DNA of 64,000 nt from Candidatus Latescibacterota bacterium (GTDB taxonomy: Bacteria; Latescibacterota; UBA2968; UBA8231). Below, one piece after another: positions 1-64,000 of the stretch. Positions within the stretch are counted from its first letter, which is position 1. Each line of letters opens with the position of its first letter. The stretch spans positions 3,872,001-3,936,000 of the forward strand of contig CBDETK010000013.1 in the NCBI GenBank assembly GCA_965242865.1, given 5' to 3'. Below the pieces are notes generated by a model. The model saw only the letters and a list, made by a program, of their open reading frames with translations, searched no databases and was not told the DNA's origin. The translations under genes and the position numbers were made by a program.

Positions 1-873
1 CCATTCCCGGAAGACCTCCCCCACTTGGCTCAGCGCATCGGACAGGGACTGCCCCGACCCTTTTCCCGGCCCGGTCAGGTGCCCATAGAGGGTCCCAGAA
101 ATAACCCAGTTGTGCGTCATCACCCCCGCGAGGGGTACGGACGAGATGGCCCCAAATACGACAGTGTGCTTCAATCGGGCGGCCAGCGACGGGGTGCGAC
201 GGACCAACAGCATGAGGACGCCGAAGCCGATCAGCACCACGCCCGGGTAGCGGGTCAGCGCGGCCAGTGCGGTAAAAACCGCGCCCCACAGCAGGGGCGT
301 CCGCTCGCCGCGCTGCAGGAAGGCCGCTAACTGGATCAAGGCGAGGAGCGTCAACAGGACGAAGAGGGAGTCGGTCATGAGGCGCGACGCGAGCTCGCTC
401 AAGGGCAGGGCAACCGCGATGGTTGCGCCGGCGGCCACTGCCAGCCATCGCGCCCGGAGATTCGAGCGCAGATAGCCCCCCGCGGCGAGGATGGTCAGCC
501 CAAAGGCGGTGGCGTTGATCCACCGACCCGCGGCCAGCGGCTCAATGCCAACCCAACCGCCAGCCGCCAGCAGCAGAGGGAACAAAGGTGCCCATTCCAC
601 CAGCGGGCGGCCCCAGGCATCCCGCCAGCCCTCTCCTGCGAGGAAGTTCAGCGCCGTAGATAGGAAAACTAGGGAGTCCATTTCTACCGACGGGCCGTAG
701 GGGGCGGTGCGGATGAGAATGTGGGCGGTGCCTAGCCCAGCGAGGACGACGATGAGCAGCGCGAAGGGATCGCGCCCGAACCGGGCGATCCACTCGAATG
801 CGGAGCATTTTGCCGCAGAGAGGGTAAATCTCCCTCCCTCCCTAATTCTCATAAATTTGTTAAAAATAATCAC
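1..873 (-). CDS. GT-C/ArnT-PMT-like multi-TM membrane glycosyltransferase, paralog 1 (3' end beyond window edge)
   Basis: Manual translation from GTG 873 gives ..MRIREGGRFTLSAAKCSAFEWIARFGRDPFALLIVVLAGLGTAHILIRT.., collinear with ORF 1002..3050 and open to position 1. Confidence 0.75.
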   Translation of the reverse strand, partial: MIIFNKFMRIREGGRFTLSAAKCSAFEWIARFGRDPFALLIVVLAGLGTAHILIRTAPYGPSVEMDSLVFLSTALNFLAGEGWRDAWGRPLVEWAPLFPLLLAAGGWVGIEPLAAGRWINATAFGLTILAAGGYLRSNLRARWLAVAAGATIAVALPLSELASRLMTDSLFVLLTLLALIQLAAFLQRGERTPLLWGAVFTALAALTRYPGVVLIGFGVLMLLVRRTPSLAARLKHTVVFGAISSVPLAGVMTHNWVISGTLYGHLTGPGKGSGQSLSDALSQVGEVFREW

Positions 874-1001
874 TTATGTCGTCTTCTTAGTGTAGTAGTC
901 AAGTGCGCCACGGCCTTTTTTACCCATAGTACTCAATTGAGGTCGCTCATGGGCCTAGACGAGGAGGTCGGCGCGTCCCTTCAGCGGTGGGGCGGCGGCC
1001 A

Positions 1002-3050
1002 TCACCGGCTCGGCGAAAACTCCGCGTCCCAGAGGGTGCGGTTCTCGTTGGCAATCCACTGGCCGACCCGGATGCGGTCGATGGCATAGGCGGGCAGATG
1101 CGCGATCGCGATACACTGGTCGCCGCGCCGAATGCCGCGCCAGTTGAAATGAAAGCCGAGGTTGTCAAAGCCGTACCGCTGGCGGGAGCGCGAAAGGCCG
1201 CCCGGGTCGGCCGGGGTGACGTGCAAAACGAACTTGGCCTGCGTGTCGGCGGAAGCACACGGCTGTTTGAGGTACGTCAGCTTGCGTCCGTTGCGGTACA
1301 CGTCCCAGTCGGAGCGGACGACCCGCTCGCCGACCTGTGCGAGGAGTTGGTCCACGTAGGATTGTTTGCAGGCGCGATGCCTTTCCGCGTCGAACGGTTC
1401 GGTCGCCGCGGTCGTTAGGCGGAACACCACCCCGTCGGATAGCTCGGCCACGGGTTCCACGCCGGGCAGGCAGCGGAGGTCCAAGGCGTCGTAGGCGTAA
1501 GAAGGCTTTTGATGCTGGAGCCAAACGATATATGCGCCATCGCCCTCGGTCCTCCGCATTATGTGCGGTATCAACTGGTGAATCTTGCCCGGGAGATATT
1601 GGTGCTTTCCCGGGGGGGCGGTCCGATCCCAAAACCAAGTAAGTTGGTTGTGTTGGCTGTAAATCCTGCTGTCGCTATCGCTAAGGTGGAGCCTGATATA
1701 ATTCAGGGCCTCGGAAGATTCATAGTCGGAGCCATTGAGCGTCCAGCTTTTAAACCCTTCTCTCCATGCTTGGTAGGTAATACGGAGGTTTCTATGCACC
1801 GAGAAGCCGCCGTGGGCGAGGGCGGCGAGCAAGACGAGGGACGCCAGACCGCAGGCGGCGCGGCCCTGTCCCGCCGCCTTAATGGACAGGAACCGGTCCA
1901 GCAAGAACGCGGCCACCAACAGCAGCGGCACATATACCGGCAGTAGGTAGCGGCTGTCGATGCCCTGCCTAACCGTGAAAGGCACGACAGCGACCATGAA
2001 ACTGAGATAGGCTAGGGCGAACCCCGCGAATGGGAACACCGGCCCCAAACGGAAATAGGCCGGCGCGGCCTTTGGGGCCGGCTGGCGACCGTGCAGGACG
2101 ACCGCGGCGCCGGCTAGCCCGACTGCGGCGACCGCCAACCACAGCAGGTACGCCACCCCATCCGGCGCGTTCGGGGGGGCGACCCACTCGCCGAACACCT
2201 CGGCGATCTGGTGCAGCCCAGCGGATAGAGACTGCCCGGACGCGCCCCGCCTCCCGGTCAGAGTCCCGGAGACCGCCCAGTTGCGCGTCATCACCCCCGC
2301 GAGGGGCAAGGATGCGATGGTGCTAAATACAACGGCGTCTTTCAACCGGATGACCAGCGGCGAGGTGCGCCGCACCAGCAACAGCAGGACGCCGGTGCCG
2401 ATCAGGACCACGCCCGGCCAACGGGTCACCGCGGTCAGCCCGGTAAAAACCGCACCTAACAGCAGGGGTGTCTGCCCGCCGCGATGCAGGAAGGATGCCA
2501 ATTGGACCAAGGCGAGGAGAGTCAACAGGACAAGGAGGGGCTCGGTCATGAGGCGTGACGCGAACTCGCTCAAGGGCAGGGAGGCCGCGATGGTCGCGGT
2601 GGCGGCCAGTGTCAGCCACCGCGACCGGAGATTTGAGCGCAGCCAACCGCCCGAGGCGAGGATGGTCAGCCCGAAGGCGGTGGCGTTGATCCATCGACTC
2701 GCCGCCAGCGGCTCAATGCCGACCCAACCGAAGGCCGCCAGCAGCAGGACGAACAAGGGCGGCCATCCCACCAACGGGCGGCCCGTGAAATCCTGCAAGC
2801 CCTCTCCCGCGAGGACATTTATGGTCGTGGACAGGAAAACCATGAAATCCCCGCGGACTTCTAGGCCGTAGGTGGCAGTGCGGACGAGGATGTGGGCGGT
2901 GCCCAGCCCGGCGAGGACGACGATGAGCAGCGCGGAGGGGTCGCACCGAAACCGGGCGATCTGCTTGAATGCGGAGCATTTTGCCGCAAAGAGGGTAAAT
3001 CTCCCCCCCCCCCCCCCCCCCATTCTCATAAATTTAGTAAAAACAATCAC
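1002..3050 (-). CDS. GT-C/ArnT-PMT-like membrane glycosyltransferase with C-terminal extracytoplasmic domain, paralog 2
   Basis: 682 aa; many TM segments, WPPLF, 'LMTEPL', 'TRWPG', 'SRYLLP' motifs typical of family 39/83-like enzymes; soluble Cys-containing C-terminal domain. Confidence 0.7.
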   Translation of the reverse strand: MIVFTKFMRMGGGGGGRFTLFAAKCSAFKQIARFRCDPSALLIVVLAGLGTAHILVRTATYGLEVRGDFMVFLSTTINVLAGEGLQDFTGRPLVGWPPLFVLLLAAFGWVGIEPLAASRWINATAFGLTILASGGWLRSNLRSRWLTLAATATIAASLPLSEFASRLMTEPLLVLLTLLALVQLASFLHRGGQTPLLLGAVFTGLTAVTRWPGVVLIGTGVLLLLVRRTSPLVIRLKDAVVFSTIASLPLAGVMTRNWAVSGTLTGRRGASGQSLSAGLHQIAEVFGEWVAPPNAPDGVAYLLWLAVAAVGLAGAAVVLHGRQPAPKAAPAYFRLGPVFPFAGFALAYLSFMVAVVPFTVRQGIDSRYLLPVYVPLLLVAAFLLDRFLSIKAAGQGRAACGLASLVLLAALAHGGFSVHRNLRITYQAWREGFKSWTLNGSDYESSEALNYIRLHLSDSDSRIYSQHNQLTWFWDRTAPPGKHQYLPGKIHQLIPHIMRRTEGDGAYIVWLQHQKPSYAYDALDLRCLPGVEPVAELSDGVVFRLTTAATEPFDAERHRACKQSYVDQLLAQVGERVVRSDWDVYRNGRKLTYLKQPCASADTQAKFVLHVTPADPGGLSRSRQRYGFDNLGFHFNWRGIRRGDQCIAIAHLPAYAIDRIRVGQWIANENRTLWDAEFSPSR
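3003..3021 (-). repeat. G19 homopolymer in the 5' coding region (in frame, MGGGGGGR)
   Basis: 19 consecutive C on + strand. Confidence 0.9.
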
Positions 3051-3174
3051 TTACGTTGTTGTCCTTAGTATAGTGGTCAGGGTCAGGGTGCGCCACGGCC
3101 TTTTTTTGCTCATAGTACTTAACTCAATCAATGCGGTGATGTAAAGAACGGCCCGGCGAGTAGGATGTCCTGTA

Positions 3175-3963
3175 TCACCGGCCCGGCGAAAACGCCGCGT
3201 CCCAGAGGGTGCGGTTCCCGTTGGCAATCCATTGGCCGACTCGGATGCGGCCGATGGGGTAGCCGGGCAGTGGGGCGGTCGCGATACACTGGTCGCCGAC
3301 CCGGAGACCGCGCCGGTCGAAATAGAAGCCGAGGTTGTCGTAGTCGTACCGCCTGCGGGGCTCTGACAGGTCTGCCGGGCGTGCTAGGTCTTCCGGGTCG
3401 GCGGGGGTGACGTGCAAAACGAACTTCGCCTGCACATCGGCGCGGGTGCAGGGCTCTTTGAAGTAGATCAGCTTGCGCCCCTTGCGGTACACATCCCAGC
3501 CGGCGCGAACCACCGGATCGCCAGCCTGTTGGATGAGTTGCTCCGCGTAGCGTTGTTTGCAGGCGCGATGCCGGTCCGCATCAAAGGGTTCGGCCGTCGT
3601 TACGCGGAACACAACGCCATCGGATAGCTCGGCCACGGTTTCCACGCCGGGCAGGCAGCGGATGTCCAAGGCGTCGTAGGCGTAAAAAGCCCTTTCATTC
3701 TGGAGCCAAACGATATGAGCATCGTCGGGCCATCGCATTATGAGCGGCATCAACTTGCGAAACCACGGGAGAAACTTGTGCCTTCCCAAGGCGGCGGTCC
3801 GATCCCGATCCCACCACCAAGTAAGGTAAGCGTTGTTGCTATAAATTCTGCCCTCGCGAAGGTTGGTTCTGATGTAATTCAGGGTCTCGGAAGGTTCCCA
3901 GTAGGAGCCATTGATCGTCAAGTATTCAAACCCGGCTCTCCATGCTTGGCGGGTAATGCGGAA
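3175..3963 (-). pseudogene. 5'-truncated third paralog retaining only the C-terminal extracytoplasmic domain
   Basis: RITRQAWRAGFEYLTINGS.. matches RITYQAWREGFKSWTLNGS of paralog 2; an in-frame TAA lies just upstream and no TM domain is present. Confidence 0.75.
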
Positions 3964-4102
3964 TTACATGATTTATGCCGGTCTCAGAGGATCGGGATGG
4001 AATCGCGTGTCAGCAGTCGGGACGGGCTTAGCCGTGGCAAGCCCGATATAGGGGCAACTCTTGTGATTGTCCTCTTGCGACTGCCGCTATAGAGCACCCC
4101 TT

Positions 4103-5485
4103 TCACCCACGCTCATCGGCCCGCTCAATGACCCGCATACTCTTCCAGCGGCCCGTGCGAAAGCGCAGGTAAAAAGCCACGCCCATGACGCATACATAGG
4201 CGCAGGCAAAGCTCCATATCAGGTATAGCCCCCCGTCGAAATAGGTCAGGGCCACAAAAGACGGCACGACCATGAGCACCCAAGCCAGCGCGATCGACAT
4301 CCACATGACGAAGCGGGTGTCGCCCGCGCCCTTCAGGGTCGCCGTAAAGACCATATAGGCTGCGTCGGAGACGCCGTACAGGGCCACGAAGCGCAGCAAG
4401 ACCACGGCGATCTGATGCGCGGTCGCAAAGTGGGCGTCCCGATCCTCGCCAAAGGGCGCCAAGAAAAACTCCGGCACCACGACGTAGCCCACGGACATCG
4501 TCCCCATGTACAGCATGGCCAAGTGCAAGCCCGTCCATGTGCAGTACTCGGCGGCTTCGGGCTGATCGCGCCCCAAGCACTGGCCTACCATCGTCGAGAC
4601 GGCGATACTACAGCCAATGAGCGGCATAAAGGCGAGACTGTTGATGTGAAAGGCCAAATTCGTCGCGGCCAGCGGAATCGGCCCCAAGCGGCCCACGATG
4701 AACAAAAACAACGTAAAGGCCATGATGTCGAGCATGAAGTTGACGCCATTGGGGCCGCCAAAGCGCAATAGGCGCAGCAGCAGTTTGAGATCGGGCTTCC
4801 AGCCGCGCAAAGTGGCGTATTCGCTGCGATAGCGCGGCCCCAAGAACAGCAGCGCGAAGGACAGGGCCGAGACCACTAAGCCGATGTTGGTAGCCCACGC
4901 CGCCCCGACGATCCCCAACTCCGGCAGCCCCCAGTGCCCGAAGATCAAGCCGTAATCGCAGACGATGTTGACGCTGATGGCCACGGCGTTGACCGCCAGC
5001 ACCACCCACGTCTGCCCCCGTCCACTGAAAAAGCACGAGAAGGCCGTGGATAAGACCTGCGGCCCCGTGCCGTAGCAAAGGATGCGGAAGTACTGGGTTT
5101 CGGCGGCGCGGATGGCTGGGTCGTGGCCGATGAACGCGAAGAGTTCGCCGGCCAAGGCGGCCGGCAGCAAGGCCAAGAGGCCGCTGAACACAGCTACGTA
5201 CGCCCCTTGCCACACGGCCGGCCCCACGCGCGTCAGCCGCCGCGCCCCCATGTATTGGGCGACAAACGTGTTGGCGTATTGGGCCGTGCCCATGAAGAGG
5301 CTGATGAAGGTGAAGTTGGCCATGCCCGCCGGCAGCGCGGCCGCCAACGCCTCGGTGGAATACCAAGAGAGAAAGACCCGGTCGACAAAGTGCTGGATGC
5401 TCCAGCTAGCCGTGCTCAGAATCAGCGGCAGGGCGATCCGCAAAAACTCCCGGTATCCGCCTGCGGCCCCCCACCGCCTAGCCAT
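4103..5485 (-). CDS. MATE family efflux transporter
   Basis: 'LRIALPLILS..VDRVFLS', 'PELGIVGAAWAT', 'STMVGQCLG', 'LKGAGDT'; start chosen at ATG 5485. Confidence 0.9.
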   Translation of the reverse strand: MARRWGAAGGYREFLRIALPLILSTASWSIQHFVDRVFLSWYSTEALAAALPAGMANFTFISLFMGTAQYANTFVAQYMGARRLTRVGPAVWQGAYVAVFSGLLALLPAALAGELFAFIGHDPAIRAAETQYFRILCYGTGPQVLSTAFSCFFSGRGQTWVVLAVNAVAISVNIVCDYGLIFGHWGLPELGIVGAAWATNIGLVVSALSFALLFLGPRYRSEYATLRGWKPDLKLLLRLLRFGGPNGVNFMLDIMAFTLFLFIVGRLGPIPLAATNLAFHINSLAFMPLIGCSIAVSTMVGQCLGRDQPEAAEYCTWTGLHLAMLYMGTMSVGYVVVPEFFLAPFGEDRDAHFATAHQIAVVLLRFVALYGVSDAAYMVFTATLKGAGDTRFVMWMSIALAWVLMVVPSFVALTYFDGGLYLIWSFACAYVCVMGVAFYLRFRTGRWKSMRVIERADERG

Positions 5486-5496
5486 GCGGCCCACGC

Positions 5497-6516
5497 TCAA
5501 CTCGCCATAACTTCGGCCACGGCAATCAGTTCGCCCCCGCGCCGCGCCGACTCCCATCCCGCCAGCACCGGGGCCAGCGAATAGAGGCCATCGGCATAGT
5601 CGTTGAGGAGCAGGGCGCGGTTGCCGGTGCGCACGGCCTCAATGAAGACGCGGTCTTGCTCAAACCACGGGTCGAATTCCTCCGGCGCATACACGACCTC
5701 GCCATTGACTTCAATCCGGTCGTACATCCACAGCGCCAAGTAGCCCCCTTCGTAAAAAACAGTGAAGCGCGGCTCGTCGCCCGGGGTCGCAGGCGTGGTG
5801 GCGAGGAATGTCGAGGTCATGGTCGCCCCGTTGGCTAACAAAAAGTTAAACGAACACGACAGCGGCGCGTTGTACCGAGGGGGGTGGTAGTAAAACGCTT
5901 GGGCTTGGGTGACATTGAGGCCGCTCATAAAGCGCACGTAGTCAACGGCGTGAACGCCCCAGTCAAAGGCCGTGCCGCCGGCTTTGTCCATCTGGTAGTG
6001 CCAACTGTGCGGATCGGGCACGTCGGCTTCGAGCAGGGGCAGGCCGGATGTGCTTTGGAAGCGAATGTGGGTAATGGCCTTATCTGCGAGTAGGCGACGG
6101 GCTTCCTGAAAGAGCGGGCGGTAGCGCTCGCGGAAACAGACCGTTGCGATCGCGCCGCCCTCGGCGACCGCAGCGGCGATGCGCCGCGCAACGGCCATGC
6201 TGGTCGCTTGCGGCTTCTCGCTGAAGAGGTGGATGCCCCGGGCGGCGGCCGTAGCTTCCACATCGGTGCGAGCAAAAGCTGGCACCACCGAGTAGAGCGC
6301 GTCGAGCTGCTCTTTTGCGAGCATCTGGTGCGGGTCTGGATAGGTGCGGGCGATGGAGAATTTCTGTGCGGTCACGGCGAGGTTCTCTGGGTTGGGGTCA
6401 CTCGCGGCGACGAGCTCGACGTCGGCGAGCGTCCTCAAGTTGGGCAGGTGCGTTTGGTTAGCGAAACGGCCAGTGCCATAGATGCCGACGCGCACCGGGC
6501 GATTGTTTGCAGCCAT
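5497..6516 (-). CDS. Gfo/Idh/MocA family oxidoreductase
   Basis: VGIYGTGRFA Rossmann motif, 'SEKP', 'DWGVHAVD'. Confidence 0.9.
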   Translation of the reverse strand: MAANNRPVRVGIYGTGRFANQTHLPNLRTLADVELVAASDPNPENLAVTAQKFSIARTYPDPHQMLAKEQLDALYSVVPAFARTDVEATAAARGIHLFSEKPQATSMAVARRIAAAVAEGGAIATVCFRERYRPLFQEARRLLADKAITHIRFQSTSGLPLLEADVPDPHSWHYQMDKAGGTAFDWGVHAVDYVRFMSGLNVTQAQAFYYHPPRYNAPLSCSFNFLLANGATMTSTFLATTPATPGDEPRFTVFYEGGYLALWMYDRIEVNGEVVYAPEEFDPWFEQDRVFIEAVRTGNRALLLNDYADGLYSLAPVLAGWESARRGGELIAVAEVMAS

Positions 6517-6648
6517 GGGAAATCCTTTGTTGATCAGCCTTTATGCGAAGCGAAATGGGCAAGAAAAGAAAAAAGGGGCGTACGCGCCAGACCGCTTTGA
6601 GGCGGGTCGCGGGGCAGTATTAGAGGCTATGCGCCCAATGCAAAGCCC

Positions 6649-6677
6649 TTGCGTCCTATACGTCATTGGCGCATACT
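6649..6677 (+). promoter_or_regulatory. sigma70-type promoter with overlapping imperfect palindromic operator for the TA operon
   Basis: TTGCGT(6649)-17 nt-CATACT(6672); TATACGTCA-T-TGGCGCATA palindrome at 6657-6675. Confidence 0.55.
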
Positions 6678-6684
6678 ACGATGT

Positions 6685-7002
6685 ATGGTATTCGTCGAAA
6701 CCCCGATCTTCACGAAGGAGATCTTGACACTCTTACCCGATGAGGGCTATCGAGCAATGCAACTCGCGCTCCTATTCCGCCCGGAATCAGGAGAGATTAT
6801 TCCGGGTAGTGGTGGATTGCGAAAATTGAGATGGAAACTGCCGTACACTGGCCAACGAGGTGGTCTCCGTGTGATCTACTATTGGGATAAGCCATCCGAG
6901 GTCCTTTATATGCTGTGGGTGTATCGCAAGAGCCGACAAGAAGATCTCACCCCTCGACAATGCAAACTGCTTAGTACACTCGTAAAGGAGTATCTAGCAT
7001 GA
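6685..7002 (+). CDS. higB: Type II TA toxin, RelE/HigB family
   Basis: MVFVETPIFTK..GEIIPGSGGLRKLRW..GQRGGLRVIYY; toxin upstream of an HTH antitoxin. Confidence 0.85.
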   Translation: MVFVETPIFTKEILTLLPDEGYRAMQLALLFRPESGEIIPGSGGLRKLRWKLPYTGQRGGLRVIYYWDKPSEVLYMLWVYRKSRQEDLTPRQCKLLSTLVKEYLA

Positions 7003-7289
7003 ATGAGCGCGACTTTGACCAACTTATAGCTAGCGTTAAGCAAGCCGGAGCGATCAAGCGCGGCAAGATGAAGCCAGGGCGTAGGATCCAGATGAATCCC
7101 GCCGATATTAAGATGATTCGCAAGAAACTAGATAAATCTCAATCGGAATTCGCCTTGATGATTGGTGTCAGCGTCTCTACCTTGCAGAATTGGGAGCAGG
7201 GACGCCGGCGACCCGAGGGACCAGCTCGGGCCCTACTGAAAATTGCGTCGGAGAATCCCGAAACGGTGGCGCAGTCGTTAAGTGCTTAA
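6999..7289 (+). CDS. higA: Type II TA antitoxin, HigA/XRE HTH
   Basis: 'SQSEFALMIGVSVSTLQNWEQGRRRPEGPA'; ATGA overlap with the toxin. Confidence 0.88.
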   Translation: MNERDFDQLIASVKQAGAIKRGKMKPGRRIQMNPADIKMIRKKLDKSQSEFALMIGVSVSTLQNWEQGRRRPEGPARALLKIASENPETVAQSLSA

Positions 7290-7372
7290 CTTTGTAGATG
7301 CAAGGGCGTTCATCGGCAAAACGGTCAATTCGAGCTGTCCGTAACACGCAAAGCGATATAAAAAAGAAATCC

Positions 7373-8035
7373 ATGCCATTTAAGATTGCGGACGATCCGG
7401 CTGTCGATTATCGGGAGTTGGTACGGACCGCCTATAACCGATGTGCGATGGATTACGCTCGGCAAAGGCGTACTACACCCGGAGCGGAACTCAGCTTCGT
7501 AACGGACCGCCTGACACCCGGTTCAAAAATTCTCGATGTCGGCTGTGGTGCGGGTATTCCAGTCGCCCAACATCTTGCAAGGACGTTCAGCCTCACCGGG
7601 ATCGACATCTCCTCGAGCATGATAGCCCTAGCCCGAAAAAATGTCCCCGCGGCCCAATTCGTCCTCGCCGACGTAGTAAAGACCGAATTTTCCGCGAGCA
7701 GCTTTGATGCCATTGTCAGCTTTTACGCGATCTTCCACATCCCCAGACAGGAGCATCTGAACCTCTTTCGTCGATTTGCACAGTGGCTTCGACCCGGCGG
7801 CCTCCTGCTGTTTACGGTTGCGAGGCAAGACGACGGGCCGGGATACACTGAAGACGACTTCTTCGGCGAGACCATGTACTGGAGCAACTTTGGTCCCGCG
7901 ACCTACAGGACGTTTCTCGCTGAGACAGGATTTCAGGTTGAACAGGAAGGTATTGTAGGCGGAGGATTCGGAAGTGTGGAGGCACCGGACGGGGAGGGGA
8001 TTCACCCATTTTTCTGCGCCGTTAAAAGCACGTAA
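7373..8035 (+). CDS. Class I SAM-dependent methyltransferase
   Basis: ILDVGCGAG motif I, 'GIDIS', 'FDAIVSFYAIFH', 'LRPGG'. Confidence 0.88.
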   Translation: MPFKIADDPAVDYRELVRTAYNRCAMDYARQRRTTPGAELSFVTDRLTPGSKILDVGCGAGIPVAQHLARTFSLTGIDISSSMIALARKNVPAAQFVLADVVKTEFSASSFDAIVSFYAIFHIPRQEHLNLFRRFAQWLRPGGLLLFTVARQDDGPGYTEDDFFGETMYWSNFGPATYRTFLAETGFQVEQEGIVGGGFGSVEAPDGEGIHPFFCAVKST

Positions 8036-8057
8036 CCCAATCTAGAAAGGATTACCC

Positions 8058-8459
8058 ATGCCGCTAACAGGTCGATGTCTTTGCGGGGCGGTCCGTTATA
8101 CAAGCGACTCGGTTCCCCAATATGTGACCTATTGCCACTGCGACGATTGCCGTAGAGTCACGGGCAGTGCTTTCAATGTTGGAGTTGGCGTACCAGCGTC
8201 CACGTTTCAACTGAGCGGTAAAACCAAAGGCTACGAATCTACCAATGCCGAGGGCCGCACAAAAATTCGCGAATTCTACCCAGAATGTGGTTCGCAATTG
8301 TTCACGCGGTATCCCGACTTGGTGTTTATCAAGGCCGGCACCCTAGACGATTCCGAAGAGTTGCAACCCACTCGGGAAATTTGGACTGAAATGGCAGTTC
8401 CGTGGTCTAAAATTCCCGACGGTTTGCACCAATTTCCCCGTGGGGGGAGTTCGCGTTAG
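8058..8459 (+). CDS. GFA/CENP-V family protein
   Basis: GRCLCGAVRY..CHCDDCRR..(FYPECGS)..KAGTLDD. Confidence 0.88.
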   Translation: MPLTGRCLCGAVRYTSDSVPQYVTYCHCDDCRRVTGSAFNVGVGVPASTFQLSGKTKGYESTNAEGRTKIREFYPECGSQLFTRYPDLVFIKAGTLDDSEELQPTREIWTEMAVPWSKIPDGLHQFPRGGSSR

Positions 8460-8468
8460 AGGGGTCAG

Positions 8469-9047
8469 ATGAGAATTTCAATCGTCAGCAGCAGCCTCAA
8501 GGCCGATAGTCGCAGTCGGATGCTTGCTGCCATCTGTCAGACCGCTCTAGAGGACAAGGGCAGCTCGGTTGACTTCGTCGATCTTCGCCAACTTGATCCG
8601 CCGAATTTCGACGACGACCAGATTTATTCATCCGCGGCGTACCAATCGTGCCACAGCGTCATTGCAGCGTCTGATGCCGTAATTTTGGCGAGTCCAGTGT
8701 ACAACTGGGCGTGTTGCGCTGAACTCAAGAAGTTTGTCGAGTATATAGGCTCTACGCCGCCAGACGGGTCGTTCAAAGGTGCTTTCTACGACAAAATCGT
8801 GATGTTCGTCAATGCCGGCGGGTTGCCGCACAGCTATATGGCGTTTGCATCGCTGGCAACATCCCTCATGTTGGATTTCAAGTGCATTATTAGCCCGTAT
8901 AACGTATATGCCCACGACGGCAATTGGGTTGATGGCGGCAAACTCGACGACGCAACGACAACGAGACTAAACAGATCTCTAGCGGTGCTGACTGAACTTG
9001 CGGAACGGCTTGAGAGCCGGTCCTATACATCGAACTGGGAAATCTAA
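8469..9047 (+). CDS. NADPH-dependent FMN reductase family protein
   Basis: 'SSLKADSRSR', 'SDAVILASPVYNW'. Confidence 0.85.
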   Translation: MRISIVSSSLKADSRSRMLAAICQTALEDKGSSVDFVDLRQLDPPNFDDDQIYSSAAYQSCHSVIAASDAVILASPVYNWACCAELKKFVEYIGSTPPDGSFKGAFYDKIVMFVNAGGLPHSYMAFASLATSLMLDFKCIISPYNVYAHDGNWVDGGKLDDATTTRLNRSLAVLTELAERLESRSYTSNWEI

Positions 9048-9454
9048 TGCCAGATTGCGACTACAGTCTTACGTGGTATCACGGCTCGCAGCAAGAGCTG
9101 ACCAAACTTAGGGTTGGAAGTTCTATTACCCAGCGTATAAGTGTGGCGAAAGCGTTCTCTCACAAGCCCTCAGTCGTCTCTCAGTCTGACGGAGGTGCGG
9201 TTAAGCACAACGGCACAACGCCCGGTTATCTCTATGCTGTTTCCGATGACATTGGTCCTGACGATGTGCATCCCCATCCCCATCCAGCAAATGCCACTCG
9301 CTGGGAGTGGCTGACTAACCGGGAATTGAAGCTAAAACTCATTGAACAGACTATCGCAACCGACAAAGAACGCCTGACAGACGAAGAAGTCGCCGCGATA
9401 CGGCGGAAACAGCAGGAAAGAGGCGAGGAGACCTTTGTGGAGTGGTCTGCTTGA
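9047..9454 (+). CDS. Hypothetical protein, possible ADP-ribosyltransferase-like fold
   Basis: 135 aa, coupled to the upstream gene (TAATG overlap); 'WYHGS', 'GYLYAV', 'EWLTNRELKL'. Confidence 0.55.
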   Translation: MPDCDYSLTWYHGSQQELTKLRVGSSITQRISVAKAFSHKPSVVSQSDGGAVKHNGTTPGYLYAVSDDIGPDDVHPHPHPANATRWEWLTNRELKLKLIEQTIATDKERLTDEEVAAIRRKQQERGEETFVEWSA

Positions 9455-9495
9455 GAAAGTGACAATATCTCTGATTGGGAGAGTAGCAAATCGAA

Positions 9496-10119
9496 ATGGC
9501 TAAAGAAAAAAAGAAGACCTCGCGTCAAGCTTATGGCATCACAGTACTCAAAGCCGCACACCCTCGGGTGCGTGCTCACAAAAAGAAGCACGAACCCTGC
9601 ATCCACGGCAACAAATTCTGGAATGTAAGCTGGTGCGTGATGGACTTCCTCGCGCATCAGGGCCTACCGCCAAAAACGCGGGTTTTGGATATAGGCTGCG
9701 GTTGGGGCCTCGCCGGGATATACTGCGCCAAAAACCACGACGCCAAAGTCACGGCCATGGACGCGGACGCAGCGGTCTTTCCCTACTTGCAGCTACACGC
9801 CGAGATCAACGGCGTCGAGATAAAAACTTGGCACTGCAAGTTCAAGAACGTCAAAAAGAAAAACCTGCGCCGAACCAACCTGATCATCGGGGCCGACATT
9901 TGCTTCTGGGACGATATGGTTGATCCGCTCTACAAGCTGATCAAAAAGGCGGTCGAAGTTGAGGTCGGTCAGGTCATCATCGCCGATCCGGGCCGACCGC
10001 CCTTTCACGAGCTGAGCGAGAAGGTCATCGCAAAGCTCGGCGGCGAGCTCAAGGAGTGGGAAATCAACGGCGCGGTCAAAGCCGACGCATACCTGCTCAT
10101 CGCGGGTGCGCTGCCCTAA
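9496..10119 (+). CDS. Class I SAM methyltransferase (protein-lysine MTase / Methyltransf_16-like)
   Basis: 'GNKFW', VLDIGCGWG, 'IIGADICF', 'IIADPGR'. Confidence 0.8.
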   Translation: MAKEKKKTSRQAYGITVLKAAHPRVRAHKKKHEPCIHGNKFWNVSWCVMDFLAHQGLPPKTRVLDIGCGWGLAGIYCAKNHDAKVTAMDADAAVFPYLQLHAEINGVEIKTWHCKFKNVKKKNLRRTNLIIGADICFWDDMVDPLYKLIKKAVEVEVGQVIIADPGRPPFHELSEKVIAKLGGELKEWEINGAVKADAYLLIAGALP

Positions 10120-10155
10120 GAATTCACGCGGCGAGACGCGCTTGACGAAGCTCGC

Positions 10156-11124
10156 TCAGAACCAGTTTCCTTTATCGACCACATTCACCAACTCCGCGCC
10201 GCGGGCGAAACGCTGGCAATTTTCCACCAGCAGCTCGCGCCGGCGCTCCTCCAAATAAGGGCCGGCCGCGGCCACGTGCGGGGTCATCAGGAAGTTCGGG
10301 GCTGTCCACAGCGGGTGCTCCGGCGGCAGCGGCTCCTCCTCAAACACATCTAGACCGGCCCCGGCGATCTGGCCTTCGCGCAGAGCTTGATCGAGGTCGG
10401 CCAACTGGACGTTCGCGCCGCGACCGATGTTGACGAAGTACGCGGTAGTTTTCATCTGCTCGAACTGGGCGCTGGTGAAAAGGCCCTCGGTCTGCGGCGT
10501 CTGCGGCGCAGTAACTAGGACAAAGTCCGCCCTCGGCAGGAGCGAGTTGAGCAACTCAGGGCGGTATAACTCGTCAACGCCCGGCGGCGGCGACTCAACG
10601 CGGGGATCGACGCCCAGGGTCGTCATGCCCCAATGCTTGCACTGACGCGCGGTCTCTGCGCCAATCCCGCCGACGCCGACGATCAGCGCGGTGGCTTCAG
10701 GCAGGTACGTTGAAAGGCTCGATTCCCCTTCGCCGCGCCACTGGCCGGCGAACTGGGCGCGGAAGTAGCGGTGCATACCGCGCGCGAGCGCGAGCACAAA
10801 GGCCATGATATGGGCCGAGATGTGGTCGTTGAAGATGCCGCGAAAATTGGTCACCACCACGTCGCTGGCGACGAGTTCCGGGAAGTAATACCCCTTGGGC
10901 GGGCCAGCGGCTGGAGCGGCCAACCACTTGAGCTGGACGGCTGCGGCCAACAACTCCCGGTCCAAGGTGCCGAAACAGGCTTGCGCCGTGGGGAGAGCGG
11001 CTAGGGCTTGGGCGCGGCTTTCGCAATGGACGATCTCCAGCGCGGGGACGGCCGCGGACATGGCCGCGGCTAGGGCGCGGGTGCGCTCGCTGGCGGGTGA
11101 CAAAAAGACGAATTTGAAAGACAT
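10156..11124 (-). CDS. D-2-hydroxyacid dehydrogenase
   Basis: IVGVGGIG, 'FVNIGRG', 'AGLDVFEEEPL', 'MTPHVA'. Confidence 0.92.
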   Translation of the reverse strand: MSFKFVFLSPASERTRALAAAMSAAVPALEIVHCESRAQALAALPTAQACFGTLDRELLAAAVQLKWLAAPAAGPPKGYYFPELVASDVVVTNFRGIFNDHISAHIMAFVLALARGMHRYFRAQFAGQWRGEGESSLSTYLPEATALIVGVGGIGAETARQCKHWGMTTLGVDPRVESPPPGVDELYRPELLNSLLPRADFVLVTAPQTPQTEGLFTSAQFEQMKTTAYFVNIGRGANVQLADLDQALREGQIAGAGLDVFEEEPLPPEHPLWTAPNFLMTPHVAAAGPYLEERRRELLVENCQRFARGAELVNVVDKGNWF

Positions 11125-11368
11125 CGGGCTCCTTTCGCTGGGGCGTGATTGAGAGGCCGAAAAAGCGTGCGCAAGGCCGTGGACTAGGCACCCGACGGAG
11201 GGCGAGACGCCCTCCATCCTAGACGAATCGGGGCACCAGAAAGACCTAGGCGTCGCGTACTTAGGCTTGAGCCTCTAAGGATTGGCGCAATATACCGCTC
11301 AGCACCAGCGGCGACAATCAGTTGACCGGATGGGCCTTTGGCGCGACTATTTCCCTACCGGATAACCG

Positions 11369-11755
11369 ATGAAACCCGCGACCTGTTCCCAAATACCACC
11401 GGCCGAAATGGCGGCCTACCGAGCCGCCGCCCGCCAGCGCAACCGCGCCGAAAAGGAGCGTCTGCACCTCCGTCGTCAGCGTGCTTGGACCCTAGCGCGG
11501 CAGGCCGCCCGCCTACTCGAGGAACGCTTCAACGCCGAGCGAGTGGTGCTCTTCGGCTCGCTGGCCCACGAGGACCGGTTCAACCGCTGGTCCGATGTAG
11601 ATATCGCCGCTTGGGGCCTCCGGCCCGAGGACGTTTGGCGAGCACTCGGAGCGGTCATGGACCTCGACTCAGAGATTGCAGTGGATTTGGTCGATATGGC
11701 CTGCTGCCGCCCCTCTCTAAGAGCGGTTATCGAGCGCGAAGGAGTTGAGCTATGA
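11369..11755 (+). CDS. MNT (minimal nucleotidyltransferase) antitoxin, type VII TA-like
   Basis: 'VVLFGSLA..SDVDIA..VDLVD..IEREGVEL'. Confidence 0.88.
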   Translation: MKPATCSQIPPAEMAAYRAAARQRNRAEKERLHLRRQRAWTLARQAARLLEERFNAERVVLFGSLAHEDRFNRWSDVDIAAWGLRPEDVWRALGAVMDLDSEIAVDLVDMACCRPSLRAVIEREGVEL

Positions 11756-11853
11756 TCGCCCGCCACCTCGTCAACGCCGAACGCATCTGCCGAGAATTGG
11801 AAAACATCGAGGAGGTCGTCACTTATCTGCGCGCCCTCGGGTATCTAGCGTGA
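11752..11853 (+). pseudogene. 33-codon remnant: probable HEPN-toxin N-terminus fused to an unrelated C-terminal tail
   Basis: ATGA overlap with MNT; translation MIARHLVNAERICRELENIEEVVTYLRALGYLA*. Confidence 0.5.
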
Positions 11854-12929
11854 CCGCCGCCCATCTATTCGTCTTATTGCTCGTCTTGGCTGGGTGCGGT
11901 GAAGAGGCGAGCGTGGGTAGCACCCCAAGCGGCGACTGTGCTGGCAACATTCTGCCGGGCAACCACATCGTGCGCTCGCGTGCCGATGCGGACGCGCTGG
12001 AGAAGAAGGGGCGATGCAATTACACCATTGCCGGCGATCTCGAAATTACGCGCCTGAACCTCGCCCTTTTCGAGGGGCTGAATCAGCTCAGCGCCGTGGA
12101 TGGCAACCTCAGTATCTACGACAACGACGAGCTCAAAAACTTTGAGGGCCTGCGCGACCTCGCCTCTGTGGGCGGCGACGTCGCCATCCACGACAACGGC
12201 GAACTCGTCAATCTCAAGGGGCTATCCTTCCTCCACACCGTCGGCGGGCACTTTAGCGTCTCCCACAACGACAAGCTGGTCGCCGTAGATGGCCTCATCA
12301 AACTCAACGCGGTCGGCGGCAATGTCCGCATCGACAACAACAACCAATTGGCCGATGTCGATGGCTTGTTCGGCCTCACCGCAGTCGGCGGCAGCTTTAT
12401 CATTGCGTTCAACCCCTCTCTTGTGCTCGTAGAAGACCTTTCTAATCTCAGCAGCGTGCGCGGCGACTTCGTCGTCGAGGACAACTGGGCCCTCACCGCG
12501 CTAGAAGACGTATCGGCTCTAAAGGAGATTGGCGGCAGCTTGCGGATTGGCCGCAACGCCGCGTTGGACCTCGTCGAGGACGTATTGAGCCTAACGCACA
12601 TCGGCCAAGACCTGAGCATTTACAGCAACCCGCGGCTGACGAGCATGGCCGGGCTGGCCCAGCTCAGCCGCGTCGGGCGCGATCTCAATATCTACAACAA
12701 CGAAAAATTGACCGCTTTGGCGGGGTTGGAAAGCCTAGAGCAGGTCGGGCGCGATCTCAACCTCTACAACAACGAAAAATTGACCAGTCTCGCCGGGCTG
12801 GCCCAGCTCGTCGGCATTGGGCGCAACGTGCTCATCGTCGAAAACGGCAACGTACCGACGAGCGAGGCCCAAGCCTTGGCCGAGCGGGCCGCGGCCGGCG
12901 AGGTGTCCATCGCCGACAACGCGGATTAA
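11850..12929 (+). CDS. Receptor L-domain / leucine-rich-repeat lipoprotein
   Basis: Lipobox LAGC after a hydrophobic stretch from GTG 11850; tandem ~24-aa repeats such as VGRDLNIYNNEKLTALAGLESLEQ. Confidence 0.8.
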   Translation: MTAAHLFVLLLVLAGCGEEASVGSTPSGDCAGNILPGNHIVRSRADADALEKKGRCNYTIAGDLEITRLNLALFEGLNQLSAVDGNLSIYDNDELKNFEGLRDLASVGGDVAIHDNGELVNLKGLSFLHTVGGHFSVSHNDKLVAVDGLIKLNAVGGNVRIDNNNQLADVDGLFGLTAVGGSFIIAFNPSLVLVEDLSNLSSVRGDFVVEDNWALTALEDVSALKEIGGSLRIGRNAALDLVEDVLSLTHIGQDLSIYSNPRLTSMAGLAQLSRVGRDLNIYNNEKLTALAGLESLEQVGRDLNLYNNEKLTSLAGLAQLVGIGRNVLIVENGNVPTSEAQALAERAAAGEVSIADNAD

Positions 12930-13670
12930 GCCATCCCAGTAATAACCTGCTCTACCTCGGCAACGGTCGTCTCCTTGGGATCGATGTCGGCGGCGACGAC
13001 GCGGCCTTGGCGCAGCACCACGATCCGGTCCACAACCTCAAAGACGTGGTGGATGTTGTGCGCGATAAAAATGCAGGAGTGGCCCGAGTCGCGGGCGTTG
13101 CGGACGAAGCGCAAGACGCCTTGGGTCTCGGCCACTCCTAGGTTGTTGGTCGGCTCGTCGAGAATGATCAGCTCGCTATCGAAATACATGGCGCGCAATG
13201 GCCACGGATTGACGCTCGCCGCCCGACAACGCGCCAATGGGCGTCGTGGGGGGAATGTCCTTTTCAATGCCCACCTGATTGAGCAGGGCACGGGCCACCT
13301 TGGCCATGGCGTCTTGGTCCATGCGCCCCAAAAACGCCGGGCCTTTTAGGGGCTCGCGGCCTAAGAAAAAATTCCGCGCAATGGACAGTTCCGCTACGAG
13401 GGCGGAGTCTTGGTAGATGGTCTCAATGCCGTAGCCAATGGCGTCGGCCGTGCTCTTTATGTCGGCTCTCGCGCCGCGAATGAAGATGGCACCGCTACTG
13501 GCGGGGACGGCCCCAGAGAGAATTTTGATCAGGGTGGATTTACCGGCCCCATTGTCGCCGAGCAAGCCGACGATTTCGCGCTCGTTGACCGTCAGGTGGA
13601 CGTTTTCGAGGGCATGCACCCGGCCGTAGGACTTGCTGATGTTTTTCATCTGGACTAGTGGGGTAGTCAA
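12926..13670 (-). pseudogene. Sugar ABC transporter ATP-binding protein, frameshifted
   Basis: Walker A GDNGAGKS and LSGGERQ in ORF 13176..13670; Walker B IILDEPT and H-loop in ORF 12926..13291; apparent 2-bp loss in a GC run near 13192. Confidence 0.85.
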
Positions 13671-13673
13671 AGG

Positions 13674-15825
13674 TCAGTCACCCCCGATAAAGTTGGCGAT
13701 GGCGCGGGCTTCGGCTTCAGTGATATTCAACGACGACTTGAATGTGCCCGGGGCAAACGCCCGCGGATTGGTGAGAAACCGCTCCAAACTATCTGGCGTC
13801 CACACCTCGTCTCGCGAGCGGAGGGCGTCTGAGAACAGGTAGCCGCTGGCTGCGCCCGCCCGCCGACCCACCACCCCGACCAGATGCGGCCCCCTGCCGT
13901 GCTGCTCGACATTCAAGCTATGACAACCGCTGCAATGCGCGTCGTATAGCTGAGTGCCAGTCGCCGCGACGGTCTCCACCGTATCCGGGCAGTCAATCGT
14001 ATAGACGCTGTTCGACTTAGCCTCATTACTACAGTGGGTGTAGGATCGGCTCAGGAAATGGATCTGCCCCCCATCGGCCAATAACGCGAGACGTCGATCC
14101 GGCATTTGCGCCAGATCCCGGATACGGGCACCAACTCCAATGCGCTCAACGTATTGTACCTCCGTGCCATCGCGGCGGACGCGAAAGAGCGCGTGGCCGC
14201 GATGTGCTGCGCCGGAAAGCGAACCGATCAGCAGATCGTCTTTCCACAGGGGGAACAACCGCTCGTCATTGACGATGATGCCGGAGATGCCGATGGACGG
14301 CACCCACGCGAAAACGGGCGTTATAAAGCCATCGTGGCATCCCACCTCTTCGTCGTTGGGCAGGATAACTTCTCTACCATACCCGATGCCATACGTAACC
14401 TGCGGCCAACCGTAATTGCCGCCCGGTTCCAGCACGTTGAGTTCATCGCCGCCCCGCGGTCCGTGCTCGGTTTCCCACAAGGTGCCGGCCGCGTCCCGGG
14501 CGAATCCCTGCGGGTTGCGGAGGCCGAAGGCCAGCGTCTCCGCCCGGCCAGTCTCGATTTCGATACGGACGAGCTTGCCCAAGTGCGAGTCTGGGTCTTG
14601 AGCGTACTCAGAGAGTTTTTGATCTCCAATTACGACCAACAAGTGGCCGGGGCTGTCCGTCACCATCCGGCCGCCTGCTTGCTCGGATGCGGCACTCAGG
14701 CAAGGCTCCGCATCAAAGATCGTCCTCCACGCCGACGATACCGACACGTCCGTGCCTTGTTGCACAAGCGTCGTAGCGGACAACCTGAACCGGATGCACT
14801 CGCCGGTGAAATAGTGATGCGTCACAAACAGTTCATATTGCCCCGCCGAATGCTGTTTCAACAAAATGTCGGCCACTCGAAACAGGTACGAGCCGAAATT
14901 TGCTTGGTCCGGGTGTACTTGGAGTTCCTCCTTATTCATCGGCACGTTCCCTTCGAGATACACCACCTCCCGGTTTGGGCGCACCAGCGCGAACTTCCCC
15001 CGCGGCGTTGCCACGAGCAAGTCGTTGCCCAACGGCGCGATAGCACCACCTCTCACGGGATCCTGCCGGAGCCGGACCCACACTGATTGCAGTTTATACA
15101 AGTGCGTCTTGAGTTCCTTGGCGGGACCGACGACGCCCAACACCGCTGTCGCCGAGTACGACGCGCCCTCTTTGTCATAGTCCACCTGCACTGACACGCG
15201 CTTCCCTTGCATGTCCGGCCCCATGAAGTACTGCCAAGACGGTCGATCTGGATTCCTCGGCAACACCTTGCAATCAGACCCATCCGCACTACAAATAAAC
15301 CAATGCCACGCCGACCGATTCACAAATGGACGCCGATTGTATAAGCCAACCTCTACGGTTTCTCCCACCAACAGCGGTACGCCGCCGCTAATCGCATCGG
15401 CTGGGGTCGCTTGCAGCACGGGGGCTGTTATCGCAACCGGGGCCGACCACTCGGAGGGCCCCGCGGCGTTGACAGCGGCCACCCGAACCTCATACTCCAT
15501 GCCGCTCATCGCCCATCTATCTGTGATGGTATAGGGCGAAGAGGGCGTGGTGTATGAGCTCCAAGCGGGAACGAGTTGGTTTTTCGGTCGGATGGCGACC
15601 TTGTAACTCGTCGCGCCGGGGATTGTGCGCCAAGCAACGGTCAGGCGTCGGTTGGCAGTGCTCACGGCGACTTGGTACTGGTTATCGGTGGTGCTTTTGA
15701 TGTCCAAACAGCCAGCGGATGCCAACAACATGAGCAAGAGAGCAAGGGCCGAAATTTGGGAGCGAATTTTCGGGGGGGGGGGGCAACTTATTGTTTTTCA
15801 ATGACTTACGTAAATTATCTAACAT
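13674..15825 (-). CDS. FN3 + PQQ-dependent glucose/sorbosone dehydrogenase + cytochrome c lipoprotein, paralog A (out of frame at the C12 tract)
   Basis: FN3 'YEVRVAAVNAAGPSEWS', GSDH 'GLRNPQG..ETEHGPRGGDELN..GGNYGWP', CSGCH, lipobox SAGC; the ATG 15825 homologous to paralog C's start is shifted relative to ORF 13674..15737. Confidence 0.8.
15772..15783 (-). repeat. C12 homopolymer in the leader (frame-breaking)
   Basis: 12 G on + strand; 11 or 14 would restore the frame. Confidence 0.85.
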
Positions 15826-15894
15826 TATTGCTCCAAAGGTGTCCAACCGGGAACAGATATTATAAAGCAAAACCTTATTACACGCTCCCCGGAT

Positions 15895-17805
15895 TCATCG
15901 CCCCGTATCCGCGCAGTCAATCGCATAGACGCTGCGGTTCCTCTTAGCCTCATCGTTGCAGTGGGCGTAGGAGCGGCTCAGAAAATGAACCTGTCCCCTA
16001 TCAACCAACAGCGCGAGACGTCGATCCGGCATTTGCGCCAGATCCCGGATTCGGTCGCCAATGTCAATGCGCTCGACGTATTGCACAGCCGTGCCATCGC
16101 GGCGGACTCGAAAGAGCGCGTGGCCGCTAGCCGAGGTGCCGGAAAGCGAACCGATCAGCAGGTCGTCTCTCCACAGGGGGAACCATCGCTCGTCATTGAC
16201 GATGAGGCTGGAGATGCCGATGGACGGCACCCACGCGAAAGCGGGCTTTGTGAAGCCATCGTGGAGCCCCACCTCTTCGGCTCGGGTCACATTAACCCTT
16301 CTAACCTTTTTTCCATACCCAACGCCGTACGTAACCTGCGGCCAACCGTAGTTGCCGCCCGCTACCAGCACGTTGAGTTCATCGCCGCCCTGCGGTCCGT
16401 GCTCGGTTTCCCACAGGTTGCCGTCCTCGTCCCGGGCGAGCCCCTGCGGATTGTGGAGGCCCAAGGCCAGCGTCTCCGCCCGCCCGGTCTCGATTTCGAC
16501 GCGGACGAGCTTGCCCAAGTGCGAGTTCGAGGCTTGAGAGCGGCTCCCATAACCATGATCTCCAATTGCGACCAACAAGTGGTCGGGGCCGTCGGTCACC
16601 ATCCGGCCGCCCGCTACTTCTCCGCGAATGCCGGATATGGGGGGGATGCAGGGTTCGGCGTCGAATATCGTTCTCCACGCCGACGAGACCGACACGGCCG
16701 CGCCTTGTTGCACAAGCGTCGTAGCGGACAACCGGAATCGGAGGCACGTACCAGTGAAATAGTGATGCGTCACAAACAGTTCATATTGCCCCGCCGAATG
16801 CCGCTTCAACAAAATGTCGGCCACTCGAAACTGGCTCAAGGGGAGATTTTCCCGGTCCGGGTGTGCTTGGAGTTCGGCCCTGTTCATCGGCACGTTTCCC
16901 GCGAGATAGGCCACCTCCCCGGTTGAGGACACCAGCGCGAGCCGCCCCCACGGCGTGGCCACGAGCAAGTCGTTGCCCAACGGCGCGAGAGCACCGCCGC
17001 GGGCGTGATCCCATTGAAGCCAGACCTGCAACGATTGCAGATCATACAAGTGCGTCGGGAGCGGCTGGGGGCGGCTTAGAGCGGGGGGCAGGCTACCGCA
17101 CTGCGGACCATACAGGTGCGTCGTGGGGGCCTCGGCCGAGCCGACGACGCCCAACACCGCCATCGCCGAGTACGACGCGCCCTCTTGGTCGTAGTCCACC
17201 TGCACCGACAGGCACTTCCCCTGCATGGCCGGCTCCATGAAGTACTGCCAAGACGGTCGATTTTGACTCCTCGGCAATACCTTGCAATCAGACCCGTCCT
17301 CGCTGCAAATAGACCAATGCCACCGCGACCTGTTCACAAATGGATGCCGACTGCGCAAGGTAACGACTACGGTTTCTCCCACCAGCGGAGGCGCGAAGCC
17401 GCCAATCGCATCGGCCGGAGCCGCTTGGAGAGAGGGAGCTGTTATCGCAACCGGGGCCGACCACTCGGATTGCCCCTCGGCGTTGGCCGCGGCTACCCGA
17501 ACCTCATACTCCATCCCGCTCATCGCCCACATCTTCGCGATGGTATAGGGCGAGGAGGGCGCGGTGTATTCGCGCCAAGCGGGGACGAGTTGGTTTTTCG
17601 GTCGGATGGCGATCTGATAACTCGTCGCGCCGGGGATTTCGCGCCAAGCGACGGTCAGGCGTCGGTTGGAAGCACTAATGGCGATTTCGGTGGGCGCACC
17701 GAGGGCTTCCACCTTGTCGGGAGGGCCGTTGGCATCGCATGCCAACAGCGTGAGCAATAGGGCAAGCGCCGAAACTCGGGAGCGAATTTTCGGGGGAAAA
17801 CTCAT
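15895..17805 (-). CDS. FN3 + glucose/sorbosone dehydrogenase lipoprotein, paralog B (no cytochrome c domain)
   Basis: Lipobox LLAC, same FN3 and GSDH motifs, ends VYAIDCADTGR* before the heme domain. Confidence 0.85.
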   Translation of the reverse strand: MSFPPKIRSRVSALALLLTLLACDANGPPDKVEALGAPTEIAISASNRRLTVAWREIPGATSYQIAIRPKNQLVPAWREYTAPSSPYTIAKMWAMSGMEYEVRVAAANAEGQSEWSAPVAITAPSLQAAPADAIGGFAPPLVGETVVVTLRSRHPFVNRSRWHWSICSEDGSDCKVLPRSQNRPSWQYFMEPAMQGKCLSVQVDYDQEGASYSAMAVLGVVGSAEAPTTHLYGPQCGSLPPALSRPQPLPTHLYDLQSLQVWLQWDHARGGALAPLGNDLLVATPWGRLALVSSTGEVAYLAGNVPMNRAELQAHPDRENLPLSQFRVADILLKRHSAGQYELFVTHHYFTGTCLRFRLSATTLVQQGAAVSVSSAWRTIFDAEPCIPPISGIRGEVAGGRMVTDGPDHLLVAIGDHGYGSRSQASNSHLGKLVRVEIETGRAETLALGLHNPQGLARDEDGNLWETEHGPQGGDELNVLVAGGNYGWPQVTYGVGYGKKVRRVNVTRAEEVGLHDGFTKPAFAWVPSIGISSLIVNDERWFPLWRDDLLIGSLSGTSASGHALFRVRRDGTAVQYVERIDIGDRIRDLAQMPDRRLALLVDRGQVHFLSRSYAHCNDEAKRNRSVYAIDCADTGR

Positions 17806-18009
17806 TGATACGACAATCCTCTAACACTGTCGAGCCAACGATGTCCATGCGTAACCTAACGGATTATAGAAGAATCAAACGTTAGCAGCAAAAAGGCCAG
17901 CGAAACCCGCTCGGCCCCCAGTGCCTTGACGCGAAAGAGCAGATTAAACCGAGCAGAGGAAGCAATGACGGAATGGGCAAACGCCCCCGAAGGCCGCACA
18001 GCGGCTGGC

Positions 18010-20211
18010 CTAGTTCCCGATGAAGTCGGCGATGGCGCGGGCTTCGGCTGGGGTGAGGTGCAACAACGGCTTGGAGGTGCCTAGGGCAAACACCTGCGGA
18101 TTGGCGAGAAACCGCTCCAAGCGGGGCGGCGTCCACACCTCGTCTCGCGAGCGGAGGGCGTCCGAAAACGGGTAGCCGCCCACCGAGCCGATGCGCCGGC
18201 CAAGCACCCCGACCAGATGCGGACCCCTGCCGTGTTGCTCGGCATTCAGGCTGTGACAACCGCTGCAATGCAGGCCGTATAGCTGAGCCCCGGTCGCCGC
18301 GACCGCCCCTACCGTATCTGGTATCGAGTTCACCCCCGATTCGCAGTCGATCGCATAGACATTGCGGTCCCATTGTGAGTCATCGGCGCAGGGGGCGTAG
18401 GATCGGCTCAGGAAACGGACCCGCCCCCCATCGAACAATAGCGCGAGACGTCGATCCGGCATTTGCGCCAGATCCCGGATCTGGGCACCAACTTCAATGC
18501 GCTCGACGTATTGTACATCCGTGCCGTCGCGGCGGACTCGAAAGAGCGCGTGGCCGCTAGCCGAGGTGCCAGAAAGCGAACCGATCAGCAGGTCGTCTCT
18601 CCACAGGGGGAACCATCGCTCGTCATTGACGATGAGGCTGGAGACGCCGATGGACGGCACCCACGCGAAAACGGGCTTTGTGAAGCCCTCGTGGCGTCCC
18701 ACTTCTTCGATTAGGGGCACGATAACCTTTCCTGCATTCCCAACGCCATAAGTAACTTGCGGCCAACCGTAATTGCCGCCCGCTACCAACACGTTGAGTT
18801 CATCGCCGCCCTGCGGTCCGTGCTCGGTTTCCCACAAGGTGCCGTCCCCGTCCCGGGCGAGCCCCTGCGGATTGCGGAGGCCGAAAGCCAGCGTCTCAGC
18901 CCGGCCGGTCTCGATTTCAATGCGGACGAGCTTGCCAAAGTGCAAGTCCGGGTCTTGAGCGTGGCTATCATAACCATGATCTCCAATTACGACCAATAAG
19001 TGGTCGGGGCCATCCGTCACCATCCGGCCACCTGCTTGGAGTCCTCCGTTGTGGGCGATTGGTAAGCAGGGTTCTGCGTCGAATATCGCTTTCCACGCCG
19101 GCGAGACCACAACGGCCGCGCCTTGTTGCACAAGCGTCGTAGCGGACAACCGGAACCGGAGGCACTCGCCGGTGAAATAGTGATGCGTCACAAACAGTTC
19201 ATACCGCTCCGCCGAATGCTGCTTCAACAAAATGTTGGCCACTCGAAATCGGTCCAAGCGAAAATCTGCTTTGTCCGGGTGCGCTTGGAGTCCGGCCTGA
19301 TTCATCGGCACATTCCCCTCGAGATAGGCCACTTCGCCGGTTGGGCGCACCAGCGCGAGCTTCCCCCACGGCGTTGCCACGAGCAAGTCGTTGCCCAACG
19401 GCGCGAGGGCCCCACCGAGTGCGTGATCCCATCGAAGCCAGGCCCATGCCGATTGTAGATCATACAAGTGCGTCGTGAGTGTCCGGGCGGCACCGACGAC
19501 GCCCAACACCGCTGTCGCTGAGTACGACGCACCCTCTTTGTCATAGTCCACCTGCACCGACACGTGCTTTCCTTGCATGGCAGGCTCCATGAGGTACTCC
19601 CAAGTCGGTTGCCCTTGACGCTTCGGCAATACCTTGCAATCAGACCCGTCCGCGCTACAAATAAACCAATGCCACCGAGATCGGTTCGCAAATGGACGCT
19701 GGCTACCCAAGCCGACCACTGTGAATTCTCCCACCAACGGGGGCGAGGGGCCGTCAATGTCAATCGCATCGGCCGGGGCCGCTTGGAGCGTGGGGGCTGT
19801 TATCGAAGCTAGGGCCGACCACTCGGATGGCCCCTCGGCGTTGACTGCGGCCACCCGAACCTCATACTCCATGCCGCTCATCGCCCCCTCATATGTATAG
19901 GGCGAGGAAGGCGTCGTGTACTCGCGCCAAGCGGGGACGAGTTGGTTTTTCGGTCGGACCGCGACCTTGTAACGGGTCGCGCCAGGGACTTCGCCCCAAG
20001 CGACGGTCAGGCGTCGGTTGGAAGCACTAATGGCGATTTCGGTGGGCGTACCGAAGGCTTCCACCTTGTCGAGGGTGTTTTTGACGTACATGCAGCCAGC
20101 GGATGCCAACAGCATGAGCAAGAGAGCAGTGCCGAAACTAGGAAAGCGGATTTTTCGGGGGGGGGGGATTAACTTATTGTTTTTAAACAACTTACGACAA
20201 TTATTTAACAT
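18010..20211 (-). CDS. FN3 + glucose/sorbosone dehydrogenase + cytochrome c lipoprotein, paralog C (in frame)
   Basis: MLNNCRKLFKNNKLIPPPRKIR..LLASAGC; GSDH motifs; CSGCH. Confidence 0.88.
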   Translation of the reverse strand: MLNNCRKLFKNNKLIPPPRKIRFPSFGTALLLMLLASAGCMYVKNTLDKVEAFGTPTEIAISASNRRLTVAWGEVPGATRYKVAVRPKNQLVPAWREYTTPSSPYTYEGAMSGMEYEVRVAAVNAEGPSEWSALASITAPTLQAAPADAIDIDGPSPPLVGEFTVVGLGSQRPFANRSRWHWFICSADGSDCKVLPKRQGQPTWEYLMEPAMQGKHVSVQVDYDKEGASYSATAVLGVVGAARTLTTHLYDLQSAWAWLRWDHALGGALAPLGNDLLVATPWGKLALVRPTGEVAYLEGNVPMNQAGLQAHPDKADFRLDRFRVANILLKQHSAERYELFVTHHYFTGECLRFRLSATTLVQQGAAVVVSPAWKAIFDAEPCLPIAHNGGLQAGGRMVTDGPDHLLVVIGDHGYDSHAQDPDLHFGKLVRIEIETGRAETLAFGLRNPQGLARDGDGTLWETEHGPQGGDELNVLVAGGNYGWPQVTYGVGNAGKVIVPLIEEVGRHEGFTKPVFAWVPSIGVSSLIVNDERWFPLWRDDLLIGSLSGTSASGHALFRVRRDGTDVQYVERIEVGAQIRDLAQMPDRRLALLFDGGRVRFLSRSYAPCADDSQWDRNVYAIDCESGVNSIPDTVGAVAATGAQLYGLHCSGCHSLNAEQHGRGPHLVGVLGRRIGSVGGYPFSDALRSRDEVWTPPRLERFLANPQVFALGTSKPLLHLTPAEARAIADFIGN
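20157..20167 (-). repeat. C11 homopolymer in the leader (in frame)
   Basis: 11 G on + strand. Confidence 0.85.
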
Positions 20212-20274
20212 TGCCAATCCAAATGTGCCCTTATGGGAGTCATCTTTTTTCTCTGCCACCCGCTAGCGCCTTTC

Positions 20275-21240
20275 CTACTGACGGCGGTCCACCCAAGAAT
20301 GCAGGGCCATCATTCCCAAGATGATCGCGCCGATGAAGATGTTGTACGCCAGCCCGGGTACGCCGATGAGCACGATGCCGTTGCGCATCAGGCGCAGGAT
20401 GAACACCCCGAGCACCGTACCGACGATGGTGCCGCGCCCCCCCGTTAGGGCCGTCCCCCCAATCACCACCATGGCGATGACCTCTAGCTCGTACCCCGTG
20501 CCGCTGTTGGGGTTGGCCGCGGCCGTGCGGATGGAGCTGATGATGCCAGCGAAACCCGCCATGACGGCCGAGAGGACAAACAGCTTGACCTTGGTGCGCT
20601 CCACGCGCACACCGCGGGCGCGGGCGGCCTCGGCATTGCCGCCGGCGGCTTGGAGCCAGTTCCCCAGCTTGGTCTGCGTCAGCAAATAGCCGAGCAACAG
20701 CACCGCGGCCACAAACCAAAACAGCGACATATACACGCGCAAACCAGCCATCAAAACTCCCGACCAGCACCGCGGCGAGGAAGAGATCGGCGGCATCCCA
20801 AGTCCGCTGCGGAAACCCGCTCGTCACCACCAGCGCACTGCCCCGCACCACCAGCAACATGCCGAGCGTTACCAAAAACGAGGGAATCCGCAAGCGCGTG
20901 ACGAACAGGCCGCTGCACAGGCCGAGGGCCGCAGCCGTGCCCAAGGCGAGGGCAAAGCCGACCTCAATGGACGTGGCCCCGGTGTTGTACAAGGTCCACA
21001 TGAGCACCGGGCAGAACCCGAACAGCGAGCCGACCGAAAGGTCGAATTCCCCAGCCGTCATCAGCAGGGTCATGGCCAGTGCGATCAGCCTAGCTCCACC
21101 GTGAAGGCCAGCATGTTGCCGATGTTGCGCGGCGATAGAAACGCCGGGTTGATCTGCCAGAAGACAAAAATCATCACCAGCAGCAGGGCGAACGGGCCAA
21201 ACTCAGGACGCGACAGGACGCGCTGTACGGCTGCGTTCAT
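20275..21240 (-). pseudogene. Sugar ABC transporter permease (RbsC-like), two frameshifts
   Basis: MNAAVQRVLSRPEFGPF.. from ATG 21240; 'GEFDLSVGS' and 'YELEVIAMVVIGGTALTGGRG' lie in different frames; breaks near 21089 and 20750. Confidence 0.82.
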
Positions 21241-22176
21241 CTATTTGCCCGACAGAATGGCGTCGTAGAGCGGGGCCTTGTCGGCCTCGTAGAGTTGGCC
21301 GGTGATCACGTCAAACCCCGCGGGGATGCCGCTGGCAGCCATGGCCGCCAACGACAGGGCCACGTAGCTGGTCGCGTGCGGGGCTTGCCACTGGGCGGCA
21401 TTCACGTATCCGGCGAGCACCTCTTGGGTCGTGTCGAGGGAATTGCCCCAGCCAACGACCGGAATTGCCCCGGGCGCGATCCCGCACTGGTCGAACACGC
21501 GCTTGATGCTACCAGTTACCAAGTCGCCGAGGCCGATGATCGCGTCGATGTCGTCGATGTTGGCCGTCATGTAGTCAACCATGCGGGCGATGGCTTCGGC
21601 TTGGTCGAGGGTCGCGTCGGTGACTTCCCAAGCGATGCCCAACGGCTCAAAGACGCTGGCGACGCCCTGCTCCTCTTGGACGCCATAAGTTGCGCCCGGC
21701 ACTTCCACCGGCATCCAGACGAAGTCGCCGGATTTGACCAAGCCCTTGTCAACCAAGTACTGAGCCCACTGCCGACCAATCTCCACTATATCGCCGCCCA
21801 CGTAAGCGTCAAAGCTGGCAGTGGGATCGGGCGTGTTCATGTTGATGATGGGTATGTTGGCTTCGTTGGCCTCTTGCGCCACCTCCACCAAGCTGCCCGG
21901 ATCTGGGCTGCTGGTGACGATGCCATCGGCACTGGTGGCAATAGCAGCGCGCACGGCCTCCTGATGAGAAGCCACATCGCCGTTGTGGAAGGACATGTTG
22001 ACCTTGTGGCCGGTATCCCGTTCCCACTGACGCGCACCGGCCAGAAAGTAGGTCCACACCGGATCGGCGGGCGAGCCGTGCGAAATCCAGTAAAAGGTCT
22101 TGGCCTCAGCCAACGGCGCGCTCAGAGCCAGCAGCGCGCTGGCGAGCGCAATGATCCTCGTCTTAAACATCGGCAT
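21241..22176 (-). CDS. Sugar ABC transporter substrate-binding protein
   Basis: Signal peptide (AEA), 'DPVWTYF', 'DGIVTS', periplasmic binding protein type 1 pattern. Confidence 0.88.
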   Translation of the reverse strand: MPMFKTRIIALASALLALSAPLAEAKTFYWISHGSPADPVWTYFLAGARQWERDTGHKVNMSFHNGDVASHQEAVRAAIATSADGIVTSSPDPGSLVEVAQEANEANIPIINMNTPDPTASFDAYVGGDIVEIGRQWAQYLVDKGLVKSGDFVWMPVEVPGATYGVQEEQGVASVFEPLGIAWEVTDATLDQAEAIARMVDYMTANIDDIDAIIGLGDLVTGSIKRVFDQCGIAPGAIPVVGWGNSLDTTQEVLAGYVNAAQWQAPHATSYVALSLAAMAASGIPAGFDVITGQLYEADKAPLYDAILSGK

Positions 22177-22185
22177 TTCCCTCTA

Positions 22186-23085
22186 TTATCGGCAGCGGTG
22201 TGCCGAGACGGACAACTCAAGGGCCTCCACCTGCGCCAACAGCGTCTCCCGTTCGTCGGGACACAGGGGTCGCAACGGACGCCGAGGGTCGCCGCACTCC
22301 ATTCCTATGCGCTGACTGACCACCGCCAAGATGCTGCCGAAATAGCCGAATTGCGCCACTGTGCGGTGAAAGGCATTGGCCCGTTGCTGGGCCGCTTGGG
22401 CCGCGGCCAAATCGCCCGCTTGGTAGGCATTCCATAAGGCCATCCACAGCTCCGGGGCCGCGCACAAAGGACCATCGACCGCCCCGACCGCTCCGACGGT
22501 CATGGCGGGCAACATCAGCTTGCCGCTGCCGATAAAGGCGTCTAACCCCATGCCGACGAATTCGAGCAGGTTGGCGAATGTTGGCGACGAGTGTTTCAAA
22601 CCGACTGTCTGGGGCACTTCCTCGACTAGACGCCGCATGAGGGCTGGACTGACATCGAGGCCGGTGCAGGAGGGCAAATTGTAGATGAACAACGGCCGAT
22701 CCGCCGCGGCCCCCACGGCCCGATAGTATTCTACCACGCCATCGTCGTCGCCTTGGTAGAAAAAGGGCGGCACCGCGCATATCGCTTCCACGCCGGCTCG
22801 GGCGGCGTGGGCCGCCAGTTTTTCGGCCCGCGCCGTGGTATTGGCTCCCACGTGCATGATGACCTGCGTGCGCCCCGCGTTCTGGTCGGCGGCGATTTCG
22901 GCGATGCGCTGGTTCTCCTCGTCGTCGAGCAGGACGCTCTCGCCCGTGCCGCCAGCGACCCAAAAGCCGTGGACGCCGGCTTGTATGTTGAACTCCATTG
23001 TGGCGCGGAAGGCTTGCTCGTTTAAGGTCCCGTCCGCGTTTTTCGGACTGACGATCGCCGGCACCACCCCGTGAAATTGCCCCAT
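22186..23085 (-). CDS. Dihydrodipicolinate synthase / N-acetylneuraminate lyase family aldolase
   Basis: 'GGTGES', 'VPPFFY', 'IYNLPSCTG', 'GLKHS'; RBS AGGAGG before ATG 23085. Confidence 0.9.
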   Translation of the reverse strand: MGQFHGVVPAIVSPKNADGTLNEQAFRATMEFNIQAGVHGFWVAGGTGESVLLDDEENQRIAEIAADQNAGRTQVIMHVGANTTARAEKLAAHAARAGVEAICAVPPFFYQGDDDGVVEYYRAVGAAADRPLFIYNLPSCTGLDVSPALMRRLVEEVPQTVGLKHSSPTFANLLEFVGMGLDAFIGSGKLMLPAMTVGAVGAVDGPLCAAPELWMALWNAYQAGDLAAAQAAQQRANAFHRTVAQFGYFGSILAVVSQRIGMECGDPRRPLRPLCPDERETLLAQVEALELSVSAHRCR

Positions 23086-23207
23086 GTTTCCTCCTTGTCC
23101 CTCTATTGTGTATAATACCTCAGCGAGCCTTGCGCGCCGAGGCGAACCGCGCTCAATATAGGCGTCAATCTCTCGGCTTCCAACACGCAGTCCACTAGGA
23201 GAATGAT

Positions 23208-24380
23208 ATGAAAAGCTATCGCGTGGCCATACTCGGTTGCCGGGGCCGCGGCACGGCCGCGGCCCGGGCATACCACGCTCACCCCCGCACGGAAGTCGTC
23301 GCCCTTTGCGACCTCGTGCAAGACCGGCTCGACGCCCTAGGAGACGAACTCGGGGTCGCGGCCCGCTACACCGACCTAGATGCGATGATGGGCCAGCACC
23401 AACCCGACATCGTCGCCATTCCCACCGGCACGGAGTTCCACCACGCGCTGGCCCTGCGCGTCCTCGACTACGGCGTCCACCTCGACATTGAAAAACCGCT
23501 GTGCGTCGATTGCCAGCAGGCCGACGAGGTGCTGGCCAAGGCCCGAGCGAAAAACGTCCGCATCGCAGTGCATCACCAAGGGCGCGTCGGCGTCTATATG
23601 CAAGCCGTGGCCAAAGCCCTGGCCGAGGGACGCATCGGCTCGTTGCGCCACATCCACGCCCACGGCAAAAACTACTACGGCGGCTACAACCTAATGAACA
23701 TCGGCACGCACATCATCAACAACATGCTCAAGGTGGCCGGCCCGTGCCGCAGCGTCGTGGCCACCGCCACCACCGCTGGCCGCCCCATCGCCCCGACGGA
23801 CGTGGTGCCCTCTCCGCAAGGGATGGGCACCATTGCTGGTGAACACATCACGGCGACGCTTAATTTTGCCGGGGGCGTCACCGCAACGCTCCTCCAGCAC
23901 CGCTTCCCCACCTCGGTCAATCCGGTGATGGAATTCTGCGGCAGCGAAGGCCGCTTGGTGCTCTCGCAGCTCGTCTGGAAAAGGGACATCGGCGCCCTCC
24001 TGCTGCCCCAGCCTCACTACGCCCTCAACAACGCAAGAGAACCTTGGGAAGTGCTCTCGCCCATCTACTGCGCGGGCTACGATCCGCAGAGTTCGGCCCA
24101 CCCAGACGACTACGCTTATGTAGAGGAATACGTCGCAGCCCTCGACGCGGGCCGCGAGCACGAATGCAGCGGCCAAGCCGGCCATCACATCGTGGAAATC
24201 ATGATGGGCATTTTCGAGGCCGCCGCGTACGGCAAACGGGTGGATTTGCCCCAGCCGGACCGCACCCATCCCCTCCTGCGCTGGCGGCGCGAAAACGGCT
24301 TGCCGCCGCCCGATTCCATGCCGCGTCCCTACGCCGAGTGGCTGGCGGCCGAGGATGTGCGGTTGGGGCGGAGTGGGTAA
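23208..24380 (+). CDS. Gfo/Idh/MocA family oxidoreductase
   Basis: VAILGCRGRG, 'IEKPL', 'NIGTH'. Confidence 0.88.
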   Translation: MKSYRVAILGCRGRGTAAARAYHAHPRTEVVALCDLVQDRLDALGDELGVAARYTDLDAMMGQHQPDIVAIPTGTEFHHALALRVLDYGVHLDIEKPLCVDCQQADEVLAKARAKNVRIAVHHQGRVGVYMQAVAKALAEGRIGSLRHIHAHGKNYYGGYNLMNIGTHIINNMLKVAGPCRSVVATATTAGRPIAPTDVVPSPQGMGTIAGEHITATLNFAGGVTATLLQHRFPTSVNPVMEFCGSEGRLVLSQLVWKRDIGALLLPQPHYALNNAREPWEVLSPIYCAGYDPQSSAHPDDYAYVEEYVAALDAGREHECSGQAGHHIVEIMMGIFEAAAYGKRVDLPQPDRTHPLLRWRRENGLPPPDSMPRPYAEWLAAEDVRLGRSG

Positions 24381-24418
24381 TTCAACAACGGATGGACGGA
24401 CAGGAGGTCCGAATCGAC

Positions 24419-25255
24419 ATGAACGACACTGAAAAATTCCTCTTTGACCTACAGGGCTTCATCGTCGTCCGCGAGTTCCTCTCGCAGCGCGAAGTCAAAG
24501 CCCTGAACGACGCTTTCGACGCGCACTGGGACCAGCGCCGCGAAGACCCAATCGGCGACCCCAGCGGCAACATGGCTGGAACGAACAAGCGCGGTATTTT
24601 CACCGGCATGCTCACTTGGGCGCAGCCCCATTGTCAGCCCTTCCGCGACCTGCTGGCGCACCGCAAGCTCCTGCCCTATCTCGACACCTTGCACGGACGC
24701 GGCTGGAAGCTCGACCACGAGCCGTTCCTGATCACCGGCTCCAAGGGCATCGAGGGCCTGCGCATCCACGGCACCACCAACGTCCTCTTTAATGGCTCTC
24801 GCTTCTACGCGTATTCCAACGGCCAGATGCGCTGTGGCCTGCTCGTCGTCCAGTACACCTTGCACGACCAAAACCCCGGCGATGGCGGCCTCTGCGTCAT
24901 TCCGGGCAGCCACAAGGCGAACTTTGCTTGTCCGCGGAAAATCACGACTTGGGAGGAGCACCCAGAAGTCGTTTACCAAGTGCCCCTGAAGGCCGGCGAC
25001 ATGGTCATCTTTAGCGAGAACACCTTACACGGTGCCCTACCGTGGCAGGCAGACCACGACCGCCGCGCCCTACTCTACCGGTACACGCCCAAGTACCTGC
25101 ACTACGATGGCGGCACGTATGAGGTCAGCCAGCCAGCATGGGTGTCGGAATTGACCGCGGCGCAGCAGGCGGTTCTCGAGCCGCCTTACATCTACCATCA
25201 CCCGCTCATTGAGCCGGATGGCGAGACCGTCGTCCGCCCGCGCCGCGAGGATTAG
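24419..25255 (+). CDS. Phytanoyl-CoA dioxygenase (PhyH) family Fe/2OG enzyme, H-G-T variant
   Basis: 'FDLQGFIVV', 'DGGLCVIPGSHK', 'KAGDMVIF..LHGALPW..RRALLY'. Confidence 0.85.
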   Translation: MNDTEKFLFDLQGFIVVREFLSQREVKALNDAFDAHWDQRREDPIGDPSGNMAGTNKRGIFTGMLTWAQPHCQPFRDLLAHRKLLPYLDTLHGRGWKLDHEPFLITGSKGIEGLRIHGTTNVLFNGSRFYAYSNGQMRCGLLVVQYTLHDQNPGDGGLCVIPGSHKANFACPRKITTWEEHPEVVYQVPLKAGDMVIFSENTLHGALPWQADHDRRALLYRYTPKYLHYDGGTYEVSQPAWVSELTAAQQAVLEPPYIYHHPLIEPDGETVVRPRRED

Positions 25256-25395
25256 CCTTGGGCCGCGTACTCTCCTGTTTATATCGCCTCAGTTGACCGG
25301 TACTGTTTCCGCATATTACCGAATATCTCACCAACTCCATCTAAATCAAGCGTCATTCCGCCGAAGACTTATTCTTAGCCAAAGAAGACGAACAC

Positions 25396-25432
25396 AAAAA
25401 GGCCCCGACGGTAGAAATACCATCGGGGCCTT
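25396..25432. terminator. Intrinsic terminator-like hairpin between convergent genes
   Basis: AAAAAGGCCCCGACGGTA-GAAA-TACCATCGGGGCCTT; U-run on the - strand. Confidence 0.75.
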
Positions 25433-25604
25433 CGCTTTCGCCAATCATGTACATGATCGGCTGTTGGTTTACGTGAGAGCGGCTTAGTCCCTATCGATGC
25501 GGCGATTGGTAGCGTCAATAGCTTGCCGCCGTTCGGCAGTACGCTCAAGACGGTCCAAGCGGCGGTCTAACTGCTCGGCGATTGCACGCGCCACAACTAC
25601 GGCC

Positions 25605-25811
25605 TCAGCCGAACCACAGCTTCAAGGCGAACTGACCGAGCAGCGACGTGATTAGCAGGCCGATGATCCACCGCTGCGCTGCTTCTATGCGATCCAGCCG
25701 CTTGTCCATCGAGTCAAAACGCTTGTCCAGTTGTTCGGCGATGCCTTCGAGCCGTCCTACACGGCGGTCAAGGTCGCGGTCGAGGTTCTGATCCAGCGTC
25801 GGGGTGCTCAT
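25605..25811 (-). CDS. Small coiled-coil protein with C-terminal TM helix (DUF1640/XhlA-like)
   Basis: MSTPTLDQNLDRDLDRRVGRLEGIAEQLDKRFDSMDKRLDRIEAAQRWIIGLLITSLL..; RBS AGGAG. Confidence 0.7.
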   Translation of the reverse strand: MSTPTLDQNLDRDLDRRVGRLEGIAEQLDKRFDSMDKRLDRIEAAQRWIIGLLITSLLGQFALKLWFG

Positions 25812-25959
25812 GGTCAACTCCTGTGATGTGAATAGATGGAAAAGGCCCCTGTCGGACGCGGAGCGGCGTCCGACAGCCGAAGAGGAAGATACGAAAATTC
25901 GGGCGCGATTCAAGCGGCCTTGCTTCAATAAAGAGCCTTCTGCCGCAGCCCCTCCACCT

Positions 25960-26829
25960 CTACCCCTGCCACTCCAAATTGATACTCGTGTACCCGTCCG
26001 TATAGCGGCGCAAATGCTCGGGTAGATTAGCCAAAAACCACTGGCCTTCCGCCGGGATTTCCCAAGGCACGTCAATGCGGTGGCGGCGAGGCCGGAAACC
26101 GATGCCGCAAGACAAGCGCGTCTCTTCAATGCGGTTGGGGAATGCGCCGTGATACGTGCGATGGGCGAAGACGATCATGTCGCCGCCGTTGGTGAAGAGG
26201 GGGACGAGGCCGGGGATGTCGAAGCCGTCGTAGGCGCGTTCCTCTGCGCCCTCTGGGTAGAAGGACCGCCGGTCAGCCGTCATGCGAAACCCTTCCGGTC
26301 CCTCCCAGCCCTCAACGTGGGAATCCTCAATGACGCACAGGCCGCCGTGCTCGGGCCGCGACCCGGTCAGGTAGAACCACTTGCCCGACGGCCACAGCTC
26401 GCGATTGAGGACGTCGCCCGAATGCTTGATCTCGGTCGAATAGCCGCACCAGTCGGTGTGCCACGCCACAGGAGCGGAACCGGTCCGGCGAATGATGGCG
26501 GCCGAGCGGTGGATCGTCAGTTCATCCGTGCCGATCAGGTGCCGGTGAATGTCCATGAAGGGCGCGTAGTCGAGCACCTCCCAAGCACCCGGACCAGACT
26601 CGATCCAAGCGTGCCGCGTGCGGCTCTCACCCGGCTGCAAGGTGCGCTCCGGGTCCGTGCCATCCCACGCCGCCTGCTTGAGCTGGGCGACGATTTCCGG
26701 CGGCAACACGTCTTTGATCACGGCGAAACCGTGCGCCTCCAAGCATTGGTCCACCGCGTCGAGCTCGCTGGTGGCAAACTCATAGCGATAGCCCAAGTCT
26801 GGCTTCTGAATGTGCAAATAGTCTTCCAT
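25960..26829 (-). CDS. PhyH family Fe/2OG dioxygenase
   Basis: 'WHTD', 'HGGLCVIEDSH', 'GDMIVFAHRTYHGA'. Confidence 0.82.
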   Translation of the reverse strand: MEDYLHIQKPDLGYRYEFATSELDAVDQCLEAHGFAVIKDVLPPEIVAQLKQAAWDGTDPERTLQPGESRTRHAWIESGPGAWEVLDYAPFMDIHRHLIGTDELTIHRSAAIIRRTGSAPVAWHTDWCGYSTEIKHSGDVLNRELWPSGKWFYLTGSRPEHGGLCVIEDSHVEGWEGPEGFRMTADRRSFYPEGAEERAYDGFDIPGLVPLFTNGGDMIVFAHRTYHGAFPNRIEETRLSCGIGFRPRRHRIDVPWEIPAEGQWFLANLPEHLRRYTDGYTSINLEWQG

Positions 26830-26846
26830 CGTTCCCTCTCCTTGCG

Positions 26847-28376
26847 TTAGAAGCGTCGCTCATCGTCTGCAAGCGCCAACTCGTAGCAGACGGCCTCGCT
26901 GTCCGTGCGTACCAACAGATAGGGCGCGGCAAGGGCCGGGGGATTCCACGTTTTGCCCGCAAAGGCCGTCATGCGCGCCAGTTCCACGTGGCGGTCAGGG
27001 CGGGCCTCAACCAATACCAAGTCGCCCGACTCGCTCATTATGAGCAGAATATCATCTACTAGAATGAGTTGGCCGTGGCCATAGCGCCCGCGCTTCCAGC
27101 GACGCTGGCCGTCTTGCGGGTCGAGGCAGACCAGCACCCCATCGTCGAGGCCATAGACAAAACCATCGCGATAGACCATGTTGGCAAATTTGGCCTTGAG
27201 CCGGGGGCTTTTCCAGACGACATCACTCGTCAAGCCGCCGCCGGGCACGGCCTGCACCTGATACAGCTTGGCGCCAATGCCGTAGCCGGTGGAAGCCAGT
27301 ACCCGGTCCCCGGGCAAAAGCAGGGGGTTGACAATGCACTCGACCTGCTCCCAAGGCTGATGCCAGAGGGGAATTCCGCTGTGCGGGTCGTGTGCGACGA
27401 CGCTGTGGTTGTTGAAGATCAGGATCTGCTCGCGGCCCGCCAGAGAGACCAACTGCGGAGAGCTAAAGCCAGCCTTGTCCGCGCCTCCGCCCCAGACAAA
27501 CGCGCCGTTCTCGCGGTGATAGGCCACGAGCGAGCGCTCATCTGGGCCTCCGGCACTGACCACGACCAAGCTGTCGAGGACCAGCGGCGAGCAGCTAATG
27601 CCCCAAACAGGTGCCTCGGCCTCGTTGTCGGCGAGGATGTCCCGCGACCAAATCAGGGCACCGCTGGCCAACTCCAAGCAGTTGAGGATACCCGTCGCGC
27701 CCAGCGTGAAAACTCGGTCGCCGGCGATAGTGGGCGTAGCGCGCGGGCCAATACCGGCGATAACGGTCTCGTAGCGGGTTGTATCGGCGTGGTGCCAGAG
27801 CTTGCGGCCGGTTGCCAAGTCGTAGCAGACGACCTGCTCTTCGGGACCGCGTTGCTCCTGCGTCACGGCCCGGCCGCCGACCGTGGCAAAAGAGGACCAA
27901 GCGGCCCCGACCGGGCGACGCCAGACTTCGCGCGGCGGGTGCTGGGTCCAGTCGCGCTCTAGGTGGACGCCGCGGAGGCGATTGTCGCGCTCGGGGCCGA
28001 GAAATTGCGGCCAATCGCGGGCGTTGAGCGCGGTTGCGTCTCCACCTGTGACGGGGGCTTCGTCCGCGGTGCTCCAGCGCCATTCGAGGATCGGCACGAA
28101 ATCGCCGCTCATGCCCTTGATGCGAAAAAGCCCAACACCAAGCGCGATGACGAGGATAATGCCGCCGCAATAGCGCAGGCGTCGTCCCCAAGCCAGCCGC
28201 GACGCCAAGAGCAACCAGAGCACCGCCAAGAAAGTGGCGAGCATGAAGATGGCCATGGTGCTCATTATCTGTCGCTGGCGATGCGGGGCTTCGGGCAGCC
28301 AAATCAGCAGGAGTGCCACGACGATGCCGCCGCCGAGCAGGTAGAGGGGCCATAAGCGAGGGCTAGCGGAGGCCAT
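26847..28376 (-). CDS. Membrane-anchored PQQ-like beta-propeller (BamB-like) protein
   Basis: Three N-terminal TM segments, 'DWPQFLGPERD', 'GPRATPTI', 'KTWNPPALA'. Confidence 0.85.
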   Translation of the reverse strand: MASASPRLWPLYLLGGGIVVALLLIWLPEAPHRQRQIMSTMAIFMLATFLAVLWLLLASRLAWGRRLRYCGGIILVIALGVGLFRIKGMSGDFVPILEWRWSTADEAPVTGGDATALNARDWPQFLGPERDNRLRGVHLERDWTQHPPREVWRRPVGAAWSSFATVGGRAVTQEQRGPEEQVVCYDLATGRKLWHHADTTRYETVIAGIGPRATPTIAGDRVFTLGATGILNCLELASGALIWSRDILADNEAEAPVWGISCSPLVLDSLVVVSAGGPDERSLVAYHRENGAFVWGGGADKAGFSSPQLVSLAGREQILIFNNHSVVAHDPHSGIPLWHQPWEQVECIVNPLLLPGDRVLASTGYGIGAKLYQVQAVPGGGLTSDVVWKSPRLKAKFANMVYRDGFVYGLDDGVLVCLDPQDGQRRWKRGRYGHGQLILVDDILLIMSESGDLVLVEARPDRHVELARMTAFAGKTWNPPALAAPYLLVRTDSEAVCYELALADDERRF

Positions 28377-28380
28377 GCTA

Positions 28381-29450
28381 TTAGACGCCGCCGGTAGCGG
28401 TCTCCAAGCGGACCCAATCGCCGCTGGTGACCGAGCGGGCCATGGCGGCCATGGCCCGCATCGTTTGGGTTCCATCCTCCACATCGGCCCCGAGCTGGGG
28501 CGCATCGCAGAGGACGACATCGGCAAAACCTTCGAGCTGGAGTCGGTAGAAATGCGCGTCGGCCCCCAGCGGCCGGCGATATTGGCCATCGCGGGTGGAG
28601 AAGCATTCGACATCGCTGGATTTCAAAAACCACGGCAGGTAGGTTTTGCCGACGACGCTGCCGTGCTCCCCGTAGATGTGAAAGCCCTCGTGGTAGTCCA
28701 TGCGCACGGCCACCGTCAGGTCGAGATGCCCGTGGCCGCCATTTGCAAACTCCACTTCGACAAACCAAGAATACGCCCCAAACATCTCCTTGCGCCGGCC
28801 GCGCACGGCCGCGAGCGGCCCCCCCAGAAAACGGGCGATGTCGATGAGATGCGAGCCGTGGGTCAGCATAAAATAGCGGCGCTTGTCGCCCTTGGGATCG
28901 CCCGCTGGCCGACGCGCCTGCTCGCTGTGCAGGGGCAGGGGCTGGAGGTTGTCGGTCATGGTGTAGCGATAGGTCGAATCGCAGTACCAAGCCTTTAGGG
29001 CCAATAGCGGCCCCATGTCCTCGCGGATGAACTGCGCGGCAAAAGCAATCCCAGGGTCAAAGCGCTTCATGTGCCCTACTTGGAGCTTGCACCCCGAGGC
29101 GGCGACGGCTCGGCGCAGGGTTTCGCATTCTTCCACGCTGATCCCCAGCGGCTTTTCCACGAAGACGTGTTTGCCAGCCGCCAACGCCTGCAAGCTGAGC
29201 GGGACGTGGAACGAATCGGCCGTGGCGATGATGACCGCTTCCACCTGCCGGTCCGCGAGCATGTCGGCAAAATCGGCGTAGGTTTTCTCCGGCTGGTGAA
29301 CGGCCGCCATGCGCTCGACTAAGTCCGGTGCTTGGTCGCAGATCGCGTACAGGCGCGTATTGCGGCCCTTGATGCACGACTCAAAGTGGGCGAACTGGGC
29401 GATGGGGCCGCAGCCCAACACCCCGATGGACAGGACCTGGCTATCTTTGT

Positions 29451-29454
<4 letters not shown>
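28381..29454 (-). CDS. Gfo/Idh/MocA family oxidoreductase
   Basis: IGVLGCGPIA, 'GKHVFVEKPL', 'THGSHLID'. Confidence 0.9.
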
Positions 29455-31379
<1,925 letters not shown>

Positions 31380-31469
31380 AACTCGTCATAATTACGGAAA
31401 ATCAGCGGCAATGGGCTACTCTGCTGCTCGCTAATTTGCCATCTTATAGCAATCCTACATCATTCAAGA

Positions 31470-31496
31470 CTGGATTCCCGCTGTTGCGGGAATGAC
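31470..31496. repeat. dRS3/REP-like palindrome ATTCCC-N8-GGGAAT
   Basis: CTGGATTCCCGCTGTTGCGGGAATGAC in an intergenic region. Confidence 0.65.
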
Positions 31497-31588
31497 TTTT
31501 CATAGACAAAAAACACTGCCGATCAACATTCCATGCTTTCAAGTCTTAGGACAGCTATAGCAGCTCACCTCTCCCAAAGGAGCCCCCC

Positions 31589-32377
31589 ATGAACGCAGAC
31601 GACAAATACCTCTTTGACCTGACGGGCTATCTGATCCTCCGAGACGTGCTGACCGCCGAGGAGGTAGCCCAGCTCAACGCCGGCATCGACCGCCACCGCG
31701 ACCTTATGCGTGCGATCGACCGCTCGCTGTCCGGCGACTCGCAAGCACTGCAAGGCACCGTGCGGCGCAAGGATTTAGGCGGCATGCTCGCTTGGGAGCG
31801 TCCCTATTGCGAGCCGTTCCGCAAGCTGCTGGTCCATCCCAAGGTCAAGCCCTATCTCGAAGAAATTTTGGGCCGGGGGTATCGCCTCGACCACGGGCCG
31901 GGGCTGATCGCCATGGACGCGGGTTGCGAGGGCGGGCTTTTGCACGGCGGCGGAGTCGAGCGCCGGGATATATCGGAGGCATATTTCTTTAAGAACGACC
32001 GCATCTACACCGGGCTGACCGTGGTCGAGTATCTGCTGGCGGACGAAGGGCCGGGCGACGGGGGCGTAGCGGTGATACCGGGTAGCCACAAGGCCAACCT
32101 CGCCTGTCCGCCGAGCATGATTCGGTGGGAACAGTACCAAGAGCACGTACTCGAAGTAAACGGCAAGGCCGGCGACGCCGTGATCTTCACCGAGACTTTG
32201 ACGCACGGGACCCTGCCGTGGACGGCCACCCACGAGCGGCGAGCGCTGCTGTACAAGTTCAGCCCAGGCACCCTGTCTTACGGATCGGGCGCGCACCAGA
32301 CGACGTATTCCGACTACATCGAGGACATGACCGAGGAGGAACGGGCCGTGATGGAAGCGCCGCACATTCGGCGGTGA
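31589..32377 (+). CDS. PhyH family Fe/2OG enzyme, H-G-G variant
   Basis: 'FDLTGYLILRDVL', 'LLHGGG', 'DGGVAVIPGSHK', 'THGTLPW'. Confidence 0.85.
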   Translation: MNADDKYLFDLTGYLILRDVLTAEEVAQLNAGIDRHRDLMRAIDRSLSGDSQALQGTVRRKDLGGMLAWERPYCEPFRKLLVHPKVKPYLEEILGRGYRLDHGPGLIAMDAGCEGGLLHGGGVERRDISEAYFFKNDRIYTGLTVVEYLLADEGPGDGGVAVIPGSHKANLACPPSMIRWEQYQEHVLEVNGKAGDAVIFTETLTHGTLPWTATHERRALLYKFSPGTLSYGSGAHQTTYSDYIEDMTEEERAVMEAPHIRR

Positions 32378-32412
32378 AGCGACGAGGGCCATTCTGAAAA
32401 GGAGTTTTTGCG

Positions 32413-33294
32413 GTGAGTGACAGCACCAGAGATCGTGTTCCAAGAGATCGCGATCTAATAAAGCCGACACTTGATGCCCTCCATCGGCTAGGGGGCAGTG
32501 CTAACAATAGAGAAATCGTCAATCAAGTAATTGAAGATATGAGCCTGTCTGCTGCTATCACTCAAGTCCCGTATAGCGGAAAAGCAAATAGGACCGCGCT
32601 GGAGGACAAATTGGGTTGGGCGCGAACCTACCTCAAAAAGTACGGTTTGATCGACAGTTCGGAGAGAGGCGTGTGGTCTCTTACTGCTAAAGGGCGGCAA
32701 ACACAAGACGTTGACCCTCAAGCAGTTTGTGATTCTTATCATCAAGACCTGAGACAGAAACGAGCTCGCAAACAAACGAAACCTGAGGAAGACGCCTCAG
32801 CCGAAGAAATCGAAACTTCAGCCGAGGAGACCGCTTCTTGGCGTGAACATTTGCTCGACACCCTCCGCAACATTCCTCCCGACGCATTTGAACGACTGTG
32901 CCAAAAGCTACTGCGGGAATCGGGCTTTATTGAGGTTGAGGTCACGGGAAAATCGAGCGATGGCGGAATCGACGGGCACGGAATAATCCGCCTTGCAGGG
33001 CTGATTAGCTTTCCCGTGCTGTTCCAGTGCAAGCGCTACAGCGGTAGCGTTGGCGCGAGCGTGGTCAGGGACTTTCGCGGCGCGATGGCGGGACGGGCGG
33101 AAAAGGGCCTTATATTGACGACAGGTGGTTTCACAAAAGAGGCTCAACGAGAAGCCACCCGGGATGGAGCGACGCCAATAGACTTGATTGACGGGGACTT
33201 GCTAATGGATAAAATGAAAGAACTCAATCTCGGCGTGTCCGCCAAGATGGTCGAAGTCGTGGAAGTGGACGAGGATTGGTTCGCGTCGATTTAG
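32413..33294 (+). CDS. mrr: Mrr-family type IV restriction endonuclease
   Basis: Mrr_N 'LGWARTYLKKYGLI..RGVWSLT'; catalytic 'FERLC..DGGIDG..QCKRY..VRDFRGAM'. Confidence 0.9.
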   Translation: MSDSTRDRVPRDRDLIKPTLDALHRLGGSANNREIVNQVIEDMSLSAAITQVPYSGKANRTALEDKLGWARTYLKKYGLIDSSERGVWSLTAKGRQTQDVDPQAVCDSYHQDLRQKRARKQTKPEEDASAEEIETSAEETASWREHLLDTLRNIPPDAFERLCQKLLRESGFIEVEVTGKSSDGGIDGHGIIRLAGLISFPVLFQCKRYSGSVGASVVRDFRGAMAGRAEKGLILTTGGFTKEAQREATRDGATPIDLIDGDLLMDKMKELNLGVSAKMVEVVEVDEDWFASI

Positions 33295-33375
33295 ACAGCT
33301 CAAGGAGTGGAGGATTTGGACTTGCCGAAGACTACGGCAGAGGCGGCGGATTTTCCGACGTGGTATGACCGCGCC

Positions 33376-34362
33376 TCACCCATGTTCTGACTCCGTTCTG
33401 TGCAATATCGTTTCAGTCATTCTTTTGAATTCCATGTAACATTTAGAAACGCTTTGGGCGTGTGAGCCAATGGCACCATCAGCCGGTTTGAGAAAAAAGA
33501 CTGGTTTTCTCGATTCCTGCGCCATGGGCATCAGGCTCTGGTAATGGCGAACTAGCCCCACCTGATTGGAATCGTCGTCTATAGATGTAAAATCTTCTGT
33601 TTGTGCAAGAACGTATTTCAGATACGTAGCCGGTATTCTCTCGACCCAGTTTTGATACGCTTTAACAGGACGCCTTTTTCGCTCGATATGCTGCATGACA
33701 ATATACCCTGCTGGTGTCATTGCGCCGGAGGGCATGTTCAGGTTGTCTGGTTTTTGTTGCAGCCTCTGTTTCCAATCACGACGCCACGTTTTCAGCGTAG
33801 GCCCGAGGTTTTTGAGACCCTGAAGAGAATAGAGGTCAGGAGCCAGAGGGGAGATTACGTAGTCTGCGGCAATCAAGGACGAGCGGTTGATCGCCCCAAG
33901 ATTTGGTCCGACATCAATCAGAACGATATTCGCACCAACCTGCTCAGCAGCCGTATAAATGACCCGGTAAAACGCAGTGATAGCACGGAATGCGGCAGGG
34001 TCACGATCTAAGCAGCGAGGCCAACTGTCCGAGAGCTTATCCTCAAATCGGGACAGCCCAAGATCACCAGGAATCAGGTGCAGGCCGTCCTGAATGATCT
34101 CCGTATGCGCCGGCGCAATATCGCCAGTTCCTTCTAAAATTGGCGAAATACAAGGCAGAATACTCTGGTGTTTTTGCTCCTCCTCCGGCCAGATTTTTTC
34201 CAGTCGCTCTTCATCCAGAAACATGCTCGAAAGATTAGCCTGCGGATCCAGATCAGCTGCCAGTACCTTTTGCTCCAGCTCCATCATCATCCAAGCAATA
34301 TGATAGACCAATGTCGTTTTCCCCACACCGCCCTTGTTATTGAAAAAGGCGATTGTTTTCAT
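33376..34362 (-). CDS. ParA/Soj-family ATPase (orphan)
   Basis: NNKGGVGKTT deviant Walker A, DLDPQANL, 'LIDVGPNLG'. Confidence 0.88.
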   Translation of the reverse strand: MKTIAFFNNKGGVGKTTLVYHIAWMMMELEQKVLAADLDPQANLSSMFLDEERLEKIWPEEEQKHQSILPCISPILEGTGDIAPAHTEIIQDGLHLIPGDLGLSRFEDKLSDSWPRCLDRDPAAFRAITAFYRVIYTAAEQVGANIVLIDVGPNLGAINRSSLIAADYVISPLAPDLYSLQGLKNLGPTLKTWRRDWKQRLQQKPDNLNMPSGAMTPAGYIVMQHIERKRRPVKAYQNWVERIPATYLKYVLAQTEDFTSIDDDSNQVGLVRHYQSLMPMAQESRKPVFFLKPADGAIGSHAQSVSKCYMEFKRMTETILHRTESEHG

Positions 34363-35570
34363 GGCTTGGCCTCCAACACCGTTACAAGAAAATAGGATAC
34401 TTGGCTAATATCAAATTCAGCAGGCTGGTTGCCGTTTTTTTGTAGGGCAGCTTGGACTGTCGCTATCCCACGCCCGAACTGATTGACATACGCAAGATTT
34501 TTCATGGCCTCGGCTAGTTTGGGATTCCGGTAATCGTTCTGGTTCGGGAAATCAGCGGCAGCACCGTAAAGCCCGCCCGGATTCTGAATTTCGATCCGAT
34601 CAGAAAACCAATAAAAACGAATCGGTGCATTCGACTGATAGTCGCGATGCATAACCGCATTCATCAGTAATTCGCGAATGGCTCGTCGTGGGTACGGAGT
34701 TACCTGTTTTTCTCGTAACGCGGAGAGCGGAATGGGACGGGATGGAAAGAGCGTTTGCATGAACGCATCTAATGCGTGAAGGCTTGTAGGCAGATCGCCT
34801 GTGAATCTGCGCTCGTCAAGAATGTCAGATTCCAATTCGGCCCCAGCATAGCGGACGTATTGAATATACGAACCTGGCAACCAATTTTGTGGCACTTCCG
34901 AAAACAACAGGGCTCCAGCGTTCGTGACACACTGGTTCTGTACGTCCCATAACCCCAGAGCGGCCATTTGCTGCAATATGTCGCGATTGTTCTCTTCGAT
35001 GGCCTCTGGAGCCAAGGCAGCGTTTCGGTAATCATGGAAGAGTGAATAGACGATCTGATCTTGGCCACAACCAATACAGAGCCGCATATCAAATGTCTTG
35101 GCGCGGTGTATCCGACGCTCGATGAGTATGCGTTCGTCCTGTTCGTTAGCGATGCCCTGACGCGGACCAACTCGGATCCAGACCCGCCCGCGGTAGCGGA
35201 CCGGTGGCATATCAGACGGCTGTACTTCCACCACAGCAATATCGCCTTCGGGGAAAGAGCGTTTTTGAACGGTAAGAGACGGCAGGGGAACAATTTGACC
35301 GGAGTCGCGATGACTGGCAAGACCCTGAAGAAGCTGATCTGTGATCTCAATACCTGCAATTTTTCCGGTTTCATCCTCTGCACCGATAAGCAGATAGCCT
35401 GGTTTTCCGTGATTCGGCAGGTCGTTGGCAAAGGCGCAAATAGCGTTGCAGAATTTGGCCGTATCTTTCGTGGAAACGGTACGCTCCACATTGTCGGCCT
35501 CTATATCTGTCAAAAGAGCCTTGATTTCTTCATCGGTCAACACGGGACCTCTCCTTTGGCGAGCAATCAA
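34359..35570 (-). CDS. Schlafen/AlbA_2 domain + HATPase-like ATP-binding protein
   Basis: 'EADNVER..AICAFAND..GYLLIGAED'; 'RELLMNAVMHRDY..IEIQNPGGL..RNPKLA..GRGI'. Confidence 0.8.
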   Translation of the reverse strand: MIARQRRGPVLTDEEIKALLTDIEADNVERTVSTKDTAKFCNAICAFANDLPNHGKPGYLLIGAEDETGKIAGIEITDQLLQGLASHRDSGQIVPLPSLTVQKRSFPEGDIAVVEVQPSDMPPVRYRGRVWIRVGPRQGIANEQDERILIERRIHRAKTFDMRLCIGCGQDQIVYSLFHDYRNAALAPEAIEENNRDILQQMAALGLWDVQNQCVTNAGALLFSEVPQNWLPGSYIQYVRYAGAELESDILDERRFTGDLPTSLHALDAFMQTLFPSRPIPLSALREKQVTPYPRRAIRELLMNAVMHRDYQSNAPIRFYWFSDRIEIQNPGGLYGAAADFPNQNDYRNPKLAEAMKNLAYVNQFGRGIATVQAALQKNGNQPAEFDISQVSYFLVTVLEAKP

Positions 35571-36447
35571 ATGTCCGCGTCAGAAATTTATCCATCGCTG
35601 GAAAGACGGAGTAAAACTTGTCAATCGCAGGAGCGTCCGCCGGGACTGGCAACTCTATCATTTCCGCTCGATCCAGCAGAGACAGGAGTCGCTCAGCGCT
35701 TTGTCGCGGATGTATTTCATCGTCACCCGGCACAAGCATAACCGGGAACGAAATCGAGCGTATATCCTCTTCAGTCAGCCCCGCGGGCCAACTCATCGAC
35801 AAGAGGAATTCACCCCAGCGACGAGTTGTTTCGGCAAACAACTGCGGGTCTAGCGCTAAAACGCGCGCTCGATTGCTTGGATTTCGATAGATCGTTTGTG
35901 CCAACCAAGTGCCTCGTTCAGAGGGTTGCCCCTGCAACTCACCAACCCACGACTCTGTTGACGCATCAATCGCGGCCTGCATCCCCCCACGTTCCGCTAC
36001 TTCTGCGAGACTAAAGCAATGCTTATATACACTGGGTCTAATCAAGGCGGTATCGTCGGTCGGTGGAGAGAGTAGAATGAGCGATTTTACCGCTGCTGGG
36101 TATCGATGCGCCATCCAAAGCGACAAACTGCTACCGGCCGACGCGCCAGCAAAACAAGCGGGTCCCACCCCCAAGTTTCGCAGGAGTGCATAAAGATCCT
36201 CTACGTCTGTCGTCATGTAGTTTGGACTATCCGATAGGGCGACATCAGACGCTCCAAATCCATTGCGTCGATCCCAAATCAGCACGGAGTATTGACGAGA
36301 AAAATGACCCGCCACCAAGTAACTCCATTCGTTGCGGCCAAAGCGACCCCCTTCCGTCCACACCAGCAGCGGTCCTTTACCAAAGACTTCATATACAATG
36401 GACGCACCATTCACAGTCATTGTGGGCATTGATTGTAGGCTGATCAC
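35530..36447 (-). CDS. Alpha/beta hydrolase
   Basis: 'WDRRNGFGAS', GASAG nucleophile elbow, 'PGDDEIHP'. Confidence 0.82.
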   Translation of the reverse strand: MISLQSMPTMTVNGASIVYEVFGKGPLLVWTEGGRFGRNEWSYLVAGHFSRQYSVLIWDRRNGFGASDVALSDSPNYMTTDVEDLYALLRNLGVGPACFAGASAGSSLSLWMAHRYPAAVKSLILLSPPTDDTALIRPSVYKHCFSLAEVAERGGMQAAIDASTESWVGELQGQPSERGTWLAQTIYRNPSNRARVLALDPQLFAETTRRWGEFLLSMSWPAGLTEEDIRSISFPVMLVPGDDEIHPRQSAERLLSLLDRAEMIELPVPADAPAIDKFYSVFPAMDKFLTRTFDCSPKERSRVDR

Positions 36448-38315
36448 TTAACGCCGCGCAGTAGGAACACGCGGTCGCTGTTGAAGTAGTTGCCGACCCG
36501 CTCGTCGCGGTACGCACCACCGGCGATCAGCAGGCGGCCGTTGACCGCGGCGGCCGCGCCCCAGCTAACCGGCAGGGGCAGGTCGGGGACGCGACGCCAC
36601 TGACCGGTATCCGGCGCGTAGGCAAAGGCCGCCGTCTGGCCGCTATCGGCCCCTCGACCGCCCATGACCCAGACGCTGCCAGCAAAAGCCGTACACAGCG
36701 GGGCACTCGGAGGGCGCGCCGGATGCTCAATTTGGCTCCAGCTATCACGCTCGGGGTCATAGACGAATAGACCCGGACACTGGGACGAGGGACCGGCGGC
36801 GATGTAGAGCTTGCCGTCCAGAACGCAGCCGCTGGCCTGCGACACGGGGCCGGGCGCGGGCGCGTCAACCCGCCAACTCGTCTCCCCAACCCCAATGCTC
36901 AGGACCTCTGCCATCGGGCCTTCGTCGTCGGCACCGCCCACGGCGTACAACCGGCCATTGACCGCGAGGGCCACTACTTGCCCGGCTTTGCGGGGCAGCG
37001 GCGGCCCGAGACGATAACGCCGCGTGTGGGGATCGAAGATCTCGACGGTCGCGGTCGCCCGCGTCCTGTTGCCGGCGCGGAAGTGCCCCCCTAAAAGCCA
37101 GAGCTCGTCGTTGAGGGCGGCGATGCCGGAATACGCCTTGCCCGGCTCGAGCATGGGCGGCTCCACGCGCCAAGTCCCCGAGGGGATGTGATAGGACCAC
37201 ACGTGGTCGAGGTTTACCCACTCCGACGCTGGCCAGCCGAAGAAGGTCTTGCCCCCGGCCGTGTACAGCCGATCCCCAATGCGAGCAAAGATGTGGTCGT
37301 GATTGCCCGCTGGCATGGGCGGCTGCTCGTCCCAGTGCTCGTGCCAAGGACGTGCGAGGTCGGCAAGACCCTGCACCCGCCCCGCCCTCAACACCCAGAG
37401 GCTACCGGACCGGGCCTGTAGCAACGCCTGCACCGGGCCGTCCTCGCCGGCCTGAATCAGCCGCCAAGCCGGTGGGCCGGCCGCTTCTACAATCAGCTCG
37501 CGCAGGCTGCCATCGGCAAAGCCGACTACGAGCTGACCGGTGCCGCGTGCAATCGCGGTGATGCGGGCATCAACCGGGTTGGCAAAGGAGCGATGAGGGC
37601 CGGACGAGCGGGGATCAACGCGCAAGACAGAGGCGTCCAAGGCCACCCAGATGAAGCCGGCGTCGTCGGTGACAGCACCCTGCCAAGAGCCAGCGAGTTG
37701 ATGCGCCGGCAGGTCGAGGAGCTGCCAGCCGTGGGGATGTTGATTCGTCAGAACGGCTATGTCCCGCCGCTGGCTGTCCTCGGCGATGGCCCACACGTTG
37801 CCGAAGGGGTCGTCGCCCACCGGCGTGATCGCCCACCCGGACGGTGCGGATGGCGCGGGCTCAAACATGGCGTCTCCCCGACGCACCGCACCGCACCCGG
37901 CGCACCAAACGTCGCCCCACCGCGTCGCCAGCAGCGGTCCGGGAGACCCCTTGAGTCGGAAAGAAGGCGTCCGGGCGACCGGCTCTCCGCCCGGACGCGG
38001 AGAGCGCAGGACCTCGTCGTCGAGGGCCAGCCACGCATCCCCGTCCGGGGCAATCTGTAGGCCCTCAACGCGCCCCTGGCCGAAAACCTCCCAAGCGTTG
38101 GCGTCGTCCGGGGTGTTGCGAGCGACGATTCCCCCGGCACCAAGAACGGCGGCGTATATCCGGCCATCGCGGTCTTCGAGGAGGAGGCCCGGCCCGTCGG
38201 GCAAAGTGTCGGCCGCGGCAAGGCCAGCGGAAATGAGCATGAGGCAACCTATTCGATAGAGGAATCGGAGTGCGATGGAATTGAGCAGCATTGTGGCCAG
38301 TTTCTCCGGTTGCAT
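36444..38315 (-). CDS. Secreted double beta-propeller protein with C-terminal Kelch repeats
   Basis: Repeated 'LYTAGG/LWLLGG/LYAVGG/VWVMGG/LLIAGG' with 'YDP..W'; N-terminal propeller repeats 'DGDAW', 'FGNVW', 'AGFIW'. Confidence 0.78.
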   Translation of the reverse strand: MQPEKLATMLLNSIALRFLYRIGCLMLISAGLAAADTLPDGPGLLLEDRDGRIYAAVLGAGGIVARNTPDDANAWEVFGQGRVEGLQIAPDGDAWLALDDEVLRSPRPGGEPVARTPSFRLKGSPGPLLATRWGDVWCAGCGAVRRGDAMFEPAPSAPSGWAITPVGDDPFGNVWAIAEDSQRRDIAVLTNQHPHGWQLLDLPAHQLAGSWQGAVTDDAGFIWVALDASVLRVDPRSSGPHRSFANPVDARITAIARGTGQLVVGFADGSLRELIVEAAGPPAWRLIQAGEDGPVQALLQARSGSLWVLRAGRVQGLADLARPWHEHWDEQPPMPAGNHDHIFARIGDRLYTAGGKTFFGWPASEWVNLDHVWSYHIPSGTWRVEPPMLEPGKAYSGIAALNDELWLLGGHFRAGNRTRATATVEIFDPHTRRYRLGPPLPRKAGQVVALAVNGRLYAVGGADDEGPMAEVLSIGVGETSWRVDAPAPGPVSQASGCVLDGKLYIAAGPSSQCPGLFVYDPERDSWSQIEHPARPPSAPLCTAFAGSVWVMGGRGADSGQTAAFAYAPDTGQWRRVPDLPLPVSWGAAAAVNGRLLIAGGAYRDERVGNYFNSDRVFLLRGVK

Positions 38316-38322
38316 GGTATAC

Positions 38323-40731
38323 TTACCGCAGCAACAACATGCGGCGGGTTATGACAAAGGAGGAGCCTTCCAGACGGTAGATATAGACACCACTGGCCGC
38401 CTCTTGGCCCCTCTCGTCCTTACCGTCCCAAGCGAGTACGTGCGCCCCGGCCGCAAGATGGCCATCGGTCAGCACACGCACGATCTGGCCGGCTAGGTTG
38501 TAGATAACCAGACGTGTAGGACCGGCCATGTTGGCGGGGATTTGGAAGGAAATTACCGTGGAGGCATTGAAGGGGTTGGGGGCGTTCTGCTGCAAGAAGG
38601 GGCGGGCGGCCTCGGTGCGCAATCGGTACGCTTGTCCCTCGATCACCACCACCATATCCAGACCCAACCCAACAAAAGGAGCCAATGCGTCCGGGCCTAG
38701 AGCGTCGGAGCCGACCTCAACGATGTTCATGCCCAACTGGAACGCTATATCGACCCATAGCGCGTCCTCGCGGTAGAAAGACCGACCGAGCCAAGTCGCC
38801 ATTTCAAATTCGTCCTCCACCGCAGTAGAAACGAACAAATCGCCCACGGCCGAGTCTTCGGTCCCCTCGGGCAGAGGCAAGGGCACTGACACGGTCTCTA
38901 AGCCATCCTCGTTGCGAATGTGGCGGTCAATGGCGACAAAGGAGGTGTACTCGGTTAGCAGGTTGTAAGCCAAGCCTAGCTGCGTGATTTGGGGGCGCAG
39001 GTTGTCGCTGTAACTGGCTTGTTCATCGTCGCTCAGTTGGTCAATGCGGTGGCGTGCCCACAAATAGCGCAGGGCCCTGTTGGTAGGCTTGGCTTGGAAG
39101 GCGGATACATCGAATTGGGCGTTGTACACTTGGTCGCCAGTGCGGCCTCCCAACAGCACCGTGCCTGCGGCCGCGCCGCGCCACTTGCCAAAAACGACGA
39201 TCGGCCGATCGGCCAGCATATCGGGGATGAAGGCCGGTTCCACTTCGTAAGCATCAAAGCCGGCAAAGCCGGCCTCCACTTGGGTGAGGATAGGGGTGCT
39301 GATATAGGTCTGGAAACGAGCGGCCTCGTCGGGGGCCAGTCCTTCTTCAATAACCACAAAAGGCTCGCCTTGGCCGGCCCGGGCGAGGCCCTCAATGAGG
39401 AAGCGGTTGACCGATGAGCCAATGCCAAAGGCAAATAGACTGGCTTGGCCCAAACGCTGGCGCACTAGCTGAAAGGCGGCTGCTTCAAAGCCGACTTTAC
39501 CATCGGTGATCACCGCGATGATACGGGCATAGCCCTCCCCGGCCAAAGGCAGGTTGAAAGCACTGCGGAGCCCACGGAGCAGTTCGGTGCCGCCGCCGCC
39601 CTGTTGACCGTCAATGAGGGCCCAAGCTCGGTCAATATGTTCTTGAGTGGCCGGCAGCGAGCGTTGTTCGCTCAAAACGGCGGCCGCGCCGGCGAATAGG
39701 ACGATGTTGAAGCGGTCTTCGGGACGCAACTGGCCGAGCAGGTTTTTCATCAGACCTTTTGATACGGTGAGGGGGAAGCCCCTCATGGAGCCGGATATGT
39801 CGATTACAAAGATGTATTCGCGCGGTGGGATCTGGCTCGGAACTGGGCGGGCGGGCGGCTGGGCCATGAGCAGAAAGAAATTCTCCTCTTCGCCTTCGTA
39901 CAACAGCAAGCCCGACTCGACCTGTTGACCGGCTAGCTGGTAGCGCAAAATAAAATCGCGGTTGCCGCCAAAACCGTCCGCCGGGTCGAGGGTCAGGCGC
40001 AATTCATCCGGGGCGTCCTGCTCGACGATCACTGCGTGGCTGGGACAATCGTACGCTTGGATGGACAGCCCGGCGGCCAGACACATCTCGATCGCATAGG
40101 TGTAGTTGGGATCTTCGCCCTCGTGCAAATAGGGAATGCGATCGGCGCCGCCTGGGGCCAGAATTTCGTTGACAGCCTCGGGGGAATAGCGCGGACCGAC
40201 CACGGTGGGCAGGACGAATTCGTACTGTTTTTCCGTCGGCACCAATAATTCCGTATAGGACAGGCGCACGGCAATGGAGTCGCCCGGCAGGATATTGGCC
40301 ACGTTCATTCTGAAGACGTTGGGGCGCTCCTGTTCGAGAAGGGAAGCGGTCTGGCCCTGCTCGCGCGCCTCTTCGTATTCCCGACGGGCCTGCTCGCGCT
40401 CGCGGATTTCGGCGGTAATTTCGCGGTCGCCGGTGCGCATCACCATGCCGTACACCGCGGCCCGGGTCGAGGCCGGGAATAGGTACACGGCTTCGAGCGG
40501 GCGAGTGCCTTCGTTGCGATACACCTGCTCGATGGTCACGTCGGCGATGACCCCGGCAATGTGGACTTGGGCAGCCACTGACTTGAGCGGCAGTTGGTCC
40601 ACCGACGGATCATCGGTATCGACGAAGAAGAAAGGAGCTAGGGTCTTGTCGGCTGCGAATGGGGCTTGTTGGGCCGAGGCAGCTACGGTTCCCAGCAGAA
40701 AGACCAATGCAGTGAATCTATGTACGTTCAT
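38323..40731 (-). CDS. Secreted VIT-vWA protein with C-terminal FlgD-Ig / T9SS type A-like sorting domain
   Basis: Signal peptide, VIT domain, MIDAS DISGS, tail 'QNAPNPFNAST..IYNLAGQ..WDGKDERG..SGVYIYRL'. Confidence 0.88.
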   Translation of the reverse strand: MNVHRFTALVFLLGTVAASAQQAPFAADKTLAPFFFVDTDDPSVDQLPLKSVAAQVHIAGVIADVTIEQVYRNEGTRPLEAVYLFPASTRAAVYGMVMRTGDREITAEIREREQARREYEEAREQGQTASLLEQERPNVFRMNVANILPGDSIAVRLSYTELLVPTEKQYEFVLPTVVGPRYSPEAVNEILAPGGADRIPYLHEGEDPNYTYAIEMCLAAGLSIQAYDCPSHAVIVEQDAPDELRLTLDPADGFGGNRDFILRYQLAGQQVESGLLLYEGEEENFFLLMAQPPARPVPSQIPPREYIFVIDISGSMRGFPLTVSKGLMKNLLGQLRPEDRFNIVLFAGAAAVLSEQRSLPATQEHIDRAWALIDGQQGGGGTELLRGLRSAFNLPLAGEGYARIIAVITDGKVGFEAAAFQLVRQRLGQASLFAFGIGSSVNRFLIEGLARAGQGEPFVVIEEGLAPDEAARFQTYISTPILTQVEAGFAGFDAYEVEPAFIPDMLADRPIVVFGKWRGAAAGTVLLGGRTGDQVYNAQFDVSAFQAKPTNRALRYLWARHRIDQLSDDEQASYSDNLRPQITQLGLAYNLLTEYTSFVAIDRHIRNEDGLETVSVPLPLPEGTEDSAVGDLFVSTAVEDEFEMATWLGRSFYREDALWVDIAFQLGMNIVEVGSDALGPDALAPFVGLGLDMVVVIEGQAYRLRTEAARPFLQQNAPNPFNASTVISFQIPANMAGPTRLVIYNLAGQIVRVLTDGHLAAGAHVLAWDGKDERGQEAASGVYIYRLEGSSFVITRRMLLLR

Positions 40732-40785
40732 TAGTTATACCTCTCTGGAGTGAGCAGTGCTCAAGGCAGCGCACCGCTTGGCGGC

Positions 40786-41193
40786 TCATCTGTTGTGCCG
40801 CTCGCCATAAGGAACTTCGCACGCCGCATCGGCGCATTCGACCCGGCCGAACCGATGCCGATTGCGTGCGACGAGGGCGTAGCCGGCGCGAAAGAGTTGC
40901 TTCAGCCCCGGAATGCGGTACACCCCGGCGAACCAATGCCACGGCGGAAGCCGGCGATAAATCTGGTACACGGCATCCGCCCCAACATCAACCTGCCCGT
41001 CGGCTTGGATGAGGCGCAGGCCGGTGTTAAAGTCGGAATGGGCGAGGACCGGGAACCGCTCTTCAATGCCGGTCGTTTGGCGCGGCAGGTACTCGAAGCG
41101 GCCGGTGCGGTCAAAGCGGCGAATGCGGCCGACGCTCCACAGGCAGAAGCGGCATTCGCCGTCGTACACGATTACGGGACGAGATTCGCTCAT
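40786..41193 (-). CDS. DCC1/DUF393 thiol-disulfide oxidoreductase family protein
   Basis: 'VYDGECRFC' and 'YALVARNRHR'. Confidence 0.88.
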   Translation of the reverse strand: MSESRPVIVYDGECRFCLWSVGRIRRFDRTGRFEYLPRQTTGIEERFPVLAHSDFNTGLRLIQADGQVDVGADAVYQIYRRLPPWHWFAGVYRIPGLKQLFRAGYALVARNRHRFGRVECADAACEVPYGERHNR

Positions 41194-41256
41194 TTTAAGA
41201 TGCCCTCTGCATTGCAAGTATGACGATTATACCCTTATTACCCGCCACCCGCCACC

Positions 41257-42027
41257 TCAGCACCGCCGCCGCCGGATCATGCGCAGCACCCAATAGGCCC
41301 CCAAGGCCCCGAGCAGGTGCTTGCAAGTATGGCCGCTGATCAATCCTCCGGCCGCATAGAGGGCTTGGTCAAACACCTCGGCGGCTTTCGCGAGCAGATA
41401 AAACAGGCTGGCGACGTAGATATGGGACCCATGCGTGTATGGCGACGGCAGCAGGCGAACCATGAGGGGCACGAATAGAATCGGGTAGGCTTGGGCGACG
41501 ATGTAATACCGGAGGTCTCCGGCCCCGGCCCGCTCGGTATAGTACCAGTACAACACGCTGAAAAGGCCAAAGGCGATCAACGGCAGCAAGGTAATGATGC
41601 CTGCGCGCCGATCGAGACGCTCGGCGATTGCCGTAGCGAGAAACGCCATAAACGCAATGCTCATCGGCAGGCGATCCCACAGGAGCGTTTCATTGCTGGG
41701 CGCGAGGTGATAGTAGGTGGAGCCGAGGCCGACCAGTGCCACCGCGAGGAAGAGGATCTGATAGGCCAGCGAATCGACCGGACGCACAAACGCCTGCTGC
41801 GCGGGATCGGCGGCGAGGCGAAACACGACGCGGAACCCCCACAGCCCGACCAACAGAAAGGGCAGGTTGGAGATCACGTTCAGGCAATGGGGAATGCCCA
41901 GCAGGGTGCGCTGATCGGCGAACTGGTGATAGGCGGGGTCTTGCGGAATGGGTGCTTGCAGGAAGATGACCGCCCAGAAGACGACCGTCAGGTAAGCAAT
42001 CAGCCGGAGGCGGTGATCGCGCTTCAT
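41257..42027 (-). CDS. Alkaline ceramidase-like (CREST) membrane hydrolase
   Basis: 'YHQFADQR', 'SNLPF', 'GSTYYH', 'WDRLPM', 'SGHTCKH'. Confidence 0.82.
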   Translation of the reverse strand: MKRDHRLRLIAYLTVVFWAVIFLQAPIPQDPAYHQFADQRTLLGIPHCLNVISNLPFLLVGLWGFRVVFRLAADPAQQAFVRPVDSLAYQILFLAVALVGLGSTYYHLAPSNETLLWDRLPMSIAFMAFLATAIAERLDRRAGIITLLPLIAFGLFSVLYWYYTERAGAGDLRYYIVAQAYPILFVPLMVRLLPSPYTHGSHIYVASLFYLLAKAAEVFDQALYAAGGLISGHTCKHLLGALGAYWVLRMIRRRRC

Positions 42028-42048
42028 TGAGGCTCTAACTTTCCTCGT

Positions 42049-42195
42049 TCAGGCGACGCGATAACGCTCAACCACGTCCATATCCACCGTCTGGACGCGA
42101 CAGAGCGTGATGTCGTAGATCTTGGGATAGTAGCGGGCGATCGCTGGGATCGGGGGAATCTCGACTTCGCACAGCTCTACTTGGGTGATTTTCAC
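42049..42195 (-). pseudogene. Internally deleted mandelate racemase/enolase-superfamily gene (48 codons)
   Basis: RBS GAGGAGG then VKITQVELCEVEIPP..ITLCRVQT|VDMDVVERYRVA*: an MR/MLE-like N-terminus joined to an MR/MLE-like C-terminus. Confidence 0.6.
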
Positions 42196-42322
42196 AGGGG
42201 ACCTCCTCGGCCATAAGGTTGCCGTTGCGCGTGGTTTGTCAAAGGACTAGAATGATACCAAATTGCCGGGTAATCACAAAGCGTTTCGTCGAAGCCGTCC
42301 CTTTGCGAAGAATGGAGAATTT

Positions 42323-43135
42323 ATGCGACTCAAACTAGCGTGTGCTGATTTCACCTTTCCCATCTTGCCGCACGAGCAAGTGCTGCAACTCATCGCCATG
42401 CTGGGGCTGAAGGGCGTGGATATTGGGCTTTTCGAGGATCGCTCGCACTTGCGGCCTTCCACTGAGTTCAAAAACGTCCAACGCTCCGGGCGTGTCTTGG
42501 GGCAGAAGCTGGCGGACAACGGCCTAGTGGCCGCCGACCTGTTCCTGCAACTGGCCCTCGAATACGAGTCTCACGCGGTCAACCACCCTCAGCCCGAGCG
42601 CCGCGACCATGCGCGCGATGCCTTCCTCAAGGTGCTCGACTACGCGGCCGAGTGCAGCGGCAAGCACGTCACCGGCCTGCCCGGCGCTTTCTTCGCGAGC
42701 GAGCCAGAGCCTGATTCTACGGCCCGGGCGGCCGAGGAGCTGGCGTGGCGAGTGGAGCAGGCGCAGGCGCACGACATCGTCTTCGCCATAGAGCCGCACA
42801 TCGGTTCGCTCGCCAACACCCCCGACCGCGCCATCGCGCTGGTACAAGCCGTCCCGGGGCTGACCCTGACGCTCGACTACGGGCACTTCGTCCCGCGCGG
42901 CTTTGCGGCCGCCGAGGTCGAGCCGCTGCTCCAGCACGCCACTCACTTCCACGTGCGCGGCGTCAACAGCCACAGCGGCTCGGCCTCCTTGGCCGACAAC
43001 GCGCTCGACTGGCAGCGCGTTCTCCACGTCATGGAGCAAACGGGATACAGCGGCTGGCTCGAGTTGGAGTTCGGGGGCAACAACCTCACCGACACGGTCG
43101 CGTTCCGCGACTACTTGCGGACGCTCATGACCTAA
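42323..43135 (+). CDS. Sugar phosphate isomerase/epimerase (xylose-isomerase-like TIM barrel)
   Basis: 'AIEPH', 'TLDYGHF', 'HFHVR', 'GYSGWLELE'. Confidence 0.88.
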   Translation: MRLKLACADFTFPILPHEQVLQLIAMLGLKGVDIGLFEDRSHLRPSTEFKNVQRSGRVLGQKLADNGLVAADLFLQLALEYESHAVNHPQPERRDHARDAFLKVLDYAAECSGKHVTGLPGAFFASEPEPDSTARAAEELAWRVEQAQAHDIVFAIEPHIGSLANTPDRAIALVQAVPGLTLTLDYGHFVPRGFAAAEVEPLLQHATHFHVRGVNSHSGSASLADNALDWQRVLHVMEQTGYSGWLELEFGGNNLTDTVAFRDYLRTLMT

Positions 43136-43241
43136 CCGCGCGGTGCTCATGGCGAGGAACTCTTTGGCGAGTCAAGACGTCTTTTGACAAACCGGCTTCG
43201 CCTCGACCACACCACAACCTTTCCCATCCACGGAGTATATC

Positions 43242-43694
43242 ATGCTGACTCAATGCGTCCTCACGCTCACAGCCTTGGCCTTCTTATTCACCCCAGCCCC
43301 CTCCTTCGCCGGCCCCGTCCCGATAGAAGGCGAAGGCGACCCGGCCTTGTACGTGCTCAAAGTCCACGCCGATTGGTGCGGCTCCTGCAAGGCCCTAGCG
43401 CCCATTCTCAAAGAAGTCCAAGCCGAGGTGGCTGACCGGCCTGTCCTCTTCGTCGAATTGGACGTCACCGATTCAACGTTGACATCCCAAGCCCGTCTGC
43501 TCGCCGCGGCCCTCGACGTAGAAGACCACTTCAAGGCCAACAACAAAACCGGCCTCGTCCTGCTCATCAACGCGCAAGACCACACCCTGCTGGAAACGGT
43601 GACCAAGCAAAACTCCGCCACTGAGATCGTCGGCAAAATCGAAACGCACCTCGCCGCCCAAGCCGAGCAGAACGGGGCTGCCACTAGCCCCTAA
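43242..43694 (+). CDS. Exported thioredoxin-family protein
   Basis: Signal peptide, 'HADWCGSCKALAP'. Confidence 0.85.
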   Translation: MLTQCVLTLTALAFLFTPAPSFAGPVPIEGEGDPALYVLKVHADWCGSCKALAPILKEVQAEVADRPVLFVELDVTDSTLTSQARLLAAALDVEDHFKANNKTGLVLLINAQDHTLLETVTKQNSATEIVGKIETHLAAQAEQNGAATSP

Positions 43695-44119
43695 GTGCGC
43701 AACCCGCGCTCGGCCACCAAGGCGTGCAACCGCGCTAAAAACGGGGCGATGTCCGGCGGTTGGCCGGCCGCGTTGTGGAGGACGATGTCCGCACCCGTTG
43801 CGGCGTGGAACACGGTCGCGGCCGGCGACAGGCTGACCTTTTCGACCTCGGCCCACGTCAGCGTCTGCCGCCCAAACAGGCCCTCCTCCACGGTCACGCC
43901 CTCCGGCCCTAGCCAGACCAAGCGGCGATGGAGGCGATGGACGAAGAAGGCCGCCGCGCAGAACGCCGCCAGCCCACAGCCGAGCACCGCCAGCCCATAG
44001 CCGAAGCCGCCGCGCTGGAAAGCGATGGTGCTCAACAGCAACTGGCCAACGCCCAACAGGGCAAAAATTAGACGCTGGTTGGCGCCGGGACTGGTGGATA
44101 GGTCGAACCGTTCAGCCAT
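43691..44119 (-). CDS. Hypothetical membrane protein (2 TM + bacterial PH-like domain)
   Basis: 142 aa; two hydrophobic helices then 'LGPEGVTV..LTWAEVEKV'. Confidence 0.6.
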   Translation of the reverse strand: MAERFDLSTSPGANQRLIFALLGVGQLLLSTIAFQRGGFGYGLAVLGCGLAAFCAAAFFVHRLHRRLVWLGPEGVTVEEGLFGRQTLTWAEVEKVSLSPAATVFHAATGADIVLHNAAGQPPDIAPFLARLHALVAERGLRT

Positions 44120-44873
44120 GCGCGGTCCGCATCTTTAGCATCTCATCGTCCAGTCCATATCGAACCATATCGATCCGGTCGCTGTGCTGAGCAATAAAGG
44201 CACCAGTTGTCACCGAAAGATGGAACGGAAAAAACGCTGGATGCTTCAGCAATAAGCTCAGTGCTCCTTGGCCTTCGGGAGTAGTGTGCAATGCGGCCTC
44301 AAACATCAGCATAATCAAGCTATGATCTGCCAAGTTCATCGGCGCGGACCTTTCGTAGCAACCTTTAGCCTCAGCGTCTTTTAGTACTCCCCAAGCAACA
44401 AAGGAGCGGATGACGTAACGCGCATACCGGCTTATAGTGGACCGGTCACCGTACTGCTCCTTGAGACGATGGACGATTTGCGCTTGGGTGACTTGGTCTT
44501 GCAGTGTCAATAGGCGTCCCGTCTGCCACGCTACGTTGAACCAGAAAGGATAGACAGCCGTGATCATTCCCCAGTGAATGGCCAGTCCCATTGATGGATG
44601 TGTGCGGAGAAAGGCTAACGCTGAGTCTCTAAAAGCGACCAATTCGGGGGCTGGAGCGACCCAGATATTCACTAGGTTAGCAACGACGCATCTGCGGGTT
44701 TGCTCACTACGATCCCCTCTCGAGCCGCTCCCTTTCCGGTCAGTTAGGTAATCGTGCAGTTCTTAGCGGATCGCTTGGGTGCCAAGCCCAGCGAGCAGCA
44801 GACCGGCAGACTTTTGCATCCACTCAAAGCGGATGACCTGCTTGATTCCAATGACCTGATGTCGCTTGCCCAT
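44112..44873 (-). pseudogene. brxA: BREX-3 BrxA with an in-frame nonsense codon
   Basis: ATG 44873 overlaps the pglZ stop; MGKRHQVIGIKQVIRFEWMQK..AIR*ELHDYL with TAA at 44763-44765 (codon 37), then in frame with ORF 44112..44672; terminal position in the operon. Confidence 0.72.
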
Positions 44874-46873
44874 CACCGCGTTCTCCTTTCAAATCTCACT
44901 AAAGGCACGATGACTTCCTCAAGGGCGATTCCGCCGTGACCAACTATTGAATTGCCGGGGTTCCCAAACGCATCTCGGCCGCCAGCTACGAGGGGAAAGT
45001 AATTGTCGGGTAGGCCGACCAGCTCCCACTCGCAGGCCGATGTAAAGGCGGATGCTAGTTGTGAACGGAGTTCGGACGTTTGGTACACACGAGCTCTCGC
45101 ACCGCGTGTTTCCGCGAGCACTCCCTCACTAGGCCGCCCTTTGCCCTCGCATTCGATGTTGCCGTGATCGGATGTCAGCCATATATCATAGTCGTGATCC
45201 AATAGATAGTCGATGAGCTTCCCAAGATATCCGCCTCGGCACCACTGCGCGACCTGACCGTGCATACCCACAGACCCTAGCCGCATACCGTGCATTATCT
45301 TATCGACCATATCCACAACCAAGCCCACGGCCTTGGTCCGGCCGGGATTAACCGTTTTATCGAGGTCTTTACTTACGTCACCATTGCCTAATCCGCGCTT
45401 ATAGGCGATCTCAGGACGGGAAAGACCGTTGGCCATCCAGAATTGCTGCCAGAGCTTTTCTTCGCTAGCGGTCGAGTTAATGGATGCAGGAAAAAACTGC
45501 GGCGGCTTACCGGAAAAGATCGCCTGCCGGGATACGGAAGTTAGCGTCGGAATCCAAGCAAAGGTCGCGGACTCCCGCATGACGCAACCAATGTTTTGCC
45601 CATTTAGAACCTGGCGTACAGTCACCCACTGATCGAGGGAAAGGCCATCGGTCACAATCAGTGCAACGCGCTTTTCGTCAGAGTCTTCCATATCGCGAGC
45701 CAACCGTCGCGCCAAGTGATGTCCCATCGCGGGACGGATTGGCGGCAGGGTAATAAGGCTGGCGTAGTGCTCCCTCAGCCAACTGGCAAAGGTCCTGTTC
45801 AACTCATCGCCTATCTCTCGCCATTGGGATCGTTGTGTACTGATGCTTCCACAATGGATCAACGCAGAGAGTTCGGCCCATTTTAGCGCAAAGCCCGTCC
45901 AGTCGTCATAGCGAGATTCTACTGTCGGCAGCTTTTTCTCAACGAGTTCAAACAGACGGGAGATACGTTCCTCATCATCGCCTGCGTCGGCTTCGACGAC
46001 TCCGCAGCGAATCCACGGACTTGCATCTACATCTACAGCAAGGTTAGTCGCTTGAACAGGAACGAGCATTCCTTCGACGAACAGATTGTCGATGTAGATT
46101 CTGATATTTTGGTGCTCGAATGGCAGGAGGTCCGGCCCCTCATACTCAAGTTTATATTCGCGCCGACCTTCTCCAATCCGTTCAGCGTTGCCAAGCCTGT
46201 TTAGGAAAACCGGCCAGCGCTCCTGTAGGAACTCAAAAAACGCCTTATCGTCTGGTATGATTTCATCTAAAGGCCATGAATGAAACGCATGTTGCTGTCG
46301 CAGTACCTGCACGAGCCGATCAGTCAGTTCGTGAGGAACTTGGATTTTGCCGTAATGTAGGCGGAGCAAGGTGCTTAGAAGTTCTACCCCGTTGTCAATC
46401 TGCTCTGCCACGATGCCGAACACTTGGCGAAGAATGAAGTCCTTGGTGGCGTTCTCACCTAGGCGACCCGGCGGCAATTTGCACTGTGCGTCAAACAGGG
46501 AGTCGAGGAGGCTTAGGTCTAGTTTCTCGACGACTGGATAGCTCAGATCGGGAAAGAGCTTGCCAAGATTGAAGGATAGTTTCTTTCCGGCTTGCAGGAG
46601 GTCGTAAGGCAACGACGTTAGTTTTGTATCTTGACGGCGAAGAATGACCACCAGATCCGTGTACTCGCCGCGATCCCAAAGCGAACGGTATTTCGCCTCA
46701 TAAACATACCTGAACTCGACCGGATCTTTGAATTCGATGAGATCAAACCCGCGCCGACGCAACTCCAGTGCCAGTTTTTCTTCGGCTAAGAGGCTGTCTG
46801 GGTCGGCGACTACGGTGAGTTTGCTGACCTCGGGAACAAATTCGTTCAGGATAGAGTCTCGCCAGTTACTCAT
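44873..46873 (-). CDS. pglZ: BREX-3 PglZ alkaline-phosphatase-like protein
   Basis: 'VADPDSLL', 'TDGLSLDQW', 'AWIPTLTSVSRQAIF', 'TSDHG', 'HGGIALEEVIVP'. Confidence 0.9.
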   Translation of the reverse strand: MSNWRDSILNEFVPEVSKLTVVADPDSLLAEEKLALELRRRGFDLIEFKDPVEFRYVYEAKYRSLWDRGEYTDLVVILRRQDTKLTSLPYDLLQAGKKLSFNLGKLFPDLSYPVVEKLDLSLLDSLFDAQCKLPPGRLGENATKDFILRQVFGIVAEQIDNGVELLSTLLRLHYGKIQVPHELTDRLVQVLRQQHAFHSWPLDEIIPDDKAFFEFLQERWPVFLNRLGNAERIGEGRREYKLEYEGPDLLPFEHQNIRIYIDNLFVEGMLVPVQATNLAVDVDASPWIRCGVVEADAGDDEERISRLFELVEKKLPTVESRYDDWTGFALKWAELSALIHCGSISTQRSQWREIGDELNRTFASWLREHYASLITLPPIRPAMGHHLARRLARDMEDSDEKRVALIVTDGLSLDQWVTVRQVLNGQNIGCVMRESATFAWIPTLTSVSRQAIFSGKPPQFFPASINSTASEEKLWQQFWMANGLSRPEIAYKRGLGNGDVSKDLDKTVNPGRTKAVGLVVDMVDKIMHGMRLGSVGMHGQVAQWCRGGYLGKLIDYLLDHDYDIWLTSDHGNIECEGKGRPSEGVLAETRGARARVYQTSELRSQLASAFTSACEWELVGLPDNYFPLVAGGRDAFGNPGNSIVGHGGIALEEVIVPLVRFERRTR

Positions 46874-46884
46874 TGAATCGTGTC

Positions 46885-47934
46885 TTATTCTGGTATCGAA
46901 AAATCGTTGTGATAAACGACAGATGCTAACTCGATACGGCCGTCGATACAGGCCCAATAGTGGAGATGGAACTCTTGATCTATATCGCGGCGCTGAGCCT
47001 TATCAGAACCACGCATACGCTGTGGATCATTTCCACCCTGTCCTATCCTGAGTGTGTGAACAGCGGACATGTTCTGGCCTTCAATTGTTTCGACTATAGA
47101 GCGGAGTATTTTTGGTGGTAAGGAATCCCCTGTATTATTGCAACATTGTTGGCAAGTTTCACGAAATTCAGGACCAATACTTGGGACTTGGATAGTTTCC
47201 CATTCTGGCTCCTCGCTTTGGGAAAGAGCCTGTTTGAACGAGGCGATTCGGATTGAAAGTTCAATTTCAAGATCGTCGGAAGCACCAACAAGTATCACCG
47301 ATTCGTTGAGGCACTCTATCAAGCCGCTAAAATCGTCGCATACCAGTACATCGCCTTCAAAAAATTCAGGCGGACAGGGTAACTCTGGAATATCATCTCT
47401 ATTGTGTTCGAGATCGTGAATTTGTGCTCTGACTTGAACGACTTGTTTTGGGGCTTTTCTTAGTACGAGAGAATGTCCCCCCAGAGGCTGTGGACAGTAC
47501 TTTCTCAAAACTGCAATCAGGATGATACAGCGTACTAAATCGGACCGGAGACCATCATGTACAGTAAGGTTAATAACGTCCGGCTCTGTTACAAGGTTTT
47601 CAGATAAAACTTCTTCGACTTGATAGCGGTTCTCGAAAGACGGAATGAGCGTCAGCAACTTTTCTGTAATCGTGGCAACAGTATTTACGTCGTACTCGAC
47701 GATTCTGTGCGCCTTAAAGAGTTTACGAAGATGCTCTCGAAATGGGTAAAGCTTATTAGAAATAAGGGCCTCTGACGCCCTTTCACTCATGTAGATGGCT
47801 ACCCATGTCTCATCAAGTAGTTTGCTCCAGTCTAGTAAGGTATCTACATACTGGAACGCATCATCTTTGGTACAGGAGACATGAGGGACGGCAAGAACAC
47901 TTGCATCGATTGTCACTCCGGGTAAACTCCTCAT
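46885..47934 (-). CDS. Hypothetical protein, possible C-terminal RelE-like nuclease domain
   Basis: 349 aa, ATGA overlap with the ATPase; C-terminus 'RRDIDQEFHLHYW..IELASVVYH'. Confidence 0.55.
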   Translation of the reverse strand: MRSLPGVTIDASVLAVPHVSCTKDDAFQYVDTLLDWSKLLDETWVAIYMSERASEALISNKLYPFREHLRKLFKAHRIVEYDVNTVATITEKLLTLIPSFENRYQVEEVLSENLVTEPDVINLTVHDGLRSDLVRCIILIAVLRKYCPQPLGGHSLVLRKAPKQVVQVRAQIHDLEHNRDDIPELPCPPEFFEGDVLVCDDFSGLIECLNESVILVGASDDLEIELSIRIASFKQALSQSEEPEWETIQVPSIGPEFRETCQQCCNNTGDSLPPKILRSIVETIEGQNMSAVHTLRIGQGGNDPQRMRGSDKAQRRDIDQEFHLHYWACIDGRIELASVVYHNDFSIPE

Positions 47935-49850
47935 CGGTCTTCCTTCCGACTGGCTTTTCTCTTTTTAGCGGCAGCACGAAGGATTTCCTCCGCCTGCTCC
48001 TGCGATTGGTCAAAAAATCCCTCAGGCCAGTCGGAAATAGCACCATATTCGTTAATTACTACTTCCCGGAAGGATGAGCTTTCGGCTGGCTTTTCGACAA
48101 AGTAGATTTTTGCTTGGTTGTTCAATTCGTTTTCTGAGGATGCCGCAGCAATTCGGAATCTTAGGCGGTCAATAAAGTATTCACTGTGGGTCTCGACGAT
48201 GCACTGTTTATTACATAACGCCATAGAGAGGAAGAAGTCTCCCAACAAGGTCTGAACCTTTGGATGTAGATGTAGCTCTGGCTGTTCAAACACTAGGGTT
48301 GAGTCGGTATCGGCCAAGAGGCCCATCACCAAGATAGGAAGAACCTGACTTACACCAACGCCGACATGTGTAAGGTCGTGAGTGCTATCTGAGCCGGAAA
48401 GTGCCACCTTCAGTTCATGACCCAGCTTACCTTGGTCTCGACTCTTTACAGACTTCGCGACTTTAAGATATTGGAGCCAGTCAACCACCGCGACTTCAAG
48501 TTTTCTGATGACCTTTCTACTATCTATGAGCGAGGATTTGAAATTGGCTGAAGGTATATACTTGATTTTTTTGTTTTTATGTAGCTCAAGAATTGAGGCC
48601 GTGTGCTCCCCACGCAGACCGACATCATACGGATCGGCTGCTGGAGTAAGAGGATATAAAGGCTTTGGAGCATCCCTTAAAGGTCCGAGGTATTTTAACG
48701 ATGAGGTAAAGAAATCATCTAAGTAACCTGTGGCCTCAGCAATCAAATGAGGCGGGTGAACTTGTACGAATCTGCGAGACTCAGACATCGAATCATTAGA
48801 AGCCTTCATTGCCTCATAAATTAATTCGGAAAGGTCATTCTGCGCTCTCAGTATTCGTTGGACGTTCTCTCGGCCTTCATCAGACAGTTTGAGAAAATTA
48901 TCATGCCAAGTACTAAGTTTCATTCCCTCTGAACCTATACCCGTACCCAGCAACATTTCTTGTTGAGGCTCATCGTCGAAAAACTTATCAAAGTCGATAG
49001 TGTCCTCCAGAACATTCTGCAAAACAGCAATTACTTCCTGAGTAAGAAGGATATCTCTCCTTGGGACACTCCTATACCTGACAGACCTACGGCCGGTGTT
49101 CGTCAGAAAACGAGCTATTTCGTTGGCATCCTCTTCGATTGTATCAATTTCGCAAGTAATTCGCTCAGAAAGAAAATGACGCATAACGCATCCTATGGGC
49201 CGTGCCGACATGAGATCCTCTTTCATCTCGGCCATAGAGCTATCATCAAAATCGACCTCGTACGCCATACTGGCGCGTACTGATTCATCTCGTTCACTTA
49301 TAGTACCTATTTCATCAGTTTCAGAGACATTCTTCTCAGAATGGCGAATAGAGATTTTAGCCTCTTGATCGACATTATCCTCGTCCCTGATCGTACAGGA
49401 TAACTGCGTTGCAAAAAGTCTCGGTTGTACCTGAAATTCGTCTCGCTGGGAGCTTGAGGGAGCAGCGTCAAAAGATAATTCGCAGGCGATCTTTTGAAAC
49501 TGCTTGATCCACGGATAGTAGTAGATATAGCTAGTGCGACGAGATCTGCTCGCTAACGATTTCTTCTGTCCAGATAGAGGACGACAAGTGCATCCGATGG
49601 TTATTTGCTCCGACTCGCTGCCGTTCGATTTCAAATCGTCAAACTGACCAAGGCTAGTAAGCGCACCGTTCAAAACAACCGATCTGGAATCGACTTTATG
49701 AGCCAGCGTTTGAGCAACGAGTAGAATCGATTGGATAAACGTACTCTTGCCGCTACTATTCGCACCAGCGAAAATTGTTAGCGGTCCAAGATCCAATTCG
49801 GTGTCCTCGCGAATTGACTTGAAGTTGGATACCTTCCATTTGGTAATCAT
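47931..49850 (-). CDS. ABC-type ATPase (AAA_21/AAA_15) with C-terminal DUF3696
   Basis: 'NFKSI', GANSSGKS, 'VGVGVSQVLPI', 'EQPELHLHP', 'ETHSEY', 'WPEGFFDQ'. Confidence 0.85.
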   Translation of the reverse strand: MITKWKVSNFKSIREDTELDLGPLTIFAGANSSGKSTFIQSILLVAQTLAHKVDSRSVVLNGALTSLGQFDDLKSNGSESEQITIGCTCRPLSGQKKSLASRSRRTSYIYYYPWIKQFQKIACELSFDAAPSSSQRDEFQVQPRLFATQLSCTIRDEDNVDQEAKISIRHSEKNVSETDEIGTISERDESVRASMAYEVDFDDSSMAEMKEDLMSARPIGCVMRHFLSERITCEIDTIEEDANEIARFLTNTGRRSVRYRSVPRRDILLTQEVIAVLQNVLEDTIDFDKFFDDEPQQEMLLGTGIGSEGMKLSTWHDNFLKLSDEGRENVQRILRAQNDLSELIYEAMKASNDSMSESRRFVQVHPPHLIAEATGYLDDFFTSSLKYLGPLRDAPKPLYPLTPAADPYDVGLRGEHTASILELHKNKKIKYIPSANFKSSLIDSRKVIRKLEVAVVDWLQYLKVAKSVKSRDQGKLGHELKVALSGSDSTHDLTHVGVGVSQVLPILVMGLLADTDSTLVFEQPELHLHPKVQTLLGDFFLSMALCNKQCIVETHSEYFIDRLRFRIAAASSENELNNQAKIYFVEKPAESSSFREVVINEYGAISDWPEGFFDQSQEQAEEILRAAAKKRKASRKEDR

Positions 49851-49853
49851 TAG

Positions 49854-52651
49854 CTATTCGTCTCCCGTTCTTGTTACTGCCTGATCGTACCACAAAAGCA
49901 ACTTTGGGTCTTCTTCGAGAATGTTGTTGGGGATTTTCTCGGCCAACGCTATAATCGTAGCGTAGTCGCGCTCTTGATAGGCTTTTTTGAAGCCTGCACG
50001 GACAGCTTCCAGCCGGAAGACCCTAAGTTTCTTCTTGGCCTGCTTGTACTCCTCAAACTCCTTGAGAAGTGCCTTCTCGCGCAGCTTCTCCAAGTCGCCT
50101 GCCTTATTTGGGTCGGGCACATACCAGCGATTCTCGGCCTTGGCCTTCAGCAATGGGTTGTCCTTGGTCAGATTGCGTAGCTCCTTGAAATTCGACGAAA
50201 GATAGCTGTGAATCTGACTGGGCACTTCACCTTTGCTGTCGTGACGCAGAAAGTTCTGCTCCAGCATTTCGGACAGTTCTGGCAGCTTCTCGTGCTTTTG
50301 CCAGCCGCTGATCTCTCTCAGAAACTGAGGGTGGATGTCCTGAAAAGTCTGAGGTTTCTTGGTGAACTGCTGCTTGAGCCACTGGATGGCCGAAGCCTCG
50401 TCGGAGACGAAAAGCTGAAGCTGGAGAACCTCCTTGACCGTCATTCGCTTCTTATCGTACTCAGCCGCTTGGTCAGGTAGGAAATACATACCATCGCGTA
50501 GAGGGAATCGCTGTTCCAGACCAGCGTAAAACTCAGCAGCGGACAAGGGAACCGTCACCCCCCGCTGGACGTGGAAGGCAACCATGCGGTCGAAGAGGAG
50601 GAAATCCTGACGCTCTGCGATTATCTCACCTTGACCATCCTTTGAAATGAAAATAGGGAGTTGCTTCAAGTGAGTCCTGACAAAGTCCCAAACGCCCGCT
50701 TCAGTGCCTGATTCTAGACAGAAGCGTTCCTCAAGGCCACCATTCGGTTTATATGCAGAAATAACAAGGTCCTGCTTGATAGCGGTTGGTGTCATAACTG
50801 CCTTGAATGAGTGTTGCTTTTTATCGAGCGATGAAACATTGGCCACAACAAAGCCACTTTGCTCCAGTGCGGCCTGAATCGCATTCCATACTGATGCCTT
50901 TGTATTCGAAAATTCCACCGTCAGCCATCTACTTGGCTTTAAGATGCGGTAATACTCTGAAAATATCCGCTCCATGAGTTCACGGTAATCATCGATACTC
51001 TTTCCCTGAGATTTACTCACAATCGCTTCGGCCTTCTGATTTGTTACTGCTCCTAACAATCCCTCCCAAAAGAAGTTCAATTCGGAATAATCGAAGTTAT
51101 GACCGAACGGAGGATCGGTGAATATGTAGTCTACTGTAGAATCACAGATCTGTCGAAGATTTCCAGTATCTTGGGTGCTTATGACATGGCCTCGCTGAAG
51201 ATCGACAGGTGGAGTTAAGCTGTTGGCAATTGTTGACGCATTGCGCCGAAAAGTCTTCAAAACATGTAGCGGTGTAATCAAAGAGCTAACGTACAAAGTT
51301 CCCGATAGCGGCCCACCTCCTTTTCTATCAGCACGAAACCGTCTCATTCTTGACATATAAGGCAAGGAAGCAGTAAGGCAAAAAAGCAGCACCTGACTTA
51401 GATTTTTATTTTTAGAGTAACTCTGTATCTGACGCAGTAGAGCAGAGACGAACAAATGCTCACGTGGGGTGAAGAACTGATGTAGATGAGTAATGCCAAT
51501 TGGAACATTGCGCTGAGTTTCTTTGCCGTCGATTAGTGCAATCGCTGGTAGGCCATAAGAGCTAAGAAGGTCGGTTGCAATACCGATGCGCTGCCTATCT
51601 TGATCATCGGGTAGTTTCTCGTATCTTGTCGATCCTATACTGTAGTTAATGAGAACAGGGGCAATCCGAACGTGCTGGATAGCCTGTTTTAGGACTGGAT
51701 CAAAGCTGATCGTATATACTGGTTCCCACTTTGATTCTTGAACTAATGCCTTGCAGTACGGGCACTTTAAGTTTGACCGAAGGGAATCGTTTTGCTCATC
51801 TACGGCTACGTTATAAAGCGTGGTTTCAGTAGTGCATTCAGGACATCTGATAACATCAGAATAGAGCGTGAATTCAACGGTACCTAGCTGATCGTCTCGA
51901 TGTTGATGATGCTTGTGCTCAACTCTCTTCCTGTCGCGTACCTTCCAGCCGTTGTGGTCGGTTAAGTATAGATGGCCAAGCTTGTCCTCAATGTCGGCAC
52001 ACATTTCCTCAACGGCTGCCAAAAGATCTCTTCGATAAACTGGACGAAGCAAGTTCCCTGCGATAAATGTGGCGATAGGCGACAGGTCCGAAAGGACTAC
52101 CCAGCGTTGTCCCCATAGAAGAGCTTGTCGTAGTGACCCCTTAATTCTGCTAGGATCTTTACATAAGGCCGCCGCCACGCCGGTCATCCCCGTCCCACAA
52201 AACCCGTCGAAGACTATGTCGCCCGGCTCGGTTGGAGTATGTACCGCATGATCGCCTTGTGCGGCACCTTGGTATGGTATGAGTGAGCGTTATAAATGGG
52301 ATCGTTCTTACCTTCGCTCACATCTGTAGCAAAAGGCTCACGATGGTAATCTTCAGCCTGTTCCGGCTTCTGCGCCTCCCATTCGGCGATGAAGTCCGCA
52401 ATCCACGGATTCGGACAAGCGGTATAATACGGCGGATCACTGAGATTCAGAATGTCCTCATCCTCGCCAATCGGGAATCCCTCAATCTTGCGAAACTCGG
52501 GGTCCTTCAACTTCTTGCGGAGTTCCTCGATAAAGTGAGCACGGCGGGCTTCGTCGTTTTCAAAGGTTATGCCGAGGCAAGTTACCGATCCGTCATTCTG
52601 ACCTTCTCCGGTTGCTGATCCAAACTCTATGTTCTGCTGTTCTTGATTCAT
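49854..52651 (-). pseudogene. pglXI: BREX-3 PglXI DNA methyltransferase, frameshifted
   Basis: N-part 'LSDPPYYTACPNPW..HSYHTKVPHKAIMRYIL'; about 4 bp missing near 52233, before DGFCGTG; C-part contains 'DYIFTDPPF'. Confidence 0.82.
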
Positions 52652-52689
52652 CTCAAACTTTCCAGTTAGGCAAGACGATTTTTCTGGTC

Positions 52690-55600
52690 TTACCTTTCCA
52701 CTACGATCCGCACCTTTGCCGGGTCCTTGCCCTTGGTGAGATCATCAATATATCCGTCAAATCGGCTCTTCATCTCTGCCGGGGTCGCTGGGCCATCGGT
52801 TACCTTCAGGGCCGTTTGCATATCCTGTGTCTGGATGGCGACTTTGATCAGGCCAGAAAGCACTTCTTTGAGGGCATGTACAAAGCTACCGCTTAGGGGG
52901 ATTGGTAGCTCACGCGACTGAATGAAGGCCTCCAGTGCTTCGCGGTCATCCGTCTTCAACAAATCCATGTTGGCCTCGGTAATTGGGACCGCCAAGTTGC
53001 TGAGGAGGATGGAGGTCCAGTCTTCCCCTATCTCATCAAGTTGCTTATCCATAGCATCGATATGCTGAGAGCTTGCAACCGTGCAGGTTTCGGTAGAGGG
53101 CTTAAACCCGCAGTGCAGGCAAGTCGGCGTTGCATCTAACTCTTGGTTGGTCAAGGCAAAGCAGCTTTTCAGAGCCAGTAGGCGATCCCGGAAATCGGTA
53201 AGCTGTTGCCGAGGCATTAGATCAATTTCGGCTAATTTGACTAAGACTTGTAACCTCGGGTCGTTGAGCAATGCTGCCTTACGCTGGTCGTCGTTTACTC
53301 CCAAACGGACCTTGGTGTGTAAGCCGATATAAATGACCGTGTAGTCCCTCTTGAGCTTTTGTATTTCTACGCCGATGGCTTGGGACTGTTGGGGCTCGAT
53401 CCGACCCGCTTGGCTGAGAGCATTCAGGACGTTCTGCCGGGTCGCCTTAATCCGGCCCACCCAGTCATGTTCGGCAGGAAGTGCCGCTTCAGCCGCGACC
53501 AAATAGGAGGCCGTCGGGGCATGGTCCATTACGAACTCGCGCAAAGCGTCCAACTCATCCAGAGCCGTTAGGGCTTCTTTGTGCGCCATGATTTCCGGCA
53601 CACTGTGGCGGAAGTTCTTCAATCTGCCAGGGGAAGAATACGCCTGGAGCGATTCAAAGAAGGTTTTGGCTTTCTCTAAAACACCGGCCCGGCTGGCTAG
53701 GACAGTGCTGGCGAGCAGGTCCTGTCCCCAGAAGGAAAGCCCTTTCTGCATATCCCGTTGAGCCATGACGATGCGCCGGACCGTCTTGCCAATGGCCTGC
53801 TGCATACCTTGGACTGGTTCGTCTTTACCTTGGGCAACAAGTTGAGCCATGCCCGGCGACAAGCCAAGCAGTTCAAACAGTTCTCTGATGGCGGGCAGGT
53901 TCCATTCCTTGGGCTGCTCCAAATGCTTGAAGCGGATCAACTCGTCTATGCCAGTGGCGGCAAGTTGCGGTAGCTCGGTGGCGTCGAATTTTTTGCCCGG
54001 AATTGCGAACACGATGTCGCCGGAGTACACCAAGGCAACCAAAATGACCGCTACCCATTCAGGTTCAAGGCGGAAGCCGCTGGGGTCCATGAATTCTAGC
54101 CCGTGGTCGTCTTGAATGATCTCACTGCGATTTACCACTTGGCCGTGCCCCTTAGCCTTTACAACATCAATAATGAACTGGGTGTACTTTGATTTGTAGG
54201 GGTCCATCCTCTCGCCATCGAGCAGTTCCAGCGCATCCAGCACGGCCGTGGCCTGCTTGGTGCGGTTCTGTCCGGCGATAGCCCGCAGCGCATCTTGGGC
54301 GGCTTGGGCGCAGTTGTTACCCGTAATCAGTACCGAAAAGAATGGATAGCCAGGAGCCTGATTTTCAAAATTCGGGGCCAAGCAGATGCCCGCAATGGTA
54401 TTGATCAGATCGCGGAAGTTGATGATTTCGTGGGGCAACAGGCCCGACAGGTCGCGGATGGATTGGCCCTTGGCCCACTCGGGGATGGACTTCGTGCGGC
54501 CTTGGTAGGTGACCTCAAAGGCACTGGTCATCTGCGTTTGTAGCCACCGGACTAGCTGGCGCAAAAAGCCGTTGGCCTTAGCCTCATAAGTGGCTTTGGC
54601 TTGGGCCGCGGAAATGCCTGCGAGGTCCAAAGCCGCCGCATAATTTTTCAGCGCGGTCTGAAATTCCTCGTCGGTGCCTTTCAGGCGAAAGAAGACTTCG
54701 TCGCTCGCTTTGTGCTCCTTGAACTGGGGCGGGTCATTTGGCTGGATAAAGTAAAGGTAGAAGTCCCGCTGGGGTACGGCGGTGGAGCGCTCGTTGGGTG
54801 CGCCAAAAAACAGATACCCGGAACGAGCGGCTTTGTGCTCCTGCCAGATGAGTTCGTGTTGCCAGATTTTGTAGCCGGTTACGTAGGTAGCGTCTTGGCA
54901 CTCCATGACCCGTTTGAGGGCCTCGTAGTAGAAGCGGTCGAGCCGAGTGTTATCGAGGCTCTCTGCTCGCTTGTCAATGATGGCGTCAAAGTCTTCGGTC
55001 TTTTTTAAGTCCAGATAGTATTGGCCATTATCCTTGCTGAATGAAATGAAGCTGAATGAAATGAATTGTCCGCTAACCGCTTTTTCGATTGCGCGCAGCA
55101 CGGTTACTACGTGGGTTTGCAGATCTCTATCGGGTTCATCGCTGCCCAATTCCTCAATCAGGGGGTCAAAAAGGCAGAGGCGGTCGCGCAACTCCTCGGC
55201 GGATGCGCCCATGGGCGTATAGATGTCACCTGTGGTCAGGCGATGGACGGACAGTGCATGGATCAAGCGCAGGGCCATCGGTTTGTACTGACTGCGGGCG
55301 ATGGCGTTTTCGATGCGGGATTCCAGCACTTGGCTGCAATCAATGACTGCTCGGATTTCGGGAATGGCACGGAAGGCCGCGTTCTTCCTGAGAGTGTTCC
55401 AGTAGCTATCGAAGGCAATTAGGCCGGGTCGGTCCTGCGGAACCTCTTCGTCCATAATGTCTTTCATGCGTATGGACAGGGTCTTGAGCACCTCGCGCTT
55501 TTCGACCACAGTGACCCGCTCAAAGGTCTCAATGTAGTCGGGATGTACGGGAAAGAGATTGACGAATTCATCCATCTGCTCGTTGAGCCCGCCGTAGAAC

Positions 55601-56445
55601 TTGGAAAAGGGCATTAGATATTCGCGGATATGCGCCTGTTGCTCGGCGGTCTTTTTGAGCAGACGCTCGGCCACTACGAACTTGACGTCGTTGCGGGCGA
55701 TCAGGATTTGCTCGAAACGGTCTTTTACCCGACGGAGACTACCGGCGACAAAGCCAAAGCGGGGGCTGTCGAAAATGGCTTCCTGTACCCCGGCCATAAC
55801 GCGGAAGCGTAGGTCCTTGCACACTTCGCCCATTTCGCGGAGAAAGTTGAGGTCGAGGATCAGTTCTTGGTCCCTACGGCTACGGAGATAGTCTAGTAGC
55901 TCATCAACTACCAGCAGCAGACCGTGTTCGGGGAAAGCCTCGCCGAACTTGTCCATCAGGTCTTCAAAGGCCCGCTTGTGACTGGCAATTTCGTTCACCT
56001 CGGGGAATATGTATTCCACGCCGAGCTTTTCGAGATATTCTTCCAACTCAGAGACCAAGATGTCGCGCAAGGACATAGTGGTGGCCCCGATCTCGGTGCG
56101 GATGACCTTGAAGCGCCCGGCGATTTGTTTGACTGCGCCACGAACGCCGGGATGCTTCAATTCTTTTAGCAGAGAGGCGTCTGCGGCAAGGCTTGAAATC
56201 ATCGACATCAGGTGCGATTTACCGGTGCCGTAATTGCCGACGATCAAAATCCCTTTGTTATCGACAGGTTGGTCGAACTGCAACTGCGGGATGACAAGCT
56301 GAGTAAGCCGTTCAGCCATCTCCTCGGAAATGACGTAGGTTCTCACGAGATGGTGCGCGACACTGGACTTGTCCGCGTCGCGCAACTGAACAACCGACTC
56401 AATCGGGTCGAACTGAATAAGATCGCCGTATTTCATGTTGGTCAT
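52690..56445 (-). CDS. brxC: BREX-3 BrxC/PglY ATPase (DUF6079-type)
   Basis: 1251 aa; '[18 protein letters not shown]', GNYGTGKS, 'VVDELLDYL', late CxxC. Confidence 0.88.
55036..55065. repeat. Exact 15-bp tandem duplication inside brxC
   Basis: GCTGAATGAAATGAA twice, giving [10 protein letters not shown]. Confidence 0.9.
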
Positions 56446-56509
56446 GCTTGAGCTTGCCTCTCTACTCGTGGTTCGCGAATCATCCTAACGGACCGATCCG
56501 CATATTAAT

Positions 56510-57028
56510 TTAATATAGAGGGTTAGCTATTCTGTCGATAGGTTCCCCATTGACCGTCGTCGTTCCATCCACACGCACGATGAGCACATCGACCGAGTCA
56601 TATTCCTGGTACTCGGGATGCTCCCGCTCGGCGTATAAGAGCCTTCCTCCAGAAAACCTCCCGCTCCAAGAAGCCACCACGGCGCGGTTCCGCGAAATGT
56701 TTCGTAGCAGACTCAACGGGTCTTGCTCGAGATTTTTATCAAAGAGGATTTCGAGGTTATCGAGCACCACCGGCGGCTCAGTTTGGGCCGCGAGTTGCTT
56801 GAGGATATCCGGCATCCGCAATGATCGCTGCCGAGCCGTCAGTTCGAGCATCTCGTATGAGAGTACTCGATTGACATTGATAACTTGCGTACCGAACGCA
56901 TCGGCGACCTCTTGCAGGACGCCGGTCTTGCCGGAACCGCTCTCGGCCACCAGCAACACTAAGCGGTAGTACCGGTCATCGGCGACCTCAAGAGCCCGCT
57001 CTATTTGATCCTGAATCAGTTCAGCCAT
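56510..57028 (-). CDS. brxF: BREX-3 P-loop protein BrxF
   Basis: 'YYRLVLLVAESGSGKT', 'LDNLEILFD..QDPL', 'YAEREHPEY'; first gene of the operon. Confidence 0.85.
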   Translation of the reverse strand: MAELIQDQIERALEVADDRYYRLVLLVAESGSGKTGVLQEVADAFGTQVINVNRVLSYEMLELTARQRSLRMPDILKQLAAQTEPPVVLDNLEILFDKNLEQDPLSLLRNISRNRAVVASWSGRFSGGRLLYAEREHPEYQEYDSVDVLIVRVDGTTTVNGEPIDRIANPLY

Positions 57029-57031
57029 GGC

Positions 57032-58192
57032 TCAGCGCGGCACCAGCCAGTCCTCGTCTAATTCCATGCCAAAGCCCGGCGCGTCCGATGGGATCAAGCT
57101 CCCCTCTTGAGGCACGGCTGTGCCCGGGATGGTGGGGACTTCTTCGAGGGGGATGCCCGGGGCCGAGCCGAGCCAGTACTCGGCCAGGGGCGATTCCGGG
57201 AAGGCCAAGGCGAAGTGTTGGCCGTAGGCGGTGTTGGCCCCGCCGTGGGGGATGGTGACGAGGCCGGCCGCTTCGGCGATGTAGTAGATTTTGACGGCTT
57301 CGGAAAGGCCGCCGCACCACTTGAGGTCGGGTTGCAGCACGTCAACGCAGCGGTGTTCGACTAGCTGGCGAAAGGCATGACGGCCGTGGTGGTCTTCGCC
57401 GGTGGCAATGGGCACGTAGGGAGCGGCTCGCTTGAGCGCGATGTGGCCTTCGAGATCCGTGGGAATGAGCGGTTCCTCAATCCAGCGCATCTGGTAGGGC
57501 TTGAGCCGCTCGGCGACTTGAACGGCGTATTCGACGTTGTAGGACATGACCGCGTTGAGCATCAGCTCGCAGTCCGGGCCGATGGCCTCGCGCGCTTGGG
57601 CGACCTTGGCTTCGAGGCGATTGAGCCCTTCCTGCCCCTCGCGGTAGTGAACCGGGTTGGTGATCTTGAAGGCACGAAACCCCAGTTCGAGTCCCCAGTC
57701 GAGGTCGTCGCCCGTGGCGTAGAGTTCAAGGCGGTCGCGGCAGGGGCCGCCGAGCAGGCGGTACACGGGCTGGCCCAGCAGCTTGCCCTTGAGGTCCCAC
57801 AGCGCCAGATCAATGCCGCTTTGGGCAACGGCCGCGCAACCGGCATGACCGAGGCGCTGAGCAGCGCGCCACATCAGGTCGTTGAGAAATTCCGTAGCCA
57901 GACAATCGCGGCCCGTCAGCAGGGGTGCGAAGACTTGCTCGACGATGGCAGCCACTGGCTCGCCAAAGGAGCAGCCGCCCAAACCCCAAGTGCCGTCCTC
58001 GGCCACGATCTGCACCCATACCGGGCCGCCGCCCATGCCCGGCATCTGGCCGGGGAGACGCGAAAATTCTGGATACTTGTTGATCGGCAACGAGCGCGGT
58101 GCCCGCTGGTTCCAAGAGGGGCGGCGACCCGCTGTTTGGGGCGGGCGGTGCGGAAGCCGGAGGTCAACTACGCGGATGGATTGTATCTGCAC
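57032..58192 (-). CDS. L-rhamnonate-dehydratase-like enolase superfamily enzyme
   Basis: '[13 protein letters not shown]', 'WIEEPL', 'ATGEDH', '[10 protein letters not shown]', 'APGFGME'. Confidence 0.85.
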
Positions 58193-59420
58193 GTTTAATG
58201 CTCCAAGCCAAGTGCTGGTCGGCAAAGTCCAAGTATTGCTCCCAATCGTACTCGGCGAGGTCGTGGCCGCCGTTGCGGATGTGGTAGCCGATCTGGCCCA
58301 TGACCGGCTGATCGACAGCGGGCATTTGCGCGGCCGGCAAGCCGTCGGTCCCGAGCAGGCGATAGACGGGACCGGCGGCGCGGGCCGCGAGGAATTCGCC
58401 GCACGGGTCGGCCCAGCGGTCCTCAACGGCACTGGCTACGTACAGAGGGCGCGGGGCGCAAAGTGCCAAGAGCTGATGCTGATCTACGGGCAGCTCGTCT
58501 TCGGCGTTGTCGTAGCGTCTGAAATTGTCGCAGAACCAGTGCGGGAACGCATGGTTGATATGCGCGACGGTCTCGCCGTAGCACCGCCGCGAGAGGGCGG
58601 CCCCACCGCAGCCGGACTCGTTGGAGATGACCATGGCAAAGCGCTCGTCGCAGGCACCAGCCCACAGCGCGGTCTTGCCCAGCCGCGAGTGCCCGAGCAC
58701 GGCGACCCGCGCATGGTCGCAGTCGGGATCGGTTTGCAGATAGTCCACGGCCCGGCTCAAACCCCACGCCCAAGTGCCGATGGCACCCCACTCGTCCGGG
58801 GCGGGACGATTTTGTCCCTCTTGGTAGAAGAGCGGGTGGACGCCGTTGCGGTAGCCATCGTCGTAGTCCGGGTCGAGGTCGCCGTAGTACATGGTGGCCA
58901 AGCCGTAGCCGCGTGCGATGATCTTGGCGACGGGCCAGCGGCTAGCCAAGCAACCGCGCGAGTTGAAGGTGGCGCAGTGATTGACGATGCCGTTTTGCGC
59001 TTCGGAGCGCATCCAGCGGGTGTTGAGGTGGATTGCGGGGTCGCGTTGGATGGAGTGATTACCGAAGAAATTGAGGCCCAAGAAGACCGGCACCGGGCCA
59101 GCCGCGTCAGCGGGGCGATAGAGGAGAATATCCATGCACGGGCCATTATCGTCAGCAGTGAAAGCCACGCGGACTTGGCGTCTCAGTGCATGGCCGCCAA
59201 GGGCTTCGCCCTCCTCGGTGGTAAGGAAACGAGTAGCGGGCAGCGGGCCGGGCATCGAGCCGAAGACATGCGTTTTGAAGAGTTGGAGAATTTCCGGGCG
59301 GCGCACCTCGGCCCAAGCAGCGACGTCGGCCACGGGTTCGCCGCTGGCTAGCGTCAGCAGGTCGGGCAGCGCGTAAGCAGGGACTTTGGCTTCGTCGTAA
59401 TTGGCTTCGCTTGGGAGCAT
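58164..59420 (-). CDS. CE15 glucuronoyl-esterase-like hydrolase
   Basis: '[11 protein letters not shown]', GHSRLGK, 'ESGCGG', 'LCAPRPL..EDRWADP'. Confidence 0.88.
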
Positions 59421-59425
59421 AGTCG

Positions 59426-59620
59426 CTAGTCCGTGATCGCTTCGATAAAGGTCTGATCCTCGCGTTCGCCCTTGCTTTGCGCCACTGCAAGTGACTGGTA
59501 ATGGGCCTCGGCCCGGAATCGCCTGGTCCGGGTTTCAGGAACCCATATCTGAACCTGCCGCATCTCTCGCGTCCGCTGGTCGCACGGATCCGGCCTTCCA
59601 ATTTCCTTGGATTGCATCAT
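59426..59620 (-). CDS. DUF3018/MazE-like antitoxin (orphan)
   Basis: '[38 protein letters not shown]'; RBS AGGAG. Confidence 0.7.
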
Positions 59621-59672
59621 CGAATCTCCTTTAGCTGTAGTCTTAGGAGCCACTGAGACGTTGGATTATGGC

Positions 59673-60554
59673 TCAGTCGCCGAAGTTATAGACGAAGGAG
59701 AGCCAAGGGATGGGAAATCCCTCTTCGATTACCTCGCCGACGATAATGGCACCTACATCAACAGCTATCTTGGGACCGAAAAAGCGGAGGGCGAGGCCCA
59801 AGGGCTGTTGGTCAAGTTTGGCATCTCCGCCAGTAATAATCCAGTTTTCCGCGACCAAGGCCATGCTCTTGGAGAGGCGGATATTGCCGCCGATGAGGAG
59901 AATAGGGTGCTCGGCGAAATCCACGTCCTCGCCTTCCTCGGCGATGTAGCCTAGGCCGATGCCACAGGTGAAGCTCTTGTCCGGGCTGCCTTTGGTTCCG
60001 ACCACAAAGGCTATACCTCCAGCACCGCCAATGGCCCGCATATAGAGCAGGCCCGCGGAAAGGGCGACATCGTCGCTAGCATAGAGGCCAAACTTGGGGG
60101 CCACTGACAGGATTTGGTCGCTCAACCCCACTGCCGGAATAACGGACACGCCCCCTGACAAGCTAAAGTGTTCGGAGAGGCCGTAGGTTATACCGGGGAA
60201 GAAGATGTAGTGGTTGTAAAAATAGCCATCCCCTCGGCGCAATGGCCTACCAGTAGGGGCGAACATCAGGCGGGTGTAGTTAGGGTCGTGCTGGAAGAAG
60301 GCACCAGGACGCGCTTTTCTTATAGCAACAATGGATGCTCTCGGGATCTTTACTTCCAAGCCAGCCGATGTCTTGATGCGAACGTGGGTTTCGGTTTCCT
60401 GAATGATGGTGCCTTCAAGTTCGGTGCCGTCGGTGAGGAAAATGGACACCAGCCGAGCGACCCAGATGTCTGTAGCCTCGGCATCTAGAGGCATGATCAC
60501 TTGGATTAGGAGCAAGAGAGTCCACGAGACCCATTTGAATCTGGGAGCAACCAT
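59673..60554 (-). CDS. Hypothetical exported protein, possible outer-membrane beta-barrel
   Basis: Signal-like N-terminus, small SH3-like start 'IFLTDGTELEGTII', amphipathic strands, ends 'PWLSFVYNFGD'. Confidence 0.6.
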   Translation of the reverse strand: MVAPRFKWVSWTLLLLIQVIMPLDAEATDIWVARLVSIFLTDGTELEGTIIQETETHVRIKTSAGLEVKIPRASIVAIRKARPGAFFQHDPNYTRLMFAPTGRPLRRGDGYFYNHYIFFPGITYGLSEHFSLSGGVSVIPAVGLSDQILSVAPKFGLYASDDVALSAGLLYMRAIGGAGGIAFVVGTKGSPDKSFTCGIGLGYIAEEGEDVDFAEHPILLIGGNIRLSKSMALVAENWIITGGDAKLDQQPLGLALRFFGPKIAVDVGAIIVGEVIEEGFPIPWLSFVYNFGD

Positions 60555-60608
60555 TGTAATCCCCTTGCAAAGTGTTATGCAGAAACCCATTTGGTCTGGA
60601 GAGCCGCT

Positions 60609-61409
60609 TCAATCGCTCGCCAGAATGGGATGCAACGGATGGTACCAGGGGCCGCCGGCTCTCATTTCGTCGGCTGCGCCCGCTGCGTCGTGGGTTCCGG
60701 TAAAGGTGGTGTAGTCGGGCATGTAGATAATGGCAAACGCGCGGCGCGGGGCAGCGGTCTGGTTCGGACCGGCGTAGTGGAAGGTGCAGCCGTGGTGGAA
60801 GGTTACGCCGCCGGCGGCCATGTCCATGGACACCGGCTCGGGCACGTCAAAGCCGCGCTCCCGCATCTTATCGACGATGCTCTCGCCGGCAACGCCGAGC
60901 TTGATCGGTTCGAGCCGCTCGTACTGGTGGGAGCCGGGCACAAAGTGGAGGCAGCCATTGTCTGGAGTCACGTCGTCAACCGCGATCCAAGCCGACAACG
61001 CACCAACCGGATCCATGGGCCAATAGGGCGCGTCCTGATGCCAGTTGGTCTCCTTGCTCTTTTGGCCGGGGGGCTTGATCATCGCGTGATCGTGGTAGAT
61101 GCGCACGTGGCGGCAACCGCTCAAGCGGCGGGCGGTTTCGGCCAAGCGCGGGTGAAAGGCGATTTCCTTGGCCGCCGGATAGTCGGTCCAAAGGTTGACC
61201 ATCTGATTGAAGACGCGCTCGTAGTCTTCTGAAACGCGGCCATCCTTGTCGGCCCCTTTGATGCGGGCGCGATGCGTGGCGATGGCGTGGTCAATGGCTT
61301 GGCGCAGCGAGGCGATCTCCTCGGCCGAGAAGAATTGCTCGTAGCGGATATAGCCGTTTTGCTGGTAAAATTCGGCGTCGGCTGGCGTCGCCGGGCTTAT
61401 TGTAGGCAT
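60609..61409 (-). CDS. PhyH family Fe/2OG dioxygenase
   Basis: 'WHQDAPYW', 'WIAVDD..NGCLHFVPGSH', 'FHYAGPN..RRA'. Confidence 0.92.
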   Translation of the reverse strand: MPTISPATPADAEFYQQNGYIRYEQFFSAEEIASLRQAIDHAIATHRARIKGADKDGRVSEDYERVFNQMVNLWTDYPAAKEIAFHPRLAETARRLSGCRHVRIYHDHAMIKPPGQKSKETNWHQDAPYWPMDPVGALSAWIAVDDVTPDNGCLHFVPGSHQYERLEPIKLGVAGESIVDKMRERGFDVPEPVSMDMAAGGVTFHHGCTFHYAGPNQTAAPRRAFAIIYMPDYTTFTGTHDAAGAADEMRAGGPWYHPLHPILASD

Positions 61410-61464
61410 GAGGGCAAGGTATTAACTTTTGCAGTGGCAATCAACCATTCAACAGGAGGAGAAA

Positions 61465-61812
61465 GTGGCCGAAGTAACCATGTACCACAACCCGCAATGC
61501 TCCAAAAGTCGGCAGACGTTGGCTCTATTGGCCGAGCACGGCGTGGAGGCGAAGGTCGTCGAGTACTTGCAGACGCCGCCGGATGCCAAGACCCTAGACG
61601 CGCTCTTGCAAAAGCTGGGCTTGGAACCCCGGGAACTCATGCGAACCAACGAGGACGAATACGAGGCCCTCGGATTGGCCGAGGTGACCGATCGGGCGCA
61701 ACTCATTCAGGCACTGGTGGAACACCCCATCCTGATCGAGCGGCCCATCGTGGTCAAAGGAGGCCAAGCGCGCATCGGGCGTCCCCCGGAACGAGTCCTA
61801 GCTCTTCTCTAA
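61465..61812 (+). CDS. arsC: Arsenate reductase (glutaredoxin), ArsC family
   Basis: YHNPQCSKSR, 'LIERPIV', 'RIGRPPE'; RBS AGGAGG. Confidence 0.9.
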   Translation: MAEVTMYHNPQCSKSRQTLALLAEHGVEAKVVEYLQTPPDAKTLDALLQKLGLEPRELMRTNEDEYEALGLAEVTDRAQLIQALVEHPILIERPIVVKGGQARIGRPPERVLALL

Positions 61813-61813
61813 G

Positions 61814-62422
61814 ATGCTGAAACTGGGGTTTCTCGCCTCGCACACCGGGTCGAATATGCAGGCGATCGTCAACGCCTGTGCGGCCGGGACGCTGGCGGCC
61901 GAGCCGTGCGTGGCGATTAGCAACAACTCCCAGTCGGGCGCGTTGGTGCGGGCGCGGCAAGCAAACATGGCAACCTATCACCTGAGCACCCAGACGCACG
62001 GCGAGGGGCTGGGAGCGGCGATTTTGGCGGTGCTGCGGCGGCACGAGGTCGAAGTGGTTTGTCTGGCCGGATATATGAAAAAGCTAGGGGCGGAGGTACT
62101 GGCGGCCTACGAGGGGCGGGTCTTGAATATCCATCCATCCCTGTTGCCCAAGTTCGGCGGGCAGGGCCTGTACGGGATGCGGGTACACGAGGCCGTATTG
62201 GCCGCTGGCGAGCGAGCGAGCGGGGCGACGATCCACCTAGTAGATGAAGAATACGACCGAGGGCGGGTGCTGGCGCAGGAGAAGGTCGCGGTGCAGGCCG
62301 GGGACACGCCCGAGACCTTGCAGAAGCGGGTGCTGGCGGTGGAGCACCGGCTCTACCCGGCGACCCTCGCGCAAATCGCGGCCGGCGAAATCCCTATTCC
62401 GCGTCCCCGCTTTGGCGCATAA
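61814..62422 (+). CDS. purN: Phosphoribosylglycinamide formyltransferase
   Basis: 'GSNMQAI', 'LAGYMK', 'LNIHPSLLPKFGG', 'GATIHLVDEEYDRG', 'EHRLYP'. Confidence 0.93.
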   Translation: MLKLGFLASHTGSNMQAIVNACAAGTLAAEPCVAISNNSQSGALVRARQANMATYHLSTQTHGEGLGAAILAVLRRHEVEVVCLAGYMKKLGAEVLAAYEGRVLNIHPSLLPKFGGQGLYGMRVHEAVLAAGERASGATIHLVDEEYDRGRVLAQEKVAVQAGDTPETLQKRVLAVEHRLYPATLAQIAAGEIPIPRPRFGA

Positions 62423-63875
62423 TGCGGCGCAGGTGCCCGAGCTCTTCGGCGATGGTGCGCCGCTCTAGCAGCCCAAGCACGGCCCCATAAGCCAACGCCA
62501 TAATTCCACTCCGCAAGACAAAATCGCCCGCGGCATAATCCAATGCCCAACCGGCGTACGACCACCCACAGACCGCCGCGGCCAGCAATCCCACGGCCGG
62601 CGCGGCCAATACCTTGAGCCAATGGACGCTCACGTACGCACGCAACCCAACGCACAAGCCGAGGAACCCCGTGCCGGCCACGACGCCCATGCTGTACGCC
62701 ACGCCCTCCGTGCCCCACAAGACGCCCATCGCCGGGACAGCAAAGAGGGCCACGCCCCCCTGCACCCCCACGATGTACGCGGACCGGCGCGTCGCCCCGA
62801 CGGCCCACAGCAGGCTAAACCCATCGCTGAGCAGCGGGCGCAAAAGCGCATACGCGGCGAGCCAAATCACGATGCGCGCCGACGCGGCCCACTGATCGCC
62901 CAACAGGGCGGTTATTTCGCGGGCGTTAAAGGCCAAAATCAGGGACACCGGGGCCGACACCCTCAGCACTAGGCTAATCATCTTGGCGAACAACTCGCCC
63001 AGTCGCTCGCGCTCGTGCCGATACCGCGAGTACAGGGTACCGCTGTAATTGAGGATGATATGCGCGATGATCGCGGTGGGAATCTGCACCAGCCACCAAG
63101 CTGTCTCGTAGAACGCGAGGGCCGTATCGCCGGCGACCAAGCGCACGACCAGCTTGTCGTACCACCAAATAAAAATCTGCAATATCCATCCGACCCAAAT
63201 CCACACGCCATAGCCCAACAAGCGGCGCGCCCAAACCCAGTCGAAGTGCAAAGAAGCGCGGCGCAGGGGGCGGCTGTACCAAGTGCCAGCAGAAAAAAAC
63301 AGCACATACACTACGCTGAGCACCGAGTACGTAGTCCACCCCCCCAATATCAGGCTCCACTCTCCCCAGCCAGCGCGGGCCGCCAACAGCGCACTCAGCA
63401 GGGCCAACAGCGTCCCCAGCCCGTGCAAGAGGGAGAGCCGGCCAAACTCAAAGTCCATTCTCAGCAGGGCCTCTGAAGTCAAGGTCAGTTGGCGCACAAA
63501 GTGCAGCACCGCCAGCACCCACGCGACTTGGGCAAAGGTCCAAGAAAAATCCGCTGGAAAGAGCAACGCCAAGCCCAAGACGACCCCGCTGCTGAACAAA
63601 CACGACAGCAAGGTAATGCCCGCGTTCAGCGCAAAGTGCGTGCCGACAAATTCCTCGACTCGGTCTTGGAAGTGCAACAGCGCGTGCATCAGGCCAAACT
63701 CGCGCAGGCTGGAGAGCATGGTAAAGACCGTCACGCCTAAAAACACATCGGCAAAAACGCTGGGTTCGAGCTGTCTTTTGATCAGGACCGTCAGCCCCAC
63801 GCTGCCCAGCCGCGCGGCATAGCCCGTGCCCAAGGTGTAGAAAAACCCCTTGCACATCTTTTGCGGGGTAATCAT
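62394..63875 (-). CDS. Oligosaccharide/polysaccharide flippase (Wzx-like)
   Basis: 493 aa, many TM segments, 'EFGLMHALL', 'GWGEWSLI', 'LLGDQWAAS'. Confidence 0.82.
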   Translation of the reverse strand: MITPQKMCKGFFYTLGTGYAARLGSVGLTVLIKRQLEPSVFADVFLGVTVFTMLSSLREFGLMHALLHFQDRVEEFVGTHFALNAGITLLSCLFSSGVVLGLALLFPADFSWTFAQVAWVLAVLHFVRQLTLTSEALLRMDFEFGRLSLLHGLGTLLALLSALLAARAGWGEWSLILGGWTTYSVLSVVYVLFFSAGTWYSRPLRRASLHFDWVWARRLLGYGVWIWVGWILQIFIWWYDKLVVRLVAGDTALAFYETAWWLVQIPTAIIAHIILNYSGTLYSRYRHERERLGELFAKMISLVLRVSAPVSLILAFNAREITALLGDQWAASARIVIWLAAYALLRPLLSDGFSLLWAVGATRRSAYIVGVQGGVALFAVPAMGVLWGTEGVAYSMGVVAGTGFLGLCVGLRAYVSVHWLKVLAAPAVGLLAAAVCGWSYAGWALDYAAGDFVLRSGIMALAYGAVLGLLERRTIAEELGHLRRIMRQSGDAE

Positions 63876-63881
63876 GGATTG

Positions 63882-64000
63882 CTAGCGACCGCGGGCCGCG
63901 CCGCACCGGTAGGAGCGCGGGTCGCCGAGGCGGGCTTGCAGCGCGTCGGCGGTCATGCCAGTGTGGTGCTGGACCCAGTCGACTTCGTCGGCGAGTGTGC
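63882..64000 (-). CDS. 3' end of a CDS entering from beyond the window (product unknown)
   Basis: Open frame TLADEVDWVQHHTGMTADALQARLGDPRSYRCGAARGR* ending just upstream of the flippase start. Confidence 0.45.
   Translation of the reverse strand, partial: TLADEVDWVQHHTGMTADALQARLGDPRSYRCGAARGR

What the first reader, a model, noticed from the sequence alone, without database searches (positions are those of the whole stretch)
820..20211. Shared 'AT-box + homopolymer' leader on two unrelated surface-protein arrays: candidate common phase-variation system
Seen: two non-homologous gene families have AT-rich 5' coding leaders in a GC-rich genome, each ending in a frame-setting tract. The tracts are G19 in GT paralog 2 (3003-3021), C12 in dehydrogenase A (15772-15783) and C11 in dehydrogenase C (20157-20167). 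Shortly upstream of each tract on the coding strand is the same box: ACGTAAGTGATTG (3044-3056) versus ACGTAAGTCATTG (15799-15811), 12/13 identical, with variants at 867-879 and 20185-20197. Known: G/C homopolymers in 5' coding regions drive slipped-strand ON/OFF switching in Neisseria, Campylobacter and Helicobacter. The box resembles the IHF consensus WATCAANNNNTTR on the opposite strand. Inference: a portable regulatory leader couples a protein-binding or pausing site to a slippery tract (DNA slippage or transcriptional slippage) and is reused on different envelope genes.
Basis: partly seen in the sequence, partly recalled or inferred. Interest (0 to 1): 0.82.

Follow-up and report, generated by a model that had tools for sequence, protein, structure and literature searches.

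The report
Slippery tracts behind AT-rich gene leaders
Several envelope-related genes of this uncultured bacterium start with a short AT-rich leader followed by a long run of G or C, which most likely lets each gene switch on and off by slippage; the trick is well known, but here it sits in a new lineage and one leader type has moved between unrelated genes.

Summary
The window's only three homopolymers of 8 nt or more are G19, C12 and C11 (coding strand). Each follows a 19-24% GC leader at the 5' end of a gene in a 59% GC window, and the 12/13 box is where stated.

The tracts lie in translated leaders, so their length sets the frame. GT2 (G19) and DH-C (C11) are in frame; DH-A (C12) is out of frame and stops after 47 codons.

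Relatives show two leader types. A G-type sits on a putative GT-C glycosyltransferase family and recurs in a Latescibacterota MAG, with G26, G11AG9 or interrupted tracts. A C-type sits on the PQQ-dehydrogenase lipoproteins and also on an unrelated GT2 glycosyltransferase in another Latescibacteria MAG.

So a portable leader is supported for the C-type. The box shared by the G- and C-types is only weakly above chance (12 of 3000 shuffles in one test, 211 of 2000 in another). IHF binding, pausing and promoter roles have no support.

Best reading: slipped-strand contingency loci built on AT-rich translation-initiation leaders. This is a new variant of a known kind. Switching itself is not shown.

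The parts
1002..3050 (-). GT paralog 2: putative GT-C type (PMT/PMT_2-like) membrane glycosyltransferase, 682 codons from GTG 3050. In frame through G19 as assembled (VIVFTKFMRMGGGGGGRF...).
   Evidence: ORF list and translation. Pfam gives no hit for this copy, but 11 of 30 family members hit PMT and 6 of 30 hit PMT_2 at E<=0.01. NCBIfam LA_3751/LA_3752 putative glycosyltransferase at 7e-06, below the cut-off.
3003..3021 (-). G19 tract on the coding strand. It encodes the G of ATG plus six Gly codons. Lengths 3n+1 are in frame.
3022..3075 (-). G-type AT-rich leader: ACTAAGGA (purine-rich, Shine-Dalgarno-like), then the box ACGTAAGTGATTG (3056-3044) that contains start codon GTG 3050-3048, then GTTTTTACTAAATTTATGAGAAT.
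   Evidence: Alignment A2 with 7 copies from OZ242005.1. The box position holding the first base of the start codon is always G or A, giving GTG or ATG.
1..873 (-). GT paralog 1 (runs off the window). It has the same leader (box ACATAAGTGATTA 879-867, GTG 873-871) but an interrupted tract (AGGG)3AG at 843-830. In frame.
3178..3963 (-). GT paralog 3: a C-terminal fragment only (matches residues 415-675 of GT2, 64% identity).
   Evidence: tblastn
13674..15825 (-). DH-A: lipoprotein with fn3, a PQQ-type glucose/sorbosone dehydrogenase beta-propeller and cytochrome c. ATG 15825 is out of frame with the body as assembled (47-codon product). C11 or C14 would join it to KIRSQISALALLLMLLASAGC.
   Evidence: The public gene call starts inside the signal peptide (P0014).
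15772..15783 (-). C12 tract on the coding strand (poly-Pro codons) in DH-A.
15784..15834 (-). C-type AT-rich leader of DH-A: GGAG (15834-15831), ATG 15825, box ACGTAAGTCATTG (15811-15799), then AAAAACAATAAGTTG. It contains the imperfect dyad AAGTCATTG-A5-CAATAAGTT.
15895..17805 (-). DH-B: same family without the cytochrome c domain. Decayed leader (GTG 17827, C5 at 17796-17792). Translated from ATG 17805, in frame.
18010..20211 (-). DH-C: same family, in frame from ATG 20211 through C11 (MLNNCRKLFKNNKLIPPPRKIRF... lipobox LASAGC).
   Evidence: PDB sequence hits: 7cdy 1.5e-30, 2g8s 6e-28, cytochrome c552.
20157..20167 (-). C11 tract on the coding strand in DH-C.
20168..20211 (-). C-type leader of DH-C, with box variant TCGTAAGTTGTTT (20197-20185) and AAAAACAATAAGTTAAT.

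Best explanation
These are contingency loci, meaning simple-sequence phase-variable genes, in a Latescibacterota-like genome.

Each switchable gene begins with a short, translated, very AT-rich initiation leader. That leader ends in a G-rich or C-rich stretch which in some copies has become a pure homopolymer (G19, C11, C12 here; G26 and G11AG9 in a relative).

Inferred: slipped-strand mispairing during replication changes the run by +/-1. This moves the start codon in or out of frame with the body. The body is a GT-C type membrane glycosyltransferase, or a dehydrogenase lipoprotein whose signal peptide lies behind the tract.

As assembled, GT2 and DH-C are ON and DH-A is OFF. GT1 and DH-B are locked ON by an interrupted or shortened tract.

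The leaders come in two nucleotide-conserved types. The G-type belongs to the GT-C family; there the 'box' is the last six UTR bases, the GTG/ATG start and the next four bases. The C-type is on the dehydrogenases and has also been grafted onto a GT2-family glycosyltransferase in another Latescibacteria genome, so it behaves as a portable 5' module.

The most likely job of the AT-rich part is to keep the ribosome-loading region unstructured next to a GC-rich body and a G/C run. It is less likely to bind a factor. Whether the CGTAAGT core shared by the two types reflects common descent, a common constraint or chance is open.
For: Shown:
- The window has only three homopolymers of 8 nt or more, all at 5' ends behind 19-24% GC leaders.
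- Frames: GT2 and DH-C are open from the leader start, and DH-A stops after 47 codons.
- The [A/G]TG in the G-type box is in frame with the main ORF in 9 of 10 leaders. The exception is the G26 copy.
- One copy has AAGGAGG 9 nt upstream of that ATG.
- Tracts differ among homologous leaders: G19, (AGGG)3AG, G26, G11AG9, GGGGAGG, GAGAGGGGGAG.
- C-type leader on a non-homologous gene: L015 2899 and 8107, in front of a PF00535 fragment (E 3.4e-13). The local-alignment score against DH-C was reached by 0 of 2000 shuffles.
- The same DNA is read in two frames: KNNKL in DH-C and KTISY in L015. DH homologues P0020 and P0031 read KTIIY. This points to nucleotide-level rather than peptide-level conservation.
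- The GT2 homologue P0252 starts ..DRKLLENNNLHVPPS.
- In 352,805 nt of non-redundant Latescibacterota sequence, 5 of 30 CRTAAGT sites lie within 60 nt upstream of a G/C run of 9 or more. About 0.12% of positions qualify.

Indirect:
- Of 120 DH homologues, 21 carry the long leader in frame. A further 37 close ones are annotated from inside or after the signal peptide (MLLASAGC.., MYVK..), as is the window's own DH-A. This is the expected signature of an out-of-frame tract.
- 11 of 120 GT homologues start M[IV][IVG]F, and 4 have GGG within the first 16 residues.
Against: No read-level data exist, so length heterogeneity within a population, which is the defining property, is not shown.

Long homopolymers are the most error-prone feature of long-read assemblies. 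Any single ON/OFF call, including DH-A OFF and L012 OFF, may be off by one.

Most leaders have no homopolymer: 6 of the 8 leader-bearing GT copies in OZ242005.1. Only 8 of the 46 GT paralogs sampled there have the leader at all. The leader and the tract are therefore separable.

The enrichment count is inflated by paralogy and by the fact that the loci were fetched through the GT family.

The leader changes fast between close orthologues. In P0004 versus DH-C, 7 of the 21 differences fall in the first 19 aligned columns. This fits weak constraint as well as module exchange.

Cross-type similarity is not significant in the gapped test.

The 'unstructured initiation region' role is inference. 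RNA folds gave no consistent picture.
Confidence: 0.6

Rival explanations
1. The CGTAAGT box is a sequence-specific cis element: an IHF-like or nucleoid protein site, a transcription-factor half-site, an alternative-sigma -10 element or a pause site. It acts together with the tract as one regulatory device on several envelope genes.
For: The core is kept in both leader types and across genomes. ACGTAAGTGATTG is exact in L012 and L013, and CGTAAGT is present in 4 of 5 C-type leaders. The C-type leader contains an imperfect dyad, AAGTCATTG-A5-CAATAAGTT. The 12/13 match was reached by 12 of 3000 shuffles. Conservation is at nucleotide level and independent of reading frame. One-mismatch IHF-like matches fall in all four leaders.
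Against: In the GT family the box spans the start codon, and the varying base keeps a start codon (GTG or ATG). Translation therefore explains its conservation. In DH the box sits 12 nt inside the ORF, a different position relative to the start. There is no zero-mismatch IHF site in any leader, and the window total is not above chance (29 against 22.4 +/- 4.9; 10 of 100 shuffles reach 29). No sigma-70-type promoter was found at the leaders. Some leader-bearing GT copies lie only 30-60 nt behind the previous gene's stop codon. The box tolerates G/A changes in a 97%-identical orthologue (R to H). The gapped similarity test is not significant.
Confidence: 0.15
2. The runs are decoded rather than switched. 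RNA polymerase stuttering or ribosomal frameshifting on the G/C run yields a fixed mixture of in-frame and out-of-frame products from a stable DNA length.
For: Long homopolymers also cause transcriptional slippage (recalled general knowledge). DH-A is out of frame, yet its 688-codon body is intact. The G run can pair with a downstream ACCCUCU: GT2 fold z -2.46 and GT1 z -2.10.
Against: Tract lengths and interruptions differ at the DNA level between paralogs and orthologues, which is what DNA slippage with occasional locking predicts. Slippage by RNA polymerase is best documented on A/T runs (recalled). There is no known frameshift stimulator and no Rfam match. The consensus RNA structure of the G-type leaders is negligible at -1.3 kcal/mol.
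Confidence: 0.1
3. There is nothing functional here. The AT-rich leaders are independent family quirks, the runs are neutral expansions or assembly errors in decaying paralogs, and the shared box is coincidence.
For: Both families are large and full of fragments: the GT3 fragment, the truncated GT2 fragment with TAG in L015, and many truncated gene calls. The gapped cross-type test is not significant. The leader evolves fast.
Against: All three runs in 64 kb sit at the same kind of place. The same leader plus run recurs in a genome whose GT proteins are only 54-62% identical. The gene bodies behind the runs are long and open, at 666-714 codons. The C-type leader is shared between unrelated genes, with 0 of 2000 shuffles reaching the score. 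Runs of 19-26 are far beyond neutral expectation.
Confidence: 0.1
4. The leader is a recombination site for cassette exchange or inversion, as in shufflon, vsa or fimS-like systems, and not a slippage device.
For: There are huge tandem arrays in which only a minority of copies has a leader: 8 of 46 in the sampled parts of OZ242005.1. The leader has been grafted onto another gene (L015). The leader region is a hotspot of change in a 97%-identical orthologue.
Against: No inverted copy of the box or leader lies within 400 nt of any of the four leaders. All genes of both arrays are on one strand. No recombinase was found among the ORFs scanned in the window. Leaderless copies have their own start codons.
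Confidence: 0.05

Closest known systems
Simple-sequence contingency loci of Neisseria, Haemophilus, Campylobacter and Helicobacter: poly-G/C runs in the 5' coding region of surface-glycan glycosyltransferases and outer-membrane proteins. This is recalled. For Neisseria I saw only the search listing and abstract start of PMC5953494.
   Same: A G/C homopolymer just inside the ORF, with frame-dependent ON/OFF. The target genes are glycosyltransferases and exported lipoproteins. Locked variants have interrupted runs.
   Different: The host is an uncultured Latescibacterota-like lineage with 59% GC. The runs are much longer (up to G19 here and G26 in a relative). The run is preceded by a nucleotide-conserved AT-rich leader that is shared by paralogs and, for one type, by unrelated genes. 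Switching has not been demonstrated here.
Neisseria opa genes: a pentamer repeat inside the signal-peptide coding region (recalled).
   Same: The repeat lies between the start codon and the hydrophobic core of an export signal, as in the DH lipoproteins (leader, Pro run, KIRSR, LALLLMLLA, lipobox).
   Different: Here it is a homopolymer and not a pentamer. There is a 14-codon AT-rich extension upstream of the run. The leader is also found on a cytoplasmic-face GT2 enzyme, so it is not part of an export signal.
gtrABC O-antigen glucosylation operons of Salmonella and Shigella phages: a GT2 bactoprenol glycosyltransferase plus a GT-C transferase, phase-variable through Dam/OxyR (recalled).
   Same: The enzyme logic is the same (a GT2 donor-maker plus a GT-C transferer), with ON/OFF control of a surface-glycan modification. 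In L015 a GT2 fragment and a PMT-like ORF are adjacent.
   Different: The switch mechanism differs (methylation pattern against run length). Here there are dozens of GT-C paralogs per genome. The acceptor is unknown.
Mycoplasma variable lipoprotein families (vlp, vsp, vsa) with a conserved 5' region and homopolymer or site-specific switches. This is recalled. I saw PMC2268961 only as a search listing.
   Same: A multigene family shares a conserved 5' end, and only some copies are switchable.
   Different: Those switches sit in promoters (poly-A) or use recombinase sites. Here the run is in the ORF and no inverted repeats were found.
Bacteroides invertible promoters shared by many unrelated loci (recalled).
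   Same: It is a portable switching module reused on different envelope gene families.
   Different: That system uses inversion between inverted repeats by a recombinase. This was tested here and the repeats are absent.

Membership tests
Simple-sequence (slipped-strand) phase-variable locus | A homopolymer or short repeat long enough to be hypermutable (for G/C about 8 or more) | tested here: met
   G19, C12 and C11 in the window. G26 and G11AG9 occur in homologous leaders of OZ242005.1.
Simple-sequence (slipped-strand) phase-variable locus | The repeat is placed so that a length change alters the reading frame or the promoter spacing | tested here: met
   The runs lie between the start codon and the gene body. 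GT2 and DH-C are in frame and DH-A is out of frame. 9 of 10 G-type leaders are in frame. No usable downstream start exists.
Simple-sequence (slipped-strand) phase-variable locus | Length polymorphism of the repeat within a population or between close strains | not testable with these tools
   Only differences between paralogs and orthologues were seen, plus 37 close homologues annotated from inside the signal peptide.
Simple-sequence (slipped-strand) phase-variable locus | Reversible ON/OFF expression of the product | not testable with these tools
   This needs culture, a reporter or meta-omics data.
IHF binding site | A match to WATCAANNNNTTR, usually with an AT-rich 5' flank | tested here: not met
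   Only one-mismatch matches occur in the leaders (3041, 15784, 15796, 17798, 20170). The window has 29 matches at one mismatch or fewer, against 22.4 +/- 4.9 in shuffles. The single exact match (32521) is elsewhere.
Invertible-promoter or site-specific inversion switch | Inverted repeats flanking the switch element, plus a recombinase | tested here: not met
   No inverted copy of the box or leader lies within 400 nt. No recombinase was found among the scanned ORFs.
GT-C fold glycosyltransferase (Pfam PMT PF02366 / PMT_2 PF13231) | A profile match above the curated cut-off, a polytopic N-terminal domain and a periplasmic C-terminal domain | tested here: inconclusive
   GT1 fragment: PMT_2 24.1 bits against a 26.1 cut-off. 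GT2: none. 11 of 30 relatives hit PMT and 6 of 30 hit PMT_2 at E<=0.01. The profile has no PDB sequence hit.
Soluble PQQ-dependent glucose/sorbosone dehydrogenase (PF07995) | A profile match above the cut-off | tested here: met
   DH-A 177.8, DH-B 157.9 and DH-C 160.7 bits against a cut-off of 25. fn3 is present in all three and cytochrome c in A and C. PDB hits: 7cdy 1.5e-30 and 2g8s 6e-28. Cofactor and substrate were not tested.
Bacterial lipoprotein | A signal peptide with a positively charged n-region, a hydrophobic core and a lipobox L-[AS]-[GA]-C | tested here: met
   Read directly: KIRSQISALALLLMLLASAGC (DH-A body frame), RKIRFPSFGTALLLMLLASAGC (DH-C) and KIRSRVSALALLLTLLAC (DH-B). No predictor was run.
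Known RNA family (riboswitch, leader, frameshift element) | An Rfam covariance-model match at the gathering score | tested here: not met
   0 matches in the whole window.

The most novel reading that the evidence does not exclude
A roughly 40-50 nt 'phase-switch cassette' (AT-rich initiation leader plus an expandable G/C seed) is a mobile genetic module in Latescibacterota. Under this reading it is copied onto unrelated envelope genes: GT-C transferases, GT2 transferases and dehydrogenase lipoproteins. Its CGTAAGT core would be recognised by a dedicated factor that sets translation or slippage. Analogous 'ATGTA(C) + run' mini-leaders in co-sampled MAGs of other phyla would then be a community-wide convergent strategy for varying the cell surface.
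Probability: 0.2. Interest if true: 0.8.

Novelty: new variant of a known kind. Interest (0 to 1): 0.5.

Why it matters
Phase variation by slippery repeats is textbook biology for a few host-adapted pathogens. It is hardly documented for uncultured environmental or symbiotic phyla.

Here a Latescibacterota-like genome and its relatives carry very long G/C runs at the start of glycan-modifying enzymes, with at least 46 paralogs in the sampled parts of one relative, and of exported dehydrogenase lipoproteins. This suggests stochastic switching of envelope features.

The leader module shared between unrelated genes hints that switchability itself can be transferred as a unit.

All of this is directly testable with existing long-read data, by comparing tract-length distributions per read.

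Four literature searches found nothing on phase variation in this lineage. Passages of PMC12993501 mention neither homopolymers nor phase variation.

Tried and rejected
- **Inverted repeats around the four leaders:** none involves the box, so an inversion switch is rejected.
- **Sigma-70 consensus scan:** 0 sites in 780-3250 and one unrelated site in 15700-20400. By eye, TATAAT-like hexamers lie about 45-60 nt upstream of DH-A and DH-B, and TTGACA-N16-TATCGT lies about 170 nt upstream of the L015 leader. ECF-like GCAAC-N16-18-CGTA spacing is inconsistent between copies. A promoter role for the box was not pursued further.
- **Rfam:** 0 matches.
- **Single-sequence RNA folds:** GT2 z -2.46 and GT1 z -2.10 (the G run pairs with downstream ACCCUCU), but DH-A z +0.32 and DH-C z -1.43. 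The consensus fold of 9 G-type leaders was -1.3 kcal/mol, with 7 pairs and 1 compensatory change. No convincing structure emerged.
- **IHF consensus:** not above chance.
- **Whole-leader homology of G-type to C-type:** not significant in the gapped local-alignment test. My by-eye alignment (box, then T5 versus A5, then AATAA-TT-A) is therefore not claimed.
- **phmmer with the first 30 residues of DH-C against 1.84 billion representatives:** 0 hits at E<=0.001. The query is too short to find the leader on other families.
- **uORF upstream of GT1 and GT2 ending at the TAA of the box:** present in both window copies but, by my own hand reading of the L012 and L013 upstream sequences printed, not in those two. 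It was dropped as a mechanism.

Full report
**1. What is in the window**

The window has 58.8% GC. It holds exactly three homopolymers of 8 nt or more: 3003-3021, 15772-15783 and 20157-20167. All the genes concerned lie on the minus strand, so on the coding strand the runs are G19, C12 and C11.

Each run is preceded by an island of 19-24% GC, against 60-67% in the gene bodies. Third-position GC is 2/9 to 6/14 in the leaders and 70-81% in the bodies. The four leaders are among 19 AT-rich islands (40-nt windows with GC of 30% or less) found in the 64 kb.

The box ACGTAAGTGATTG (3056-3044) and ACGTAAGTCATTG (15811-15799) are the only exact matches to ACGTAAGTSATTG in the window. GT1 has ACATAAGTGATTA (879-867). 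The DH-C 'variant' TCGTAAGTTGTTT matches only 9 of 13.

**2. The genes**

GT1 (1-873, partial), GT2 (1002-3050) and a C-terminal fragment GT3 (3178-3963) form a tandem array.
- Pfam evidence for the family is weak. GT1 scores 24.1 bits on PMT_2, below the 26.1 cut-off, and GT2 has no hit.
- Among 30 aligned relatives, 11 match PMT and 6 match PMT_2 at E<=0.01.
- A family profile finds no solved structure by sequence.
- I therefore call them putative GT-C type membrane glycosyltransferases. They are not 'surface proteins'.

DH-A, DH-B and DH-C (13674-15825, 15895-17805, 18010-20211) are lipoproteins. Each has an fn3 domain and a PQQ-type glucose/sorbosone dehydrogenase propeller (158-178 bits against a cut-off of 25). 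A and C also have a C-terminal cytochrome c domain.

**3. The runs are in translated leaders and set the frame**

- **GT2.** It reads GTG ATT GTT TTT ACT AAA TTT ATG AGA ATG-G18-AGA TTT ACC and is open for 682 codons.
- **GT1.** It has the same leader with (AGGG)3AG in place of the run, and it is in frame.
- **DH-C.** It is in frame from ATG 20211: MLNNCRKLFKNNKLIPPPRKIRF..LLASAGC.
- **DH-A.** From ATG 15825 it runs through C12 into the wrong frame and stops after 47 codons. The body frame encodes KIRSQISALALLLMLLASAGC and would be joined by C11 or C14.
- **DH-B.** It has a shortened leader with C5 and uses ATG 17805.

Initiation downstream of the runs would leave only MLLASAGC of the DH signal peptide. 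In GT2 it would delete the first membrane helix.

**4. Relatives**

Protein searches returned hundreds of homologues of both families, all unnamed. The public gene calls for the window's own DH-A and GT2 (P0014, P0124) lie on a contig of 5,613,566 bp. At least eight further GT paralogs lie on a contig of that same length.

For the DH family, the N-termini of the 120 best hits divide as follows:

| N-terminus | Count of 120 |
|---|---|
| Long leader in frame (ML[DNY][ND][CFL][RH][KN].LK.N.L, Pro-rich, RKIRSR) | 21 |
| Short start just before the Pro codons | 16 (2 look unrelated) |
| Begin inside or after the hydrophobic core | 42 (37 close relatives such as MLLASAGC.. or MYVK..; 5 distant) |
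| Other, or no fn3 anchor | 41 |

The window's own DH-A gene call (P0014) belongs to the truncated class. There I can see that the cause is the C12 run.

For the GT family, 11 of 120 hits start M[IV][IVG]F. Four have GGG within the first 16 residues, among them a second paralog on the 5,613,566-bp contig (P0129, MGGGGGRFTLF..).

**5. DNA of relatives**

The single genome scan, made with a GT alignment, gave 55 loci. Thirteen are from a Candidatus Latescibacterota MAG (OZ242005.1, 54-62% protein identity). The rest are at 28-46% identity in MAGs of many phyla.

The OZ242005.1 loci contain 46 distinct GT paralogs in tandem arrays. Eight of these have the G-type leader. Aligned with the two window copies, the consensus is ACTAAG.AT..GACGTAAGTGATTGTTTTTAATAAATTTATGAG followed by a G-rich stretch.

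The base that begins the start codon is G or A in all ten leaders, giving GTG or ATG. That codon is in frame with the main ORF in 9 of 10, and the exception is the G26 copy (L012). One copy has AAGGAGG nine bases upstream.

In this family, then, the box is six bases of UTR, the start codon and the next four bases.

The G-rich stretch takes these forms: G19 (window), G26 (L012), G11AG9 (L011), GGGGAGG, GAGAGGGGGAG, GGAAGGGAGGGGAA and (AGGG)3AG. This looks like pure runs arising from, and decaying to, interrupted Gly/Glu/Arg codons.

**6. A leader on an unrelated gene**

In L015 (Latescibacteria MAG OY282352.1) the sequence TTCGTAAGTTGTTAAAAACAATTAGTTACCCACCCCCCCC (2899) precedes an 89-codon N-terminal fragment of a GT2-family glycosyltransferase. 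A decayed second copy lies at 8107. The fragment matches PF00535 at 3.4e-13. It ends at a TAG and is followed three bases later by a PMT-like ORF.

- Against the DH-C leader the local-alignment score is 23, reached by 0 of 2000 shuffles.
- The flanks are unrelated.
- A one-base difference makes L015 read LLKTISYPPPP where DH-C reads LFKNNKLIPPP. DH homologues P0020 and P0031 likewise read KTIIYPP. The nucleotides are kept while the peptide is not.
- Close full-length GT2 homologues start MNSPSHNRT or MSYPTPTPHNRT, that is, inside the leader remnant. P0252 starts ..DRKLLENNNLHVPPS.

This is the firm evidence that a leader plus run is portable between gene families.

**7. Is the box shared between the two leader types?**

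The result depends on the test.
- An ungapped 13-mer test on 69-nt leaders gave 12 of 3000 shuffles in the same orientation and 21 of 3000 in either orientation. This is for the best of four pairs; the other three reach only 9-11/13.
- A gapped local-alignment test on 45-nt leaders gave 211 of 2000 for GT2-DHA, and 245 to 1995 of 2000 for the other six cross-type pairs.
- In 352,805 nt of non-redundant Latescibacterota sequence, CRTAAGT occurs 30 times. Five of these lie within 60 nt upstream of a G/C run of 9 or more, where 0.12% of positions qualify (nominal binomial 3e-10). These five represent only two or three independent lineages, and the loci were chosen through the GT family.
- Of the six run-bearing places in that sample, five have the motif. 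L017's G10 has a different 'ATGTATGTG' leader.

I regard a real relationship between the two types as possible but unproven.

**8. What the box is not**

- The IHF consensus is matched only with one mismatch in the leaders, and the window total is not above chance.
- There are no flanking inverted repeats.
- There is no sigma-70 consensus at the leaders and no Rfam family.
- RNA folds are inconsistent (z -2.46 and -2.10 for GT2 and GT1; +0.32 and -1.43 for DH-A and DH-C). The consensus fold of the G-type leaders is negligible.
- Six of the eight leader-bearing GT copies in the relative have no homopolymer. The leader exists independently of the run.
- In a 97%-identical orthologue of DH-C (P0004), 7 of the 21 differences fall in the first 19 aligned columns. 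One of them interrupts the run. The leader is thus a hotspot of change, not a rigid binding site.

**9. Mechanism**

Shown: the position of the runs, the frames, the conservation and portability of the leaders, and the variation in run length and purity among homologous leaders.

Inferred from established knowledge of simple-sequence contingency loci (recalled): runs of this length gain and lose bases at high frequency during replication, which gives heritable and reversible ON/OFF switching.

Also inferred: the AT-rich leader serves translation initiation, as an unstructured ribosome-loading region in a GC-rich message next to a G/C run.

The ON/OFF states read from one assembly may be wrong by one base.

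**10. Comparison and novelty**

The closest known systems are the poly-G/C contingency genes of Neisseria, Haemophilus, Campylobacter and Helicobacter, and Neisseria opa, where the repeat lies inside the signal-peptide coding region. The closest functional analogue is the phase-variable gtrABC glycan-modification operons. All of these are recalled; PMC5953494 was seen only as a listing with abstract start.

The differences here are:
- the lineage;
- the length of the runs;
- the scale of the GT-C paralog arrays;
- a nucleotide-conserved AT-rich leader that is shared within families and, for the C-type, between unrelated genes.

The literature searches found no report for this lineage (section 'why it matters'). 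I rate this a new variant of a known kind, with interest 0.5.

**11. Left open**

- No reads, so switching itself is untested.
- The GT fold is unconfirmed (structure prediction and the Atlas were unavailable).
- Between-sample tract variants could not be looked up.

Noticed in passing
L001-L013 (OZ242005.1), e.g. L009 10053-16974 and L010 10321: The GT-C-like family is hugely expanded: 46 distinct paralogs in about 222 kb of sampled sequence, in head-to-tail arrays. In five copies the stop of one gene overlaps the start of the next (..CCGGTGATCGCC.., GTG/TGA overlap), which suggests translational coupling along the array.
   Followed up: partly
L018 5655-5666; L018 16213-16226; L023 17900-17913 and 17982-17997; L044 17460-17474; L017 17828-17837: In MAGs of other phyla (Dehalococcoidia and others) and one Latescibacteria MAG, long G/C runs sit directly after a different mini-leader, ATGTA(C). 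L018 has ATGTAC-G12 in front of a DH-family lipoprotein (54% identical to DH-C) and is out of frame as assembled. A small membrane protein carrying ATGT(A)-C10..16 recurs in three genomes.
   Followed up: partly
L025 9943-9963; L026 11222-11240 and 12792-12807; L028 11063-11084; L038 14417-14438; L049 2135-2164: There are very long runs (C21, C19, C16, G22, G22, C30) in loci of distant phyla. L025's C21 lies 26 nt upstream of the GT anchor behind ATGATCAGGATAG, out of frame as assembled. In L026 and L028 the runs lie in the middle of the GT gene, about 880-1120 nt in. In all, the 55 loci (1.19 Mb) hold 30 G/C runs of 9 or more.
   Followed up: partly
L015 3172-3180 and 8378-8386: Both copies of the leader-bearing GT2 fragment end in ..LSRNFG followed by TAG, where full-length homologues continue with H (LSRNFGHE/HQ). 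A PMT-like ORF starts at an ATG three bases later. This is a repeated GT2-fragment/GT-C junction that could act as a coupled upstream ORF.
   Followed up: partly
window 13176-13670 and 20240-22176: The three DH genes sit between the permease (PF02653) and binding-protein (PF13407) genes on one side and an ABC ATPase gene (PF00005) on the other, all on the same strand. It looks as if the DH array was inserted into a transporter operon.
   Followed up: no
window 3057-3120 and 880-937 (minus strand): Upstream of both GT leaders a short ORF (21 and 18 codons; MSKKRPW.. and MGKKGRG..) ends at the TAA of the box, directly abutting the GTG start. It stays open in both copies despite indels. By my own reading of the L012 and L013 upstream sequences it has no counterpart there.
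   Followed up: partly
P0004 versus window 18010-20211: In a 97%-identical orthologue of DH-C, one third of all differences (7 of 21) are concentrated in the first 19 aligned columns, the leader and run. The run is interrupted there (SLPTP instead of IPPP).
   Followed up: yes
window 44873-56445, also 32413-35570: This is a defence-island-like stretch. It holds PglZ (PF08665), a DNA methylase (PF01555), a 1251-residue DUF6079 protein, an AAA_15/DUF3696 ATPase, and further upstream an Mrr restriction endonuclease, a ParA-like ATPase and a Schlafen/AlbA_2 protein. Part of it is AT-rich.
   Followed up: no
window 6500-10150: This is a lower-GC block (about 50-52%) on the plus strand between the two arrays. 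It holds a weak RelE-like ORF and an HTH/MqsA-like ORF, two methyltransferases, a GFA-family protein and an FMN reductase.
   Followed up: no
window 36444-40731; 24044-26829, 31589-32377, 60609-61409: There is a Kelch-repeat protein and a VIT-VWA protein. Four PhyH-family dioxygenase genes are scattered over the window.
   Followed up: no

Follow-up and report, generated by a model that had tools for sequence, protein, structure and literature searches.

The 64,000-nucleotide window of a Candidatus Latescibacterota genome that we analysed contains a broken, decaying type 3 BREX locus and, inside it, a pair of coupled genes that has outlived this decay. By its sequence, the first gene encodes an NsnB-like ABC ATPase. 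The second encodes a 349-residue putative effector, P349, from an unannotated family. With a probability of about 0.6, we propose that the two make up a self-contained module of the Menshen/HEC-03 kind, in which an ATPase would gate an RNase without the DUF262 sensor NsnA. The pair probably causes abortive infection by way of the predicted RNase.

Results and Discussion

The BREX genes and the pair were assigned as follows:

56510..57028 (-), brxF (PADLOC BrxF, 6.3e-58)
52690..56445 (-), brxC/pglY (PADLOC BrxC, 1994 bits; Pfam DUF6079)
49854..52651 (-), pglXI, broken into ORFs 52214-52651 and 49854-52187 (PADLOC PglXI profile positions 10-135 and 153-918)
47931..49850 (-), NsnB-like ABC ATPase, 639 aa, intact (Pfam and PADLOC matches)
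46885..47934 (-), P349, 349-aa putative effector of an unannotated family, intact (AF2 model)
44873..46873 (-), pglZ, ATG at 46873 (PADLOC PglZ, 1009 bits; profile positions 1-666 from residue 29 of the listed ORF)
44112..44873 (-), brxA, premature stop at codon 37, 44763-44765 (translation)

The ATPase and P349 genes are translationally coupled. Both ORFs start with ATG and are uninterrupted in the ORF listing, and the ATPase TGA and the P349 ATG share the four nucleotides ATGA (47931-47934). An overlap of 4 or 8 nt recurs in 27 of the 29 related loci with a resolved start, and in the remaining two the ORFs lie 1 nt apart. Upstream, 3 nt lie between the pglXI stop codon (TAG, 49854-49856) and the ATPase ATG at 49850; downstream, 11 nt separate the P349 TAA (46885-46887) from the pglZ start. 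The GC content of the pair (0.456 and 0.452) is below that of brxC (0.545), pglZ (0.532) and the flanking genome (~0.61-0.62). The original prediction of two tightly coupled, uninterrupted and AT-rich genes is therefore borne out by the ORFs, the 3-bp and 11-bp junctions and the base composition. The predicted lack of a DUF262 partner was likewise confirmed by a Pfam scan of the window ORFs with a length of 100 aa or more, which covered 52 out of 53 (all except 25-330). A promoter and terminator scan of 43900-57400 was uninformative, because the counts were no higher than in shuffled sequence (9 vs 10.5 and 15 vs 14.4).

Five of the six genes of the type 3 BREX core set (brxF, brxC, pglXI, brxHII, pglZ, brxA) are present in the window; brxHII is absent, pglXI is frameshifted and brxA carries a stop. 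DNA alignment with two related loci, L036 and L001, showed that pglXI has lost 4 nt between 52232 and 52233, at a site just upstream of the FDGFCGTG motif. The position of brxA codon 37 encodes Gln in L036, L001 and L006 (the locus of Thiobacillus denitrificans DSM 12475, which has an intact pair), and tblastn places the stop at Q38 of the L006 BrxA protein. That the helicase gene is missing, as had been predicted, was verified in two ways: PADLOC found no BrxHII among the 13 window proteins scanned, and the L006 BrxHII protein as tblastn query gave no match in the BREX region of the window. All three Latescibacterial loci have BREX lesions and an intact pair; in L036 pglXI is split into fragments of 229 and 775 aa, and brxF of L001 contains two stops. 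The ATPase is full length in 39 loci, with the window copy among the intact ones. The pair itself is broken in two loci, by a frameshift in the ATPase gene (L031) and by truncation of P349 (L043). Another locus with many BREX frameshifts and an intact pair (L021) was dropped as evidence; it belongs to a long-read MAG, and the contrast was not significant by a rough estimate.

The dN/dS values of the pair (0.28-0.41) are well below 1, from which we conclude that it is under purifying selection. It is very improbable that the two genes are nonfunctional remnants of a dead island. The surrounding BREX is indeed broken, and the pair shows no lower dN/dS (0.31-0.41 against L036) than the BREX genes do; however, both ORFs are full length and retain all conserved motifs while three lesions strike neighboring genes, and a dN/dS well below 1 also speaks against this reading.

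The assignment of the 639-residue protein as an NsnB-like ABC ATPase is based on profile matches and motifs. Pfam returned AAA_15 (9.9e-27), AAA_21 (3.4e-17) and DUF3696 (1.1e-12). In PADLOC the best match was NsnB (1.2e-74), followed by HEC-03B (2.3e-50), PDC-M55A (1.3e-44) and AriA (1.7e-31). Three regions could be mapped:

49740..49766 (-), Walker A GANSSGKST, residues 29-37 (G29 and N31-S36 invariant in 32 aligned ATPases)
48276..48290 (-), Walker B variant FEQPE, residues 521-525 (invariant in the 32 sequences)
47985..48122 (-), DUF3696 C-terminal helix region, residues 577-622 (Pfam PF12476)

The same alignment shows an invariant signature-like motif GVGVSQ (residues 497-502) upstream of FEQPE, an invariant H-loop, and invariant residues W608, P609, G611-Q615 and E621 in the DUF3696 region. 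The protein exceeds the 345-position NsnB profile by about 290 residues and carries an insert located roughly between positions 100 and 107 of the profile; an insert of ~260 residues is unique to ATPases of the window type.

P349 belongs to a large family: one search returned 466 relatives and a second one 603 representative clusters, nearly all of about 349 aa. The AF2 model of the protein (pLDDT 96.4, pTM 0.91) suggests two parts:

47188..47934 (-), N-terminal region, about residues 1-249, alpha/beta by AF2 secondary structure, with poorly conserved polar residues
46888..47187 (-), C-terminal RelE/YafQ-like (BECR) domain by Foldseek, about residues 250-349, with conserved H293, R296, R308, R315, H325 and H342

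Foldseek, the comparison suggested along with the original prediction, matched the protein to RelE/YafQ/YoeB/ParE toxins in 14 of the best 19 PDB rows (probability 0.60-1.00, TMt 0.46-0.71), with HP0894, YafQ, YoeB and RelE among the named matches; the whole-chain E-values are weak, with 3.3e-2 as the best and none reaching 1e-3. Residue conservation in 112 sequences falls in the same domain: nine of the ten polar residues conserved at 90% or more lie within residues 293-342, and the six His and Arg residues listed above, located on the sheet and near the end of the chain at the C-terminus, are conserved at 92-100%. The only N-terminal polar residue to reach 90% is E101. Structure prediction thus supports a RelE/YafQ-like fold for the C-terminal domain, and the earlier call of a RelE-like protein stands on structural grounds, while sequence models for RelE, ParE, YafQ and YoeB did not match P349. 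Searches against Pfam, PADLOC and NCBIfam at permissive E-values, against PDB sequences (with the single sequence and with a 112-sequence profile) and, by Foldseek, against viral structures returned nothing meaningful; tblastn of P349 found no match in 72,556 plasmids or 50,697 phage records. In the ESM Atlas both halves scored 0.78-0.83, which is lower than what shuffled proteins attain, so that clusters named YoeB or ParE serve as leads only.

The N-terminal region gave a pLDDT of 51 when residues 1-248 were modeled alone from a 33-sequence alignment, and the Foldseek PDB rows listed for P349 contain no PIN match. This region has no conserved acidic tetrad, which fits an inactive domain of some fold.

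The closest known systems to the pair are Menshen NsnB-NsnC minus NsnA, and the two-gene system HEC-03. With Menshen the pair shares the ATPase with AAA_15 and DUF3696 matches. NsnB is described as having replaced DE by EN in Walker B and SGG by GxG (PMC12065111); compared by this description, the window ATPase likewise lacks the DE dyad (EQ instead of EN) and has GxG for SGG. In both systems the downstream gene overlaps the ATPase gene and ends in a predicted YafQ/RelE-like (BECR) domain with conserved His and Arg residues. The most common NsnC type, PB-BECR1, combines an inactive PIN-like N-terminal domain with a BECR/YafQ-like RNase that has a His-Arg-His center; in a predicted NsnB4-NsnC2 structure the DUF3696 helices clamp the N-domain of NsnC, and ~28% of Menshen operons adjoin BREX or RM systems (PMC12065111). 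The differences are the additional length of the window ATPase and the gene directly upstream of it. In Menshen this gene encodes NsnA, a ParB-DUF262 + ParBDB protein (PMC12065111), whereas in the window it is pglXI. Since the Menshen survey was seeded on NsnA (PMC12065111), pairs without NsnA were outside its scope. PADLOC gave no NsnC match to P349 at E-values up to 10, and hhalign of the 112-sequence P349 profile with NsnC of Acinetobacter and of a Pantoea plasmid Menshen gave probabilities of 0.9 and 0.2, a weak test because NsnC families are reported to be highly diverse.

HEC-03 (Hma-embedded candidate 3) provides a precedent for a pair of this architecture. It consists of a DUF3696-type ATPase and a PIN protein, is validated as a defense system and needs both genes (bioRxiv 10.1101/2024.01.29.577857). 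As in the window, an ATPase gene and a downstream effector gene are embedded in another defense system, although the host system is Hma and not BREX-3. The HEC-03 ATPase profile recognizes the window ATPase far less strongly than a genuine HEC-03 ATPase encoded on an Aeromonas plasmid (2.3e-50 vs 7e-134). The partner proteins also differ: that of HEC-03 is a small VapC-like PIN protein of ~160-177 aa, while P349 has 349 residues and a predicted RelE-like C-terminal domain. P349 has no PADLOC match to the HEC-03 partner, and hhalign detected no significant similarity to the Aeromonas partner (probability 1.0 on the scale of 100), to a Bacillus two-gene partner or to a Pseudoalteromonas partner. 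By analogy, we count this precedent in favor of a defense role for the pair.

Modules of an OLD-ABC ATPase and a nuclease, including PARIS, are embedded in BREX loci and have been proposed as backup suicidal effectors (PMC12839542). They likewise join an ABC ATPase of the OLD/AAA_15 kind to a putative nuclease on the same strand between BREX core genes, and the window pair falls under the same concept of a second, suicidal layer. The partners named in the main text of that study are TOPRIM, HNH, PD-(D/E)XK and PIN proteins, with no RelE/BECR protein among them (PMC12839542). P349 lacks the TOPRIM/DUF4435 (AriB) domain of PARIS, and the AriA profile covers only part of the ATPase. The claim that the module is undescribed therefore holds for the P349 family but not for its class, which is represented by Menshen NsnB-NsnC (PMC12065111), by OLD-ABC + nuclease modules in BREX (PMC12839542) and by HEC-03 (bioRxiv 10.1101/2024.01.29.577857).

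The last ~100 residues of P349 share their predicted fold with type II toxins of the RelE/YafQ/YoeB/ParE group. This fold, the translational coupling with a putative neutralizer upstream, the persistence of the pair after the surrounding BREX genes decayed, and the far-reaching horizontal transfer of almost identical cassettes between phyla would all suit an addiction module, in which the ATPase neutralizes a RelE-like toxin and stabilizes the island with no role in phage defense. We consider this unlikely. P349 matches no Pfam toxin model, and its toxin-like domain follows an N-terminal region of 250 residues in the same chain. Instead of a small antitoxin gene, the pair has upstream a gene for a 639-aa ABC ATPase, which is no known antitoxin type. 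Moreover, the relatives NsnB (PMC12065111) and the HEC-03 ATPase (bioRxiv 10.1101/2024.01.29.577857) belong to systems shown to defend, and in BREX-free loci the neighbors of the pair are defense genes.

For the self-contained, ATPase-gated RNase that we favor, the following mechanism may be envisaged. The NsnB-like ATPase would oligomerize and hold P349 through its C-terminal DUF3696 helices, which would dock on the N-terminal region of the effector. A phage cue may then shift the nucleotide state or conformation of the ATPase, so that the RelE/YafQ-like domain would be freed or activated. The activated P349 would cut RNA, halt translation and abort the infection.

We compared the position of the pair in 44 related loci. 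The order pglXI-ATPase-P349-brxHII-pglZ occurs on a fixed strand in 27 of them (19 complete and 8 contig-cut), and in the 34 BREX-embedded loci the pair adjoins pglXI. The conserved place of the pair is between pglXI and brxHII, an ancestral arrangement for one type 3 BREX clade. The prediction of a two-gene module nested in BREX thus stands insofar as a coupled pair of ATPase and RelE-fold effector without DUF262 resembles sensor/effector ATPase-nuclease systems; its placement in the brxHII slot does not, since brxHII follows directly after P349 in these 27 loci. The helicase gene is missing from 7 of the 34 BREX-embedded loci. Four helicase-less loci (L012, L014, L017 and L039) retain brxHII stubs, and we therefore conclude that brxHII was deleted in the lineage of the window.

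The alternative that the pair functionally replaces BrxHII in a working helicase-less BREX subtype, as the original prediction also suggested, is largely refuted and now highly improbable. In its favor, pglZ lies about 14-99 bp past P349 with no helicase remnant in the window, L001, L036 and L038. However, the survey of loci with and without brxHII showed that pair and helicase gene coexist in most loci, and the stubs point to deletion. A survey of type 3 BREX found BrxHII in 702 of 919 taxa, so helicase-less loci had already been reported (PMC12839542); compared with 217 of 919 type 3 systems without the helicase, a rate of 7/34 shows no enrichment among pair-bearing loci. Each of the three Latescibacterial helicase-less loci has a further BREX lesion. 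In the window, where helicase loss accompanies the 4-nt deletion in pglXI and the stop in brxA, it therefore represents decay and not a subtype.

The pair is also found intact beyond BREX. Eight loci contain it without adjacent BREX genes, next to other defense genes such as SIR2-HerA with type I RM, HEC-01A and HEC-06, and L023 has the pair with BREX remnants only. A DUF262-type gene is present in only one of the BREX-free loci (HEC-06/Orf5 in L024, on the opposite strand), and in the BREX-embedded loci no DUF262/ParB NsnA was found directly upstream of the ATPase. Between IS5 copies on an Acetobacter plasmid lies an ATPase of 49% identity together with a remote homologue of P349 (hhalign probability 97.9, E 4.8e-13). 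The BREX-free loci, the plasmid pair and the survival within broken BREX count for autonomy.

Distances of BrxC+PglZ and of ATPase+P349 are strongly correlated (Mantel r 0.972; 0 of 2000 permutations as high), and the midpoint root has BREX-embedded loci on either side. The pair is thus co-inherited with the BREX core genes. We read this co-divergence (r 0.97) as shared inheritance and not as shared function, but it would fit a functional dependence on BREX just as well. The pair could then be an integrated arm of this type 3 clade, a co-evolved and wired second layer that acts as a guard or second-line effector and not autonomously. PglXI, BrxHII or BrxC would stand in for NsnA, or sensing would come from the unique insert of the ATPase, and inhibition or saturation of BREX would trigger a RelE-type translational shutdown. 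The fixed place and strand between pglXI and brxHII in 27 loci, the position next to pglXI in all 34 BREX-embedded loci and the proposed role of OLD-ABC modules as backup effectors (PMC12839542) are consistent with this reading. The intact pairs without adjacent BREX genes or with remnants only, the lone homologous pair on the plasmid and the intact pair in three loci with broken BREX argue against it, as does HEC-03, a related two-gene system that works alone (bioRxiv 10.1101/2024.01.29.577857). We regard dependence on BREX as possible, but clearly less probable than a self-contained module.

Conclusions

Current annotation tools would label the locus in the window as an incomplete BREX system and miss the only part of it that is probably still active. 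P349 represents a large, strongly conserved and wholly unannotated family (603 representative clusters) that is tied to a Menshen-type ATPase. To our knowledge, type 3 is the least studied BREX type, and the pair occupies one constant position in a BREX-3 clade that has passed between numerous phyla. If the pair were a wired second layer, it would be a built-in guard that travels with BREX-3 over more than 12 phyla and an archaeon and is still able to work after the death of BREX. The pair offers a compact model for how DUF3696 ATPases gate RelE-fold RNases without a DUF262 sensor, for whether a module embedded in another system acts as its guard or hitch-hikes, and for why such modules outlast the system that surrounds them.

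Gene content of the locus

The original prediction placed an ATPase gene and a gene for a 349-residue putative effector (P349) within a type 3 BREX locus. PADLOC (2023 library version) and Pfam identified the surrounding BREX genes.

Genes of the BREX locus in the window
56510–57028, minus strand, brxF
52690–56445, minus strand, brxC/pglY
52214–52651 and 49854–52187, minus strand, pglXI in two ORFs
47931–49850, minus strand, ATPase, uninterrupted ORF of 639 aa
46885–47934, minus strand, P349, uninterrupted ORF of 349 aa
ATG at 46873, minus strand, pglZ
44112–44873, minus strand, brxA, interrupted by a stop

The ORF table and the junctions bear out the claim of two intact, tightly coupled genes: the ATPase ATG lies 3 nt beyond the pglXI stop, the stop codon of the ATPase shares the sequence ATGA with the start codon of P349, and 11 nt separate the P349 stop from the pglZ ATG. 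The predicted AT-richness of the pair was also confirmed, with GC contents of 0.456 (ATPase) and 0.452 (P349) against 0.545 for brxC, 0.532 for pglZ and about 0.61–0.62 for the genome on either side. As predicted, PADLOC and Pfam found no helicase gene among the BREX genes of the window, and Pfam found no DUF262 domain in 52 of the 53 window ORFs of at least 100 aa.

A second low-GC islet (32413–35570, GC 0.50–0.52) lies about 9 kb from the BREX locus and encodes an Mrr-type restriction endonuclease (Mrr_N and Mrr_cat), a ParA-like AAA_31 ATPase and a Schlafen AlbA_2 protein with HATPase_c_4. It possibly represents a further defence cluster. On the minus strand at 13674–20259, three paralogues in tandem encode glucose/sorbosone dehydrogenase (GSDH) domains, combined with fn3 in two of them and with cytochrome c in one; these genes are unrelated to the pair.

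Distribution of the ATPase–P349 pair

We used the P349 alignment to scan one genome per species and obtained 44 loci, which come from at least 15 phyla and an archaeal MAG. These loci (L001–L044) were sorted by tblastn with the window proteins and the intact genes of L006 (Thiobacillus denitrificans DSM 12475), by ORF calls and by PADLOC.

BREX context of the pair in 44 loci
19 loci: complete BREX-3 with helicase, brxF-brxC-pglXI-ATPase-P349-brxHII-pglZ-brxA
8 loci: contig-cut, start or part of brxHII straight after P349 (L003, L005, L008, L009, L016, L020, L033, L042)
7 loci: pglZ directly after P349 (L001, L036, L038, L012, L014, L017, L039)
8 loci: no adjacent BREX genes (L024, L025, L028, L030, L031, L041, L043, L044)
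L023: BREX remnants only (brxF in three frames; brxC cut at 834 of 1243 residues; last ~80 pglXI codons with stops)
L029: too short to classify

The pair thus occurs with and without BREX. In the three complete loci scanned, the ORF of about 950–990 aa after P349 scored more than 1490 bits on the BrxHI/BrxHII profile. Since brxHII follows P349 directly in 19 complete and 8 contig-cut loci, the home of the pair lies between pglXI and brxHII, and the proposal that it occupies the brxHII slot had to be abandoned. The two genes are translationally coupled: their ORFs overlap by 4 or 8 nt in 27 of the 29 loci with a resolved start, and lie 1 nt apart in the other two. Across 25 loci the GC content of the pair is on average 5.9 points below that of brxC/pglZ (range −0.15 to +8.65 points). 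Therefore, low GC is a family trait and not the mark of a recent insertion in the window.

The pair is not a general BREX-3 component. By tblastn, P349 had no match in 72,556 plasmids, five of which carry an annotated brxF. We inspected three of these five, and in none does the BREX-3 locus include the pair: one locus is canonical, another houses a different embedded gene, and the third lacks the helicase. Because BrxF on the brxF plasmids is just 25–39% identical to that of the window, these loci belong to other sub-clades. In one such sub-clade, a Roseomonas mucosa plasmid (L045) has an embedded gene (20216–22090) for a 624-aa "RNA-binding domain-containing protein", flanked by brxC and the methyltransferase gene, and a DUF262 gene just downstream of the BREX-3 locus.

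Near-identical ATPase–P349 cassettes (end branches of 0–0.06 changes per site) were found in L002, L004, L005, L006, L007, L009 and L010, which are Thiobacillus, Lentisphaerae, Clostridiales, Verrucomicrobiia, Haliangium and Hydrogenophilales records; in the full-length loci among them the pair lies at about 8086–11047. The archaeal MAG contig L042 (Syntrophoarchaeum) also contains P349-brxHII-pglZ. These findings suggest that the entire BREX-3 cassette has moved between phyla very recently, with MAG binning errors being possible. Within this BREX-3 clade, a second site of embedding lies between brxHII and pglZ, where extra genes code for a 381-aa protein with weak N-terminal matches to DRT/LmuA/Avs1a profiles (L019, 13938–15083) and for a 234-aa ORF with no family match (L034, 13814–14518). 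Directly downstream of the pair in L044 (11346–13198) follow a shorter NsnB-like ATPase (461 aa, PADLOC NsnB 1e-44) and a 155-aa ORF without family match, in what looks like two ATPase–effector modules in tandem.

Loss of the helicase and decay of BREX

The helicase is missing from 7 of the 34 BREX-embedded loci (8 of 35 including the window), a fraction about equal to that of type 3 systems overall (702 of 919 taxa have BrxHII; PMC12839542). The pair is therefore not associated with helicase loss. Stubs of brxHII persist between P349 and pglZ in four of the seven helicase-less loci, namely L012 (residues 1–63 and 932–964), L017 (1–48), L014 (879–960) and L039 (8–38), and BREX-free L025 retains the first 28 brxHII codons directly after P349. 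It follows that the helicase-less and the BREX-free states both arose by deletion. These observations speak against the suggested helicase-less BREX subtype. In L012 (11047–11325) the first 63 and last 33 helicase codons are joined, the internal deletion having left a short open frame. A role of the pair as helicase replacement is essentially refuted by the stubs and by the complete and contig-cut loci that contain it together with brxHII.

On a quick IQ-TREE phylogeny of ATPase+P349 (39 rows, midpoint root), four changes (at least two of them imposed by starred branches) account for helicase loss and five (at least three imposed) for loss of the BREX context, and BREX-embedded loci fall on both sides of the root. 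The window groups with the Latescibacterota MAG loci L036 and L001 (support 99 and 100), with which it shares a helicase-less junction devoid of brxHII remnants.

Relative to L036 and L001, a 4-nt deletion between 52232 and 52233 shifts the reading frame of the window pglXI shortly before the FDGFCGTG SAM-binding motif. A premature stop interrupts brxA at codon 37 (44763–44765), where L036, L001 and L006 encode Gln; because of this stop, the ORF listing contains only a 186-aa C-terminal brxA piece. In L036, pglXI is broken separately, into ORFs of 229 and 775 aa, and brxF of L001 contains two stops. Thus, each of the three helicase-less Latescibacterial loci carries a further, independent BREX lesion, and ATPase and P349 persist intact through this decay. 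About 1.2 kb in the middle of the window pglXI cannot be aligned with L036 at the DNA level, and the flanks are 90–92% identical, which suggests a swapped target-recognition domain.

The dN/dS values of ATPase and P349 are 0.31 and 0.41 against L036, and 0.31 and 0.28 against L001; those of the BREX genes range from 0.16 to 0.50. The pair is under purifying selection, no stronger than that on the BREX genes. Elsewhere the pair itself decays: the ATPase of L031 is frameshifted, and P349 of L043 lacks the first ~127 residues. The pair is a resident of the locus that outlived helicase loss, not a helicase substitute.

The ATPase and P349

The initial domain calls, an ATPase with DUF3696 and a RelE-like effector, proved good. 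Pfam assigned AAA_15 (9.9e-27), AAA_21 and a C-terminal DUF3696 domain (1.1e-12, residues 577–622) to the ATPase, and the best PADLOC profiles were Menshen NsnB (1.2e-74), HEC-03 ATPase (2.3e-50), PDC-M55A (1.3e-44) and AriA (1.7e-31). Residues 353–625 cover positions 107–344 of the 345-position NsnB profile, from which we infer that roughly 260 residues are inserted behind the N-terminal P-loop segment. Among 32 aligned orthologues this insert is the variable part; the invariant parts are Walker A (GANSSGKS), the GVGVSQ resembling a signature motif, Walker B (FEQPE), the H-loop (ETHSEY) and the DUF3696 segment. The Walker B and signature departures are of the same kind as those described for NsnB, where the DE dyad is replaced and SGG has become GxG (PMC12065111). 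By sequence, the only solved relative is the first 45 residues of an OLD-family nuclease.

Searches of Pfam, PADLOC, NCBIfam and PDB sequences, including runs with relaxed cut-offs and with a profile as query, yielded no match to P349. The family is nonetheless large: of 2562 candidates in one search, 466 were related at E ≤ 1e-3, and the top 120 of these are all at least 68% identical and 338–355 aa long. The exhaustive search recovered 603 cluster representatives (clusters at 50% identity), of which 435 had E-values below 1e-10. Atlas searches returned sub-threshold leads (0.78–0.83), some clusters having YoeB or ParE annotation on 13–15% of members.

The AlphaFold2 model of P349 (112-sequence alignment) is very confident (pLDDT 96.4, pTM 0.91); the N-terminal domain modelled alone, from a shallower alignment, reached a pLDDT of only 51. 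Foldseek found no PDB match to the whole chain at E ≤ 1e-3. RelE-superfamily toxins (HP0894/HP0892, YafQ, YoeB, RelE, ParE) make up 14 of the 19 best PDB rows (probability 0.60–1.00, TM-score 0.46–0.71 normalised to the ~90-residue targets), matching the last ~100 residues; the other five have probabilities of at most 0.54, and no PIN structure is in the Foldseek list. Nine of the ten polar residues conserved in at least 90% of the 112 sequences lie within 293–342: H293, R296, R308, R315 (100%), H325 (99%), Y326, W327, E335 and H342. In the first 250 residues E101 alone reaches this level, with D10 at 79%. Fold match and conservation together suggest that a catalytic centre, if one exists, lies in the RelE-like domain and that the N-terminal region probably has no catalytic role.

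Relation to known systems and to BREX

In Menshen, NsnC combines an N-terminal inactive PIN-like domain with a C-terminal effector, which in the commonest case is a BECR RNase that resembles YafQ and has a His-Arg-His centre, and in predicted NsnB4-NsnC2 complexes two DUF3696 helices clamp the NsnC N-domain; 27.9% of Menshen operons lie near BREX, RM systems or methylases (PMC12065111). The pair shares the NsnB-like ATPase with Menshen but lacks NsnA. Because that survey started from the DUF262 domain of NsnA, it did not gather pairs without NsnA (PMC12065111). HEC-03 consists of an ABC ATPase and a PIN protein, both needed for defence (10.1101/2024.01.29.577857). OLD-ABC ATPases paired with TOPRIM, HNH, PD-(D/E)XK or PIN nucleases occur inside BREX loci, the non-TOPRIM pairs in 594 taxa, and were interpreted as backup suicidal effectors; the main text names no RelE/BECR partner (PMC12839542). 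Our literature search on DUF3696, BrxHII, Menshen, HEC-03 and BREX-embedded ATPases found no description of the pair, although supplementary tables may list such loci. The original claim of an undescribed two-gene module therefore holds in part: the class of system is known, but P349 belongs to an unannotated family, and we found no account of an NsnA-less, BREX-3-linked arrangement in the main texts searched.

A tblastn search with the ATPase returned 68 plasmid records. On an Acetobacter plasmid, a gene for a 605-aa DUF3696 ATPase (49% identical over aligned parts) overlaps a 335-aa gene between IS5 copies; the product of the latter aligns with P349 over 315 columns as a distant homologue (hhalign probability 97.9, E 4.8e-13) and has replacements at several of the conserved His. 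An Aeromonas plasmid carries a true HEC-03 (7e-134 and 2e-24 for ATPase and partner on HEC-03 profiles), and canonical Menshen, with DUF262, DUF3696 and a third gene, is present on plasmids of Acinetobacter and Pantoea. The P349 profile matched neither the Aeromonas partner (hhalign), nor the Acinetobacter and Pantoea NsnC proteins, nor one Bacillus and one Pseudoalteromonas partner.

We compared the pairwise distances of BrxC+PglZ with those of ATPase+P349 in the window and in 20 loci where brxC, pglZ, ATPase and P349 are all complete; the correlation is r = 0.972, a value that none of 2000 permutations reached. Thus, the pair and the BREX core have been inherited and transferred as one cassette since the base of the clade; functional dependence does not follow. 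The main rival reading, that the pair is wired to BREX as a guard in this clade, fits its fixed position and this co-divergence, but intact pairs without BREX argue that such wiring is not obligatory. The reading that the data favour most is that of an autonomous module, akin to Menshen and HEC-03 but without NsnA, in which the ATPase gates an RNase. By analogy with these related systems, the ATPase would hold P349 via DUF3696, a phage cue would alter the state of the ATPase, and the RNase, freed or activated, would cut RNA and abort the infection.
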